Positions 1 to 64,000 of a stretch of DNA of 64,000 nucleotides are shown here, piece by piece. The DNA is from Macrostomum hystrix. Lineage: Eukaryota > Animalia > Platyhelminthes. Both the position numbers and the translations under genes were made by a program. The stretch spans positions 19,158,001-19,222,000 of the forward strand of contig CATNEN010000001.1 of assembly GCA_950097015.1 (NCBI GenBank), read 5' to 3'. The notes beneath the pieces are model-generated. The model saw nothing but the letters and a program-made list of their open reading frames with translations. It made no database searches and was not told where the DNA came from. Every line of letters starts with the position of its first letter. The first letter of the stretch is position 1.

Positions 1-967
1 ACATAATTATTTGTTTTTTCAAAGCAGTATTAAGTAGCCTATACCTTTATTACGATTTTGTTTTTTTCAACTTGAACGCTACGAGTACGTTACGGTTTAC
101 ATACGTAAGTTGCGGGTAATATCGAGCCGATCTTCAAGAAAGGAAAATAATGTGTTTCGTAGCTAATTATTTGGAATACCTTGGTTTTTCGAGAATTATT
201 AAATTAAGATTTAATATACCAGAAAGTCTTACGGTTTCCCTACTTTGTAGCAGAACACGAAAGCTCAGACACTTTTATTAAAAATATATAATATTTGTAG
301 ATGAATTAACTAAATCGATGTTTCAGTAGGTTGAACTCGTGCGATTATACTGCTTTTGCGACAGAATGCAATGACTTTGCATCAATTAGATTTATAAATT
401 GGTCGATTATTTATCATGTTGATTTCTGTCGAAAAGGTTAAATGTTCCGGAAACTTTATGTAACTCTAAACAAAGTAAAACATTTAGATACTGGTGTGAG
501 GCATTGCACTTCGTACCCTACAAAATTTAAACGCTGTTTTGCCGTTTTTATGCAGTATGTGTTTAAAAAAATCTTTTAGCGAACTATTTTCGCTTCAACC
601 TTTCTTTTAAGTTACTTTTATGCTTTAAAAATAATGATTTTTGCCTTGCTGGTCTTTATTTAAAACTTTATGGATTACATGCACTGACAAAAATAAGTAG
701 AATGTTTGGTGCAACGATAAATCGATGACTTTCGTTACGGGTGCTAATAATTTTGACTTTTGCTGAGTTTGTAATATTGACGTTCACCCTTTTGGTTTTT
801 GAAGCTTTGCAGATAAAATTTGGGGACCTGCTGGACCCGTCGTTAGATAATGGAGCGATTCGCTAGCTCGCGATATATTTGCTTGCGTTGCTAATATTGC
901 GTTGCGAATTTGATCGCTACGATGGCCATTGCTTAAAATAAGTAAGCACAAGCTGCAGCCTGCAGCC

Positions 968-1623
968 AAAAAAGTAATAAATTACTAATTAGTAAGCCAA
1001 ATTACTAATAAATAGTAATTCTTCGTTGTATATGGGCAATGTCATGTGGTGAAACTGGTAGCACGTCAGCCTGACAACTGCGGGTCGTTGGTTCGACTCA
1101 TTTTTTATTTAAATTAATGATTATGTTTTGCAGAACAACAAGAAACAAGAACATCATATAAGCCTACTCATTTTTTAATCCGGCTGAGTAAGAAAAAAAG
1201 CGGTTTTACGCTGATTTACATAAATATCAGCACTATACAGTACACTCGAAGCACCAAAGGAATCACATACAGTAGGATAGCCTATATGTTTTGAAAAACT
1301 CTGAAAAAGTATTCGAACGAAAGAATATATACTAATAAATAGTAATTCTTCGTTGTATATGGGCAATGTCAAGTGGTGAAACTGGTAGCACGTCAGCCTG
1401 ACAACTGCGGGTCGTTGGTTCGACTCATTTTTTATTTAAATTAATGATTATATGTTTTGCAGAACAACAAGAACATCATATAAGCCTACTCATTTCTTAA
1501 TCTGGCTAAGTAAGAAAAAAAGCGGTTTTACGCTGATTTACATAAATATCAGCACTATACAGTACACTCGAAGCACCAAAGGAATCACATACAGTAGGAT
1601 AGCCTATATGTTTTGAAAAACTC
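968..1623 (+). repeat. Two ~320-bp tandem units, each with a truncated tRNA-like Pol III cassette
   Basis: GTGGTGAAACTGGTAGCAC...GGTTCGACTCATTTTTT at ~1046-1106 and ~1373-1433; same unit occurs four times at 30299-31578. Confidence 0.8.
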
Positions 1624-1659
1624 TTAAATTAAGAAAACTCTAAAAGAATTTATTTTTCC

Positions 1660-1900
1660 AAACATATCGGCAGCATCCGAACCCCACAGAATTGCCGCAC
1701 AGAACTGCTTTATTCCACGCCAGCCGGAATTATTATTACCCGACGAAATGTCGGTACTCATCTGCAGCTGAGTAGACTGTGTGCACATCAGGGCAAAGCA
1801 GCTTGCCAAGGGCTGCACGAATAGTTCTAGACTAGGTCGGGAGTCGAACCCAGGACCATCTGATCCAGAGTCCGACACCTTACTGACTGAGCTATCCGCC
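1660..1900 (-). mobile_element. tRNA-derived SINE (family A) within the KDZ right arm
   Basis: Minus strand GGCGGATAGCTCAGTCAGTAAGG...GGTTCGACTCCCG (A and B boxes), followed by a CORE-like CCCTTGGCAAGCTGCTTTGCCC...CTCAGCTGCAGATGAGTACC body. The 3' boundary is approximate. Confidence 0.7.
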
Positions 1901-2094
1901 CTCATGGGCAACCTCTCCCCCTCCTCCTTCCCCCCCGTCACCTTCCTATCCCATATCCGAGGCCCACACCAGGAGCGCACCCTGGGCCCATGAGCTGCGA
2001 TCGGCTAGCCCAGCTCACCTCACCATGAGGGCACCCTGGCTAGGCGCATAATAAACGTATGAGCTGGGGCCGGCTAGCCCGCGGCCATAGACTG

Positions 2095-2513
2095 AATTTG
2101 GCCCGCAGAGTGGCGGAGGGGAGTTGGGGTGGCTGTCCTCGGAAAACAAAAAGTGACTCACTTTGAGATGATGCAGCTTCGCTCTGGATTGAGTAGAGAT
2201 GTTCAAAATTGACAGCATTGTTGGAAAACATGTAAAGTGTAAGTGGATCAAATTTGGAGAAAATCTGACAAAGTGGGGCGACGATATGTCGAATTGAGTG
2301 ATTTTTTGACGATTTTTGAGCAGTTTTTTGCACTTTTGAGCAGGAAGGAAATGATTTTTCGGGAATTTGAGTAGCCTATTGCACTCAGCGTAGGTGGTTT
2401 TAGGTATGTGCAAAGTTTCGTGCGATTTGGTTGAGCGGTTTCGGCGTCTATAAAGACAAAAGGTTGCACACACACACACACACAGACAGAGTTTTCACTT
2501 TTATATATATAGA
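2095..2513 (-). mobile_element. 5' portion of non-autonomous Helitron, copy 1
   Basis: Minus strand starts A|TCTATATATATAAAAGTG at 2513 (5'-TC after A), followed by a (TG)n tract; near-identical to 32062-32471. Confidence 0.8.
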
Positions 2514-2752
2514 TACTAGCTTTTTTTGCCCGTTGTTTTTGGGGCAGAAATTTAAAGCAAAGCAGTAAGCAATTCACGTCTCTGTATTAACTTTATAGTG
2601 AAGGTCACCATTTATTTATTTACTGCATTAATGAAAAGTGAAGAGTTTGTTTAAGGGCGTTTTAAGTAAAAAATAAGTGAAAAGTTTGTCCAAACAGCCC
2701 CCTCTTGATTACTTCTTTAGAAACATGTCTCTTAGCCACTCCTCTATACAGT

Positions 2753-3043
2753 CAGTGGCAGATCCAGGAATTTTGTTTTGGGGCGGTCTGTCAGGGGAGC
2801 GCCATGAGAATCACAGAGGGGGTGCCAGCGGCCGAAAAAGGGCGCCAGGAGCCAAGAAAGGGCGCCAGCGGCTGAAAAAGGGCGCCAGGAGCCAAGAAAG
2901 GGCGCCAGCGGCTGAAAAACGGGAGCCAGCGACCGAAAAGGGGCGCCAGTGCTGCGACTGGCGCCCCTGGTGGGGGCATCTTATTCCCATGATTAAAATT
3001 TAGGGGGGCGACTGCCCCCCCGCCCCCCCTAAATCTGCCTCTG
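2753..3043. mobile_element. hAT-type MITE (291 bp) inserted in the Helitron
   Basis: TIRs CAGTGGCAGATCCAGG / CCTAAATCTGCCTCTG; perfect 8-bp TSD TATACAGT at 2745-2752 and 3044-3051; internal AAAGGGCGCCAG repeats. Confidence 0.85.
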
Positions 3044-3207
3044 TATACAGTATGCATGTACACGCGTATACATAAGGAAAATAGCCATGGCATAACAATA
3101 ACAATGTCAAAGAAACAAAATTAAACTGTTAAGCTTAATTGCTTAGAGTTCAGAGTTAGACAGGTCAAGGTCAATTCGTGACTACTTTTCTATTAATTGC
3201 TTGCGAG

Positions 3208-3869
3208 TCACCTCAAGGCCTGGGGATACACCACATTCTTCGTTCTTCCCCTTGGTGCGAAAATGAATAGGCCCGCTGGAGTTCCAACACGGGAGCAGGC
3301 GACATAAAGCTGCCCATGCGAGAAGCAAGGAGTCTCCAGGTTGATGCCAGCTACCTTCAGCGACTGTCCCTGAGCCTTGTTAATAGGCATCGCAAAGCAC
3401 ACTCTCACAGGGAACTGCAGTCGCTTGAACTGAAATGGCAGGTCCGTGGGGATAATTGGAATCCGGGGAACGAACACAGACTCTCCTCTGCCAGATCCAG
3501 TCATTATCGTGGCCTCAATCACGTGTGGGAAGAGCCGCCTGACTATCAGTCTGGTGCCGTTACACAGCCTTGGCGCATTCAGGTTGCGGAGGAGCATAAT
3601 TGGTGCCCCAACTTTCAGCTGCAAGTTGTGCGATGGAGTTCCAGGAGGATCTAGAGAGTTCAGAAACTCAACAGGATACTCCACAGCGGTGTCATCAGTC
3701 AACGTTGTATCAATTGACTTGTAGGTGAAAACTGCACCTGGCAACTCCTGAAGCAGTTGGTAGTTAATTTCGTTGCGGCATCATTTCTAGGACACAGAAT
3801 TGCCCTCTCTGACAGCCAGTCAACGTCAGCATATCGAACCATCAGGTTCGGGTAAACTTTTGCCTTGAG
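3208..3869 (-). pseudogene. C-terminal remnant of Helitron Rep/Hel PIF1-like helicase (5'-truncated, one frameshift near 3760)
   Basis: KVYPNL...WLSERAILCPRN, then in another frame EFLNSL...LKVGAPIMLLRNLN...LCNGTRL...RLQFPVRVCFAMPINKAQGQS...FSHGQLYVACSRV...TKNVVY. Confidence 0.93.
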
Positions 3870-4512
3870 CTTTTTTGACGATTTTTGAGCAGTTTTTTGC
3901 ACTTTTGAGCAGGAAGAAATATCGACCAGAGAGCCCTGCGCACTGGGACGCCACCGCACTCACCGCACTCAGTCTCAGTGCTGCTTGGGGGCCAGTAGAC
4001 AGTCTAGGGGTTTGGGCTGTGTACATTCACGGCTTGAAATACAATGTACAGTCTGGGGCTTCGGCGCCCGGGGAAGGGAGGGGGTGCCTGTAATAAAATT
4101 TGGCCCGCAGCACCTAACGGCCGTGGACTAGCCGGCCTCAGCTCACGGTAAAAATTAGACGGCTAGCCCAGGTCACCTCACCGTGCCATGAGTCCGGCTA
4201 GACGAGTGCAGCTCATGAGCTCCCTGTGGGAACGTGAAGCGTGGGAACCCCATGATGAAGCGTGGTTGGCTGGGAGGGGTTGTTTACGCGAACTTGGGAA
4301 CGAACTAGACGATGGTGCCATACATCCCTATTTGAGCGGGGGACAAAGGGGAACGAGCTGTTTTTCCTCTTCCCACCAAAACTCGAATAGTAAAGAGCTC
4401 GTCGAGTCAAAACTTTAAATCTAATTCTATATCCTATACTAGCTAGAATTGTTAAATAGAAACCTTTTTTATTAGCTCAAATAAGAACTGACAGGTAAGC
4501 CAAGTTTAGGTG

Positions 4513-4681
4513 CCCATGTCGGTTTAATATTTTCCTATTTGTAATAATGTATTGTAAGAGTTTGTGGCATGTCAAAATCAATCCATATTTGTTATTTGAC
4601 CCATGTCAGTTTAATATTTTCGTATTTGTAATAATGTATTGTAAGAGTTTGTGGCATGTCAAAATCAATCCATATTTGTTA
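4513..4681. repeat. Two-copy 87-bp tandem duplication
   Basis: CCCATGTC(G/A)GTTTAATATTTTC...CAATCCATATTTGTTA at 4513 and 4600. Confidence 0.85.
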
Positions 4682-6836
4682 CTGCTGTATAATAATCTAC
4701 ATAGTTGGAAATTGCTGGTATTATAAATATTACTATCAATATTTATAGTAGTAATAGCTCATTAATGCTGCCTGCTAAACAAGCTTTTCATGCAGATCTA
4801 AACAGTGGCATACATAGCCTAGAAATCCATTCCAGGGGTCATTACTGTCTCGGGTGTCACGGCAAGCTCATGCTGATAATTTTCGCTAATTTTTGGTGCT
4901 CAGAATTCTGTTGAGTAATTCTAATGGGGCTCCAACCCCTCAGCCACATAGATCGTCACAGCGTCACCTATCCTATATGCAGAGGATAGGCCACCCTCTC
5001 CCATTCAAATGCACGCTCTCCTATTTCCCCTGTGTTAGGCAGATTTCTGGTAACCCATACTACTAGTGTTCGGCTACTAGTAGCTAGTATGACCCCCTCG
5101 CCTACGCCATTCAGATCAAGGTGTCAAATCTTAGATAGTCCAACTCTTAATCAGTGCACCCACACCTGCAGCCCGGAGAAATATGTAACATGCCCTGTGG
5201 CCTGTGACTATGACCTGTTAAGAGTGCCTTCAAGGAAGTGAATATTTCAGTCAAACCAATACATAAAAGTTGCGACACAGACTACTAGATGAGGAGTAGT
5301 ATCAACTGTTAGCCGTTCTTACTCTGCATCTGGCGCAGGAGAAAAGGGGAATGACGGAGAGATCGGGAGAGAGAGCAGATGAAAAAAGCACGGTGGAAAG
5401 CGGCAGAATTTGAATGTAATTGAAAGTTAGAAACAGGAACAGCCTCTATTTGTCAAAGTCAGTGTGTTAAATATAAGGAAAATGCCTGACCATAGCGGGC
5501 ATGTCTCCTCGAGGCTGATGTAGAGAGGAGAATCTGAGAATCACATGGAATCGAGTCCTCGTTTAATTATTGGTATTAGCATGTAGCATTAATAGAATGG
5601 GACCATATAGGGCCAAAACACCTGTTTATAAAAAATGAGGGCCATTGCATTTGAATTCCCATTGAACTGTAACTTTCACAAAAGCAATCAATATTTTTAT
5701 AGATATTAACTCACACGCTCGTCCAAAGAGTCGAGCTGCAGGCTGATAGTAGCTAGCTCTGAGAGCAAAAGTATTGCAGTAACTTGAGGCTTGCCTAGAA
5801 CCAGACAATGGCAGTTTGACAGCATAGACCTAGTCGTCCATTAGAGTCCATAATGTTGACAAGCGAACAGTCAGGCAGCAAGCAAGGCAGGCTGGAAATG
5901 TTTGAGGAAAATGTATTAGTATCAATATTTAGTGCAAAAACTGAAAACCATGATTAAACTGTGATTACCTCTTTAAAAGTTGAAAAAACTCAAAGCTTGT
6001 GAAATGTGTGCAGCATGTGTTTTGACTAGGGCCTGTTAAGAGTACCTTCAAGGGAATGAATATATCAGTCCAACTGTTAGCTATAGAATACTTAAATAGC
6101 TGTTCCAAGACCAAAAAATTTACCATGCCCATGCTAAATAATTCCTGAAGAAAAAGTTTCAAAGTAGAACTAATTTTCAAGTTAAGAATTCGAAATTGTA
6201 TTTCATGAATTTTTTATGCTTTTTCCTATTAATAGCAATGGTGACATGTTACAGTTTTGGATTTTCTAACTTGACCATTTTGTGGCCCTATAATATGGTA
6301 TTACTTGACATGCCTATAGACTCCAAAAATATATAGTTTGCCAATGAAGTGTAGGTAAATAGTTCATGTGAGTATGTGACAGACATTTGATTTACATATT
6401 GCTAAAAACTTAATTTTAGATGGGACCTACTAGCGGCAATGAATTTCTTCGAAAGAAGGGCTGTGCTAGTAAGTGTTTTATATACAGTAAGATTTAAAGG
6501 AATTGGGCATTTCTGCACCTACTAACTTGGTTTTTGTTCAGAATTGTACAGCTGACTGGAAAAAGGAAAAGGGCAGCTTTCTTAGTTTCTAAAAAATGGG
6601 TGACTGCCTTAAAAACTTGGTAAATATGCTTTCATGCATAATGCTGGTTTGGGTGTTAATTTTTCATTTTATATTTAAACAGTTAATTCAGTAATGGTGT
6701 TGTTCTCTCCCCTGAGGTCAAGGGGAGATTACCTTAAGCATGGCCTCACTTTTAATTCTTGCAGTTCTGGACAAAAGCCTAGTTTAGTGGAAATCTCGAT
6801 TAAATATTTTTAATATCATATACTTCTTCATTTCAG

Positions 6837-7972
6837 CTTGGACTTCAGCATTGCTAGAGAAGTATAGGGGTCTAAGTATAGCAAAAAAAGAACGACTAAG
6901 AAAAGCTGCTAAAAATCGACCTCGCCCAATTAAAAGAATCATTCAGGACTTGGACAAACATAAAGAAACTTACATTGTTATTAGAATTACTGAACATGAC
7001 AGAGCCATTTATCACTGTTCTAAAGATGTCACTGGCACTTTGAGTGGACAGGTCCAAGAAGCATGTAGTTCTATTGTTGATTTTATAAGAGCAGATAAGC
7101 AAGCGCAACACAGGCTTCAAAATTTGCAGCAGCTTCCTCAAACAGAAGGAAAGTTTGAAGAAATTATTAAAAATGGTGTTGTCTACATGCGCAAAGAGCT
7201 TAGTAAAATAGCTAAGGACGCTTATGAAAGGGCAGGCAACTCTGGTGCAATTCAATGGGCACTTATAGCTTCTGATTTAGCTACAGGTCAGAAGAAAGGG
7301 CCAGGACGTTTTATTCCCAACTTCTCTTCACCCCATAATCTTAACCAACAGCAATGTGTTGCACAATTTCAGGCAATTTCTGATCATGGTGAAGTAAAAT
7401 TTTGGTCTCATTCAGAATGGAATGAGAGAAATGTAGCACCTACAATTAGCACTGAAGGTACTCTGGCAAACCAAAATGAAGCATTGCTTGTTGGCATGCA
7501 AGGTACTAGTGCAAATGGTAATGATTCTGCAATAGTGGCTACACAGCAAAATGACTATGCTGCTGAGGCTGAGATAAGCCTCAATGAAGAATGTAGTCAA
7601 AGTGCAGAAGCATCACAAAGTAATGTCAATGATATTACCAGTCTCAACAATACTACTTCAAATATCAATAGTATTGAAAATTTATTCCAAAATCCAGACG
7701 CTTATTTAGAAGACATTCATTTGCAGCAACTTAGAAGTTCTCAAAATCAAGTAATACATAGTCACCTACGTCTTGCTCAGTTTTCGCAGAATTATTACCC
7801 AGGTATGTTATTGCCACATGAAATACAGATATCTGAGTCTCAAGTACCTCCTCAGGTACCTTTACAATTTTCATTACCAAGCCTGTCACATATGACACAG
7901 CAAAGTGCTGCTGAAGAACATGTTATCTCACAACAGCCAAACAGTAGGACAGTCCATCTTTTTCCTAGATAG
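6837..7972 (+). CDS. Unknown protein, probable terminal exon (basic/globular N-terminal half, Q/S/N-rich tail); KDZ cargo
   Basis: 373-codon stop-free frame in AT-rich DNA with no ATG at its start; preceded by a pyrimidine tract and TTTCAG acceptor at 6836. No family recognised. Confidence 0.6.
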
Positions 7973-9851
7973 ACTAGACTGCAAATTGTTAAATAAAACA
8001 GTTCAGTATATTGCACTTTATAGATGTGCTATTAAAATCAATGAGGATAATGTACATTGCACTCTTTAGAAGTGCTGTAAGCCTCAGTAGAAAGCTTTTT
8101 AATGTAGATTGATATAGCTATTATGTGCTGTATTCATTTTAACCACTTGCATTTAACATAGTGCTGTGAAGCTAAAGTCTTAAAAATTGACCAAAGCTCT
8201 GAATACCTTGCACTCTAAATCTATGGGCACTTCTGGAAACCTTCTCGCTTGGCAAAAATGGATAAAAATATAGGTAGGGTCAGCTGTCAACTCACTATTT
8301 AAATCTGAGATCCATATTTGCCATCTGGTGTGCCTGATAATCTTTTGTATACAGTTATTTTGCTACTATACAAGGTGATAACCTTGTATTCTAGCATTAT
8401 AAAAATGTTTACAATAGAGAGCCAATTCCAGTTAAAAATTACCAATATATATTATGTTTTACATATACCAACATATACAAAATAATTATTTGCTTCCCTT
8501 TCTAAACAAGTAGCTATATAGTCTACTCTACTATTTGATCTTAAATTATTATTTCACTTTGCTAGTTCAATATACACATAAGAAAAATTGATAGGCCTAC
8601 AAAGCAATGTTATAGCCTGACTATATTCCTAGAGCCATTATTTTTCCCTTTTGAATCATGTTCTACTTGCTTTTTATTTGATATTTCTAATTTCATTCAT
8701 GTTATCTTCATGTGGACAAAATTCATGAAATTATCTTGCATAATAAAAGGGTTACAAGACATTTACTTGAATTCTGAAACAATTGAAAAGTTTTTGTTTG
8801 ACTAGAAGGTCTACTCAAGACTTTGTCTTTTTGGAGACTAAATAAGTTCATTCAAGGAATACAAAACTTGAAAAAAATATTCAACTCTTTTTCAAACCCT
8901 GGGCAACTATATTGAGTGTATAGTTCTCATTTTTAGACTAAAAAGCCATAATTTTGAATTTATGCCTAGTTATAACATAGATATAATTAGATAGATAACA
9001 TAGATAACATAGATATAATTAGATAGCAAGGAGAGGAAATTTTTAGTTATTAAATTATTAAATTTGGTCTATGAAAATAAGAGCAGCACTGATTATAGGC
9101 ATAGCTAGTTATGTCTAAATATAAATATTTATTCCATCCTTAAACTGAAGGAATTCCTCTAGCCAAATAGGGTTGTAACTGTAACATTTATTCCAATAAA
9201 AACATATAATAGCTAAATTTAGGCTAAGAAATTAGTATCTTCATATAGGACTAGCTACTTCTGTTCTGTCCTCTTCAAAAGAGACTAATTTTTTAAAGAT
9301 TCGCATAGGGCATAGCTATAGCTATGCTATAGCAAATGTTTACAAGAAACTCACATAGATAATTCACACAAATGATATATGTGATCCTACATTAGTACTA
9401 CTGTTTGTTGTATCTGACTTTCTATCTAATTTTTTATATAAAAATTCGAATTTTTTAATGCAGAAACCAAATTATTTGTCCTTCTATGCATGATATTAGA
9501 TCATTGGTATATTAAAGTGCTAAACTTTACCCAACTTTTAGAGTAAAATTAAACTTAGTAAAGTCAAAGAAAAAATTTAAGAATTTGATGAAGAAAATCA
9601 AGTATGATTATCTTAAACAATAAAGCTATTAAGTGGCAAAGTTTTGGTATTTTCTTAGAAAAGAAAAACTCTTTCATGTGTCCAAAGAGGCCAGGTAATA
9701 TTTGAACTGACAAACTCACCTATAACTTACATATACTGCTATAGCTACCTCACCGTTAGTTTACTGGTACAACACTTCCTTGAATCATGTTTGTTAATTT
9801 CCAAGAAACATAATTTGCGTGATTAACGAGTTTGGCAATACATAATTTCAG

Positions 9852-10487
9852 GCATCAAAGAAAAAGTCGGCCGGCCGAAAGAAGGGTCGGGCCGACGCCC
9901 GGCCCTTGCGGGCCCCGCCACGCCCCCCGCCCCGCCCCCCGCCAACGCCTCCGCCATCGCCGCCACCGTCCAGGCCGGCCACCAGGGCTTCATATGCCCG
10001 GGTGGCCGGTGCTCCCCCCCTGATCCCGACCCAGCCTGCCCCTGCCCCAGTCCGCCCTCTTCTCCCCGCCCAACCCAACCTTCCAGCCCGCCCCATCCCT
10101 CCTCAACCCAACCCAGGCCCACAACCCACCCTCACCACCCCTGCCCCAGTCGGCCAACCGCCCCGTCCAGCCCGCCCCATCCCTCCTCAACCCAACCCAG
10201 GCCCACAACCCACCCTCACCACCCCTGCCCCAGTCGGCCAACCGCCCCGTCCAGCCCGCCCCATCCCTCCTCAACCCAACCCAGGCCCACAACCCACCCT
10301 TACCACCCCTGCCCCAGTCGGCCAACCCCCCCGTCCAGCCCGTCCCAACCCTCCCCAACCCAACCCAGGCCCAGCCCACCCTCCCCCCAATCCCCAGCAG
10401 CACAGCCGCCGCGGCCGCCCTCGTCATCGGGGAGGCCGCAAATGGCGGAACTGGAAGACGAATGTGACTTTCTGTGCCTTTAAATAG
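9852..10487 (+). CDS. Proline-rich protein exon with 28-aa (84-bp) repeats and basic termini; KDZ cargo
   Basis: TTTCAG acceptor, then ASKKKSAGRKKGR..., three full copies plus one partial PARPIPPQPNPGPQPTLTTPAPVGQPPR, then an RRGRPRHRGGRKWR tail; GC-rich island in AT-rich DNA. Confidence 0.5.
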   Translation, partial: ASKKKSAGRKKGRADARPLRAPPRPPPRPPPTPPPSPPPSRPATRASYARVAGAPPLIPTQPAPAPVRPLLPAQPNLPARPIPPQPNPGPQPTLTTPAPVGQPPRPARPIPPQPNPGPQPTLTTPAPVGQPPRPARPIPPQPNPGPQPTLTTPAPVGQPPRPARPNPPQPNPGPAHPPPNPQQHSRRGRPRHRGGRKWRNWKTNVTFCAFK

Positions 10488-10795
10488 TGCTGTTGACAAA
10501 GACCCTCCTAACTCTATAAATTAATTCTTCAGTGCAGTCAATAGCAGAAATATGCATTTATTCGTTGATTCGGGGTTTTGGGATTTACAGCTTTAATCCC
10601 AGATCCCAAGCCCTTCTCTGATCCACAAAGCCTTCTCCAAATTCCCACTTCTTCAGTTATTGACTTTATCATGCAATCATCCCCGTTCATTAGTTATCCT
10701 ATTTCATGAGTTATCCCCGTTACTCAGTTATACAGGATTGTACTAACAACCGTCCTTCGTCCTTGCTCTATATTTTTTCTTTTAAAAATTTGCAG

Positions 10796-11019
10796 AGAGA
10801 CAGCGTGCGAGCCTACCTGCTCCTGATGGAGCAGGTAAAGCTCCGGAGTCTGTCCGCCTATTGCCGAGGGTGAGTAAATTTTTTGTCAGATTCACAGCTA
10901 ACGATGGAATCAATTCAATTGCCAGAAGGCCTTGTATTTTGCAGAAATATCGGTTTCATGCCGCCCTGGCATTGGGGCCCGGGCGGGCCGCCAGGAGGCG
11001 GCGGGATCGCTTTCTGGTG
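10796..11019 (+). other. Two GC-rich exon-like fragments separated by a GT-AG intron
   Basis: TGCAG acceptor at ~10795, GG|GTGAGT donor at ~10871, TTTGCAG acceptor at ~10944; product not recognisable. Confidence 0.3.
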
Positions 11020-11269
11020 AGTTCTGGGGAAGCAAAAATTTGGAAAAGTCGGTCCAGCCAAAAAATAAATACGCTATTTTCTGTCTATGTGTGCCTGATC
11101 CTGTCTATCTGCCCTGCCCCTGTGTAAATCGGGCAATTTTATTGGCCACAAGTCTTAGAAAAAAGGAAGATATCAGCTCCGCTTCCAGTCCAAATTTTAA
11201 TTTTAGAATGTGAATAGCAATTAAGCCGCCCCGAGTTATTCAGTTATTAAAAAATTCGTCACTAACTAA

Positions 11270-11502
11270 ATTCGTCACTTCATCAGATATCCCCTTAAGC
11301 AGCTATCCCCTTTCACCAGTTATCCCCCATCTACAGTTATCCCATATCGGCAGAAATCCCATTTCATCAGATAGCCCACTTCAGGAGTAATCCCACTTAA
11401 CCTGTTATCTTACTTCAGCAGTTATCTAACTTCATCAGTAATTCAACTTCTGCAGTTTTCCCAGTGCAGCAGTTATCCCACTTCAGCAGTTATCCCACAT
11501 CA
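11270..11502. repeat. Degenerate ~19-bp tandem repeat (CAGCAGTTATCCCACTT-like)
   Basis: Recurring CAGTTATCCC motifs; related motifs at 10650-10730. Confidence 0.7.
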
Positions 11503-12504
11503 GGGGTAGCAGGGGCCATCAGATTAGCGAGTTTAAAAAATATGTTTATCCAGACGCAAATGTATTTTATCTTCAAGGGCAATAAATTTCGAAGGTCCCA
11601 GCGAAAAAAGTAAATTTCTATGTGCATCCGTTTAAAAAAGACATCGCTTAGAAAAGTGGCCTTTAATAAAATTTACAGTCTTTAAGTGTCGCGACCTTCT
11701 ACTCTAGTAGTCCTTGCAAATAACTACTAATTTTGACTACTAACTAAACTTTTCCGTTTAGCTTCCAGTGCAGATGCTGCTATATAGGGGTCCTTTGACT
11801 AAACCCTTCTCACACCGAGCCAAACTAACGGCCGTTTAATTTATCGATCCTTCCAAACCAAAAATATTTGTCAGTCATTTAACACCCACCCCATTCCCAA
11901 AACCCCATATTCGCGTGCGATTCGCTGTGATTCATTTAATGACACCCACCCCATTTCCCAAACCCCATAATCGCGTGTCCTCTCTGTCTTGAGGCTCCTG
12001 GCTTGCCTATTATGGTGTCCTGCATATCACACCATCTATTTAACACAAGACCAGAACAAAGACGCTCGTTCAGTCTCGACTCTCAAACTATTTTGTCATT
12101 AGATAGTGGACTTGTTGATTCTATTAAGAAAGAAAATTGTTTATCGAATCTAATAAACTTCAGTACATCTTTATTTTTATAACGTTGAGATTTGCAAAGA
12201 CTATCTGAGATTGAGAAAAACAGAATAACTCTGAGAAGAACATATTCTCATCGCATTCTCCCTAACTCTCCTCTTTATTAAAGACCAAGGAACAACTAAA
12301 CATCATTATTTCGTTTCTTTTATTAAAAATGGCTAATTTTGTTGACTATATTATTGACTATTTTCGTATTGTGGATTGTTCATATTGTTCATTGTTTAAT
12401 TCGGGCAGACAGGAGGGAGTGAGGGGCAGAGAGGAGAGAATTGAGATCATGGGATTAGAATTGAGATCATGGGATTGGAAAGGGGATCGTGGGATTGGAA
12501 AGTG

Positions 12505-12860
12505 GTCAGTGCCCTCCTTGCTAGAGAGGGGTCAGTGCCCTCCCTGCTAGAGGGGCCAGTTCCCTCCCTGCTAGAGTGATCAGTGCCCTCCCTGCTAGAG
12601 AGGGGTCAGTGCCCTCCCTGCTAGAGGGGCCAGTTCCCTCCCTGCTAGAGCGATCAGTGCCCTCCCTGCTAGAGCGGCCAGTTCCCTCCCTGTTAGAAGG
12701 GGTCAGTGCCCTCCCTGCTAGAGAGGGGTCAGTGCCCTCCCTGCTAGAGGGGCCAGTTCCCTCCCTGCTAGAGTGATCAGTGCCCTCCCTGCTAGAGGGG
12801 CCAGTGCCCTCCCTGCTAGAGGGGTCAGTGCCCCCATGTTATAGAGGGGACCAGTGCCCT
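12505..12860. repeat. ~21-25-bp minisatellite (CAGTGCCCTCCCTGCTAGAGGGG)
   Basis: About 15 tandem copies visible. Confidence 0.9.
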
Positions 12861-15208
12861 CAGGCAAGCAGGCAGGCAGGTAGGCAGACAGACAGGTAGA
12901 CAGACAGGACAGGATCAGATATCTACCCCATACTTTACTTGTATGGCTTACTAAATCTAGCCCAAATCTACCAAACCCAACCCCAACCCCACCCAATGCA
13001 GCCTCCTCTCCACTCCACCCTAGCTCTCCACCCTCTAAGCTTCTACTCTTCTACTTACACTTCCACTTCTTCCATGTGTTCATGAGCCATGACCCATGTG
13101 CTCAAATCTCTATCTGGCCTACAAGATAAAAATGGTTACCAACCCTGTCCTAATAGGTCAGTGTCCATAGATCTTATATTCCCTAGATAACCTACTCCCC
13201 ATTCAAGCAATGTGAAAAATGTGATCCCACTAAAAAACATTTAATAAACTTGACCATGTCCATGCTCACTCAGAGCTCAAGTTCAGTAGCTATGGGACAT
13301 AGGCAGTTATTTTTGTTTGGATGGCATTAAAAAGATGTAGCAGAAATTTATTTAGTTGCCAATGTTTCCTATCTGTGTGAGCTATGCTCAATAGCAAATA
13401 GATGGTGCCAGAGTATTAAACTCATGTAGCTGCTGTATGAGGAGCTGCGCCACCCAAGTGCCACAGGGCCACAGGGATCCTTTTCCCTTCCTCCAATTCC
13501 TATTCACTCATATTCCTATCCTTCTAGCCTACACAGAATTGTAGTCTATACTTTGACAGCACTTCATATGGCACCACAGAACATTAAATCAGCATTAGCA
13601 CTTGGCAATTTTTTTCAAGTCTCCTTTTGTTTCTTTGCATGGGGCTTAGGTATCTTTACTAGGCATACTCTTGCTATAAAATGCAACATGTAAAATGAAT
13701 ATTTACATAAAATACTGGCAATTTTCTCTCAAGCTACTGAGCTTAAACCAAATTAGAAATACATTGGGTCTAGGGGCACACAAAAGTCCCTAGAGTGCTA
13801 CATCTAGGTAATAAAGATCCATGGATTTGTCAATGATTAGAATAGTTCTAACGTGTTACATGACACTCATAAAACAAAGTCATACACAGTCATAGACAGT
13901 TAGGCCTACAGATGACAGATGTTAGACTTTGGTTCCAATTTTCTTATTTCTTCCCCTCATTTTATTAGATCTTTCTTTTAAAAGCACCATTCTTTTAAAT
14001 CTGTGACCTATGAAGTGGGTGCAAATTGGCAAGTATACCATACTGACCATACCATTTTTGGAATTGGATATACAATAGTCAATTAGTCTACTTTCGATTA
14101 CATATTCCACTAATTATCAATTCAATCATAGAATTAAGCCCTGCGGAATTTTTTAGGGGCAACACTAGTCCTTGATCCTAGGCTCCCAGCTCATAGATCC
14201 CATATCCCAGTAGTTGCTTGGAAATCTTAATAAGAATTTATATTCCTGGGTCCCAATTTCATTTAGAATAATTCATTGTTTCCATACAATTATGACAAGT
14301 TGCCAGCCAATAAGCTAGGCCTATGCATATAGACTAATAGACCCAATATACAGGTTTTTATTCTAATATTAAGACTTGTTAAGATAAGCATAAACTCTGT
14401 AGCCTATGTAAAAAAGGCTTGGATAGCTCACTATTTATAATACACTGAAACTTTATACTCTTAGAGGTCTACATTTTAATACATAAATGGAATGTGGGTG
14501 CATTCATTTAGTGATGATCATAGCAGGTCACATATTAGCTATGAGCCGAGCTGACAAGTTAGGACAGTGGCACTGGGTTGAGAGCAGTAGATTCATATTG
14601 TTTGAGTTAAACACTTTGAATGTGCAAGTCAAACATAAAACAAACAACAGACTCATACTACCTCCCCAAGCCTGTGATTAGCAGTAACACTTGTCCAGCT
14701 CTGCACATTACTTCGTATTGTATTCTGCTAAATTTCAATATTCTCCGCTTTCACATTATGCCTTGCTTTTATACTGTGAAACAAACTATTTATAACTTGA
14801 CGTACCCTTGTTCTCAAAGAAAATGACCGCGAAACGTTAATTTAAATGGTCCCTCATAACATACAGTGCAGAAACCATCTTTCCTAGAAAGCAAGTCGTT
14901 TCATAACGTAACTGTTGTTGCTCGGTCGTATAAAATCTCATTCGAATTATGACTTTCCAATGCTCATTTAAATGGGCCAACTTTTCTACAGAGCATGCTT
15001 TAGGACACATTATTGTTATTGCTTACTTATAAAAAACTTTCGCTCGGGGAAACTGTTAACTTTCATTGCCTCCCAATCATCATTCTAATTTTCGAAATTA
15101 TTCCTTTAATCCTACTTCTAAGTTGGAATTCTATTTTCCTAATTGAAATTTTCTTCTAATTTTAAATTTCATTTAAAGCATTTAATGCATTGTTGCAGAA
15201 TGGATGCT

Positions 15209-15258
<50 letters not shown>
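15209..15258. repeat. (GCC)n trinucleotide tract
   Basis: Direct inspection; would encode poly-Pro after an ATG at ~15200. Confidence 0.9.
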
Positions 15259-15259
<1 letters not shown>

Positions 15260-15907
15260 GTCGCTGCTGAACGGCGGCGCCTACGGCGGCTAAGATCTGG
15301 AAATATGCGAATCTGGAAGATATGAAATGGAAGTTATGGAAAGATAAGATAAGATTAGGAAGTTAAGATATGGAAATCTGGAAATTGTTGTAGCAGTAAT
15401 GACAGATATGACAGAAATGAATGATAGACAGCGTCTATTTTTGTGTCTAACAGAACTCGCCAACACAACTCGCTGTTCACGGATGCCGACTTTGAGAATG
15501 GCGGCGGCGCCAAATAAAAAGGAGCCTATTTTTGGATAATTGTGTTGCCTTCAATCTTCTTTCCTTTGCCATCACGGAGTCATTTTATCGCAGTACTTCA
15601 TTCACTTTGATTTGACATTATTAATACGTTGTGCTAAAGCCTGCACCATTCCAGGATTAACTTGTGTCTGATGGCAGCTGCTGACTCTTGTTGTGCGATT
15701 CTGCCTAGTGCACTAGCCACGTGGCTACCTCTCTTCGACCTGTGGTCTAGATCAGTGATGCGCCTGCATTTCCAGTAAGTTACTTGACATTTTCTAATGT
15801 GAATATGAATGAAGATCAAGTCCTGTTTTAATCTGTCCATCACTAGTCATTCTGAAATTCATTTGTCATTCTAAATCTGTCATTGTGGAATTCATTTCTG
15901 TTAGAAA

Positions 15908-16075
15908 TACCTGTTAGACCAAGAGCGTCATTTGTTAGGCCGACAGCGTCACTTGTTAGACAGAGAGCGTCACCTGTTAGACAAAGAGCGTCACCTGTTA
16001 GACAGAGAGCGTCACCTTTTAGACAGAGAGCGTCACCTGTTAGACAGAGAGCCTGTGATCACCTGTTCTGTTAGA
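15908..16075. repeat. 21-bp minisatellite (TCACCTGTTAGACAGAGAGCG)
   Basis: About 6-7 copies. Confidence 0.85.
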
Positions 16076-16165
16076 CACAGTGTTCACCTGTTCTGCTTGG
16101 CATGGTACCTGTTAAACATCAAGCCCGTACTCACCTGCACTACTCAAACAGGCCTACCGACACGT

Positions 16166-16474
16166 ATGGCCTTCATCAGACGCATCAACGGGCTCTCAAA
16201 CTTGGTTGTCAACTTGGACAATCCATCAGCTCCAGGCTTGTCCCGTCAGGACCTGCTACAGGAGCTGCTGCAGTCCAACCTGATCACGGAGCTGCGCTCG
16301 AAACCGGAGGTCAAGCGAATGGGCCTGGACGTCTGCTGCCTGGGTTGGCGGCTTCGGTGGCGGAGGCGGCGTCGCAGCAGAAGCGGCGGTGGCGCCACCG
16401 GCAGACGGAAGCAGGGCCAGGTGTCACCCGTGCTGCCGATATCGGATCCGCAGACCTGCCTCACCGACGCCTGA
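16166..16474 (+). CDS. Small GC-rich ORF (102 aa), unknown, possibly a captured exon
   Basis: MAFIRRINGLSNLVVNLDNPSAPGLSRQDLLQELLQSNLITELRSKPEVKRMGLDVCC...; coding-like GC3-rich composition, acceptor-like ACAG at ~16151. Confidence 0.35.
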   Translation: MAFIRRINGLSNLVVNLDNPSAPGLSRQDLLQELLQSNLITELRSKPEVKRMGLDVCCLGWRLRWRRRRRSRSGGGATGRRKQGQVSPVLPISDPQTCLTDA

Positions 16475-17131
16475 CTTGCGTGTTGAGAAAGTGCAAACCC
16501 TGGACTGACCTCAGTGAGACAGGTGGCAAGCTGTCTCGCAAGACTGAATCTTTCTCCTGTTGCGCCCGCTTTTGTATGTGCTCCTGCTTAATCTGTGCTA
16601 ATTATTGCTTCTCTGTGCTCATTATTGCTTATCTGTACTCATTATTGCTTCTCTGTGCTCATTCTTGTACTGCTGTGCTGCGATTCTGGCTACGACTCCA
16701 AGAAAAGGTTACGACTCTGTCAAAATCCTAATCGAACTGTTTACTACAAATCATTCATAATAGGGCTCATATACTTCAAAGCTCAAAGTGCTTTCTAAGA
16801 AAATGATTCACCGGTTTCATTGGCATCAATGAAACTGACAATCACACAAACGATTAGAATTTTAGCAGATATTTCGTCATTTTCAAGGCGAAAATGTTTC
16901 ATTTTTAATGCGTCATTGTACTTCGTCATATCATGTGGAATTGTGTTCTAGCTTTTTGCGTCATCATTTCAACCACTACGCTAATTCTTTTCTATGTAAT
17001 CCAACTCATTTTTGTAAGTAAACTTTAAAGTTTATCGCTAGTTATTTATTTCTTAAACAGCAGCACAAATCTTCATGCTGCAATAATAATTATTAAAAGT
17101 ATACTTTCGTTCATAAAAAATTCTCTTTTAT

Positions 17132-17365
17132 TTCTGTGAGACTACAAAAGTGACGTTGCACATTCTAGAAAATATGACATCTGTGTGTTCTGTGAGACTG
17201 CAAAAGTGACGTTTGCACATTCTAGAAAATATGACATCTGTGTGTTCTGTGAGACTGCAAAAGTGACGTTTGCACATTCTAGAAAATATGACATCTGTGT
17301 GTTCTGTGAGACTACAAAAGTGACGTTTGCACATTCTAGAAAATATGACATCTGTGTGTTCTGTG
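17132..17365. repeat. 57-bp tandem repeat, 4 copies
   Basis: TTCTGTGAGACT(A/G)CAAAAGTGACG... at 17132, 17188, 17245, 17302. Confidence 0.92.
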
Positions 17366-17986
17366 TGTACCCCAACATTTCTTTTATTTGGAGAGGCAAC
17401 TGAATTTGAAATTGAATACATAAGTGAATCCGCCAGGTGGATTCTACCAGGTGGAAAAATGCATCCATCAGAGTGGGACCAATGACAGTCTGACTCTCTC
17501 CTCTAACCATCGCTGCCACACCGTGACACCAGTGCTAAATGTAGTCGAAGCTGCACTATATGGCCTAATTAATATTAATATCTCGGGTTCATCTACTGAC
17601 AAACATATAAAGTACGGTACAGTAGTTGTACTGACTAGGTTAAGCCAGATACACACACATATTTATTGTATTGATATGGTCAGTGTTCGTTAAACTCTGA
17701 CTTACCTCATTATTGGCTTCGTAGCACCTCATTTTGCTCATAGATGAGTATATATATGTTCATGACGAATGGTTCCCTTTAATTTCCGTTTCTCTGAGGG
17801 ATGTCATATCCGTGTGACATTCACAAAATCGTGCTGTGCATCCACAAGCTACATGTATATATCTTATATATCTTATATATCTGCAGGGCTGGGGACTTGG
17901 GGGATCCCAGACAGACGGCCCAACCCAGTCGCACGCAAACCAAGCATGAGACACAAACAACAGCAGACAGTGGTGACAAGTGCATG

Positions 17987-20418
17987 CAAACGGCAATAGG
18001 TGCCCACAAGCTCGAGCCCCAGTTAAAGTTTATAACTCTGGCTACAATAGTAATAATTACGTAGTCTGTGTGCTGCGAAACAACAACAACAACAACAACA
18101 ATATACGCCAGGTCTCTCCATGGAAACTGGAGAAACTGGGGAAACTGGGAAACTGGCTGCGAAACGCATGCATTTAAGGCCAAGCGTGGCACCAATTGTT
18201 GGTTTCTTGAATTTTCCTAAACGGCAATAGGTGCCCACAAGCTCCAGTTCAAGTTTATAAATCGGGCTACAATAGTAATTAAGTATAGTCTTTGTAGTGC
18301 GAAAATCATGTAGTTGAAGCCAAGCGTGGCACCAATTGTTGGTTTCTTGAATTTTCCTAAACGGCAATAGGTGCCCACAAGCTCCAGTTCAAGTTTATAA
18401 ATCGGGCTACAATAGTAATTAAGTATAGTCTTTGTAGTGCGAAAATCATGTAGTTGAGGCCAAGCGTGGCACCAATTGTTGGTTTCTTGAATTTTCCTAA
18501 ACGGCAATAGGTGCCCACAAGCTCCAGTTCAAGTTTATAAATCTGGCTACAATAGTAATTAAGTATAGTCTTTGTAGTGCGAAAATCATGTAGTTGAGGC
18601 CAAGCGTGGCACTGCAATTGTTGGTTTCTTGAATTTTCCTAAACGGCAATAGGTGCCCACAAGCTCCAGTTCAAGTTTATAAATCGGGTTACAATAGTAA
18701 TTAAGTATAGTCTTTGTAGTGCGAAAATAATGTAGTTGAGGCCAAGCGTGGCACTGCAATTGTTGGTTTCTTGAATTTTCCTAAACGGCAATAGGTGCCC
18801 ACAAGCTCCAGTTCAAGTTTATAAATCGGGCTACAATAGTAATTAAGTATAGTCTTTGTAGTGCGAAAATCATGTAGTTGAGGCCAAGCGTGGCACCAAT
18901 TACTGGTTTCTTGAATTTTCCTAAACGGCAATAGGTGCCCACAAGCTCCAGTTCAAGTTTATAAATCGGGCTACAATAGTAATTAAGTATAGTCTTTGTA
19001 GTGCGAAAATCATGTAGTTGAGGCCAAGCGTGGCACCAATTACTGGTTTCTTGAATTTTACTAAACGGCAATAGGTGCCCACAAGCTCCAGTTCAAGTTT
19101 ATAAATCGGGCTACAATAGTAATTAAGTATAGTCTTTGTAGTGCGAAAATCATGTAGTTGAGGCCAAGCGTGGCACCAATTACTGGTTTCTTGAATTTTC
19201 CTAAACGGCAATAGGTGCCCACAAGCTCCAGTTCAAGTTTATAAATCTGGCTACAATAGTAATTCAGTATAGTCTTTGTAGTGCGAAAATCATGTAGTTG
19301 AGGCCAAGCGTGGCACTGCAATTGTTGGTTTCTTGAATTTTCCTAAACGGCAATAGGTGCCCACAAGCTCCAGTTCAAGTTTATAAATCGGGCTACAATA
19401 GTAATTAAGTATAGTCTTTGTAGTGCGAAAATCATGTAGTTGAGGCCAAGCGTGGCACTGCAATTGTTGGTTTCTTGAATTTTCCTAAACGGCAATAGGT
19501 GCCCACAAGCTCCAGTTCAAGTTTATAAATCTGGCTACAATAGTAATTAAGTATAGTCTTTGTAGTGCGAAAATCATGTAGTTGAGGTCAAGCGTGGCAC
19601 CAATTGTTGGTTTCTTGAATTTTCCTAAACGGCAATAGGTGCCCACAAGCTCCAGTTCAAGTTTATAAATCGGGCTACAATAGTAATTAAGTATAGTCTT
19701 TGTAGTGCGAAAATCATGTAGTTGAGGCCAAGCGTGGCACTGCAATTGTTGGTTTCTTGAATTTTCCTAAACGGCAATAGGTGCCCACAAGCTCCAGTTC
19801 AAGTTTATAAATCTGGCTACAATAGTAATTAAGTATAGTCTTTGTAGTGCGAAAATCATGTAGTTGAGGTCAAGCGTGGCACCAATTGTTGGTTTCTTGA
19901 ATTTTCCTAAACGGCAATAGGTGCCCACAAGCTCCAGTTCAAGTTTATAAATCGGGCTACAATAGTAATTAAGTATAGTCTTTGTAGTGCGAAAATCATG
20001 TAGTTGAGGTCAAGCGTGGCACCAATTGTTGGTTTCTTGAATTTTCCTAAACGGCAATAGGTGCCCACAAGCTCCAGTTCAAGTTTATAAATCGGGCTAC
20101 AATAGTAATTAAGTATAGTCTTTGTAGTGCGAAAATCATGTAGTTGAGGCCAAGCGTGGCACTGCAATTGTTGGTTTCTTGAATTTTCCTAAACGGCAAT
20201 AGGTGCCCACAAGCTCCAGTTCAAGTTTATAAATCGGGTTACAATAGTAATTAAGTATAGTCTTTGTAGTGCGAAAATCATGTAGTTGAGGCCAAGCGTG
20301 GCACTGCAATTGTTGGTTTCTTGAATTTTCCTAAACGGCAATAGGTGCCCACAAGCTCCAGTTCAAGTTTATAAATCTGGCTGCAATAGTAATAATTAAG
20401 TATAGTCTGTGTGATGCG
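17987..20418. repeat. 140/142-bp satellite, ~17 units
   Basis: AAACGGCAATAGGTGCCCACAAGCTC recurs at 18219, 18359, 18499, 18641, 18783, 18923 ... 20333, plus a divergent first unit at 17987. Confidence 0.96.
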
Positions 20419-20520
20419 ACGCCGCAGGCTTACTTATTGACCCCGGATTTCGACAGGGATCGCTTCTACGTCTATCCCAGAATACGGGGAATCAAATCCC
20501 ATCGAAATTCATCAAAGTTA

Positions 20521-20733
20521 ACTTTCTCCTCTCTGTGCCCTCACTTTCTCCACTCTGTGCCCTCACTTTCTCCTTTGTGCCCTCACTTTCTCCACTCTGT
20601 GCCCTCACTTTCTCCTCTGTGCCCTCACTTTCTCCTCTGTGCCCTCACTTTCTCCTCTGTGCCCTCACTCTCTCCTCTCTGTCACCCCACTCTCTCCTCT
20701 GTCACCTCACCCTCTTCTCTGTCACCTCACCCT
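20521..20733. repeat. 22-bp pyrimidine-rich minisatellite (CTCTGTGCCCTCACTTTCTC-)
   Basis: About 9 copies, decaying rightwards. Confidence 0.88.
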
Positions 20734-21100
20734 GTGATTCCAAGAAAGAAGTAATAATAATAACATAATAATAATTTTAGTCAGTATACCTTGCAGCAGG
20801 TCACCTATGCCGTGCCTGTGCGGCACAATTTTTGCCAATGAGATGCGCTGATATGTTTTGATAAATTAGCTTATGTATTTTCCCTGAAGATTGACACGGA
20901 AAAGAATTGGTGAAAAGTCCTAGTTAGACAGAAACATTAATTGAACAAAGTACAGACCCTCACGTAAAAACACATACAGTGCATGCACAGTGAGCATAAA
21001 GAAAGCAGGTATTAGAGTTTGATATTTTATCATTGTCAAACGCGTTCAGAACTTCAGAACTCTCTCCTCTCACTCCGCTGCTCGTTTGCAAGGGAGCACG

Positions 21101-21561
21101 ACCATTGAAGAAATTGCATGACTACCAGGGAAAACTGAATAATTTAGTCATCGGAACATATTCTGAACAGTTTGACTCTAGCTCTCCTCTGACCATCCAA
21201 GAAATTGCATGACTACCAGGGAAAACTGAATAATTTAGTCATCGGAACATATTCTGAACAGTTTGACTCTAGCTCTCCTCTGACCATTGAAGAAATTGCA
21301 TGACTACCAGGGAAAACTGAATAATTTAGTCATCGGAACATATTCTGAACAGTTTGACTCTAGCTCTCCTCTGACCATCCAAGAAATTGTATGACTACCA
21401 GGGAAAACTGAATAATTTAGTCATCGGAACATATTCTGAACAGTTTGACTCTAGCTCTCCTCTGACCATCCAAGAAATTGCATGACTACCAGGGAAAACT
21501 GAATAATTTAGTCATCGGAACATATTCTGAACAGTTTGACTCTAGCTCTCCTCTGACCATT
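21101..21561. repeat. 91-bp tandem repeat, 5 copies
   Basis: AAATTG(C/T)ATGACTACCAGGG at 21111, 21202, 21293, 21384, 21475. Confidence 0.95.
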
Positions 21562-21979
21562 GTTGCCACACCTGGGCTAAATTACTCTAGCTAAGTGTAA
21601 TGACTATAGGTAAGTCAAATACATGCACAAGTAGGATTGCAGGCAAGCAGACACGAAAGGTGTACACACGCATATGAGCATTCACACTTGTATGCATATG
21701 AACGCATATGAAGCAATTATGAAGTCAGATTGGCCGAGTTCGCATAACAACAAAACGCCTTGGACGACTGGAGGGAATTGAAAAATGACATTAGACAAGG
21801 CTAAAGGCGTAGAAGTGCGTAGCCACGTACCTTTAATTGTGCAAATAGTTATAAAAGCTAAAATATCGTTAGCAAGATGCTTCTTCAAAGATTGGTCACA
21901 ACGGTTGAAAGACCAGAAACACCGCCTAAAAAATTGTATGGATCGTCATTTCCATTGTGTTGAATGCTCGCGCACGTCA

Positions 21980-22513
21980 TCATGTTGACATCGCGCACGT
22001 CATCCTGTTGACATCAGAATTGTAGCTTAAAGCTGCAGCGGAGCGTTGATTACAACTGTAGTCTTGGGCCCCAGGCACCTGTGGATTTAAATCAACTGAA
22101 TGAGCACTCGTAGGTTGACCAGCTGCTGGAAGAGCCGGCGATATTTCGTTGGCAGGAGCTTTACCACCAACAGCGATGTTGCGTAGCTCGTCAATGAAAC
22201 TTAATGCAGCAAGGTTAGCAGCTTTGAAGTCCTCAGTCGTGATGATGATTCTATCGCCTCCTCTTCTCCCGCGATTGTGAATGAGCATGTGCATATCGAA
22301 TCCCGAAGTGATAGTAGAGCAATATGGACAGAGATAAAAAATAGGAGACAACTCCAGCTTATGTTGTAGGCGACAGTAGCGAAGGTTGGCGTCGATTCGC
22401 CTTTCAGATAGGTCCGGATGAGCTCCGCGGCAATGCTGTTTAAAACCTGATGCCCTGCCACTCTAGTGGCACTGAAGACACGTAATCGCGGCGTGAATGT
22501 TGGGAGGTGTCAT
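21980..22513 (-). pseudogene. Disrupted paralogue of the C2H2-like zinc-finger gene
   Basis: ATG at 22513: MTPPNIHAAITCLQCH*SGRASGFKQHCRGAHPDLSERRIDA...LCPYC...HMLIH. The TAG at 22463-22465 aligns with Trp of the intact paralogue. A 23-bp duplication near 21970-22014 shifts the C-terminal frame. Confidence 0.75.
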
Positions 22514-22785
22514 CAACTTTCAATGGAAGTGATGCTGGCCTGAAATTTATTCGAGATTGAAGTTTGAAACGTTGACAATTAAAGCTAGACCCTAAATGAA
22601 GGCGTGAACGCTAATATATAAACGCTAATAAGGACATTGATCTGCCATGCATATAATTGTATAAAGCAGGCAGTCTATTCTCAAATGTACATCTATCTCC
22701 ATTTGTCCTAGTTGTTCCCTGCACAGCCAACTAATGAGCAGAAAGAAAGCGCATCTAAAAAACAAGCAATTAAAAAACGAAAACG

Positions 22786-23232
22786 CGAAACACTGTTTAG
22801 GAGCCCCTCCATTTATTTGACAGACAATGAAACTGTGAGCTATATAATAATAATAAAACGGAATTGAACGGAAAAGCTGATAAATGAACGAATTTAATAG
22901 TGTCATTAGTCCCACGAATAAAAACAGCTAACGTAAGTACACTGCCAGTCCGCTGGATAGTGCAAACATGCACGGTAAGATTGGCAGCGCACGGTAATTA
23001 GCAGATTTTATTCGCGCTCAACGAGTCCGCCGCGAGAAGGCTGACACATGGGCTCATAGCGCTTTAAAACGTAGCGCTTCACAGCACATTGAATTGCATG
23101 TGCAAAGTGATCTGTAAATATTTTGCTAGTTGAATGAATTGTATCCAAAATTTGGCCTCACTGGTATTAATTTTAGCGTTCTTAAACTTAACGCTTCACA
23201 GCACCCACACAAAAGTAGGTGCAGAGTGACTT
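22786..23232. repeat. Non-coding module, copy 1 (upstream of the ZF pseudogene)
   Basis: Near-identical to 24202-24766, from GAAACACTGTTTAGGAGCCCC to CACAAAAGTAGGTGCAGAGTGACTT. Confidence 0.9.
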
Positions 23233-23310
23233 GCTGTAATTGGCTCTGTCGATATACCAATTTTTCCATGGGATAGGGGTGGTATGGTATTTTGTTCCAA
23301 CAGGAAGACC

Positions 23311-24045
23311 TCAGGTAGCAATTTTTATGGGAGACGAGGTGGGAATTTTCGGGTTATATCGGGTCAAGTTGGTAGCAGATTTACGCAAGACAATAGGCGG
23401 TAAGGGTTTGACGCAATAAGGGACTCTTGGAGGAATCACAAATGGTAATGGGTTTCGACAGATTTTAGCTGGAACTCGATGAGTTTCTGGCGTAGGTTTA
23501 GGACTTTTAGGAGCACCTTCAGAAGAGTTGCAGCGCTCTTCCTGCTGCTGCTGTTCTGCGGGAATTTTTGTTGACGCACTCGTCTCTTGGCTAGTTGCTG
23601 ATGTAATTTGTACCTCGCCGATATCCTTGTACATCTCAACCAGAATAGATAGCTGACTAGCAGCGAACTCAAGTTCCATGTATTGGAGTGGATGCTTTTC
23701 TTCTGTAGCAAGTTTGTGAAGTTCTGCTACACGCCGCGAACCTGATTCGCGTAATTTCAGGACAGCCGCACGACCCGCGAGGGCTTTGCGGCGGTATGTA
23801 GAGCCATATTCAGGTACGTGGCATCTCTTAAAATGCGCTCTTTGGTGAGAAATCAGAGCCCCGCATATCGGACAGAGACACACCGGCTTCGCTTTTGAAG
23901 TCGCCTTCGCGAAGTCAATCATCGCCTGAATCCTGTCATCCTCCAGAGCGGGGTGCCTTTTCTCGCAATGCCTCCAAAGCATGTAGGATCGACCAGTCCA
24001 ATTGGAACAGACAAGACAGGACACTTTCGCGTGTTTGTTGGGCAT
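23311..24045 (-). CDS. 244-aa protein with two C2H2-like zinc fingers and a disordered Pro/Ser/Thr tail; KDZ cargo
   Basis: CLVC-x11-HCEKRH and CPIC-x9-HFKRCH; ATG-to-stop intact. Confidence 0.75.
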   Translation of the reverse strand: MPNKHAKVSCLVCSNWTGRSYMLWRHCEKRHPALEDDRIQAMIDFAKATSKAKPVCLCPICGALISHQRAHFKRCHVPEYGSTYRRKALAGRAAVLKLRESGSRRVAELHKLATEEKHPLQYMELEFAASQLSILVEMYKDIGEVQITSATSQETSASTKIPAEQQQQEERCNSSEGAPKSPKPTPETHRVPAKICRNPLPFVIPPRVPYCVKPLPPIVLRKSATNLTRYNPKIPTSSPIKIAT

Positions 24046-24201
24046 GATGAGTTTTGTGTGTTTACAGTTTGAAGTTTAAAGTTTTTTTTAAGTTGCCTGC
24101 GTTTCGCTGAAATCGGTGACGTATATAGGCACAAGTATGTAAATGCTAAAAAAGGAAAACATGTTTATCAAGCACGGCAAGCAATGAAAAAATAAGAACG
24201 A

Positions 24202-24766
24202 GAAACACTGTTTAGGAGCCCCTCCATTTATTTGACAGACAATGAAACTGTGAGCTATATAATAATAATAAAACGGAATTGAACGGAAAAGCTGATAAAT
24301 GAACGAATTTAATAGTGTCATTAGTCCCACGAATAAAAACAGCTAACGTAAGTACACTGCCAGTCCGCTGGATAGTGCAAACATGCACGGTAAGATTGGC
24401 AGAGCACGGTAATTAGCAGATTTTATTCGCGCTCAACGAGTCCGCCGCGAGAAGGCTGACACATGGGCTCATAGCGCTTTAAAATGTAGCGCTTCACAGC
24501 ACATTGAATTGCATGTGCAAAGTGACCTGTAAATATTTTGCTAGTTGAAAGAAATATGTGTCCAAACTTTGGGCTTACTGGTATTAATTTTAGCGTTCTT
24601 AAACTTAACGCTTCACAGCACATTGTATTGCATGTGCAAAGTGACCTGCAAAAAATTTGCTAGTTGAAAGAAATGTGTCCAAATTTTGGGCTTAATGGTA
24701 TTAATTTTAGCGATCTTAAACTTAACGCTTCACAGCACCCACACAAAAGTAGGTGCAGAGTGACTT
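24202..24766. repeat. Non-coding module, copy 2 (between the KDZ stop and the ZF start), with an extra internal ~117-bp unit
   Basis: Matches 22786-23232; CGCTTCACAGCAC occurs three times here versus twice in copy 1. Confidence 0.9.
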
Positions 24767-24836
24767 TACAAGGCAGCGCTTGACTTCAATTAAAAACACA
24801 AGTAACGGTGGAATCATCAGTACACTGGTTGGATAC

Positions 24837-27284
24837 TTAATCGGAGTCGCTATCAGAAGACTCCGAATCTTCTGAAGCAACCGCTTCATTAGCGCTCTGA
24901 CTCAGTGTGCTGAGGGAGAATTTATTCGCAAGAAGATATTTTACAGCATCAGTCACGCTTTTACTTGCAACATCTTCAAGCAGTCTTCTAAACAATTCCC
25001 GAAATTGAGCGGCTAAGCCCGGCTGATTCGCTAAGTCATCACAGAGGCTCTGCAAATTAACCTGAAGGTCAACCCACTCATCTGAAATAATATGCGCTTC
25101 TTCTTTTAGGCGTTTATATTTGTTACTGACGTCTATAGCCCGCTGACGAAATCGGATGGAAAGGTCGGTTCCAGACAAATGTTCATATTTCGCACTACGC
25201 GGTTTTTTATATTCATCGAAAGAAGCTCTGTCTTCAATTGGAAGACGAGCGTAGAGTTTTTTCATGTCGGATGCATAACTTTTAACCTTTCGCAAGCACA
25301 TTCTGGTTTGACTTTGGCCAACTGACTTACCAACCTGTTTACTCCAATGATCTCTGTGCACTGCAAGAGCGCGTAGCTCACATAGGATATCATCTTCCGA
25401 GTTGTGTACAGCTACTCGGAGGGAATCTTCATACCATTGGGAGCCTAAATCCAAAATTTCATCCTCAGAGATGACCAGACTGTCATTTCGGACCCCCGAG
25501 TGCTGCAAAATCGCAGACTGGCTTTGTAGCTCTTTTAGTTCACTTAGAATGCTTTTTCCCGCACCTACCATAAGCTTAATACGTTGTGTAAACCACCCAG
25601 AAGCGCTAAGAAGCTGTTGTGCATTAAAGAAGTATAGAATATGCGCCATGTATTGTGCTCGTCGGTCTTTCCGCATGTACTTTAAAAACTTACCGAACGG
25701 CCTGAGTTGAGACCAGGCTCGCTCAGTATTCTCTCCATCGCATAGACCTGCGCCTGGAGTAACGCGAACAGAAAACTTTTTTTGACAACTGGGCAGGTGA
25801 CCAAGAGCATGAAAAGCGTTTATTGCACAGCTACTCGCTTGAATGTTGGCACCAGACTTCGCAATAGCGGATTTAACCCGGCTGGATACGCGACAGCCTG
25901 TGAATTGGGATAAAGAGTAAGTCATGTTGTCATATAACTGTACACAAGCAACAGTATTTCATAGATTGTATGCATTTTATAAAATAATAATAAACTTACC
26001 CACGTCATATACGACAAGTAATTCCTTAGACACTTTGACGTTTCGCAGAAAGTGTTCAAGGCACTGTTCCAGGTAGCAAAACTTTTCTCCACCAGTTGTG
26101 ATATTTGAGCCACACAAAAGGCGATTGTGACGACAGAATAATCCAAAGAAACCCGTGACATCATGTCTCTGCTCACGGCTTAATGGTTCATGAGCACCGG
26201 CCTTCCAATTAGGACAATTCTGTTCCTCTGCTCGATTTTTTGGCACATCCGCTTTAATATCTACATAGACAAGCGGCGTAGGTAATGGACGACCATCTGA
26301 TGGTATTTCCAGTTGTGTACGCCCCTTGGCTTTAAAGCGCTGCCAACCAAATAGAGCATCTGCACAGACAACAGTTTTGCGCACAGCGTGATTATCTGGA
26401 CAGAGAAGACAATTATTTGGCCATTTTGCTGAGGCCATTTGCAGGTGGCGAAACCGCAGCAAAACATCATGTCGTTGAATGCGTTGATAAGTGCTTTTTA
26501 CAAGAGCCAAATTATATGTACCTTGTCCCAGAGTTGGCCCAATGAGCAGTGTACTGACCGCTCTGTGAACAGGCAACTGCCCAGTCATACACAAACTGTC
26601 TAGCAGGGACAAAAAGGTAAAAGAAAAGAATGCATACCCATCTGAATCAGGCTTTGACCCTTCGCAACAAGGGAAGAACCCTTGAGAAAGGAGTGCACCA
26701 ATAAGATCACAGGAGTCGCAGGTAATAAAAATGACCTTTACGCTTCCAGCCAGATCTATAAGGTCAACTTTTGTAGCCGCACAGACATTCAGATTCAATT
26801 TACTAGAAGCGCAGCAAAACATTTCAAAAGCATCGTGAGTAGCATCCAGTTCCTGAAACATTAGACTCTCCTTATTCCATATGAGAAACTTGTGGGCTGA
26901 AAACTTTTTATGCGTCTCATTCTTACAGCTGGCACATAAGCTAAGTCGACAAGTAACACATCGATATACACCTTCGTGCTCATAGCAAGAGGAACACAGA
27001 TTTAAGAGAAAATGCTTCTCGTAACTACCTCTGTATTTCTCAGCAAAGCTGTCAAAATCTACCCATTCAACATCTTCTACTGTAGGAGCAAAAGACTCAG
27101 GCATACCGACATCATTCTCGGTGCTAGCTTCCACTGGAACAGGAGTAGTTTCAGACACAGGACGCCGAGATGTTGAGCCTCGATTTCGGCCGCTAATGAT
27201 TGTCTTAATCTTTCTGGGTCGCCCACGACAGCCAGTTTGCAGTGTAGCTTTGACAACACGCTTCAGTTCGATGCCGCGATACAT
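24837..27284 (-). CDS. CxC (CxC2/CxC3-like) cysteine cluster + KDZ transposase, two exons (27284-26000, 25897-24837), 781 aa
   Basis: A 102-bp GTAAGT...TTCACAG intron joins YDVG|CR in frame. KDZ motifs: VCADALFGWQR, GFFGLFCRH, GEKFCY, YDVGC, FHALGHLPSCQ, GAGLCDGENTERAWSQL. N-terminal CxxC...YRCVTC...LCASC...H...H..W cluster and LLSQGFFP. Confidence 0.92.
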
Positions 27285-27890
27285 TGTCTGGAAATGAGAA
27301 AGTAATTTATAATCATTGGTTTACAGTATTTAATATTGTAGACAGACAACTGTTTTCTATTTAATACTATAAAGTTTTATATATTCTATAATGAAATCAT
27401 AGCACTTATATTCAACATATATTCCCACAAGTATTGTGGCCATGTAACTACAGTCTGTGGAGATTGCTGACCTGCACTTGGGCGTCATTTCTATACACTT
27501 GCTTGAATATAAAGAATTGAACATTTACTTAAAAATTTGCACACAAATCCCTTTTTCTCACTCTCACAAATTAACACATTACTGCCACCCATGGACTCCA
27601 TGGAATGTGACAAAGATTGGCAGACTTGGGGTGGCAGTTTGCTCAGCTTTGCCAGGGCCAGACTGTCATGCTGCAGTGTCCAGCTGCAGCTATTCTGCCT
27701 AGATGATCAGCCTGTCTGATACTGATACCAGCATGGACTTCTCTAATCCTCCAATGGATTGCCACTAATCTCAGTCGAATACCTTCTCAAGTGATTGATT
27801 TCAAGATTTCAATTTCACTATTTACGATATAAATATTGATCTTAAGTTCAAGGTCCACTGGAAAGAAGCCTTTATGTGCAAAGAGTATGC

Positions 27891-28324
27891 GGCAATGTTC
27901 TACTTCCGTTCGTTATATTATTTTTTCATTTGCAAATGACAGATAACGACAAAAACAAGTTTAACGGAAACAATAAGTCTGTAGTTTGATCAGACAGTTC
28001 TGAAAAGTCTTGGTCAGTCTTTCTTCTTTCAAACCGGGTAAGTGCCTAATCCAGTAGAGGAGGGCACCGAAGCTATTCTTGGGGTATAGACAGCGCCATA
28101 AGAATTCTTTGAGGTGGCTTTCGAATAGAGCAGCATTCGTGCCATGCATTTGACGCAGCTTGGCCTTCACAAAATCTTCAGCTGCAGAATTTCTGTGCCT
28201 AAGCTTCCTGTTCCCCCATATTTGCCAGATTTTGCCATAGACATAGATCCAAGTGTCAAGTCACGGCAAAGCCATGTCAATTCAAACGAAAAAATAATAT
28301 AACGAACGGAAGTAAAACATTGCC
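27891..28324 (-). mobile_element. Non-autonomous Merlin (IS1595/ISXO2-like) element, 434 bp
   Basis: ~50-bp TIRs GGCAATGTT(C/T)TACTTCCGTTCGTTATATTATTTTTTC; 8-bp TSD GAGTATGC at 27883-27890 and 28325-28332; internal KAKLRQMHGTNAALFESHLKEFLWR matches the ISXO2 transposase C-terminal motif. Confidence 0.9.
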
Positions 28325-30298
28325 GAGTATGCATTAGTTTTTTTGAGATCTTGCCCTATTAACTATTTACTTTATTTACTATTTACCAAAGCCTACTTGA
28401 CTCAATGTTAAAGTTACTTATATTGGTGGTGCATGTCACTTATTACATTGTTTATAATTTCTTTCTGGCACACAGCCACCTTTTTGACTCTGGAAGTAGG
28501 CTAGGAGGCTAGGTCTAAAGACCAAATGAAATTAGTGACTGTTGCTTCATAAAAAGTTGCAGAGCTTGGTACACTGTTAAGCAAGAAATGCAAAGAAACT
28601 AGCAGCAGAACTTAATAAATAAAAGTGAATATTATAGTCGGACAACTGTTTCTAATTTAATACACACTGGCACAACCTCTAACAAAATTTTGGATTAACC
28701 CATCTTCAATGTTAACTAAATATGAGTAAATGCTTATAGGCACTAGCTATAGTACTGGTTTACTGCCGAGTTAACTAGTTTCTAACCTGCCAAAGATAGT
28801 CAGATAATATTTCCTATTCAATACTAGCTATCTAGAGTATTATATTACATCATATTAACCATGTAATTTTGCCATATAGCGACATATGTTATTTTCCAAC
28901 TGACATTGTTTAGACATTTATCGAGTTTTTAATTACCTTGTGCAAATGACTCTGATTTGTCCAAAACTAAGTGAAGAGTGAAGTAAACAATACAAATATT
29001 TTTGTTTTTAACCTTAATTACGATTTACGAAGAACGAAATTAGCTACCAAAGTGGCAATAATCTAGAAAAAGTAACAGTAATGTGGAATGATTGCAATTG
29101 GTACAATCTTGTACTTTTTTGTCCCGATTTACCTGTCTTTCACTTTCAGTTGAATTCAAAGAGAAAATTAAATTACTAAATTAATTAAAATTCAGTTCAA
29201 AATTAAAATTTGAAAAAGCTAAAAACAACATGGCGGACAACTCCGACGAACATGCATCTGAAATTATTTAAACCGCGCCAAAAAAATCTGCAGAGCCTTC
29301 TTTATGTATATGTCTAAGAACATAATTATTTGTTTTTTTAAAGCAGTATTAAGTAGCCTATACCTTTATTACGATTTTGTTTTTTTAAACTCAAACGCTA
29401 CGAGTACGTTACGGTTTACATACGTAAGTTGCGGGTAATATCGAGCCGATCTTCAAGAAAGGAAAATAATGTGTTTCGTAGCTAATTATTTGGAATACCT
29501 TGGTTTTTCGAGAATTATTAAATTAAGACCTAATATACCAGAAAGTCTTACGGTTTCCCTACTTTGTAGCAGAACACGAAAGCTCAGACACTTTTATTAA
29601 AAATATATAATATCTGTAGATGAATTAACTAAATCGATGTTTCAGTAGGTTGAACTCGTGCGATTATACTGCTTTTGCAACAGAATGCAATGACTTTGCA
29701 TCAATTAGATTTATAAATTGGTCGATTATTTATCATGTTGATTTCTGTCGAAAAGGTTAAATGTTCCGGAAACTTTATGTAACTCTAAACAAAGTAAAAC
29801 ATTTAGATACTGGTGTGAGGCATTGCACTTCGTACCCTACAAAATTTAAACGCTGTTTTGCCGTTTTTATGCAGTATGTGTTTAAAAAAATCTTTTAGCG
29901 AACTATTTTCGCTTCAACCTTTCTTTTAAGTTACTTTTATGCTTTAAAAATAATGATTTTTGCCTTGCTGGTCTTTATTTAAAACTTTATGGATTACATG
30001 CAATGACAAAAATAAGTAGAATGTTTGGTGCAACGATAAATCGATGACTTTCGTTACGGGTGCTAATAATTTTGACTTTTGCTGAGTTTGTAATAAATTT
30101 GTAATATTGACGTTCACCCTTTTGGTTTTTGAAGCTTTGCAGATAAAATTTGGGGACCTGCTGGACCCGTCGTTAGATAATGGAGCGATTCGCTAGCTCG
30201 CGATATATTTGCTTGCGTTGCTAATATTGCGTTGCGAATTTGATCGCTACGATGGCCATTGCTTAAAATAAGAAAGCACAAGCTGCAGCCTGCAGCCA

Positions 30299-31578
30299 AA
30301 AAAGTATTCGAACGAAAGAATATATACTAATAAATAGTAATTCTTCGTTGTATTTGGCCAATGTCATGTGGTGAAACTGGTAGCACGTCAGCCTGATAAC
30401 TGCGGGTCGTTGGTTCGACTCATTTTTTATTTAAATTAATGATTATATGTTTTGCAGAACAACAAAAACATCATATAAGCCTACTCATTTCTTAATCTGG
30501 CTGAGTAAGAAAAAAAGCGGTTTTACGCTGATTTACATAAATATCAGCACTATACAGTACACTCGAAGCACCAAAGGAATCACATACAGTAGGATAGCCT
30601 ATATGTTTTGAAAAACTCTGAAAAAGTATTCGAACGAAAGAATATACTTATAAATAGTAATTCTTCGTTGTAAACTGGCAATGTCAAGTGGTTTAACTGG
30701 TAGCACGTCAGCCTGACAACTGCGGGTCGTTGGTTCGACTCATTTTTTATTTAAATTAATGATTATATGTTTTGCAGAACAACAAGAACATCATATAAGC
30801 CTACTCATTTCTTAATCTGGCTGAGTAAGAAAAAAAGCGGTTTTACGCTGATTTACATAAATATCAGCACTATACAGTACACTCGAAGCACCAAAGGAAT
30901 CACATACAGTAGGATAGCCTATATGTTTTGAAAAACTCTGAAAAAGTATTCGAACGAAAGAATATACTTATAAATAGTAATTCTTCGTTGTAAACTGGCA
31001 ATGTCAAGTGGTTTAACTGGTAGCACGTCAGCCTGACAACTGCGGGTCGTTGGTTCGACTCATTTTTTATTTAAATTAATGATTATATGTTTTGCAGAAC
31101 AACAAGAACATCATATAAGCCTACTCATTTCTTAATCCGGCTGAGTAAGAAAAAAAGCGGTTTTACGCTGATTTACATCAATATCAGCACTATACAGTAC
31201 ACTCGAAGCACCAAAGGAATCACATACAGTAGAATAGCCTATATGTTTTGAAAAACTCTGAAAAAGTATTCGAACGAAAGAATATACTAATAAATAGTAA
31301 TTCTTCGTTGTATATGGGCAATGTCAAGTGGTGAAACTGGTAGCACGTCAGCCTGATAACTGCGGGTCGTTGGTTCGACTCATTTTTTATTTAAATTAAT
31401 GATTATATGTTTTGCAGAACAACAAGAACATCATATAAGCCTACTCATTTCTTAATCCGGCTGAGTAAGAAAAAAAGCGGTTTTACGCTGATTTACATCA
31501 ATATCAGCACTATACAGTACATTCGAAGCACCAAAGGAATCACATACAGTAGGATAGCCTATATGTTTTGAAAAACTC
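30299..31578 (+). repeat. Four 320-bp tandem units, each with a truncated tRNA-like Pol III cassette
   Basis: AAAGTATTCGAACGAAAG at ~30301, 30623, 30943, 31263; each unit has an A box TGGT(GA/TT)AACTGG, a B box GGTTCGACTC and a T6 run. Confidence 0.85.
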
Positions 31579-31614
31579 TTAAATTAAGAAAACTCTTAAA
31601 GAATTTATTTTTCC

Positions 31615-31855
31615 AAACATATCGGCAGCATCCGAACCCCACAGAATTGCCGCACAGAACTGCTTTATTCCACGCCAGCCAGAATTATTATTACCCGACG
31701 AAATGTCGGTACTCATCTGCAGCTGAGTAGACTGTGTGCACATCAGGGCAAAGCAGCTTGCCAAGGGCTGCACGAATAGTTCTAGACTAGGTCGGGAGTC
31801 GAACCCAGGACCATCTGATCCAGAGTCCGACACCTTACTGACTGAGCTATCCGCC
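31615..31855 (-). mobile_element. tRNA-derived SINE (family A) within the KDZ right arm
   Basis: Same sequence as 1660-1900. Confidence 0.7.
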
Positions 31856-32061
31856 CTCATGGGCAACCTCTCCCCCTCCTCCTCCCCCCCGTCACCTTCC
31901 TATCCCATATCCGAGGCCCACACCAGGAGCGCACCCTGGGCCCATGGGCTGGGCTCATGAGCTGCGATCGGCTAGCCCAGCTCACCTCACCATGAGGGCA
32001 CCCTGGCTAGGCGCATAATAAACGCATGAGCTGGGGCCGGCTAGCCCGCGGCCATAGACTG

Positions 32062-32471
32062 CCCGCAGAGTGGCGGAGGGGAGTTGGGGTGGCTGTCCTC
32101 GGAAAACAAAAAGTGACTCACTTTGAGATGATGCAGCTTTGCTCTGGATTGAGTAGAGATGTTCAAAATTGACAGCATTGTTGGAAAACATGTAAAGTGT
32201 AAGTGGATCAAATTTGGAGAAAATCTGACAAAGTGGGGCGACGATATGTCGAATTGAGTGATTTTTTGACGATTTTTGAGCAGTTTTTTGCACTTTTGAG
32301 CAGGAAGGAAATGATTTTTCGGGAATTTGAGTAGCCTATTGCACTCAGCGTAGGTGGTTTTAGGTATGTGCAAAGTTTGGTGCGATTTGGTTGAGCGGTT
32401 TCGGCGTCTATAAAGACAAAAGGTTGCACACACACACACACAGACAGAGTTTTTACTTTTATATATATAGA
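32062..32471 (-). mobile_element. 5' portion of non-autonomous Helitron, copy 2
   Basis: Minus strand A|TCTATATATATAAAAGTA at 32471; similarity to copy 1 stops exactly at the TC. Confidence 0.82.
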
Positions 32472-32690
32472 TTACAGAAGAGAAACTGCTAAACTCTAAT
32501 CTCGGGGACGCCTAATTGACTGGAAACGTGTACAGTTGCCTAGTTACCGCTCGTGCATATATAAACGCTACCATTTGAGAAGCTAAAACGGCCCATTTAA
32601 GGACCGCCATTTAAAAATATCTTTTAAATTGAGTCAACAGCAGTGAAATTATCAAATAGCCCAAGAACAACTTTGGTGGCATTCAGTAGA
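32472..32690 (+). repeat. End of a dispersed repeat; a diverged inverted copy lies at 59790-60178
   Basis: AACTGCTAAACTCTAATCTC(G/A)GGGACGCCTAATTGAC, AAACGGCCCATTT(A/T)AGGACCGCCA and AACAACTTTGGTGGCATT blocks are shared. Confidence 0.7.
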
Positions 32691-34804
32691 ATTAAGTAAA
32701 AATAAGTAAAGCCCTAGTACAATTTCTTCATGTTTTCGTTTATCATTCACTCACTGGATTCCCTAGATCACAGCCCTTTATGGGAAGAATGCATTACGAA
32801 AACGAAAACCTAGAAATAGTTGATCGATCAAAAAATTGTTATAACTTTTTTATTGCCTTAGTAATTTTTATGAGTGAGGTGTCTTTTAACTCAGAAAAGC
32901 AAGATCTAGAACATAAAAAACATAGAAATAAAAATTCTAATTTCTCACTGGGAGCCCCTAACTTACATTAAACAAAATATTTTATAGGCCTACTTAGTCA
33001 CGTTTCTGAGCAGAATGTAATATTAATAGTACTGTTTAGGTGCTATAAGTTTTGTGGAAAGCAGCACTCGAGCAATAAACTTACCGAAACAGTTCCACAA
33101 AAATGATAATATAAATAGCTGGGTGCATGAGTTCTAAGAGCAAGATTTACTTTACCTCCCTTAACCAGAAAGCTCGAGCGAAAATAGGTTCGATCGATAT
33201 TTATCTATCTAGCAACGAAGATTTCTATTGGCGGAGAAATAAACTTTTTTTAGCTTCGTCCAACTTCATCGACGTTCATACGTTTATGTTTACTTAAAGT
33301 AGAAATATACCTGTTTTAAAATGCGAATTTCTGACTACAATATAACTTTTGTTTTGAAGGATAATCCGTTTTACAATTAAAAACGGATTAAACAATTAAA
33401 AATGTTTGATAGACAAGAGATAAAACGATAGATAAAAAAGTACTTTCAATTTAATTTTTTTATCGATTTAAAATATTAGAGTTGAAAATATCAGTTACAA
33501 TTAGTAAGTAAAAAACATGTCTGCTCTAACTACGGAAAAATTAAAGCGGCATTAATATAGAGAGGACATAACTATCCTAGTGGATAAGAAAGTAAAAAGG
33601 ATAAATTTGTGAGTACAAAGTCACAAATGCGCATGGTTTATTCGTGAATTTCCGATTTCCGTTTTCTTGCAGTTTCTAGCTTGGTTATGTTGCGTCGCTT
33701 ATCACTCTATTCTCTCTCTGTGGTATACTACTTTCGGCGGTCTCTCTTTTGTTCCCCCAATATTTCTCGCTTGGATACTGTTGGCCCTGAAAAGGGCCGT
33801 TTTAGCATACGTCTCCACGACATACTCTGTATAGGTAGCGTAGCGTCTTACTCAGGCATGAACGGTTTTCTCAATAAAGTCTCTCTAATTTTTCACCAAG
33901 TCTACAGGATGTACAGGACTGGAGTGTCAGCCTCGACCTCAAGCAGAAAATAACGAACACTTGAACACGAATTCTTAAGTTTTATAGTATTAAGAATTCA
34001 TTTGGATTTTCATCGAATCGCAATAATTATCATAATATTTTTTCAATGAATTTTTTTAATTATCACTGAATCGCAATAGTATTTAAAATACTTATAATTC
34101 ATGGAGCGCTATCAGAGTTGGTTGTTTCTATCGTAATTTTCGTCCGCTGATACCGCTGGTCCGCTGTCCGTATGTGACTTTGCCTGAGAAAAAAGAAAAG
34201 CGACAAACATTTCAAGGTAATTTACATAAACGAAAGTAAAATTGTTTGTCATTTTTAATATATTTCAGAATTTTATCGGGGCCAGATTGTTACATTGGAC
34301 TTGATTTATTGTATAGCTTTGCTTGTAGCATAATTGATTGATGGAACGTTATTCCACAGATAGACTTAAGGAATTTAGTATAGCCGTATAAGGTGGATTG
34401 ATTTGCTAAAACTACAATGAGACGACATATTAAGCGGGCTCAGACAGACCAACATAGAGCTTTAGTATACTGTCGTGGATACGATATAATGCAAAGAAAA
34501 ATACAACGAGAGACAATATTGTCCTTCTGGCAGTAAAAATACATTTTCCAGGGAGTTTCAACATTTACAAAGTAACCACAGCCTATTTTCCATTGTCCTG
34601 TCTTCCAAAACAAAAGAAAGCGTTCACGTAGGAACTCTTATCGATCATCTAGAAGCAAGCTTTTGGTATGTTTGATCGAAAATCGGCAATTATAGAGAAT
34701 GCAGATAATACACTACAAATCTATCCTAAGAAAGTAAATATAAATTAATACCAAGGCAAAATATACTAGGCAAAAAATATACCACATACTTTCACACTAA
34801 AACT

Positions 34805-37603
34805 ACAGATACAGTCACTCTAAACACACAGATACTGGCACTCTAAACACACAGATACTGTCACTCTAAACACACAGATACAGTCACTCCAAACACACAG
34901 ATACAGTCACTCTAAACACACAGATACAGTCACTCTAAACACACAGATACAGTCACTCCAAACACACAGATACTGTCACTCTAAACACACAGATACAGTC
35001 ACTCTAAACACACAGATACTGGCACTCCAAACACACAGATACAGTCACTCTAAACACACAGATACTGGCACTCTAAACACACAGATACTGTCACTCCAAA
35101 CACACAGATACAGTCACTCTAAACACACAGATACAGTCACTCTAAACACACAGATACTGGCACTCTAAACACACAGATACTGTCACTCTAAACACACAGA
35201 TACAGTCACTCCAAACACACAGATACAGTCACTCTAAACACACAGATACTGGCACTCTAAACACACAGATACTGTCACTCTAAACACACAGATACAGTCA
35301 CTCCAAACACACAGATACAGTCACTCTAAACACACAGATACTGTCACTCTAAACACACAGATACAGTCACTCCAAACACACAGATACTGTCACTCTAAAC
35401 ACACAGATACTGGCACTCCAAACACACAATTACTGTCACTCTAAACACACAGATACTGTCACTCAAAACACACAGATACTGTCACTCTAAACACACAGAT
35501 ACCGTCACTCTAAACACACAGATACTGGCACTCTAAACACACAGATACGGTCACTCTAAACACACAGATACAGTCACTCTATAAACACACAGATACAGTC
35601 ACTCTAAACACACAGATACAGTCACTCTAAACACACAGATACTGGCACTCCAAACACACAATTACTGTCACTCTAAACACACAGATACTGGCACTCTAAA
35701 CACACAGATACAGTCACTCTAAACACACAGATACAGTCACTCTAAACACACAGATACAGTCACTCTAAACACACAGATACAGTCACTCCAAACACACAGA
35801 TACAGTCACTCCAAACACACAGATACAGTCACTCCAAACACACAGATACTGGCACTCCAAACACACAGATACTGGCACTCCAAACACACAGATACAGTCA
35901 CTCTAAACACACAGATACTGTCACTCTAAACACACAGATACAGTCACTCCAAACACACAGATACAGTCACTCTAAACACACAGATACAGTCACTCTAAAC
36001 ACACAGATACAGTCACTCTAAACACACAGATACTGGCACTCCAAACACACAATTACTGTCACTCTAAACACACAGATACTGGCACTCCAAACACACAATT
36101 ACTGTCACTCTAAACACACAGATACTGGCACTCTAAACACACAGATACAGTCACTCTAAACACACAGATACAGTCACTCTAAACACACAGATACAGTCAC
36201 TCTAAACACACAGATACAGTCACTCCAAACACACAGATACAGTCACTCCAAACACACAGATACAGTCACTCCAAACACACAGATACTGGCACTCCAAACA
36301 CACAGATACTGGCACTCCAAACACACAGATACAGTCACTCTAAACACACAGATACTGTCACTCTAAACACACAGATACAGTCACTCCAAACACACAGATA
36401 CAGTCACTCTAAACACACAGATACAGTCACTCTAAACACACAGATACAGTCACTCTAAACACACAGATACAGTCACTCCAAACACACAGATACAGTCACT
36501 CCAAACACACAGATACAGTCACTCCAAACACACAGATACAGTCACTCCAAACACACAGATACAGTCACTCCAAACACACAGATACAGTCACTCCAAACAC
36601 ACAGATACAGTCACTCCAAACACACAGATACAGTCACTCCAAACACACAGATACAGTCACTCTAAACACACAGATACAGTCACTCTAAACACACAGATAC
36701 TGGCACTCCAAACACACAGATACTGGCACTCCAAACACACAGATACTGTCACTCCAAACACACAGATACTGGCACTCCAAACACACAGATACAGTCACTC
36801 TAAACACACAGATACAGTCACTCTAAACACACAGATACTGGCACTCTAAACACACAGATACTGTCACTCTAAACACACAGATACAGTCACTCCAAACACA
36901 CAGATACAGTCACTCTAAACACACAGATACTGGCACTCTAAACACACAGATACTGTCACTCTAAACACACAGATACAGTCACTCCAAACACACAGATACA
37001 GTCACTCTAAACACACAGATACTGTCACTCTAAACACACAGATACAGTCACTCCAAACACACAGATACTGTCACTCCAAACACACAGATACAGTCACTCT
37101 AAACACACAGATACAGTCACTCTAAACACACAGATACAGTCACTCCAAACACACAGATACAGTCACTCCAAACACACAGATACAGTCACTCCAAACACAC
37201 AGATACAGTCACTCCAAACACACAGATACAGTCACTCCAAACACACAGATACAGTCACTCCAAACACACAGATACAGTCACTCCAAACACACAGATACAG
37301 TCACTCCAAACACACAGATACAGTCACTCTAAACACACAGATACAGTCACTCTAAACACACAGATACTGGCACTCCAAACACACAGATACTGGCACTCCA
37401 AACACACAGATACTGTCACTCCAAACACACAGATACTGGCACTCCAAACACACAGATACTGGCACTCCAAACACACAGATACAGTCACTCTAAACACACA
37501 GATACAGTCACTCTAAACACACAATTACTGTCACTCTAAACACACAGATACTGGCACTCCAAACGCACAGATACTGGCACTCCAAACGCACAGATACTGT
37601 CAT
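34805..37603. repeat. 23-bp minisatellite, ~120 copies (CACTCTAAACACACAGATACAGT)
   Basis: Direct inspection; abuts the stop codon of the ankyrin gene. Confidence 0.97.
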
Positions 37604-40600
37604 CGCAGCACTCCGCTAACAGCCAGTCGGGTCCCAGCTGGCGGCAGCATCATCGTGGTGCGCGAACGAAGTAGCAATGGTCTGCTACCGCCGCCGCCGC
37701 TGCTGCCGCTGGCACCCAGTGCGGGCAACTCGTGGGCCAGCGTGAGGCTCAGGTTGGCAGCAATTACATCAAATGTGGATGATTTTGCCGGGTTGGGCTT
37801 CACTCGGCGCACCAGGCCACGGATCGAGTCCCGCGTTCGCTTTAGCTGGTAGGCTTGAATTCTGGCGCACACCTGATCGCTGAAGTAGCCGCAGGTCAGC
37901 CAGTCGTCAAATTCTGAGATGTAATCGAATGCAGCTAGACCATTCTGGGCGCGGCATTTCGTATCGGCGCCCCTTTCTATGAGCAGGCTGGCTGAGAGCT
38001 GGTTGCCGCTCCTACAGAAAAGCGAAGGTCAGACAGCGTTTGGATTGTCAATTTGAACTCCCCCTACATCAGCTCACCTGCAGGCGTAGAACAGCGGAGT
38101 GGCCAGGTCTCTGGCGCGAGCGTCGGGGCTGCCGCCCTTGTCCAACAGCAGCAGCATCAGGTCGGAGCCTTCAGCTAAGCCAGCCGCCAAGTGCAGAGCA
38201 GTGGCGCCATCGGGCGGAAACTGCGCACCTGGATCGGCTCCGCACCTGAAATTGGAGGTATTACATTTCTTTCTATATTAACCCAGGGGAAGCGATTCGT
38301 GTCTTTAAATAAGACACTTGATTTTCCGTTGCTCCAGTTCACACAGCTGTAAACAGGCCTGCGGGCAATGGCTCATCATTTGGTGACACTGGAACCGCAG
38401 CCAGTGAGGAGGCAATTATGACCATTTCAAAGACTCCTGAGCACACACGCACGCAGATGTACACAGGTGTGTACATCTGCCCTGATTTTCTCATCGTCAG
38501 GCAGTGTGCACTCTCACTCTGCCTTGGAGCTAGGACAAGCCCCCAAGCCTTCTCTCCGCGGCTGCGCTCCAAATAAATGCGGCCTCGCCGCGAAATCGAA
38601 CTTAGGGACCGTGATGCGAGAGGCAAACGCGTTAACCGCTCTACAACCGACCCCCCGCTGTAAACAGCATTCTGTAAACAGCAAACAGCAAACAGAATCT
38701 GAATTCCGGTGATGGTGGTGGCCCCCGGTCCATGGACTGAACAAATTTACATGGCTTTTGAAAACGCCAGGTAATCAGAACCTGTCTAACAGGAATCCCA
38801 AGGTCAGGAAGCGTCGCGAGATTAACAGCTCGCCAGACACCAGCCGGTAGAGCATCCGCGACGCTTCGTCAGACTTGAGTTCGAATCCTTTGCCGAGAAG
38901 CCAATCGGCGCACTCCACGAATCCGCCAGTCAGGGCCAGACACACCAGGCTAGGCGGGTGCTGGGGCCCCTCCTGGCCGAGGCTGCGCAGGATGGCGCCA
39001 CCGCCGTTGGAGGCATCTCGGCTAAGCAGCAGGTTGATGACGTCAGTGCGGCCCTGTAGCGCTGCGCAGTGAATGGGCATTAAGTCCTGAGGGAGGCAAG
39101 CGGGCACTAATTTCACGCAATGTCACTTCACTTCAGAGCCCCAACTCCACTCATGTATTGTCTCAGACTCCACTCATGTCTTGTCCCAGACTCCACTCAT
39201 GTCTTGTCCCAGACTCCACTCATGTCTTGTCCCAGACTCCACTCATGTCTTGTCCCAGACTCCACTCATGTCTTATCCCAGACTCCACTCATTTCTTGTC
39301 CCAGACTCCACTCATGCCTTGCTCCACACTTCTCATCCCAGCTCTCTGACTCAGAGTCCACAGCGGCACAAGGTGCGACAGAAACGGACAACGTAGAAGG
39401 TAGAAGCGGACAACGGCAGGTTGGTGCATCAGATGCCCGGAAATTTTGAAATTTTGAATTTGTTAAAGTGAACTCTAAAGAATTTCGACAGTCAAAGTTG
39501 TTCACAACGAGGCTGTTGATTGAGTGTAATGAAAAGTGCTAAAGGAAATTTCACGAAGCAAAGCAATTGAACTAAAGTACTTGTAGTTTGTGCAGGAAAA
39601 AGAAATTTGAAGATGTATAACTATTTTGTGACAGTCACAAGAATCAAAATTTTTTATGTAAACAATTTATGAAACTGTGTTGCACATTTTTACCTTTTAA
39701 CTTTGTGACCTGAAAAGGAAAATTCTGAAAAAATGACGATGTATCACACACTGAATTATATAAGATATTAATCTGACTCAACTGAGGTCTCAGCCTGACT
39801 CAACTGAGGTCTCAGCTTGACTCAACTGAGGTCTCAGCCTGACTCAACTGAGGTCTCAGCCTGACTCAACTGAGGTCTCAGCCTGACTCAACTGAGGTCT
39901 CAGCTTGACTCAACTGAGGTCTCAGCCTGACTCAACTGAGGTCTCAGCCTGACTCAACTGAGGTCTCAGCCTGACTCAACTGAGGTCTCAGCCTGACTCA
40001 ACTGAGGTCTCAGCCTGACTCAACTGAGGTCTCAGCCTGACTCAACTGAGGTCTCAGCCTGACTCAACTGAGGTCTCAGCCTGACTCAACTGAGGTCTCA
40101 GCCTGACTCAACTGAGGTCTCAGCCTGACTCAACTGAGGTCTCAGCCTGACTCAACTGAGGTCTCAGCCTGACTCAACTGAGGTCTCAGCCTGACTTAAC
40201 TGAGGTCTCAACCTGACTCAACTGACCTTATCGTTCCTGCTAACAGGGCTGGCGTCGTTGTCCAAGAGGAAGCGGATAAGGTCCAGTTGAGACGACTTTC
40301 CCTCCTCGCCGAAGCACTTGACATGCAGCGCCTGGTTTCCCTCTCTGTCTTTCAGATGGACGTCAGCGCCGGCCTCAAGCAGGATGCGAGCGCCCACGGT
40401 GCTGCCGACTCGATGAAGCACACCGGCGCCTTTATAGTCGCGAATTGTGACATCGATTTTTATTTTGAGCAGCCGACGCAACAGCAGCAGGTGGTCAAAA
40501 TAGGCCGCTGTGTGTAGCAGAGTGCTGCCGTTCAAGCACCTGCACGTTTGGATTGCGATTGTGACGTTTGGCGAATTCTGCGACATTCTATGGCATTCTT

Positions 40601-43600
40601 GGTGCACTTCTCACCTGCTCTGCAAGCTGACCAGCTCGTGGCGTTTCGTCACGTGATCCTCGATGAGGTCAGCCAGGTGACGCATATCGCCCGAGACAGC
40701 TAAGGGCACGGCAGTGGAATAGTACTGGTAGTGCTGCATCAGGCTGCGGCGGAGCTCGTCGCTTTTGGACGCCTCCAGGGCTGTCACCTTCTGGATATTC
40801 CTGGCGTGAATGTCGCAGCCCCACTCGATGAGCAGCTAAGGATGAGGGAGACACAGGAATACAATAGTCAAGTAAAATATTTCCTGAGCTTCTGCACCGT
40901 TTCAAACTGGTCTAGACTCACCTGGCAAACCTTCCTGTTCCCTGACTCCACAGCGGAGAACAGCGGCGTGCATTTGTGCACATTCCTAGCGTCAATGTCG
41001 GCGAAGTGTTCCAGCAGCAGCAGGGCCACCCTCAGCTGGCCGTAACGACAGGCGTAGTGCAGAGCCGTGTTCTGGCTGCCCGGCTCCCGGTAGTTGATGA
41101 AGTCAGGCACAAAGCTGAAGAAGCTTAGCAGCTTCTGCGTAGCTGGGCTGTTGCCCTCCTTGGCGTGCTTCAGCATGGCGCTCTGCCAGATGTCCAGAGT
41201 GCCGGGAAACACCTGGTAGAGCACCGACTCGCCTACGCCAATCAGGCTGTTCTTGCTCACGCACTCGACGTAGATGTCCCATTGCGGATATTCGGTCGGG
41301 TCCAATAGGATGGAGTCTTTGTTTGGCTGGCGAAGCAGCTGCCGCACTGTCACTAATTATATAAGAACAGGTTGACTTCAATGTCTAACAGGTTGACTTC
41401 AATGTCTAACAGGTTGACTTCAATGTCTGTCTAACAGGTTGACTTCAATGTCTAACAGGTTGACTTCAATGTCTAACAGGTTGACTTCAATGTCTAACAG
41501 GTTGACTTCAATGTCTAACAGGTTGACTTCAATGTCTAACAGGTTGACTTCAATGTCTGTCTAACAGGTTGACTTCAATGTCTAACAGGTTGACTTCAAT
41601 GTCTGTCTAACAGGTTGACTTCAATGTCTAACAGGTTGACTTCAATGTCTAACAGGTTGACTTCAATGTCTAACAGGTTGACTTCAATGTCTAACAGGTT
41701 GACTTCAATGTCTAACAGGTTGACTTCAATGTCTGTCTAACAGGTTGACTTCAATGTCTAACAGGTTGACTTCAATGTCTAACAGGTTGACTTCAATGTC
41801 TAACAGGTTTACTTCAATTTCTAACAGGTTTACTTCAATGTCTAACAGGTTTACTTCAATTTCTAACAGGTTTACTTCAATGTCTTCAATGTGCAACATG
41901 TATATTTTAGTAAGTCAGATATTTATTTGAAATTATATGAGAGGATTTAATGTACTTTTGGGCTAAAATTGGTGCAAAACTTAAAGTGTTTTTCTACTCA
42001 GTTTACAAACTATTTCTGTCCTCAAGCTAAGCAGGCAAACTCACCTTCACTCCTTCTCGTGAAGTCGTCGTGAAATTCGCCAGTCTTTTTTGAGTGCAGC
42101 ACAATCCGCCTCTGCTCCACAATGAGCTCGGGGTCAAGCAGCTTACAAAAGGCGGCGCCATTCGAAAGACTCTAAGGGGAAGTGTAAAAAACCTCCGTCA
42201 TTTAGCTTCGAGCCTAATTTGACAGCGGAGCCGTAAAAGCGTCGGACTCTCGCGCAAGAAGGTACCGGGTTCGAATCCACCGTGTTTAGTCACTACTTTG
42301 GAGGACTGAAAATTACATGCGAGCTTAACATATTCTCACCAGGTTGATCATGAGTGACAGGCACATCTGGTTGAGGGTCATGTCTCGCGGAGCCTGCACG
42401 ATTTCGAAGCGATCTGTCAGTTTGTCTCGTATTTTGTCCTGCATCTGAATTGACGGGTTACGGGTTAGGACAAGCAAGCTTGAAAATTTGTCTCATTTCT
42501 TGTATAAGCAAAACAAATAACTGAAATTGAAGGAAATGTGCACTTCATATGAGAGCGGACCGACTTGACTGGGATAGTTGAGACAGGGGAGAGATGAGAC
42601 AGGGGAGAGATGAGACACGGGAGAGATGAGACACGGGAGAGATGAGACACGGGAGAGATGATACAGGGGAGAGATGAGACACGGGAGAGATGAGACACGG
42701 GAGAGATGAGGCACGGGAGAGATGAGACACGGGAGAGATGAGACACGGGAGAGATGAGACACGGGAGAGATGAGACACGGGAGAGATGAGACACGGGAGA
42801 GATGAGACACGGGAGAGATGAGACACGGGAGAGATGAGACACTGGAGAGATGAGATGCGGGAGAGATGAGACACGGGAGAGATGAGACGCGGGAGAGATG
42901 AGACACGGGAGAGATGAGATGCGGGAGAGATGAGACAGGGGAGAGATGAGACACGGGAGAGATGAGACAGTGAAGAGATGAGACACGGGAGAGATGAGAC
43001 ACGGGAGAGATGATACAGGGGAGAGATGAGACAGGGGAGAGATGAGACACGGGAGAGATGAGACACGGGAGAGATGAGACACGGGAGAGATAAGTCACGG
43101 GAGAGGTGATACACGGGAGAGATGAGACTCTGGAGAGATAAGTCACGGGAGAGATGAGACACGGGAGAGATAAGTCACGGGAGAGATGAGACACGGGAGA
43201 GATGAGACACGGGAGAGATGAGACACGGGAGAGATGAGACAGGGGAGAGATGAGACACGGGAGAGATGAGACACTGGAGAGATGAGACACGGGAGAGATG
43301 AGACTCGGGAGAGATGAGACGCGGGAGAGAGTTCTTGGAAGCGCCCAGAAGGATCTAGGAGCTTGAGGGTTTCAGCAGGCCCTGGGCTCGGGTTTGCAGG
43401 TCCCTGGTCCAGCCCAAGAGGTTGCTGAAGTTAAATAGTTTAGCATACATACCTACTTACCAGGCAACTTAGTAGCAAGTATAGAACATGAAAAGAGCCT
43501 TTATTCACCTCCTTCAGTGTGTCCTGCGCAAAGCTGATGTTATGTCGGCACTCGGTCACATCAAACCGAGCTTCGATTTCCGCTCTCTCTGGAAAAGTTG

Positions 43601-46600
43601 GATGATCAGATTTTGCTCATATTGAGAATCCAAATCTCATTGATATGAAATTTATATTTTTACCAGCCTGGAAGGACTCTATCAGTTTCTCGAGTTTTGC
43701 CTTTTCAACGGAATCGCCGAGTCCCTGCTCGCACAGGAATTCAATGTCGGTGTGGGCGTCTCTTGTCAGCGCCTTCAGCTGCTCCTGAATTTTTTGTTTT
43801 TGCAAGTCAAGCTTAACATTTTCTTTGTAAGTAGAATATTTTTTTACTGTTTTTGTTTTATCCGAAAATTATTTTATACTACTTTATTTTATTCCTACTA
43901 ACAGTAGAAAAAAAGGAACATCAACTCACCAATCGTGCAATAACCATTTGCTGTTGCCGGAATTTGTAGGCTGCCATTAAGAAGCAGCAAAAGTAGGCGG
44001 CGATGGCCCGATTGTCGCCCTATAGGATTTTGCAATTTACAAAGTTTAGGAATTATGTTTATAAATTAGAGGTAAAGTTTTCCTTACCTCCACAAGATTT
44101 TTAGCCTTAAAACAGCCTTCAAAGCGAAAGATCTTTTCCATTGTGTCAAGCACCAGATCGAGCGACCATCTAAGAAAAGATTGATCAAACTACATTTTTA
44201 TATTTGACAATGTATCAGTCATCAAATTTCAATTTAAAAACCGTTTTTTACTTGCCTATCGTTAAGCAGTACTTCCGAGTTGAATTGGTTAGGGAACAGG
44301 GCGTTGCCCAGCGCGCAGATAACACGAGTGTCAGCCAAGTCACCAAGTTTCTAATATTTTTAACGCAAGATTAATCATGAATTAATGAATTAATAACTGG
44401 TGAATTAATAAGCTCCATTTCCTATTTCACGTCAGTTTTTAGTCTTGATACTTAGTCTTCATGACAAAGAATGAACAGATTTGCAGTAAGTATTAAAACG
44501 GCCCTTTTTAGTACTACAATAGAATAGTACAAACTTACTTTTCTTAACAAATTTTTAACAAAATAACTAATTAACTAATTAAGTTAATAAAGTGGAAAAG
44601 TGAAGTCTGCAGACAGTTAGGAAGCAAAACATTCGTACTCATTTTGCTGTTTTTTTATCGTCGAATGCCTAGTGTCCGCCAAAGTCACCAAATTTCAAAT
44701 ATTTACGCAACATTATGATGATGTTAACTGATAAACAGATAAATTGAAAAAACTTTATTTTCGCGCTTCATGTCAGTTTTTAGTCTTGATACTTTGTCTT
44801 TGGGAAAAAGAATGTACAGATTTGCAATAAGTATTAAAACGGCCCTTTTTAGTACAACAATAGAATAGTAAAATTTATCTTAACAACTTTTTAACGTATA
44901 AACTAATTAAATAAAAAATTAATACATTGGAAAACTGAAGTCTGCAGACAGTTAGGAAGCAAAGTATTCTTACTCCTTTGGCAGTTTTTAAACGCCTAAT
45001 CTGTCTTGTGTCTTTTTTTATTTTTTTTGCTTTTGCTTTGTTTTCTGCTATACTGATTTGAATGTGCTTTAACAACTTACCCATAGTCGCAGGGCCCTTC
45101 CCTCGGGAGTCATCTGTTAATAAAGTAAATATATATATTATATATTTTTAGACTACTTTTGACTGGTACTACTGATGCAAGTAGCTTACCCGCAAATGAC
45201 CTTTCACTATCTGAAACATGCAGTCAAGCGCTTTAGGAATCTTGGCTCCAGGTGCAGCCCTGGGCTTGTACTTTTTCATTAGCTCGGAGCCTGGGAAGGG
45301 CTCGTAACCTGCTGGCTGATCAGAGTACTGAAATGCAATAGTACAATGTGTAACTGCATGCATTAACTGCATGCGCATTTGCAACAGATTGACGACTTAT
45401 TCATTCACCAGCTCACCCCAGCATTCTCCAGCTCACCCCAGCATTCTCCAGCTCACCCCAGCATTCTCCAGCTCACCCCAGCATTCTCCAGCTCACCCCA
45501 GCATTCTCCAGCTCACCCCAGCATTCTCCAGCTCACCCCAGCATTCTCCAGCTCACCCCAGCATTCTCCAGCTCACCCCAGCATTCTCCAGCTCACCCCA
45601 GCATTCTCCAGCTCACCCCAGCATTCTCCAGCTCACCCCAGCATTCTCCAGCTCACCCCAGCATTCTCCAGCTCACCCCAGCATTCTCCAGCTCACCCCA
45701 GCATTCTCCAGCTCACCCCAGCATTCTCCAGCTTCCCCCAGCATTCTCCAGCTCACCCCAGCATTCTCCAGCTCACCCCAGCATTCTCCAGCTCACCCCA
45801 GCATTCTCCAGCTCACCCCAGCATTCTCCAACTTACCCCAGCATTCTCCAGCTCACCCCAGCATTCTCCAGCCCCAGCATTCTCCAGCTCACCCCAGCAT
45901 TCTCCAGCTCACCCCAGCATCCCCGCCAGCGTCCTGCACCGCTTGCGACTTCATTGACGATGCACCAAAGCCGCCAAGAACATTTTTGGTGACTTTGAAT
46001 TTCTTCTTCTGCTTGGTGACGTCGATCGGATCCGGGATCCACTGCAAAATTAACTAGTTGGTTGGCTGACGGACTGTCAGTGGGCTATGCTAGATGTGCT
46101 TGTGTTGCGGGCAATCTTAAGGCCAGACCACTTACAGTGAAGACGCACTGAGTCAGTACTGCAGCATCCGAGTGCTGCAGGAACTCCATTCGCTCCCACA
46201 GGAACCAGATGTCGTGGCTGACAAGCTCCCACAGCAGGTCAAAGACTTCCTCGGAGTTCCTGGCCGCGAACAACTTGAAGTCCATCTGGTAGCTGTCTGG
46301 CAGGATGCGCCATCGTTTGAGCTCCTTGAGCACCCATTCGGACCGAGTGACCTTCTGCTGCTGGGTCAAGTGGTCGAAGGTGTCGCCGAGGTTTCTGAAC
46401 TCTGTTCCAGTGAGTGACTCGGTGAGGTTTCTCAGGTACATGCCGGACATGAGGTCCATGAGCACATTGCTCAGCATGAGATTGCTGCGCTGAAGCCTGA
46501 GATTTACCCAGGCGGTGAAGCCGCAAATTCTGGAGCTCAGGGACATAGCTTGGACGCTTGGAAGCTCGCTGAATGCTGGAATTTGTTTGAAACCAGTGCC

Positions 46601-46618
46601 AATCAAAAATGCCGGCAT
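37600..46618 (-). CDS. Multi-exon gene: two calponin-homology-like domains, a coiled region and C-terminal ankyrin repeats
   Basis: Exon 1 has FTAWVNLRL...DLMSG (CH-like); second CH-like segment DLADTRVICALGNALFP. Ankyrin motifs NTALHYACRYG, TPLFSAVESG, GSTLLHTAAYFD, LMPIHCAALQG. Several splice junctions were checked and are in frame. Confidence 0.85.
38340..38657 (-). mobile_element. tRNA-derived SINE (family B), intronic
   Basis: GAGCGGTTAACGCGTTTGCCTCTCGCA...AGTTCGATTTCGCGGCGAGGCC head and CGCGGAGAGAAGGCTTGG body shared with other copies. Confidence 0.8.
39140..39320. repeat. 23-bp intronic minisatellite (CCAGACTCCACTCATGTCTTGTC)
   Basis: About 7 copies. Confidence 0.9.
39773..40225. repeat. 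22-bp intronic minisatellite (CTGACTCAACTGAGGTCTCAGC)
   Basis: About 20 copies, starting at the exon donor. Confidence 0.95.
41366..41892. repeat. 21/25-bp intronic minisatellite (AACAGGTTGACTTCAATGTCT)
   Basis: About 24 copies. Confidence 0.95.
42577..43330. repeat. 16-bp intronic minisatellite (GAGACACGGGAGAGAT)
   Basis: About 47 copies. Confidence 0.95.
45406..45920. repeat. 20-bp intronic minisatellite (CAGCTCACCCCAGCATTCTC)
   Basis: About 25 copies; the unit spans the exon donor. Confidence 0.95.
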
Positions 46619-47089
46619 TCTTCGATCTTTTAAAACTTCCTGTACGTTAGTGACCTCTTCTTCTCTCCCCTTTCTTTAAATGAATGTAACGCAAATTCTA
46701 CTCTACTTTTAGTAGAGAGATTGTAACTTTCTTTGAAAATTTATATCGTATTTTAAAACAAATTTGAATGTGTGATTACAAACATATTAAATGGAATTTT
46801 TTTAAATGTGGGGCTAGGAATACTGCAAACCGATTGTTTTAAAAAAAGTATAGCAAATTGTGATCCTAAAAATACACGAGGGTCAAGAGATAATAATACA
46901 GGAGATGTGATTTGAGTAAATTGTCGATGACCATAAAAACTATTTCTAGACAAAAGTGTGATCTGAAGAGTGAATAAAACTGCAAAATCTTGATTTTTTT
47001 TATAACAAGCATTATTGCCTGGCTGCAAAAGTGTCTCAATTCTGGAATAACCAGACAGATGCAGAAAAGTAATGTCACTCCTTCAGCTC

Positions 47090-47310
47090 TCATCCCATTC
47101 CATCCAATCTCATCCCATCCCATCTCATCCCATCCCATCTCATACAATCCCATCCCATATCATCCCATCCCATCTCATCCCATCCTATATCATCCAATCC
47201 CATATCATCCCATCCCATATAATCCCATCCCATCCCATCTCATCCCATATCATCCCATCAAATCTCATCCCATCCCATCTCATCCCATCTCATCCCATCT
47301 CAGCCCATCT
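47090..47310. repeat. (CCCAT)n degenerate pentamer
   Basis: Direct inspection. Confidence 0.9.
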
Positions 47311-47334
47311 CAGCCAGTTTCTTGTGTTTCCACT

Positions 47335-50300
47335 TCACGCCGAGTCCACCGCCCGTCCCAGCCTCAGCAGGTCCACCAGGCTTGGCGGTGACTCCGCGGC
47401 ACTGTCAACCGCTCCGACGCCCTTCGTCGACACCGCCGCGGTAGCCGACGCCGCCACCCGCCGCAACCCCAGCTCGGTGAGGTCCTGCTGAGCTGCAAGC
47501 TCCGCCTGGTGGGCCTGCAGCCGCGCCAGCCAGGATGTCGCCAACAGGGCGGCCTGCCGAGTCTCCGAGTCAGCCGATTCGTCGGGTGGCTGAATGCCGG
47601 CGACGCTGCAGGCCTCAACGCAGCGAAGCAGCTGAGCGGCGGCAGACATGAGCGCTTCAACTACTGACAGTAGCTGGCGCTGCTTGCGACGCAGATCCCG
47701 CATCTGGTCCAAAGTTTTAGTGAGCACTGATAGCTGCACGGAGGGTAGCACCAGCGACTTCGAGGCTCGGTGCAGCTCCTCAGAAGCCCTGCGGGTACGC
47801 GATCGATGATTATACCAATATTGATATATAATCAATATTGTTGAAACGTTGAGGCGCTACGCGCCTCGACGTTTTACCTCGTTTCAGCCCTCTGCAGCCT
47901 ATCCATATTAGTGTTGTAGTTAGCGGGCGTGAAACGCGTTTCACGTCCCGCCCACTGTGCGTATCTATGGAATTCGACCATAGACAACAGCAGAGGGCGG
48001 GCTGCCGTTAATTTCAACCTCGTTTCAACACGAGTAGGCTAACTACTATGCGGGAATTTGGAGGGCGTTGTTCTGTTGATCTGCAATGTCCTAGACGGTA
48101 GTAGAAAAAGAATTGCAGGAAGGCTGCGGGCAATTGCACAACATTTAATGACACTAGATCCATAGCAAGTGAGGAGATAATTCTGCCCATTTCACTGACT
48201 CCTGAGCACACACGCATACAGATACCGTAAGCTCACATAGGTGTGTATATCTGGCCTGACAGTGTACACTTTCACTGTGCCTCGGAGGTTGGCCCTCAAG
48301 GGGCTTGTCGCGTAAATTGCACGACAAGCCCCCAAGCCTTCTCTCCGCGGCTGCGCCTTAAGGAGACGCGTCAACCGCTCTGTCAGCCACCCCCAGCGTT
48401 CTGTCATTAAAAAAATCACGTCAAAAAGCAAGTATCTGTGCCATAGACAAAAGCCCTGGCAGTAAAATGACCTGGATTTTCCTGTTAAACAAAACGAAAC
48501 AGGCGGCTACTTACTCTTTGTTCAGGCACATTCGAGCCACGATATCGGCGAAGCGCGCGATCCGAATGACGTCATCACCAATGAGCTCGGATTCGCGGAA
48601 GAGCGCTCTGGCGGTTGCATCGTTGGAGCTCTGCAAAGAAGAAAACGTTGGAACAGGTAAATCATTGTGTCTCAGCGCTAAACTTGTTGTGTTGCAGTGG
48701 GGGGTATGAGTGGCAGAGCGATTAGCACTTTCGCCTTTCGCACCTAGGTCGGACAGCTCAATCAAGCGGCGAGGACACATTCTTTTGTGTGTAATTCTCG
48801 CTCTTAAGAGCTAACACTGCTTGACGTGACGGTGTCCCAGCGTACGGCATCTGCTTGCTTGCGTAGGGAAGTCAACGGAATGGGCAGAATTGCATCTCGC
48901 AGGCTGCAGGTCAGCCAAGTGATTATGCCAGTGCCCTCAGCCCACCTGTAGATGTTATTATAATTAATTCTGGCTCAGCTCAGCTCACCTTCTCGTGCAG
49001 CCCGCCGAGCATGTTCGCCAGCCGTAGCCCGATGTCGCATACCAGCCGGACGGCCCAGTTCTCCTGATCCGCCCACTTATTCACCTCCTTCTCCAGCACC
49101 CTGGCCGCCATGTTGAAGCTCTTGACGGCTGCGGGGTCGCCTACCAAGGCATCCGGTAGCTTCAACAATTGGCGCCTCTCCTGATCGGTGGCCAAACTGT
49201 GTGCGAGGTTTCGAGTTCGAATTCGCTGTTCAATTTGCCGCCGAACGTCTCTGTAAGGAGCGGAGGCTGCCGCCGGACCATCGGATGTCTCAGCGGCCGG
49301 ATGGAACTCGTCCTGCAGCTGCAGCAGCAGACGGCGGAAGGCGGCTTCGTCTGAGGCCCGGTTGTCATAGTTCAGGTAGGAGTCCAGCCACTCTTGGAAA
49401 TCTGGGGGGATTTGACGTTTCTAAGCGTCAAAAAACCTTTAAAAACCTTTGCGAGACTTGATAAAATTTTAATTGATTACACCTGCCCCGATTAGGTCAG
49501 ATGTGCAGCCGACAGCACAGCCACAGCTATTGCGCAGCGCATCTGAAGACTGCGTACGGCTGTTCAGTCCATGGACTGGGGGAGACGCCACACACACACC
49601 ATTAATTACCCCAAGCTAATGCTGGTACCCTTTTAACAGCTGGGTGAACTAAAGCAATGCAGAGTTAAGTGTCTTGCTAAAGGACACAAATTGTTCCACT
49701 AGGCTACAACCTCTTACCTACGCTACGTATCTGTAAGAGGACCAGACTTGATGAAGAGTCTGTACTCACCGTTCCTGTACTTCCGACCCGCCTTGGTCGC
49801 ATCCAGCAGTCTGCACAGTCCGGCTGAGCACAGGCAACTCCGCAGCATCAGAGATCTCACTTCGCCGGCGTCAACATCCGGGCTGGGGTCTCGCGCGAGT
49901 TTGCTCAGCGCAACTCTGAAGGCCTCGATCTCCGGGCTAAGCGACTGCAGAGCCTGCAGGCTGCAGTCCAAAGCGGTCTGGTCGCTGGCGAGAGACTCCG
50001 TCAGGAAGTCGGACAGATCTGGGCCAAACGAGCCGAACAGTTTCTGCAGCGGAGCGGTGTCCCGGGAGACGCATGCGGCGCCAAGCGCGGCTGACAGCCA
50101 GCGCGAGCAAGGACTTAGCAGCAGCTCGAATCGGTGACAAGAGTGCAGCACCTGCGGGCCAGGAAGTGTGTCAGATGCACAAAAAACACTTGAAGTCTTA
50201 GGCGTAACAATGGGAGTCAATGGCGGAGCGGTTAACGCGTTTGCCTCGCACGCCAAGTTCCTTGAGTTCGATTCCGCGGCGAGGCCACATTCATTTCGGG

Positions 50301-53300
50301 CGCAGCCGCGGAGAGAAGGCTTGGTGGCTTGTCGTGCAATTTACACCCTCGAGGGCCAACCTCCAAGGCACAGTGAGAGTGTACACTGCGTGACGATGAG
50401 AAAGTCAGGGCAGATGTACACACCTGTGTGAGCGTGCCTGCGAACGGTATCTATGTGCGTGAGTGCTCAGGAGTCAGCGAGTCTATATATTATTATTGCT
50501 ATAGGCCTGAACACTCCAGACACCGGCCGCGCGCCCTACCCGTATCAGATGCACGCAGGCCAGCGCACAGAAACGCAGCCTCGCGGCCAGTCGAGTCGCC
50601 TCAGTGTCAGCCGCCTCCGTCGCGGCACGTCCGGCGTCTCGCAGTCGCCGGCCAGAGTCTTCGGCCCTCAGAGCAGCCACCGTGCAGCGCAGGTCGGCCA
50701 CAGCGCGAGTGTCACCCAGTCGATCCTCGGCTAGAGACATCGCGGCACTCAGACCGGCGGTGTCATACTCTGCCGTCTGACACAGGGCCCACTGCCAACT
50801 TCGATACTCGTCGTCGTGTCCTGAAGAGGAGCTCGAACTCGCGACCACACTCCGCGCTAACTGCAGAGCAGGCTGCGGCGGCAATAATCGGGCCAGGAAA
50901 CGCGCAATTCCTGCCGAAAGACACCAGGCTGCCACGGCGAAGTTCAGCGAGTGCGCGCCTCGGTCTGCGGACAGAATTAAATCACTCAAACTCTTGATTG
51001 ATCAATCTCACCTTGCTTGGAGCAAAGAAGTATCGGAGTAACGAAGAAATTGAGTAAATAAGTAACTGAATAAGTTAGTAACGGAGTAATGAAGAAACGG
51101 AGTAACGAGGTAACGGAGTAAAAAATTAACGAAGTAGTGGAGTAACGAAGTAACGAAGTAACGGAGTAAAGAAGTAACGGAATAAAGAAGTAACGGAGTA
51201 ACGAACTAACGGAGTAACGGAGTAACGGAGTAACAGAGTAACGGAGCAACGGAGTAACAGAGTAACGAAGTAACGAAGTTACGGAGTACCAAAGTAACGA
51301 GTAGCAAAGTAACGAAGCAACGGAGTAACGGAGTAACAAAGTAACGAAGCAACAAAGTAACGAAGTAACGGAGTAACGGAGTAACGAAGTAACGAAGTAA
51401 CAGAGTAATTAAACAACTTTTAGGTTCCTTATGTTCTCCTGACTGCTCAAGCTCACCATGCTCCGAGCACTCTTCCGGCCGAACTCGGAGCCGCTGCATT
51501 GAGCTGAGCGCGGAGTCCAGGCTCTGCTGCAAGCCCCGGATCATCAGCAGCAGCTGGGCCTGGCCCGGCTGTGCCATCTGGCTGCATGCCTTCAGCTCAT
51601 TGGCTCCCGAGAGCAGCTGCTGCGCTGCGTGAATCAGCGACTGGAGAATAGGAAGAGGGTCAATCCCCTGTTTGATAAGAGAATCCCCTGTTTGATAAGG
51701 AAATCTCTGTGACATAAAGTAAATACCTGTCGAATAAATGAAAATCCCGGTTAGATAAAGGAAATTCCTGTTTGAAAAAGTAAATCCCAGCTGAAGTTAA
51801 GAAAATCCCAGCTGGAGTAAAGGAAATCCCAGTCGGAGTAAAGGAAATCCCAGTTGAAGTAAAGGAAATCCCAACTGGAGTTAATTAAATCCCAGCTGGA
51901 GTGAAGGAAATCCCAGTTGGAGTGAAGGAAATCCCAGTTGGAGTAAAGGAAATCCTAGTTGGAGTAAAGGAAATCCCAGCTGGAGTAAAGGAAATCCCAG
52001 TTGGAGTAAAGGAAATCCCAGCTGGAGTAAAGGAAATCCCAGCTGGAGTAAAGGAAATCCCAGCTGGAGTAAAGGAAATCCCAGTCGGAGTAAAGGAAAT
52101 CCCAGTCGGAGTAAAGGAAATCCCAGTCGGAGTAAAGGAAATCCCAGTCGGAGTAAAGAAAATCCCAGCTGGAGTGAAGGAAATCCCAGCTGGAGTGAAG
52201 GAAATCCCAGTTGGAGTGAAGGAAATCCCAGTTGGAGTAAAGGAAATCCCATCTGGAGTAAAGGAAATCCCAGCTGGAGTAAAGGAAATCCCAGCTGGAG
52301 TAAAGGAAATCCCTCTTATTTTAGGTACACTATGTTACGCTCGAAGATGACACTGTTAGATAAGGCAATTCACTTTTAGAACCGGAAATCCCATGCTACA
52401 GAAGGGAATTCTTTGAATTCTCAGAGTCCAAGGTGAGGCAAGAATTCCTCACCATGAAATTTGAGAAGCGCTCACCTCGTCGGTCTCTCCGTCAGTCCAG
52501 AAGTCCCGCGCCAGCCGCAGCCAGGGTCCGCAGACGGAGCTTAACATCTCCAGAGCGGCCTCCGCTCGTAGACTCCAGCGAGCGGCCGACCTTTCCAGCT
52601 CCTCCAGTCTCCGATGCTGCTGCTGCGAGTCCTCTCCGGTTCCAGCTGTTGATATGGCAACCAGTCGCGCCGCGTCTCCGTTCATAGCGTCAGTGGTGGC
52701 CTGCAGCTGCTCCAGGCGTCTAGAAAGATCGTCTTCAATAACGGAGCTCGAAGTTCGGCTGCCGCGCCCGCCTGCGCTGGCTGCGAGCTGACGAGAAGCT
52801 CCGGCGTAGAATGACGTCAGCTGAGAGACGTCGTTGGTTGCCATGGCAATATCGGCGCTAGCAGATTGCGGTGATGACCGCGTTGCTGTCACTATGGCAA
52901 CCAGGCGCTCTGCAAGTGGATGAAGCCTCCCAGCTTCCAGCGCCGCCGCCGCCTCTTCGTCTTCGGCTGCCTCCCGAAGCCCCAGAAGTCGCTGGTAGGG
53001 CGCTTCTGAGCGATCAAATCTGAAAAAGTAACGGAGTAACGAAGTAACTGAGTAACGAAGTAACTGAGTAACGAAGTAACTGAGTAACGAAGTAACTGAG
53101 TAACGAAGTAACTGAGTAACGAAGTAACTGAGTAACGAAGTAACTGAGTAACGAAGTAACTGAGTAACGAAGTAACTGAGTAACGAAGTAACTGAGTAAC
53201 GAAGTAACTGAGTAACGAAGTAACTGAGTAACGAAGTAACTGAGTAACGAAGTAACTGAGTAACGAAGTAACTGAGTAACGAAGTAACTGAGTAACGAAG

Positions 53301-56300
53301 TAACTGAGTAACGAAGTAACTGAGTAACGAAGTAACTGAGTAACGAAGTAACTGAGTAACGAAGTAACTGAGTAACGAAGTAACTGAGTAACGAAGTAAC
53401 TGAGTAACGAAGTAACAGTATAAAGAAGTAACGGACTAACTATGTAACTTCAAAGTCCAACCTCTGAGCTCCAAAGTTGGAAGGCAGACCCAGAAACGGA
53501 TTGTTCTCTTCACCGTCCAGCTCATCGTGAGTAGTCTCCCGTGACGCGTGCAGCTGCGGCCTGAGCTCCTTGTATAGTCTCGCCAGAGCCGCCTCATCAT
53601 CGCAGCTGGCCGCGACTGCTCTCAAATTTCGCAGGCACTTCACCGTCAGGTCCACCCGAAACCTCGCCTCGTCGTGCCACCTTGGTTCAACTTCGGCAGA
53701 ATAAAAGTGCGGCAGGAGGTTGCGCAGCAGGCTGGCCGATCGGAGCAGCTGCCTGAGCAGATTCTTCGCCGGTGGCAGCAGGTGACCGCCAGCCGGACTG
53801 TCTCGAAGGCGACGCTCCAGAAGGCGTTGACCGGCCTCGCAGGATCGTCGGCCGATCAGGGCGCCACGAATGATGCTGTCGATGGCAACGGCCCGGTCCT
53901 GCGGATGGCTGGTCACCGACTCCTGAACCTGCGAGATGGCGTCCTCTGTTGAGGGGAGATTTCGGAAATTGTTAAGGATCCCGGGACGCTGGGTAGAGAC
54001 CACGGTGGAATTTCAACTACCCCTGCCTACTTCACCCCTGCCTGCTCCCAAACTGAATGACTGATCTTTAGTGAATTTCGACCATATGGACCATCGTTGA
54101 ATATCTCGACGTTTTGTGATTCTGAAAGTTCTTTCATCGGATAAAGCGGAAAGTTTTAGCCAGCGTTCTGGATTTTCATGTCGGTTTTTTGAATATTTCT
54201 GGAGATGCAGATCGCGCTGGAATTCGGCCCCTTAACAGTCTGTCCTGTGGAGCCTTTCATGATGCTAATATTAAAGCAGCATTGCAGCACACCATTGATC
54301 TCCAGCAGCAGCTCAGGGTCCACAACCCTGTCCAGCACGCATGTCAGGTGGGTAACGGCTCTCGACCAGCTGGTCCGCAGGTCGGTTAGAAACTCAACTT
54401 CCTGCTGCTGCTGCTGCTGCCGCAGTTCGGCTGTCGCCAGCGGGGAAATTACCGTGTTGATCTCCATGTAAAGTCGTTCGCAGTCCCGCATTCCGTTAGC
54501 GATTTCTTTGATGTCTGTTAAATCCGTTGGGTGATTGGGTCTGCGTTTCAGTTGAGAAATCGTGGGACTCTGTCCTATAGCAAACTTAACAGTCTGTTTC
54601 AATATAACCTTTAGGATTGTCGCAAGAGGCGGAAGCGAACTTGACAACGCGGGTCATTGTGGCGTATTTTTCTTGGAAATCCGTGTACAGAGAGCTCAGC
54701 CAGGTGTTGCTCAGGTCTGAGTAGGGAGCCCTCGTTGAGCTGGCAGAAAAGCGACCCTGAAAATCGGTCATTCGCAGTTCAGCGACGAGCTCAAATTTTC
54801 ATGTCCAAAAACTCGCATATTCTTAATCCCAAGATATCGAATCCCTTAATCCCAGCATCCTATTAGTCTATTTACCGAATTCCTTAATCCCAATCGAATA
54901 CTGAATACTAAGCATCAAATCATAAGATTCGAAATATTCTGAAAACAAACGAAAGTTTATATCACAAATCCCTAGATCCCAAATCCCTAGATCCCAAATC
55001 CCAAGATCCCAAATCCCAAAATACCAAGATCTCAAATCCCAAGATCTCAAATCCCAAGATCCCAAATCCCAAGATCCCAAATCCCAAGATCTCAAATCCC
55101 AAGATCCCAAAATCCCAAATCCCAAATCCCAAATCCCAAGATCCCAAATCCCAAGATCCCAAATCCCAAGATCTCAAATCCCAAGATCCCAAATCCCAAA
55201 AATCCCAAATCCCAAGATCCCAAATCCCAAAATCCCAAATCCCAAATCCCAAGATCCCAAATCCCAAAATCCCAAATCCCAAGATCCCAAATCCCAAGAT
55301 CCCAAATCCCTAGATTAAAATCCCAAGATCCGAAGCTAAAAGCTTCAAAATTGGAAATCACAAGATCCCAAGATCCCGATTCCCATCTGCGCCTCACCGG
55401 GTTACTCGTCCGGCGCTGCAGCTGCAGGCTCAGCCGTTCCAGCGGCACCGCGGCATCGTTGAAGGCATGCACCAGCAGCCCAACAAGCGCCTCGTTGACC
55501 CCGGCCTCAATTAGTTTGCACTGCTCAGCTAACGAGTCGCACAGGCCGTTGAAGTCAGACATGGCCGCCGCGTCATCCGCCGCCTCCGAGGAGTTCAGCA
55601 GAAGCAGCAGCGAGTCCTTCAGCTCGTCGAACTTTTGTGATTAGAAGTTTTTTGGGACGTGAGGATCCATCACGAATATGCCTTACCCAGTCCCCAACAG
55701 AATCTCCCATTCGTACCTCCCTAGCAGCAGCCTGGTTGCTGCCCGCCTGGTCCGGTGGCAGCAGGTCGCAAACGGCAGTCACGTGACGCACAAAGGAATT
55801 CGCCAATCGCTCGAGTTTCCCCGGCCTCAGAAAGTGCCTGCTGGCCTCGCTGAGCGAGAAGATGAGCTGTTTGCGTGGGAGGCGAGGATTAATAAGAGAG
55901 GAACAAAAAAACTTAAAAGGAACTATTCCTCAGGAAACACTAGACTGGAGAGGAACAACATGGCCAGCAATGAGCTGGAATTGATAAAAACTTAATCGCA
56001 ATAATAATAATTATTTGGCCTCGCTGTGGGCAATCGCTCATTATTTTGGTGACACTAGACCCGCAGCCAGCGAGAAGAAAACTATGCCATTTTCATTGAC
56101 TCCTGAGCACACACGCACACAGATACTCTACGCTGGCACACGCTCACACAGTTGTGTACATCTGTCCCGACTGTCTCATCGTCAGGCAGTGTACACTGTC
56201 ACTGTGCCTTGGAGGTTGGCCCCCAAGCCTTCTCTCCGCGACTGAGCCCCAAATGAATGTGGCCTCGCCGCGGAATCGAGCTCAGGGACCTTGGTGCGAG

Positions 56301-58120
56301 AGGCAAACGCGTTGGACCGCTCTGCCACCGACCCCCCGCGAGATCACATCAGCTTGCTACATATTAGTGAGCACGGAGGTTCCAGCGGATTTAGTTTCCG
56401 TTTTTTTGCTGACCCTGTTCCGTCTTCTGACGCCGTTCGCTCACTGCATTTTATGACAAAATGTCCCAAAATAAAAAGCGAATAGTCTCAGAAGATTGGC
56501 TGACGACGAAATTAACAATTTTTAGGACTGAAGTGACGCACTTTAAGGAGATGCGGCAATAACCTTCCAACAGTTGTCATAGAGCTACATAATGAAGCAA
56601 CTTTTTTTATTACCTTTGTAGCTGAGAATGATAAACGTTTTTTGTATTGATCGAGCTTTACAAACCTCGTCAACGTTGACCACAAAGTGGCCACTCTCTA
56701 CGAAGATGCCACCGCAAGTCATGCTGGCTGCGGCTGAAGTGGCGCTAGCTGACTCCGAGTTCACAACCAGCGAGGCCTCGATGCCGTCGATCAGTTCAAC
56801 GCTTCGAGCCAGAAGCTCGCGTTTAGCGGCAGAGGCGGATGCGCTTAGTGGCTGCTGAACTGCGGCTTGCAGCGCCGAGTTGAGCTGGGGCAGCAGCCGC
56901 TTGAGCAGCTGGAATCGAGCCTGCGCCGAGTTGACTCGGGCCGGATGGCGCAACTGGCGCAGCAAGTCCGCGAGCTGAATGTGCAGCGTCTGGAGACGCT
57001 CCGTGAACGGCTGCGGGGTCGGATTTCTGCATGCATGAATTTCCACAACACCAAGACAGCGGGGTGCATTGAGCCAAGAAAGCAGCGAACGGGAGAAAGA
57101 CAATGCAATTCTCCCCTGGGGAACTTCAAATACCAACTTGAACAATAACTCCCAAACCTAATGATCGATTTTTGTGAAATTGCACCATCTGAATCAAAAC
57201 TTTCCGCCCTTTATGATGAAACCATCTTTCAAAACCATCAGAAGACACAATCGTCGAGATAGCTGCATGATCCTACAGTCAGCAGTAGCACCAGCTCCCG
57301 CATGCTGATGTCCTTCTCCATGGATTTCAGCAGGTCTCGGCACTCAGCTAGGCACTCCAGCACAGGCGAGATCAGCTGATTGTAACTGCCGGATATTGTC
57401 TGCGGGTGAGTTTGCCGGGTTGGTGAACCTGAGTACAGTCGTAGCTGCCATTCTAGGAATCTAGCTGCAATTTCTAATTGATTACAGATAAATTCCTACT
57501 GAAAATGCAAGCTGAGATAGTGTTACCAGTTACATATATATTTGTGCTTCCTGCTACGATTCTATCTTTGGTTTCTACCAAGATTCCGAATCTGAGACAC
57601 TCAAAACCATCGCCTCACCCTCTCGGCAAACTCGGCCACTTTCTCCAAAGCCCACTTGACACGTCGATAAGCCGCTAATCTCTCTGTCGGAGAATCCAAC
57701 AGGCTGGGCGACTTCAGCAATTGGCAGACACTCTTCACCTCCTTAGCAACCTGCGACTGCAGAGAATGTGAAAGATTTGACACACAGATATTTACAGAGC
57801 CCAACAAAAATTGATGCGCAAAAATTACAACTCACAGCGGCGGGCTGAGCACTGTGCTCACTGGCCAGTCCAGCAGCTTCGTAGGCATCATCGTCTTCGC
57901 CTTTGCCTTCGCCGAAGTGGAACAAATTTCTGCCTAATTTGTCATCGGTGAGAAAGTACACTAGCCGATCCAGGGCGGTCAGGACGTGCGCACGACGTGC
58001 GGCGCAGCTGGAGAGCTGCAAATGGCCGCCCACAGACGTCGCTGCTGTGGATGAGGAGCTGTCTACGAAATCAGCGGCTGCTCCGAATTCAGCAGCGCAA
58101 GCGTTTGACACGATGCTGAC
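47335..58120 (-). CDS. Multi-exon vinculin/alpha-catenin (catulin-like) family gene; 5' end uncertain
   Basis: Helical-bundle exons. C-terminal LEKEVNKWADQENWAVRLV, LFRESELIGDDVIRIARFADIVARMC, ELHRASKSL...QLSVL and ALMSAAAQLLRCVEACSV parallel the alpha-catenin actin-binding domain; LHPLAERLVAIV resembles M-domain motifs. Confidence 0.75.
48120..48395 (-). mobile_element. SINE family B copy, intronic, internally deleted
   Basis: Shares CCCCAAGCCTTCTCTCCGCGGCTGCGC and GACTCCTGAGCACACACGCA with other copies. Confidence 0.75.
49545..49690 (-). mobile_element. CORE-like SINE body fragment
   Basis: Minus strand TTGTGTCCTTTAGCAAGACACTTAACTCTGCATTGC...CACCCAGCTGTTAAAAGGGTACC. Confidence 0.6.
50212..50477 (+). 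mobile_element. SINE family B copy, intronic
   Basis: TGGCGGAGCGGTTAACGCG (A box)...GAGTTCGATTCC (B box) plus the shared body. Confidence 0.82.
51035..51410. repeat. 8-bp (AGTAACG(G/A))n degenerate repeat
   Basis: Direct inspection; same core as 53027-53435. Confidence 0.88.
51660..52315. repeat. 21-bp minisatellite (GGAGTAAAGGAAATCCCAGCT)
   Basis: About 25 good copies plus degenerate left-edge units. Confidence 0.93.
53027..53435. repeat. 16-bp minisatellite (AGTAACGAAGTAACTG)
   Basis: About 24 near-perfect copies filling the intron. Confidence 0.95.
54960..55385. repeat. 7/8-bp (ATCCCAA(G))n repeat
   Basis: Direct inspection. Confidence 0.9.
56015..56340 (-). mobile_element. SINE family B copy, intronic
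   Basis: Minus strand GGTGGCAGAGCGGTCCAACGCGTTTGCCTCTCGCACCAAGGTCCCTGAGCTCGATTCCGCGGCGAGGCC. Confidence 0.82.
57160..57262 (+). repeat. Short degenerate dispersed repeat (related inverted copies at ~54090-54160 and ~60790-60872)
   Basis: ATGA(T/C)CGATTTT(T/C)GTGAAA...CACCAT...GAATCAAAA...GATGAA...CTTTCAAA shared. Confidence 0.5.
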
Positions 58121-59789
58121 CTGGACATTCAATGTTTATACTGCGCATATAACACATAAATTGTTTAGCATATAACACAACACACATTCGTAAAACTCCA
58201 GTAGTATCTGCTAACTTAAGTTTGATTTTTTTGCTTTGACTGAGTTTTTGGAAATCTTGATAAGTTTGCAAACAGCTGTAATTATTTGTGTACACATCTT
58301 ACATGCCCCTTCGTGCTTAAGATGTAGTCTAGAAACGTTAAACTGTATTTATAAAAGTGTTTTATTTAAAAATTCATTTCATCATTCTTTTATAACAATT
58401 AAACCTCCTAGCAAATGAGCATAATGATGTTTAGGAGTGAAATTTTCATGAGGCTATGAAAATATATGCTCCATAACCCTATACTAAAAATGTTTCCACT
58501 TTGAAATTTATAAAAGGGACACAGTTATTATTATAAAAACGGTTTTAAAAGGTAAAGAGTATTTGCTATAAAAAGTGTATATAGACTTGGTGTTATCATA
58601 ACAAAAAAGAGTCTGGATTAGCTTGGTTAAGCTAGTGCTTATTAGCAGAATGGCAGCCAATAAGAAGTAAGGCATTATTTAATTACAGCTTAATTATCAT
58701 ATGAGCTCTTAAAGCATTCCCCTTTCTCATTTAAGCATTCTTTAGGCTTAAGCGTTTTGAGCATTTCAAAAAAAACTTCACGCTCTCATACCCTCTATGC
58801 TAAAAATTAAGCACTTTTAATCAGTGATTTACAATACAATACGTCCAACTCCAAGATTTTTGCTTCCAAAATACTCCAAGCCCCAAATACCTGGGATGAT
58901 ATGGCTTTCCAAAACGACAACGTTTGCATTGTAATGATTTCGTCCATCGTAGAAAGAGCAATTAGAAATATTTTCAAGTTCAATTGCTCTATCAAAAGTG
59001 AGCTTTGGAGCCACGAAAATAGAGATTTTCCGAAAATATTTCGATATCCACTTGTTAAACTTTTATGTAATGCCTAACACTCGACGACTAAAGTGCCATG
59101 CATACATTGTTAAGTTAAGAGATAACCGTTTTTTTAGTTTTTTTTATACAGAATAACTGCATAACTACTGCTGCAAAAGTAGCAAAAGCCTTGCACGTTT
59201 GTTTTAAATTTAAACCACGATATTTAAAAAATCCGTCATGTTTTTCTTCTAAGATGTTTTCCAATTATTCAAGCGTCGCAAAAAGGAGGTTCCCTGATTT
59301 TCGTGATCAAATCAATAACTAGACATGTATTAAGTAATCCAGCTTAAGTATTATAATTCAATATGCATTTTAATTGTGTCATCGTTCTACACTTTGCATG
59401 GACATTGAATGACATTTTATCATTCTGGGATGGATTCGATTTTTTTGCATAGTATCTAGCAAATAGTTTCCTATATTTTAGCATAAAATTTAATTAACTG
59501 TTTATGTTTAGTCAGTATTTTTATATAAAGGGAATAGATGTAAAATTAAGAAACTTATGTATAGTTTGGAATTTTTTCTTTTTTAAATAAATAACACACT
59601 TATAAATATATGTAAATGATTGTATTATTACACAGAGATGAGACCACAGAAATAAACAAAATATTTTACTACTCCGTTTTAATTATACCTAAGAGCTTTA
59701 AAAACTTTTTTATTTGACGTTTACATATCTGTAATCAGTTTTATTTCGAATTAAAATTATGTTATAGGTCTTTCTTCTTAGTAACTAAA

Positions 59790-60178
59790 CAAATCCACTA
59801 ATGCCACCAAAGTTGTTACAGGCCTTTATATTAGATTTATGTTTTTATTCCACTACCGTCACCAAAATTGTTATATGTTTATTTTAATAATTAAGATCCC
59901 ACCAAATGGCACTAAAGTTGTTACAGATTCCACGCTGTTATCACAATCGAGTATAGGTATTCTTATGCTTTAGACTGGCGGTCCTAAAATGGGCCGTTTA
60001 ACTTTCGATATTTCGCAGTGTTATTCTCTTCGCGAGCTCTGATGCTCTAATGGTAGGGTTTATTTCACATGATCTTGTAGCGTCTGTCTTGCACGAGCGA
60101 TAATTTAGGCAACTGAATGTATTTTTTTTGTCAATTAGGCGTCCCTGAGATTAGAGTTTAGCAGTTCCCTTTTAGTAA
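59790..60178 (-). repeat. End of dispersed repeat related to 32472-32690
   Basis: Reverse complement begins TTACTAAAAGGGAACTGCTAAACTCTAATCTCAGGGACGCCTAATTGAC. Confidence 0.7.
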
Positions 60179-60179
60179 A

Positions 60180-60739
60180 TATCTGAGTATAATTCTTAGT
60201 ATCTTGAAGTTCAGGCCGGTCGTTAAAGACGAAGCAGAACAGCCAAGATGAGTCGGTTCTGTTGAGGTGCTACAGCCGTGCTCACGCACGTGATCACTCA
60301 AGCTGTCTAGGTCCATGCGTTTCACATCACGGGGGACTGGAACACCACTAGTGACCTGATGATTGCGGCATTCTCGCAGAACTTTCCTGGCTTCTTCGTG
60401 CTGTTCCAATTTTAGGAGTGGCAACGGCCTCAAGCATTCCCTGTGCGGGCGCAGTCAGGAATCCGAGACAGAGTTCGAAGCAAACTTTGGAGATCTTCAG
60501 CCCTGCATAGGCGGGACAGTGCGCTTCGAACTTCGGTGTACACCTTGTGGTAGGACAGAGGATTCTCAGAATCCTTCAGCTCGGGCGGAGAGGGATCTGG
60601 AACCAGAACGAAAAGAGTGATCTTCATGACTCCTCCGTCAGTTGTCGGACGCAACTGCCTCTTGAACTGCATCAGCAATTGGGCAAGGTTATTCTGCACC
60701 TTCTTTACTTCCTCTTCCTCTATCGTTTTGATGTGTGCT
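60180..60739 (-). pseudogene. Frameshifted coding fragment, possibly vinculin/alpha-catenin N-terminal domain
   Basis: Acceptor TTTAG, then HIKTIEE (compare vinculin HTKTIES), EVRSALSRLCRAEDLQSLL and, in a shifted frame, EEARKVLREC. Weak by-eye similarity. Confidence 0.35.
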
Positions 60740-61113
60740 AAATAAAAAATCAATTGAATCTGTCTTTCAAGCACTCACCTATAGCATGAATTTGACGGCT
60801 TTGAAAGTTAGTTCATCGTAAGAATTCGAAAATTTTGATTCGAATGGTGGACTTTCACGAAAATCGGTCATTCGGTTTGGTAGCTATCGTGGAGTAGGCA
60901 GTGAGTATTTGAAATGCCCCGTGTTCTTTCCGACGATATATTTATATGATTTATTGAAGAGGCTGATGTTAATATTTTTTAAAGATGTTGCTAACATAAT
61001 CGGTTAAAAAATCGGCTCGAAAAGCGTTAAATCAGAAACTAAAGCAGTCATCACATCTAGCCTACTGGTACATTTTCATGACTAATTCCTCTAAGGCAGA
61101 CTAAGGCCCACTT

Positions 61114-62772
61114 CTAAGCAAGGCTTCTCGTAGCGGCTGTAGGTTTCGTGGTAGCTCGAGCCCTCGTAGCGGCTGTAGCTCTCGTAGCGGCTGTAGCTCT
61201 CGTAGCGGCTGTAGCTCTCGTAGCGGCTGTAGCTCTCGTAGCGGCTGTAGCTCTCGTAGCGGCTGTAGCTCTCGTAGCGGCTGCAGTTCTCGTAGCGGCT
61301 GTAGCTCTCGTAGCGGCTGTAGCTCTCGTAGCGGCTGTAGCTCTCGTAGCGGCTGTAGCTCTCGTAGCGGCTATAGGTTTCATGGTAGCTCGAGCTCTCG
61401 TAGCGGCTGTAGCTCTCGTAGCGGCTGTAGCTCTCGTAGCGGCTGTAGCTCTCGTAGCGGCTGTAGGTTTCATGGTAGCTCGAGCCCTCGTAGCGGCTGT
61501 AGCTCTCGTAGCGGCTGTAGGTTTCGTGGTAGCTCGAGCTCTCGTAGCGGCTGTAGGTTTCGTGGTAGCTCGAGCCCTCGTAGCGGCTGTAGGTTTCGTG
61601 GTAGCTCGAGCTCTCGTAGCGGCTGTAGCTCTCGTAGCGGCTGTAGCTCTCGTAGCGGCTGTAGCTCTCGTAGCGGCTGTAGCTCTCGTAGCGGCTGTAG
61701 CTCTCGTAGCGGCTGTAGCTCTCGTAGCGGCTGCAGTTCTCGTAGCGGCTGTAGCTCTCGTAGCGGCTGTAGCTCTCGTAGCGGCTGTAGCTCTCGTAGC
61801 GGCTATAGGTTTCATGGTAGCTCGAGCTCTCGTAGCGGCTGTAGCTCTCGTAGCGGCTGTAGGTTTCATGGTAGCTCGAGCTCTCGTAGCGGCTGCAGTT
61901 CTCGTAGCGGCTGTAGCTCTCGTAGCGGCTGTAGCTCTCGTAGCGGCTGTAGGTTTCGTGGTAGCTCGAGCCCTCGTAGCGGCTGTAGGTTTCGTGGTAG
62001 CTCGAGCTCTCGTAGCGGCTGTAGCTCTCGTAGCGGCTGTAGCTCTCGTAGCGGCTGCAGTTCTCGTAGCGGCTGTAGCTCTCGTAGCGGCTGTAGCTCT
62101 CGTAGCGGCTGTAGCTCTCGTAGCGGCTGTAGCTCTCGTAGCGGCTATAGGTTTCATGGTAGCTCGAGCTCTCGTAGCGGCTGTAGGTTTCGTAGCGGCT
62201 CGAGCCCTCGTAGCGGCTGTAGCTCTCGATGCGGCTGTAGGTTTCGTAGCGGCTGTAGCTCTCGTAGCGGCTGTAGCTCTCGTAGCGGCTATAGGTTTCG
62301 TAGCGGCTGTAGCTCTCGTAGCGGCTGTAGCTCTCGTAGCGGCTATAGGTTTCGTAGCGGCTGTAGCTCTCGTAGCGGCTGTAGCTCTCGTAGCGGCTAT
62401 AGGTTTCGTAGTGGCTGTAGCTCTCGTAGCGGCTATAGGTTTCGTAGCGGCTGTAGCTCTCGTAGCGGCTGTAGCTCTCGTAGCGGCTATAGGTTTCGTA
62501 GCGGCTGTAGCTCTCGTAGCGGCTGTAGGTTTCGTAGTGGCTCGAGCCCTCGTAGCGGCTGTAGCTCTCGAGGCGGCTATAGGTTTCGTAGCGGCTGTAG
62601 CTCTCGTAGCGGCTGTAGCTCTCGTAGCGGCTGTAGCTCTCGAGGCGGCTATAGGTTTCGTAGCGGCTGTAGCTCTCGTAGCGGCTGCAGCTCCATCGAA
62701 TGCTTCAGGTCTGGCTGACGAGACCAGTAGGCTGACGACAAGCAGTGAAAGAGTGGCTGTTAGGAGGGCCAT
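61114..62772 (-). CDS. Secreted Ala/Thr/Arg-rich repeat protein (AATRAT)n, 552 aa, mucin/antifreeze-glycoprotein-like
   Basis: GCCTCC-like context TCCTCCATGG at the start; signal peptide MALLTATLSLLVVSLLVSSA; ~1.56 kb of 18-bp repeats with no stop or frameshift. Confidence 0.8.
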   Translation of the reverse strand: MALLTATLSLLVVSLLVSSARPEAFDGAAAATRATAATKPIAASRATAATRATAATRATAATKPIAASRATAATRARATTKPTAATRATAATKPIAATRATAATRATAATKPIAATRATATTKPIAATRATAATRATAATKPIAATRATAATRATAATKPIAATRATAATRATAATKPTAASRATAATRARAATKPTAATRARATMKPIAATRATAATRATAATRATAATRATAATRTAAATRATAATRATAATRARATTKPTAATRARATTKPTAATRATAATRATAATRTAAATRARATMKPTAATRATAATRARATMKPIAATRATAATRATAATRATAATRTAAATRATAATRATAATRATAATRATAATRATAATRATAATRARATTKPTAATRARATTKPTAATRARATTKPTAATRATAATRARATMKPTAATRATAATRATAATRATAATRARATMKPIAATRATAATRATAATRATAATRATAATRTAAATRATAATRATAATRATAATRATAATRATAATRATAATRARATTKPTAATRSLA

Positions 62773-63569
62773 GGAGGACTAGTCCAAGTTTGAGTATTCT
62801 ATAGTTCCAAAGACTTTCAGAAATTTTCCGATCAGCTTTGGATTAGATCTTGCTCGAGCGTTTTTATTAAAGGCGGAAAATTAGAAAGTGAAAAATCTTC
62901 ACGACTGGTTTCCACCAACATTAATCACAGAACAACTAACAGTCAGCAGAGGTCACAGGGCACCCCGTTACCATGCAGAAGGCGCGGTTGGACGTGCTCA
63001 CTGAGGCGAGGCCCACCGAGAATGAGAACGACATGAAACGGTTGGCAACCGGCCAGGCGACGAGGCGAAGCGAAGAACTGGGGAGGGTCTGGCGCAAGGC
63101 AACTTAATTAAACGCATCGAACCCAACTATCCCAGGTGGAAGGACAACTACTGCGAAGCACGCCATGCCCTGTGCCTCTATACAATTATGCAGCCGGAAA
63201 CTAAAATGGAGGCGGGACAATATAGATGGGAGAGCGGCGAGCGGCACTGAGCTCCGCCAGGATCATCTGCGACACCCAGGATGTGCTGACCTACGAAACG
63301 CCGAAGATAGTCCACGAGAATCTTGATGAGAACACCAAACTGAAGCTTCGCGGACTCTGCCCATTTGAATTTCTCTGAAATATACGGAACGACTTGAAAC
63401 ATTGACGTTTAAGTATATGTATTCAATTTTGTATTTTGCTCCTTTGGAAGCTGTTTCTAAAGCTGTAAATAACCGTTTGACAATAGAAATCACTTAGTGT
63501 ACAGTCTAGCGATGTACACACTGTACAGAGCATAGCGAAAGTTAAGTGAGCACGCCATGCACAACACAT

Positions 63570-63730
63570 CTGATACTTAGGTCCCTGAGCTCGAATCCGC
63601 GGCGAGGCTGCATTCAATTGGGACGCAGGCGTGGAGAGAAGGCTTGGTGGCTTATCGTACAATTTGCAACGACCAGATGATGTACCATGCAATGAGGGAC
63701 AACCCCGAAGGTGCAGTGAGACAAGTGCAC
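63570..63730 (+). mobile_element. SINE family B, 5'-truncated copy
   Basis: GGTCCCTGAGCTCGAATCCGCGGCGAGGC...GGAGAGAAGGCTTGGTGGCTT. Confidence 0.72.
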
Positions 63731-63950
63731 ACAATGTCTGAGAATAAAACTTAGGGCTGTTAATTTTTCTAACGATAAAACAAAATATTTTCAAAATAAT
63801 TTGTCCTTACACCTCTTGTATTGGGTCACTTAGCAAATGTAACTCCCGACTGCAATGTTGCACCCAACCAAGCTGCAAGTTTCGTGTCCTGTTTTTTTTC
63901 ATTTTTTGTTAGAAAGAAAAATTATTAATATTTTAAATCGGAAAACAATA

Positions 63951-64000
63951 TGGCGGAGTGGCCGAGCGGTTAACGCGTTTGCTTCTCGCACCAAGGTCCC
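63951..64000 (+). mobile_element. SINE family B head, cut by the window end
   Basis: GGCGGAGTGGCCGAGCGGTTAACGCGTTTGCTTCTCGCACCAAGGTCCC. Confidence 0.7.

Follow-up and report, generated by a model that had tools for sequence, protein, structure and literature searches.

Introduction

The closest described systems are the KDZ transposons (Kyakuja-Dileera-Zisupton), among them the fungal Kyakuja and Zisupton elements and KDZ1-3 of Cryptococcus, which have the same transposase domain as the element reported here, 5'-CA...TG-3' termini and target-site duplications of 7 or 8 bp (PMC12730594; 10.1101/2025.05.19.654958). Published duplication lengths are 7 bp for Kyakuja, 8 bp for Zisupton, Dileera and KDZ1, and a variable 4-8 bp for KDZ2/3 (PMC12730594; 10.1101/2025.05.19.654958). 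KDZ elements and the lengths of their duplications are known, as is the fact that they are large and carry cargo genes. No report of a target preference for any KDZ element was found in the literature searched. The family described here shares the large size of known KDZ elements and differs from them in its animal (flatworm) host, a length of 28-32 kb and an orientation-biased preference for repeat segments.

Regional or site-specific integration is common in retroelements and rare in eukaryotic DDE transposons. Tethered regional targeting is exemplified by Ty1 and Ty3 near Pol III genes, Ty5 with Sir4, Tf1 at promoters and TRE5-A, and by the homing of P elements. Like these, the KDZ family shows insertions clustered in a window near a feature with no consensus in the duplications, and its landing beside its own end resembles P-element homing via transposase-binding sites. 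The tethered systems are mostly retroelements with known tethers, however, while a KDZ tether is something that we only infer. Tx1-type non-LTR retrotransposons insert into other transposons via a sequence-specific endonuclease and target-primed reverse transcription; the likeness is that another transposon family is the habitual target, the difference that the KDZ family moves by DDE cut-and-paste transposition and is loose in its position. The Dada DNA transposons are target-specific for U6/U1 snRNA and tRNA genes (Kojima & Jurka 2013, PMC3706591). They resemble the present family as eukaryotic DDE transposons with 6-7 bp duplications and a conserved multicopy sequence as landing place (PMC3706591). 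Yet Dada inserts at one fixed nucleotide of its target, whereas the KDZ family hits other transposons instead of RNA genes, at positions spread over 26-212 bp and in both orientations.

Results

The host repeat and the two KDZ junctions

The analysed stretch of DNA (the window) comprises 64,000 nucleotides of Macrostomum hystrix. Two KDZ copies lie here in a host repeat that is Helitron-like, about 2.0 kb long and on the minus strand. Its parts in the window are as follows.

2095-2513, minus strand: first 419 nt of Helitron unit H1, with the 5' TC at 2513-2512 after a host A; interrupted by KDZ copy 1
2514-2515: TA, a spacer that separates the 5' TC of H1 from the 3' CTAG of H2
2516-4110, minus strand: 3' 1,595 nt of Helitron unit H2, with a putative short GC hairpin ahead of the terminal CTAG (2519-2516)
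3208-3744, minus strand: remnant of a Pif1-type helicase ORF (Pfam PF21530 Pif1_2B_dom, E 1.4e-19, 70 bits at a cut-off of 23.9)
32062-32472, minus strand: first 411 nt of Helitron unit H2, with the 5' TC at 32472-32471

H2 thus spans 32472 back to 2516 and is split by KDZ copy 2; H1 is 99% identical to the 5' part of H2 and to other genomic copies. The termini are those of a Helitron: A/TC at 2514/2513 and 32473/32472, and CTAG/T at 2519-2515. It is precisely at 2513-2522 that read contigs of other copies diverge, their flanks having ...A/CTAGC at the end. H1 and H2 are separate units in a head-to-tail tandem joined as CTAG-TA-TC, and the DNA past their two 5' ends differs and is unrelated. 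Helitron arrays with a period of about 2.2 kb, the spacing at which empty sites recur elsewhere, are common in the genome. A 5-bp GC stem (TGCCC...GGGCA), spotted by eye, precedes CTAG by about 8 nt. Besides the Pif1 2B remnant no Rep (HUH) domain was found in the 2-kb unit, which therefore appears to be a non-autonomous derivative. The Helitron also contains a direct repeat of 51 bp (98% identical; 2302-2352 and 3871-3920); because contigs of other copies diverge at 3871 and 3915-3917, Helitron variants differ between the 51-bp repeats.

The KDZ copies and their immediate flanks were located at the following positions.

1-2094, plus strand: right-hand 2.1 kb of KDZ copy 1, with the exact family terminus GGCCATAGACTG at 2083-2094
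2095-2101: AATTTGG, flank of copy 1 and presumed duplicated target of 7 bp (or 8, if the following C is counted), lacking a left counterpart
4104-4110: CCCGCAG, left target-site duplication of copy 2, read directly
4111-32061, plus strand: KDZ copy 2, 27,951 bp, termini CACCTAACGG...CCATAGACTG, with intact 7-bp duplications CCCGCAG
32062-32068: CCCGCAG, right target-site duplication of copy 2, read directly

An earlier note on this DNA had reported two KDZ copies at the same Helitron site with an offset of 7 bp, and direct reading of the junctions bears this out. Copy 1 ends ...GGCCATAGACTG (2094), followed by AATTTGG (2095-2101), CCCGCAG (2102-2108) and AGTGG. At the left junction of copy 2, ...TAATAAAATTTGG CCCGCAG (4104-4110) leads into the element start CACCTAACGG (4111); at its right junction, ...GGCCATAGACTG (32061) is followed by CCCGCAG (32062-32068) and AGTGG. 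The right end of copy 1 faces AATTTGGCCCGCAG and lies exactly 7 bp to the left of the copy 2 insertion point in the same host sequence. The empty site that the note had reconstructed, AAAATTTGGCCCGCAGAGTGGCGGAGG, exists: with up to 3 mismatches allowed, the genome has 362 occurrences of it and 0 of the reversed control. The uninterrupted joint 4096->2095 is also present in read-derived contigs of three public runs; its depth in run X1 was 483 versus about 30 for the KDZ body (about 16x).

The KDZ family

Copy 2 inserted recently: its duplications are intact, and its ends are 99.9-100% identical to copies on contigs C26, C25, C7 and C1. Genome-wide, the family terminates at precisely the same bases in varied flanks, at 21 left ends and at 28 right ends, with one degenerate end besides; flanks were read for 21/21 left and 27/29 right ends, the right ends on C30 and C41 being left out. 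The termini CACCTAACGGCC...GGCCATAGACTG follow the 5'-CA...TG-3' pattern of KDZ elements, with an imperfect inverted repeat. At 28-32 kb the elements of this family are giant.

24837-27284, minus strand: KDZ transposase gene of at least 2 exons, 27284-26000 and 25938-24837, separated by a GT...AG intron of about 61 nt

The identity of the element, proposed in the earlier note, was confirmed by matches to Pfam PF18758 on both exons, which were searched separately and unjoined: 38.6 bits on 25977-27284 and 59.9 bits on 24837-25925, both on the minus strand, at a cut-off of 26.6. The two halves of the profile are complementary, with positions 3-125 on one ORF and 125-214 on the next. The transposase of the family is probably intact. 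As to an N-terminal zinc-chelating (CxC-type) domain, residues 95-133 of the first exon gave B-box-like zinc-finger matches with E values of 2.8e-4 and 1.6e-3, under the cut-offs. A Pfam search of 18 ORFs of copy 2 (at least 90 aa) matched the transposase alone and found no SET or other cargo domain.

Eleven copies could be paired with both flanks. Their target-site duplications are all perfect, with a length of 7 bp in six pairs and 8 bp in five; the two lengths characteristic of KDZ elements are thus mixed within one family. None was longer, and a duplication of 14 bp was found in 0/11 pairs. The duplicated sequences yielded no consensus. Two further pairs have no duplication (C1:2.82/2.85M and C1:14.68/14.69M), and the right end of the former sits in the hot segment of the Helitron described below.

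Units of about 320 bp are tandemly arrayed in the right part of the element (1000-1628 and 30299-31583), 2 of them in copy 1 and 4 in copy 2, with a tRNA-like stretch in every unit. ARAGORN called no tRNA in this tRNA-like module. The stretch 1800-1905 beside the array is probably a tRNA-derived SINE, because it has more than 200 other genomic matches at 98-100%. Long minisatellite arrays, one of them with a 140-bp period over 2.3 kb inside copy 2, occupy 34783-37602 (23-bp period, 2.8 kb), 18158-20419, 39773-40225 and 41366-41885 of the window, and further arrays lie at 42571-43330, 45402-45920, 51019-53449 and 61126-62693.

Genome-wide distribution of insertions

Every readable junction was mapped on a reference Helitron composed of window positions 2515-4110 and 32069-32471. 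Eight independent insertions were obtained, at reference positions 1393, 1469-75, 1476-82 (inverted), 1579, 1580-87, 1583, 1590-96 and 1598-1604 (inverted). All eight fall inside 212 of 1,999 bp, a clustering with P about 1.5e-7, and five of them inside a 26-bp core. The hot segment lies about 400-610 nt from the 5' end of the Helitron, in H2 at the following positions.

about 3908-4110 plus 32062-32077: KDZ hot segment in H2

With its 362 target copies the 212-bp segment makes up 0.035% of the genome and received 8 of about 33 events, an enrichment of x696 (P=3e-21); for the 26-bp core the enrichment is x3500. The genome-wide count that the earlier note had proposed thus singles out the hot segment, with positions spread over all 212 bp. 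The note had also held that copies in unrelated flanks would speak against targeting. About 15 of 33 events do lie in flanks outside this segment and the two further hot segments described below, yet the preference for the Helitron stands. A single fixed position like that of Dada was not seen: there are eight positions, two of them inverted. The preference is regional, not site-specific.

Two further segments, unrelated to the Helitron, were identified that are equally hot. The second is in a repeat of about 16 copies (about 10 uninterrupted), where some 245 bp took up six insertions, with only 4 bp between two of these. The third is the element's own right subterminal 71 bp (70-140 bp from the end), where four nested copies have landed. 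Together the three segments take 18 of about 33 events, 16/18 of them in one orientation.

The hot segments were compared in several ways. They have no motif in common, local alignments being no better than shuffles; k-mers shared by all three were not above the null, and hairpins or cruciforms at the hot spots were not indicated by fold energies (z -0.75 to +0.8). Insertion flanks average 56% GC versus a background of 44-47%, and G4/C4 runs occur in 53% of flanks versus 11-19%. Though real, this excess of GC and G-runs is modest, and the figures are raised by the many flanks that come from one and the same Helitron.

In one copy of the second hot repeat (L027; G000:C1:18687066-18690166) a Helitron of the same family is inserted (A/TC) 191 bp downstream of the KDZ site, and the homologue L031 is without it. 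This suggests that the rare second repeat attracts both element types.

KDZ ends are concentrated on contig C1, which holds 20/29 right ends (69%; about 70-80% of ends) and represents 12.5% of the genome (27.6 of 220 Mb; P=3e-12). They lie mostly at 2.8-3.7 Mb and 12.5-19.5 Mb, a concentration consistent with local hopping. Given the hot segment and the concentration on C1, two insertions 7 bp apart in adjacent units are to be expected.

C1 also contains a nested and duplicated cluster at 3.45-3.65 Mb (C1:3457916-3458187, 3606516 and 3613635; L029, L010 and L011). Its tandem units of 7.1 kb each consist of a deleted KDZ derivative and about 560 bp of spacer, and in one stretch of 270 bp three KDZ right ends are stacked.

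Could the pattern have arisen with no targeting at all, by random insertions that survived only in harmless repeats and so accumulated in Helitrons and other transposons? Most retained copies are in repeats, and C1 may be a repeat-rich, permissive chromosome. Selection, however, cannot put 8/8 Helitron insertions into 212 of 2,000 bp, at the probability given above, or five of them within 26 bp. Likewise, six insertions in a repeat of about 16 copies, four insertions in 71 bp of the element's own end and the 16:2 orientation bias would be left unexplained. Clustering within a neutral repeat of 2 kb is beyond what retention bias can explain by itself, and we regard purely random insertion as highly improbable. 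The data show an orientation-biased regional target preference.

Structure of copy 1

The window contains the right-hand part of copy 1 only, and the element was followed upstream of it.

G000:C1:19088105 (window -69895) to 2094, plus strand: whole of KDZ copy 1, about 72 kb with five nested insertions
G000:C1:19102456-19148845 (window -55544 to -1156; loci L060-L066): nested inserts and their neighbours
Nested insert (a), 7.1 kb: between 560-bp direct repeats that are 99.3% alike, of which copy 2 keeps one copy
Nested insert (b), 9.2 kb: holds a perfect 1,890-bp inverted repeat
Nested insert (c), 4.8 kb
Nested insert (d), 14.7 kb
Nested insert (e), 9.1 kb: probable LTR element of very recent origin, its 665-bp terminal direct repeats being identical

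Copy 1 is a single element; apart from the clean nested insertions, it is collinear with the whole of copy 2 (coordinates 1-27951). A reading as two truncated elements was rejected, since the overlap at 13572-14008 proved to be the 560-bp direct repeats that flank the 7.1-kb insert.

At its left end (C1:19088105) copy 1 adjoins ...GGGGCGCATAGTAAATG (...GCATAGTAAATG), part of an unrelated 25-copy repeat. The left flank ...GTAAATG has no match to the right flank, hence no duplication was found, and the left part of the Helitron is absent from the 70 kb upstream of the window and from 1.5 kb beyond the left end of copy 1. The earlier note had proposed to choose between independent insertion and duplication of a whole unit by reading this junction; neither of the two predicted sequences is present. 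With its left end in an unrelated repeat and no matching duplication, copy 1 seems to have been rearranged after insertion. Its original left junction might have been lost by recombination with another copy in the same orientation; alternatively, the flank might have been deleted in an aberrant one-ended event. Insertion into H1 is accordingly read from the right junction, a true product of integration that falls within the hot core.

The mismatched flanks of copy 1 also raise the question of whether the 72-kb element, or the tandem layout of Helitron and KDZ copies, is a mis-join of near-identical repeats in the assembly. Young repeats are dense in the region, and short-read contigs are unable to span it. 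On the other hand, each junction sequence is a unique combination that occurs once in the assembly, and copy 1 is collinear with copy 2 except for clean nested insertions, one of them with the identical 665-bp LTR-like repeats. An assembly artefact thus has very little probability, and the conclusion on the hot spot is independent of this locus.

Independent insertions or a duplicated unit

The earlier note had left two explanations for the 7-bp offset: two independent insertions by a transposon that targets another transposon, or one insertion with a 14-bp duplication, followed by duplication of the KDZ and Helitron unit, e.g. by unequal exchange in the Helitron array, and loss of 7 bp at the right junction of copy 2. 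The duplication scenario has in its favour that the left junction of copy 2 and the right junction of copy 1 would make a perfect 14-bp pair AATTTGGCCCGCAG, and unequal exchange is plausible in Helitron arrays. Yet duplications are 7 or 8 bp long in 11/11 paired copies, and copy 1 is not flanked by Helitron on its left. Moreover, with three other independent insertions at most 11 bp from copies 1 and 2, a special event is unneeded.

Substitution divergence between copies 1 and 2 is 0.65-1.3%, and that of their Helitron flanks 0.73% (Fisher p=0.78); the 95-96% identity given by BLAST reflects mainly indels. Element and flanks are thus equally low in divergence, as a duplicated unit would be. 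Because the element is no more divergent than its flanks, divergence does not separate the two explanations and still allows a shared local origin.

The distinction comes from derived characters. Copies 1 and 2 each share derived indels or substitutions with dispersed copies and not with each other. In its last 470 bp copy 1 has a 13-bp deletion in common with copies at C1:14.07M, 15.67M and 16.07M, and copy 2 has 3-4 characters (G>A, C>T, poly-C length) in common with seven near-identical copies on C26, C25, C7 and C1. These diagnostic characters were read in place of a right-end tree, the last 470 bp containing too few substitutions to resolve one. A tree of left ends (1.8 kb) placed copy 1 within a clade with 99/100 support, apart from copy 2. 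A clade of copies 1 and 2 was rejected by the AU test on left ends (p=4e-5), a result for the left end of copy 1, an end that, should copy 1 be recombinant, may derive from another original element.

The earlier note had also seen meaning in an offset of exactly one duplication length. The duplication is either 7 or 8 bp and the other offsets in the core are 1, 3 and 8 bp, so the 7 bp are a coincidence within a tight cluster. Without a 14-bp duplication in 11 pairs, and with the two copies in different sublineages that have members elsewhere, duplication of a whole unit is unlikely rather than impossible, and we give it only a slight chance. Of the first explanation, the independence of the insertions and the preference for the Helitron (8 in 212 bp, 5 in 26 bp) hold; its restriction to the Helitron does not, as there are two other hot segments. 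Taken together, the window very probably shows two independent KDZ integrations in adjacent head-to-tail Helitron units, made by a family with a strong, orientation-biased regional preference.

Discussion

How the element finds these segments can be narrowed to some degree. Direct recognition of a cleavage site is disfavoured by duplications that have no consensus and by three hot segments that have no common motif. A tether fits better, because positions scatter, the cleavage site lacks a consensus and copies land near the element's own end. The transpososome could be guided by a DNA-binding part of the transposase, by a cargo protein or by a feature of the host or its chromatin. As no feature common to the three hot segments was found, tethered target capture is purely what we infer from the pattern of insertions. 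A directional targeting system that is tethered to a few repeat segments, and whose one-ended events at the hot spot make the duplication-free copies, is a tentative proposal, which we consider possible and somewhat less than probable.

For annotation the locus carries a warning, in that segmental duplication need not be the cause where near-identical junctions lie side by side in a repeat array. As to biology, this young family of about 30 copies shows a several-hundred- to ten-thousand-fold preference for three short, unrelated segments, which makes these KDZ elements a concrete system in which to seek a tether. If tethered targeting were true, a eukaryotic cut-and-paste element would possess a 'safe-harbour' mechanism of natural origin. 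That elements of 30 kb persist in a compact genome of 220 Mb may be explained by their insertion into other transposons and into themselves.

Follow-up and report, generated by a model that had tools for sequence, protein, structure and literature searches.

The locus studied here raises the question of what a 28-kb block of DNA that interrupts a repeat in the genome of Macrostomum hystrix is, and to whom the genes and repeats that fill most of it belong. The block occupies positions 4111-32061 of the window (the whole stretch of 64,000 nucleotides analysed), and very probably belongs, as a single copy, to a young family of multi-gene DNA transposons of the KDZ (Kyakuja-Dileera-Zisupton) type. 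About 20 copies, ranging from 18 to 46 kb, are present in the M. hystrix genome. Little is known of animal KDZ elements. Those characterised are mostly fungal, with the largest proven mobile ones being about 11 kb, and complete structures have been worked out just recently (PMC11343200, PMC12730594). A literature search for KDZ elements in flatworms found no paper.

Table 1. Features of the element and its surroundings (positions in the window)
Feature	Position	Strand	Remarks
Right-hand part of second, older family copy	1..2094	+	
Helitron-like host repeat	2095..4110	-	one ~2-kb unit
Left target-site duplication	4104..4110		CCCGCAG
Whole element	4111..32061	+	27,951 bp
Left imperfect terminal inverted repeat	4111..4147	+	starts CA
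Smaller satellite arrays	4513-4681, 10082-10373, 12504-12861		
Accessory gene, main exon	6851..7969	+	394-codon open frame; conserved
Smaller satellite arrays (continued)	17132-17365, 20521-20730, 21100-21560		
Internal 140-bp satellite	18158..20419		16 units
Zinc-finger gene 1	21983..22540	-	spliced-leader acceptor 22540
Zinc-finger gene 2	23311..24107	-	244 aa; ATG 24045, stop 23311, spliced-leader acceptor 24107
Repeat module	24075..24649	.	single here; related to 22763-23204
Transposase exon 2 and stop codon	24837..25897	-	second half of KDZ, C-terminal helical/acidic tail
Transposase intron	25898..25999	-	102 nt, GT..AG; absent from RNA contigs
Transposase exon 1	26000..27288	-	B-box-like zinc cluster, CxC1/2-like cluster, first half of KDZ
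Nested MITE	27890..28325		~50-bp inverted ends, 8-bp TSD
Four 320-bp tandem units	30299..31583		tRNA-like stretch in each
tRNA-derived module	31790..31860	-	A and B boxes
Right imperfect terminal inverted repeat	32025..32061	-	ends TG
Right target-site duplication	32062..32068		CCCGCAG
Interrupted Helitron-like host repeat, continuation	32069..32472	-	

Ends of the element and its target

The left end, from 4111, reads CACCTAACGGCCGTGGACTAGCCGGCC..., and the right end, up to 32061, reads ...GGCCGGCTAGCCCGCGGCCATAGACTG; the two pair as imperfect inverted repeats of ~37 bp. Beyond these terminal inverted repeats (TIRs), a weaker similarity between the ends and repeated GGCTAGCC motifs extend to about 115 bp, with motifs of this type on the left side reaching about position 4225. 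An earlier reading of the locus from its letters (the sequence-only reading) had proposed a 28-kb KDZ transposon with these same ends, and had suggested a search for their co-occurrence at other loci. That search bears the proposal out: the genome contains about 21 left ends and 25 or more right ends, and 12 pairs, at unrelated flanks, carry perfect target-site duplications (TSDs). The 7-bp TSD given for this copy, CCCGCAG, is correct, but the family TSD is 7-8 bp (six pairs of each length).

The interrupted repeat is Helitron-like. An open reading frame (ORF) within it, at 3208-3744 on the minus strand, encodes a fragment of the Pif1 2B helicase domain (E 1.4e-19), which fits a Helitron derivative. 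A search of the genome for the predicted empty-site sequence, AATTTGGCCCGCAGAGTGG, gave 346 matches, often spaced by ~2.2 kb, compared with 0 in a reversed control. The assignment to Helitrons is made from the Rep/Pif1-like helicase remnant, the high copy number, and the tandem arrays rather than from the termini (TC..CTRR with hairpin). In empty copies of the repeat, e.g., L063, the homologue of 3933-4110 is joined without a gap to the homologue of 32069-32472. Thus, the Helitron is split as cleanly as had been claimed, and the uninterrupted copies that had been suggested as a check join 4110 directly to 32069.

Insertions of the family are concentrated in a Helitron stretch of about 210 bp, corresponding to the last ~210 bp of the unit at 2095..4110, and in the right ends of other family copies. 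This regional bias is open to experimental test. The second family copy, which the sequence-only reading had noticed as a repeat of the right 2 kb, is indeed present: 1-2094 matches 29320-32061 at about 96% identity. The last letters of this copy, up to 2094, are ...CCATAGACTG, and the adjoining sequence is AATTTGGCCCGCAG, which represents the same Helitron site with a 7-bp offset; no left end could be paired with the right end of this copy. A search of the Helitron hot zone for an excision footprint found none, and so cut-and-paste movement of the element, as opposed to copying, is suggested only by the class of its enzyme.

The transposase

The transposase consists of 781 residues encoded by two exons (coding exon 1, 27284..26000; exon 2, 25897..24837), and makes up 8.8% of the element, consistent with the earlier estimate of under 10%. 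Its ATG lies at 27284, and a spliced leader is joined at 27288. RNA contigs contain the exact exon 1/exon 2 joint, from which the 102-nt intron is gone, and also carry the Macrostomum spliced leader; the 23 nt at the 27288 junction match positions 12-34 of this leader, which is 35 nt long (PMC8629364).

The Pfam KDZ profile (PF18758, cut-off 26.6 bits) matches exon 1 with 38.6 bits (profile positions 3-125) and exon 2 with 59.9 bits (profile positions 125-214), and the Atlas neighbours of the protein are KDZ clusters in every case. Fourteen relatives were found, flatworm and nemertean proteins among them. The transposase is colinear from end to end with M. lignano proteins of 777-830 residues, and the Cys/His and Asp columns are invariant. 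In exon 1, D309, D375, E400, and D427 do not vary among 9 relatives, and the DGE..ER motif of exon 2 is also kept in relative P0002. To judge from its sequence, the protein would presumably be the catalyst of transposition. At least 9 copies have an open exon 1, with an identity of about 100%.

A CxC1 match at residues 149-231 has an E value of 0.033 and a score of 14.7 bits, below the Pfam cut-off of 26.9. At the same position, M. lignano relatives have weak CxC1/CxC2 matches, and a nemertean relative, P0010, has a significant match to CxC2 (36.2 bits). In addition, the alignment shows no variation at C158, C189, C192, C292, and C295. The sequence-only reading had described an intact, spliced, 781-residue CxC-KDZ transposase and had asked for the Pfam comparison. 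Its length, intron, and KDZ domain stand, the last above the cut-off on both exons, but the CxC assignment remains sub-threshold.

Fish Zisupton elements contain SAP and Ulp1 domains. Pfam searches at E up to 5 (exon 1 and the full-length relatives) and at E up to 0.01 (exon 2) found no SWIM, CxC4, SAP, or Ulp1 domain. SWIM and CxC4 are domains of the Zisupton transposase (PMC11343200).

Repeats and accessory genes

The remaining ~25 kb contains both repeats and genes. The satellites reported earlier are present as the 140-bp array and several smaller ones. A nested MITE with its own 8-bp TSD is confined to a young subfamily of copies and is absent from the older ones. The modules that had been described as Pol III cassettes contain A and B boxes and derive from tRNA, but were not called tRNA by either ARAGORN or Rfam; the type at 31790..31860 is also present at many other genomic loci. 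The MITE, the satellite arrays, and the tRNA-derived modules, together with accessory ORFs that have neither a Pfam domain nor a database homologue, would fit a small KDZ core that was enlarged by unrelated nested repeats before a master copy amplified, with the other ORFs representing junk frames. As an account of the whole interior, this is possible but rather doubtful. The conserved 394-codon frame described below, and zinc-finger genes that are transcribed, carry the spliced leader, and remain open in most copies, indicate that nested repeats explain part of the bulk, not the genes.

The frame at 6851-7969, previously listed among unknown ORFs, belongs instead to a conserved accessory gene common to a second KDZ family. 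This 394-codon frame, which represents the main exon, is uninterrupted in 10 or more copies, including copies down to 92% identity. A homologue that is 30% identical lies 10-20 kb from the transposase of the second family at 8 loci. The recurrence of the gene beside the transposase of this sister family argues that it is ancestral to the lineage rather than captured. Its product is probably a cofactor, as far as can be predicted from the conserved frame.

The zinc-finger genes mentioned in the sequence-only reading are two expressed C2H2 genes, one of which is broken by a stop codon in this copy. A partial spliced leader, shorter than that at 27288, is joined at 24107 and 22540, and the genes are open in most copies. 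Gene 2 encodes a classical C2H2 finger plus a second short Cys/His cluster and is open in 7-8 copies; the frame of gene 1 is broken here by TAG at 22465-22463, where other transcripts have TGG.

Copies of 31-32 kb contain the repeat module (24075..24649 here) twice, flanking a 1.15-kb segment with a SET-domain gene. In the BLAST/HMM coordinates of the other copies, the SET domain (PF00856, 58.9 bits) is located exactly in this segment in six of them, and is absent from the copy in the window, where the single repeat module marks the site of the missing gene. The earlier statement that no companion genes are present is thus true for this copy but not for the fuller ones. The copy at 4111-32061 is a deletion variant of natural origin that lacks SET and in which one zinc-finger gene is interrupted by a nonsense codon; its transposase is intact, and it is not a new kind of element. 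No recognisable domain or confident fold was found for the accessory proteins, and so the roles assigned to them are guesses.

A more ambitious and unlikely reading would treat the element as a self-contained 'mini-genome', in which the transposase, zinc-finger, and SET genes are expressed as an operon-like unit resolved by the spliced leader, a chromatin writer and a cofactor conserved in the lineage are carried by the element itself, and targets are chosen by recognition of end-like DNA (the CAGTCT-rich 3' zone of the Helitron and the right ends of the element's copies). Homing via end-like DNA, if true, would be a mechanism undescribed for KDZ elements.

Family content or captured cargo

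The sequence-only reading had called the element a cargo vehicle. Fungal Starships, tyrosine-recombinase elements whose host cargo is variable and often adaptive, resemble the M. hystrix element in their size of tens of kilobases and their many non-transposase genes; the latter differs in its KDZ DDE-type transposase and in a content that is collinear between copies. A true vehicle of the Starship kind, ferrying variable, host-derived genes, would accommodate the small share of the transposase, the spread of copy sizes, the SET module that some copies have and others lack, and the tRNA-like modules found elsewhere in the genome. Nevertheless, such a vehicle is improbable. As read from BLAST/HMM coordinates, other copies have the ~25 kb beyond the transposase in collinear form, at 89-100% identity, indicating that it belongs to the family and is not copy-specific captured cargo. 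Copies differ by indels, tandem arrays, one family gene module (SET), and nested repeats, and their differences in size are due to the length of the satellites and to tandem modules, deletions, and nested insertions. The 205 ORF pieces of at least 40 codons in the element yielded no real Pfam domain, none of host type and no TET_JBP, and no recognisable host-derived gene. Furthermore, in addition to the ancestral 394-codon gene, one copy of the second KDZ family, on C7, has a zinc-finger/SET gene nearby. Thus, variable host cargo that differs between copies is not seen in this family, and the term 'cargo vehicle', as worded, is not upheld.

As a KDZ family with standing content, the element may work as follows. 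It encodes its own transposase, in which a KDZ RNase-H-type domain is combined with a B-box-like zinc cluster and a CxC1/2-like cluster, and whose binding sites are predicted to be the ~37-bp imperfect inverted ends and the adjoining GGCTAGCC motifs. The transposase would mobilise the complete element, making a staggered cut of 7 or 8 bp on insertion that gives rise to the TSDs. The remaining ~25 kb would be standing family content: the conserved accessory gene common to the sister family, and, downstream of the transposase, a co-oriented row of spliced-leader trans-spliced genes, consisting of zinc fingers plus, in full copies, a putatively methyltransferase-like SET gene. Satellites, the MITE, and tRNA-like modules would have been carried along in the latest burst.

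Recent movement

Copies that are about 99.8-100% identical occupy different loci and have different TSDs, indicating recent movement, as the sequence-only reading had proposed when it described a giant, recently mobile invertebrate KDZ element; M. hystrix supports both parts of that description. That the repeated 28-32-kb blocks are instead segmental duplications or assembly redundancy, as the several copies of about 100% identity and the haplotig purging needed for the published assembly (PMC10468722) might suggest, has virtually no chance of being correct and is refuted by the TSD table (12 pairs, unrelated flanks), since the flanks differ for each copy, each with its own perfect 7-8-bp TSD, similarity ends exactly at the same two termini, and there are hundreds of empty target sites.

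Copies of 26-32 kb, at least 9 intact first transposase exons, expressed genes, and a contiguous genome from an inbred laboratory flatworm make the family a practical study system. Questions that it should help to address include the means by which DNA transposons of this size move, the function of the conserved second gene, and the reason for the presence of a SET-type enzyme in some copies.

Relationship to known KDZ elements

For comparison with other systems, the family length is taken as 26-32 kb. To the extent that fish Zisupton (Bohne et al. 2012) is represented in PMC12730594, the M. hystrix element shares with it membership in the animal KDZ class, TIRs, and an 8-bp TSD; within the same limits, it differs in having TSDs of 7-8 bp, a much larger size, and no detected SWIM, SAP, or Ulp1 domain.

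Cryptococcus KDZ1-3 (Dileera clade) and KDZx1 (Zisupton type) are experimentally mobile and have been called 'gigantic' (PMC11343200). Like the M. hystrix family, they have a CxC plus KDZ transposase (CxC being sub-threshold here), TIRs, 8-bp TSDs, and extra ORFs with no assigned function. However, they are 6.4-10.9 kb with 236-bp TIRs, whereas the M. hystrix family is about three times larger with short TIRs, its genes are spliced-leader trans-spliced, and it has no SWIM or CxC4 domain.

Termini of the CA..TG type and 7-bp TSDs have already been described for Kyakuja-1_LB and Kyakuja-2_LB of Agaricomycotina (Kojima 2025, PMC12730594). The M. hystrix family has the CA..TG termini, with TSDs of 7 bp in half of the 12 pairs and 8 bp in the other half. 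Compared by features rather than by a tree, it has in common with fungal Kyakuja a KDZ-type transposase, 5'-CA..TG-3' termini, TSDs that are 7 bp in half of its pairs, a large size, and extra genes. Unlike the fungal families, which lack TIRs and carry TET/JBP (PMC12730594), it resides in an animal, has no TET/JBP, and combines ~37-bp imperfect TIRs and TSDs of 7 or 8 bp with a length of 26-32 kb.

Termini, Duplications and Copies of the Family

The element reads CACCTAACGGCCGTGGACTAGCCGGCC from 4111 onwards and closes with ...GGCCGGCTAGCCCGCGGCCATAGACTG at 32061, and CCCGCAG flanks it on both sides (4104-4110 and 32062-32068), as had been noticed in a sequence-only reading of the window. The two ends are imperfect inverted repeats, alignable over ~37 bp; beyond this, a looser similarity together with repeated GGCTAGCC and CAGCTCATGAGC motifs extends out to ~115 bp. 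A search of the genome with the element's first and last 300 bp revealed ~21 left and at least 25 right family ends. Pairing of these ends, which that reading had proposed as a check, gave 12 same-strand pairs with perfect duplications, lying 18.6-46.6 kb apart in flanks that are otherwise unrelated (see the table). The 12 TSDs have no consensus when compared. A length of 7 bp, as originally claimed, holds for the copy in the window, but the 12 pairs give 7-8 bp for the family. Both lengths are present among the identical copies C26, C25, and C7 (named for their contigs), indicating that the family generates TSDs of either 7 or 8 bp.

Features of the element, copies of its family with matched ends, and loci of a second KDZ family (C numbers, contigs of the M. 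hystrix assembly)
Feature	Position	Strand	Length	TSD	Remark
Family copy in window	4111-32061		27,951 bp	CCCGCAG (7 bp)	
Family copy C26			31,350 bp	CCGCCAC (7 bp)	
Family copy C25			31,637 bp	GCCTATAG (8 bp)	
Family copy C7			31,914 bp	TAAAATTT (8 bp)	
Family copy C5			25,534 bp	AGCTCTTA (8 bp)	
Family copy	C1:3458170-3504738		46.6 kb	CCGAGGC (7 bp)	Host site is another family copy
Family copy	C1:12584658		18,580 bp	GCTTGGG (7 bp)	
Family copy	C1:14073019		21,240 bp	GCCTTCC (7 bp)	
Family copy	C1:17592735		25,681 bp	TAACTTCG (8 bp)	
Family copy	C1:18264905		31,622 bp	CACCATG (7 bp)	Host site is another family copy
Family copy	C1:18662165		26,510 bp	TCCCCTGC (8 bp)	
Family copy	C1:23187218		45.6 kb	ATAGAGAG (8 bp)	
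394-codon frame	6851-7969	+	394 codons		
Zinc-finger gene 1	22540..21983	-			
Zinc-finger gene 2	24107..23311	-	244 aa		
Transposase exon 1	27284..26000	-	428 aa		
Transposase intron	25999..25898	-	102 nt		GT..AG, phase 1
Transposase exon 2	25897..24837	-	353 aa		
Second KDZ family	C38:26299020, C39:1210313, C32:120318, C34:1199148, C29:1241502, C7:1403177, others				

The Transposase

The two halves of Pfam KDZ are encoded by ORFs 25977-27284(-) and 24837-25925(-), which score 38.6 bits over profile positions 3-125 and 59.9 bits over positions 125-214, respectively (cut-off 26.6). Reading through the exon junction yields a protein of 781 aa (428 + 353). When the exons were searched separately, the nearest relatives proved to be M. 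lignano proteins; residues 16-445 of one of these, PAA68011 (808 aa), match exon 1 and residues 447-767 match exon 2, with ...YDVGCRVS... across the junction. The order of domains is a B-box-like C/H cluster, a CxC1/2-like cluster, and KDZ. All positions of the B-box-like cluster (C97...H131) are invariant in nine relatives. Of the intact, spliced, 781-aa CxC-KDZ transposase described previously, the length, the splicing, and the KDZ domain stand; the CxC cluster is sub-threshold in this protein (E 0.033) but reaches significance at the corresponding position of a nemertean relative. The transposase domain search found no SWIM, CxC4, SAP, or Ulp1. A search of 1.84 billion cluster representatives with exon 1 gave only 14 matches at E <=0.001, from sources including M. 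lignano and the nemertean Tubulanus, and the transposase lineage is sparse in databases.

Expression and Trans-splicing

RNA contigs of four public runs were compared with 5.9 kb of the window (21700-27600). In two runs, both from a single study, the contigs jump by exactly 102 nt (between 25896 and 25999), and the ends of the skipped segment, CT..AC on the + strand, are GT..AG on the strand of the gene. Other contigs match the window only as far as 27288, 24107, or 22540, and their extra sequence, when reverse-complemented, matches part of the spliced leader of M. lignano (35 nt; PMC8629364). The stretch at 27288 is 23 nt (TGCGAAGACTCAATTTATTGCAT, spliced-leader positions 12-34), and those elsewhere are shorter, with 21 nt at 22540 and 16 nt at 24107. 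Because of the exact intron skip and the spliced-leader sequence, the RNA contigs represent cDNA. The transposase is spliced, and it is trans-spliced 4 nt before its ATG. The two zinc-finger genes, which lie downstream of the transposase on the same strand, are also trans-spliced. The distance from a gene end to the next acceptor is ~630-770 bp, below the 1-kb gap criterion in use for Macrostomum operons (PMC8629364). The transposase and zinc-finger genes may reasonably be taken for an operon-like unit, although RNA coverage falls to zero at 24261-24457. The RNA contigs also contain a non-canonical skip of 842 nt (window 23240-24083), and in another contig 23973 is joined to the spliced leader and 9 unmatched nt; each of these junctions probably stems from variant copies, not from splicing of the window copy.

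Interior and Accessory Genes

The sequence-only reading considered the element a vehicle for cargo. However, three own-genome searches over most of the interior, the 25 kb apart from the transposase, in which other copies were mapped by coordinates only, found it collinear in those copies at 89-100% identity. The interior is therefore family content and not cargo acquired by the window copy, and in the strict sense the idea of a cargo vehicle is not borne out.

Part of this interior consists of satellite and minisatellite arrays (140 bp x 16, 320 bp x 4, and others), and it also contains a nested MITE of ~430 bp (27890-28325) with ~50-bp inverted ends and its own 8-bp TSD. The MITE is confined to young, near-identical copies and missing from older ones, and so is a marker of the most recent burst. 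Modules derived from tRNA, with A- and B-box-like motifs, are present at 31790-31860 (-) and 30299-31583; ARAGORN and Rfam (at the gathering threshold and at E <=1) detected no tRNA or RNA family, these modules included. A 100-bp tRNA-derived module recurs at at least a dozen other loci on seven contigs with 96-100% identity. No genuine Pfam domain was found among 205 interior ORF pieces (56 ORFs with 75 or more codons, 149 with 40-74). The only matches, to ZZ and APC_r, were spurious and lay in tandem repeats, the ZZ match being assigned by a Cys-pattern scan to a 57-bp repeat at 17132-17365.

The 394-codon frame, open in at least 10 copies and down to 92% identity, is a predicted gene. It has no Pfam domain, no database homologue outside the genome, and nothing in the Atlas. 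Within the genome, its first 180 residues have a 30%-identical homologue at eight loci of a second KDZ family, whose transposase is 51-55% identical to that of the element; each copy of this second family has such a homologue at a distance of 10-20 kb from its transposase. Thus, the 394-codon gene is a companion that is ancestral to the KDZ lineage of the element. A 407-codon zinc-finger/SET frame is also seen on contig C7, ~30 kb from the transposase of the second family. The finger encoded by zinc-finger gene 2 is of the classical C-x2-C-x12-H-x4-H type; the gene is open in 7-8 copies, and its product has no database homologues. Zinc-finger gene 1 is its 35-38% paralogue; the window copy has a TAG at 22465-22463, which is TGG in three of the four RNA runs and TAG in the fourth, and other copies keep an open frame of 179 codons. 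The accessory-protein search gave no match to GTF2I at E <=1, and single-sequence AlphaFold models of both accessory proteins (mean pLDDT 35 and 48) were too poor for a fold search.

A SET Gene Missing from the Window Copy

In six copies (C26, C25, C7, and three on contig C1), the stretch corresponding to 24075-24649 is doubled and flanks a 1.15-kb segment, which, by the coordinates of the own-genome search, is absent from the copy in the window. A genome-wide scan with Pfam SET (PF00856) found matches inside this segment in all six (58.9 bits, 184-codon open frames) and no match in the window's copy. These results show that the window copy is a deletion variant, and the deletion would be most simply explained if the two direct repeats, each ~0.57 kb long, had recombined with each other. 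Thus, the earlier remark that none of the known companions was seen is correct for the window copy and incorrect for the family, six members of which have the SET frame.

Comparison with Other KDZ Elements

KDZ elements were defined in fungi. The M. hystrix family is like those known in its KDZ enzyme, its CA..TG ends, its 7-8-bp TSDs, and its carriage of extra genes. Zisupton and Dileera have 8-bp TSDs (PMC12730594, PMC11343200). Kyakuja has 7-bp TSDs and CA..TG ends without TIRs (PMC12730594), whereas the flatworm family has short, imperfect ones. The mobile Cryptococcus elements KDZ1-3, which have been termed gigantic, are 9-11 kb in length with 8-bp TSDs and extra ORFs of unknown function (PMC11343200); the flatworm elements are ~three times larger. 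The family also differs from known KDZ elements in its flatworm host, its spliced-leader trans-spliced genes, and its conserved second gene, and its fuller copies have a SET gene in place of TET/JBP. No paper on KDZ elements in flatworms was found in the literature, and the M. hystrix genome paper left repeats uncharacterised (PMC10468722). The present work counts the copies of the family, shows that their TSD length is mixed, identifies the conserved second gene, recognises the window copy as a deletion variant, and quantifies the target bias.

Activity and Target Choice

At least nine copies have an open, ~100% identical transposase exon 1, and 6.2-kb blocks differ by ~0.2% (from bit scores) between copies on four contigs. 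The sequence-only reading is partly supported: the element is, as proposed, a giant and recently mobile KDZ transposon, and not strictly a cargo vehicle. Contig C1 has 17 of the 21 left ends, mostly at 2.8-3.7 Mb and 10-23 Mb. This contig makes up no more than 16% of the assembly, given a longest contig of 35.3 Mb (PMC10468722), and the excess reflects either TE-rich tracts or local hopping by the elements. Another SET-domain repeat, with frames of 189-190 codons, is also present on C1 in ~17 copies.

The repeat into which the window copy has inserted is a ~2-kb unit, often in tandem. Its Pif1 2B helicase remnant (E 1.4e-19) makes 'Helitron' a reasonable label for this unit, a putative Helitron. 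Empty copies joining 4110 to 32069, which had been anticipated, do exist. The predicted empty-site string occurs 346 times in the genome versus 0 for a reversed control, and in uninterrupted copies the homologue of 3933-4110 runs straight into that of 32069-32472 (for example, 1337-1514 and 1515-1923 of locus L063, among the copies examined). Insertion is strongly regional, as seen in the window (2095-4110 and 32069-32472) and at loci L001, L003, L008, L022, L043, L044, and L048. Eight independent insertions of the element occupy a zone of 210 bp at one end of the Helitron unit (unit positions 1815-2024), and five of the eight fall within 25 bp. No fewer than three others lie in the final 150 bp of further family copies, and two more are a few bp apart in another repeat. 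A search of the Helitron hot zone for excision footprints found none (0 matches at 22-30-nt spacing). Three CAGTCT motifs in the zone resemble the right terminus of the element, CAGTCTATGG on the opposite strand, which suggests that the element may target end-like DNA. CAGTCT density near insertion sites is 1.85 per kb versus a background of 0.3-0.6 per kb; this difference is due mostly to non-independent sites, and the CAGTCT observation, being post hoc, serves as a lead only.

Surroundings of the Element

Self-comparison confirms the second right end that had been noticed in the window: 1-2094 is a copy of the element's right ~2.7 kb (29320-32061), ~96% identical and with the same terminal base. 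The AATTTGGCCCGCAGAGTGG that follows 2094 belongs to the same host sequence, which was entered here 7 bp further to the left. As a partner for this right end, a left end at C1:19088105 was rejected, since their TSDs differ. The intervening 72 kb (C1:19088105-19160094) contains family fragments in order; as the flanks of the two ends have no TSD in common, the stretch represents either two truncated copies or one rearranged, heavily invaded copy. Just past the element's right flank, 34645-37400 is occupied by a 23-bp satellite (more than 120 units) with a strong excess of C and A on the + strand. In the right half of the window, four inverted or direct repeats of ~80-120 bp with 83-91% identity (38448-38655, 50212-50442, 56139-56313, and 63579-63659) suggest that a further repeat family has its ends there.
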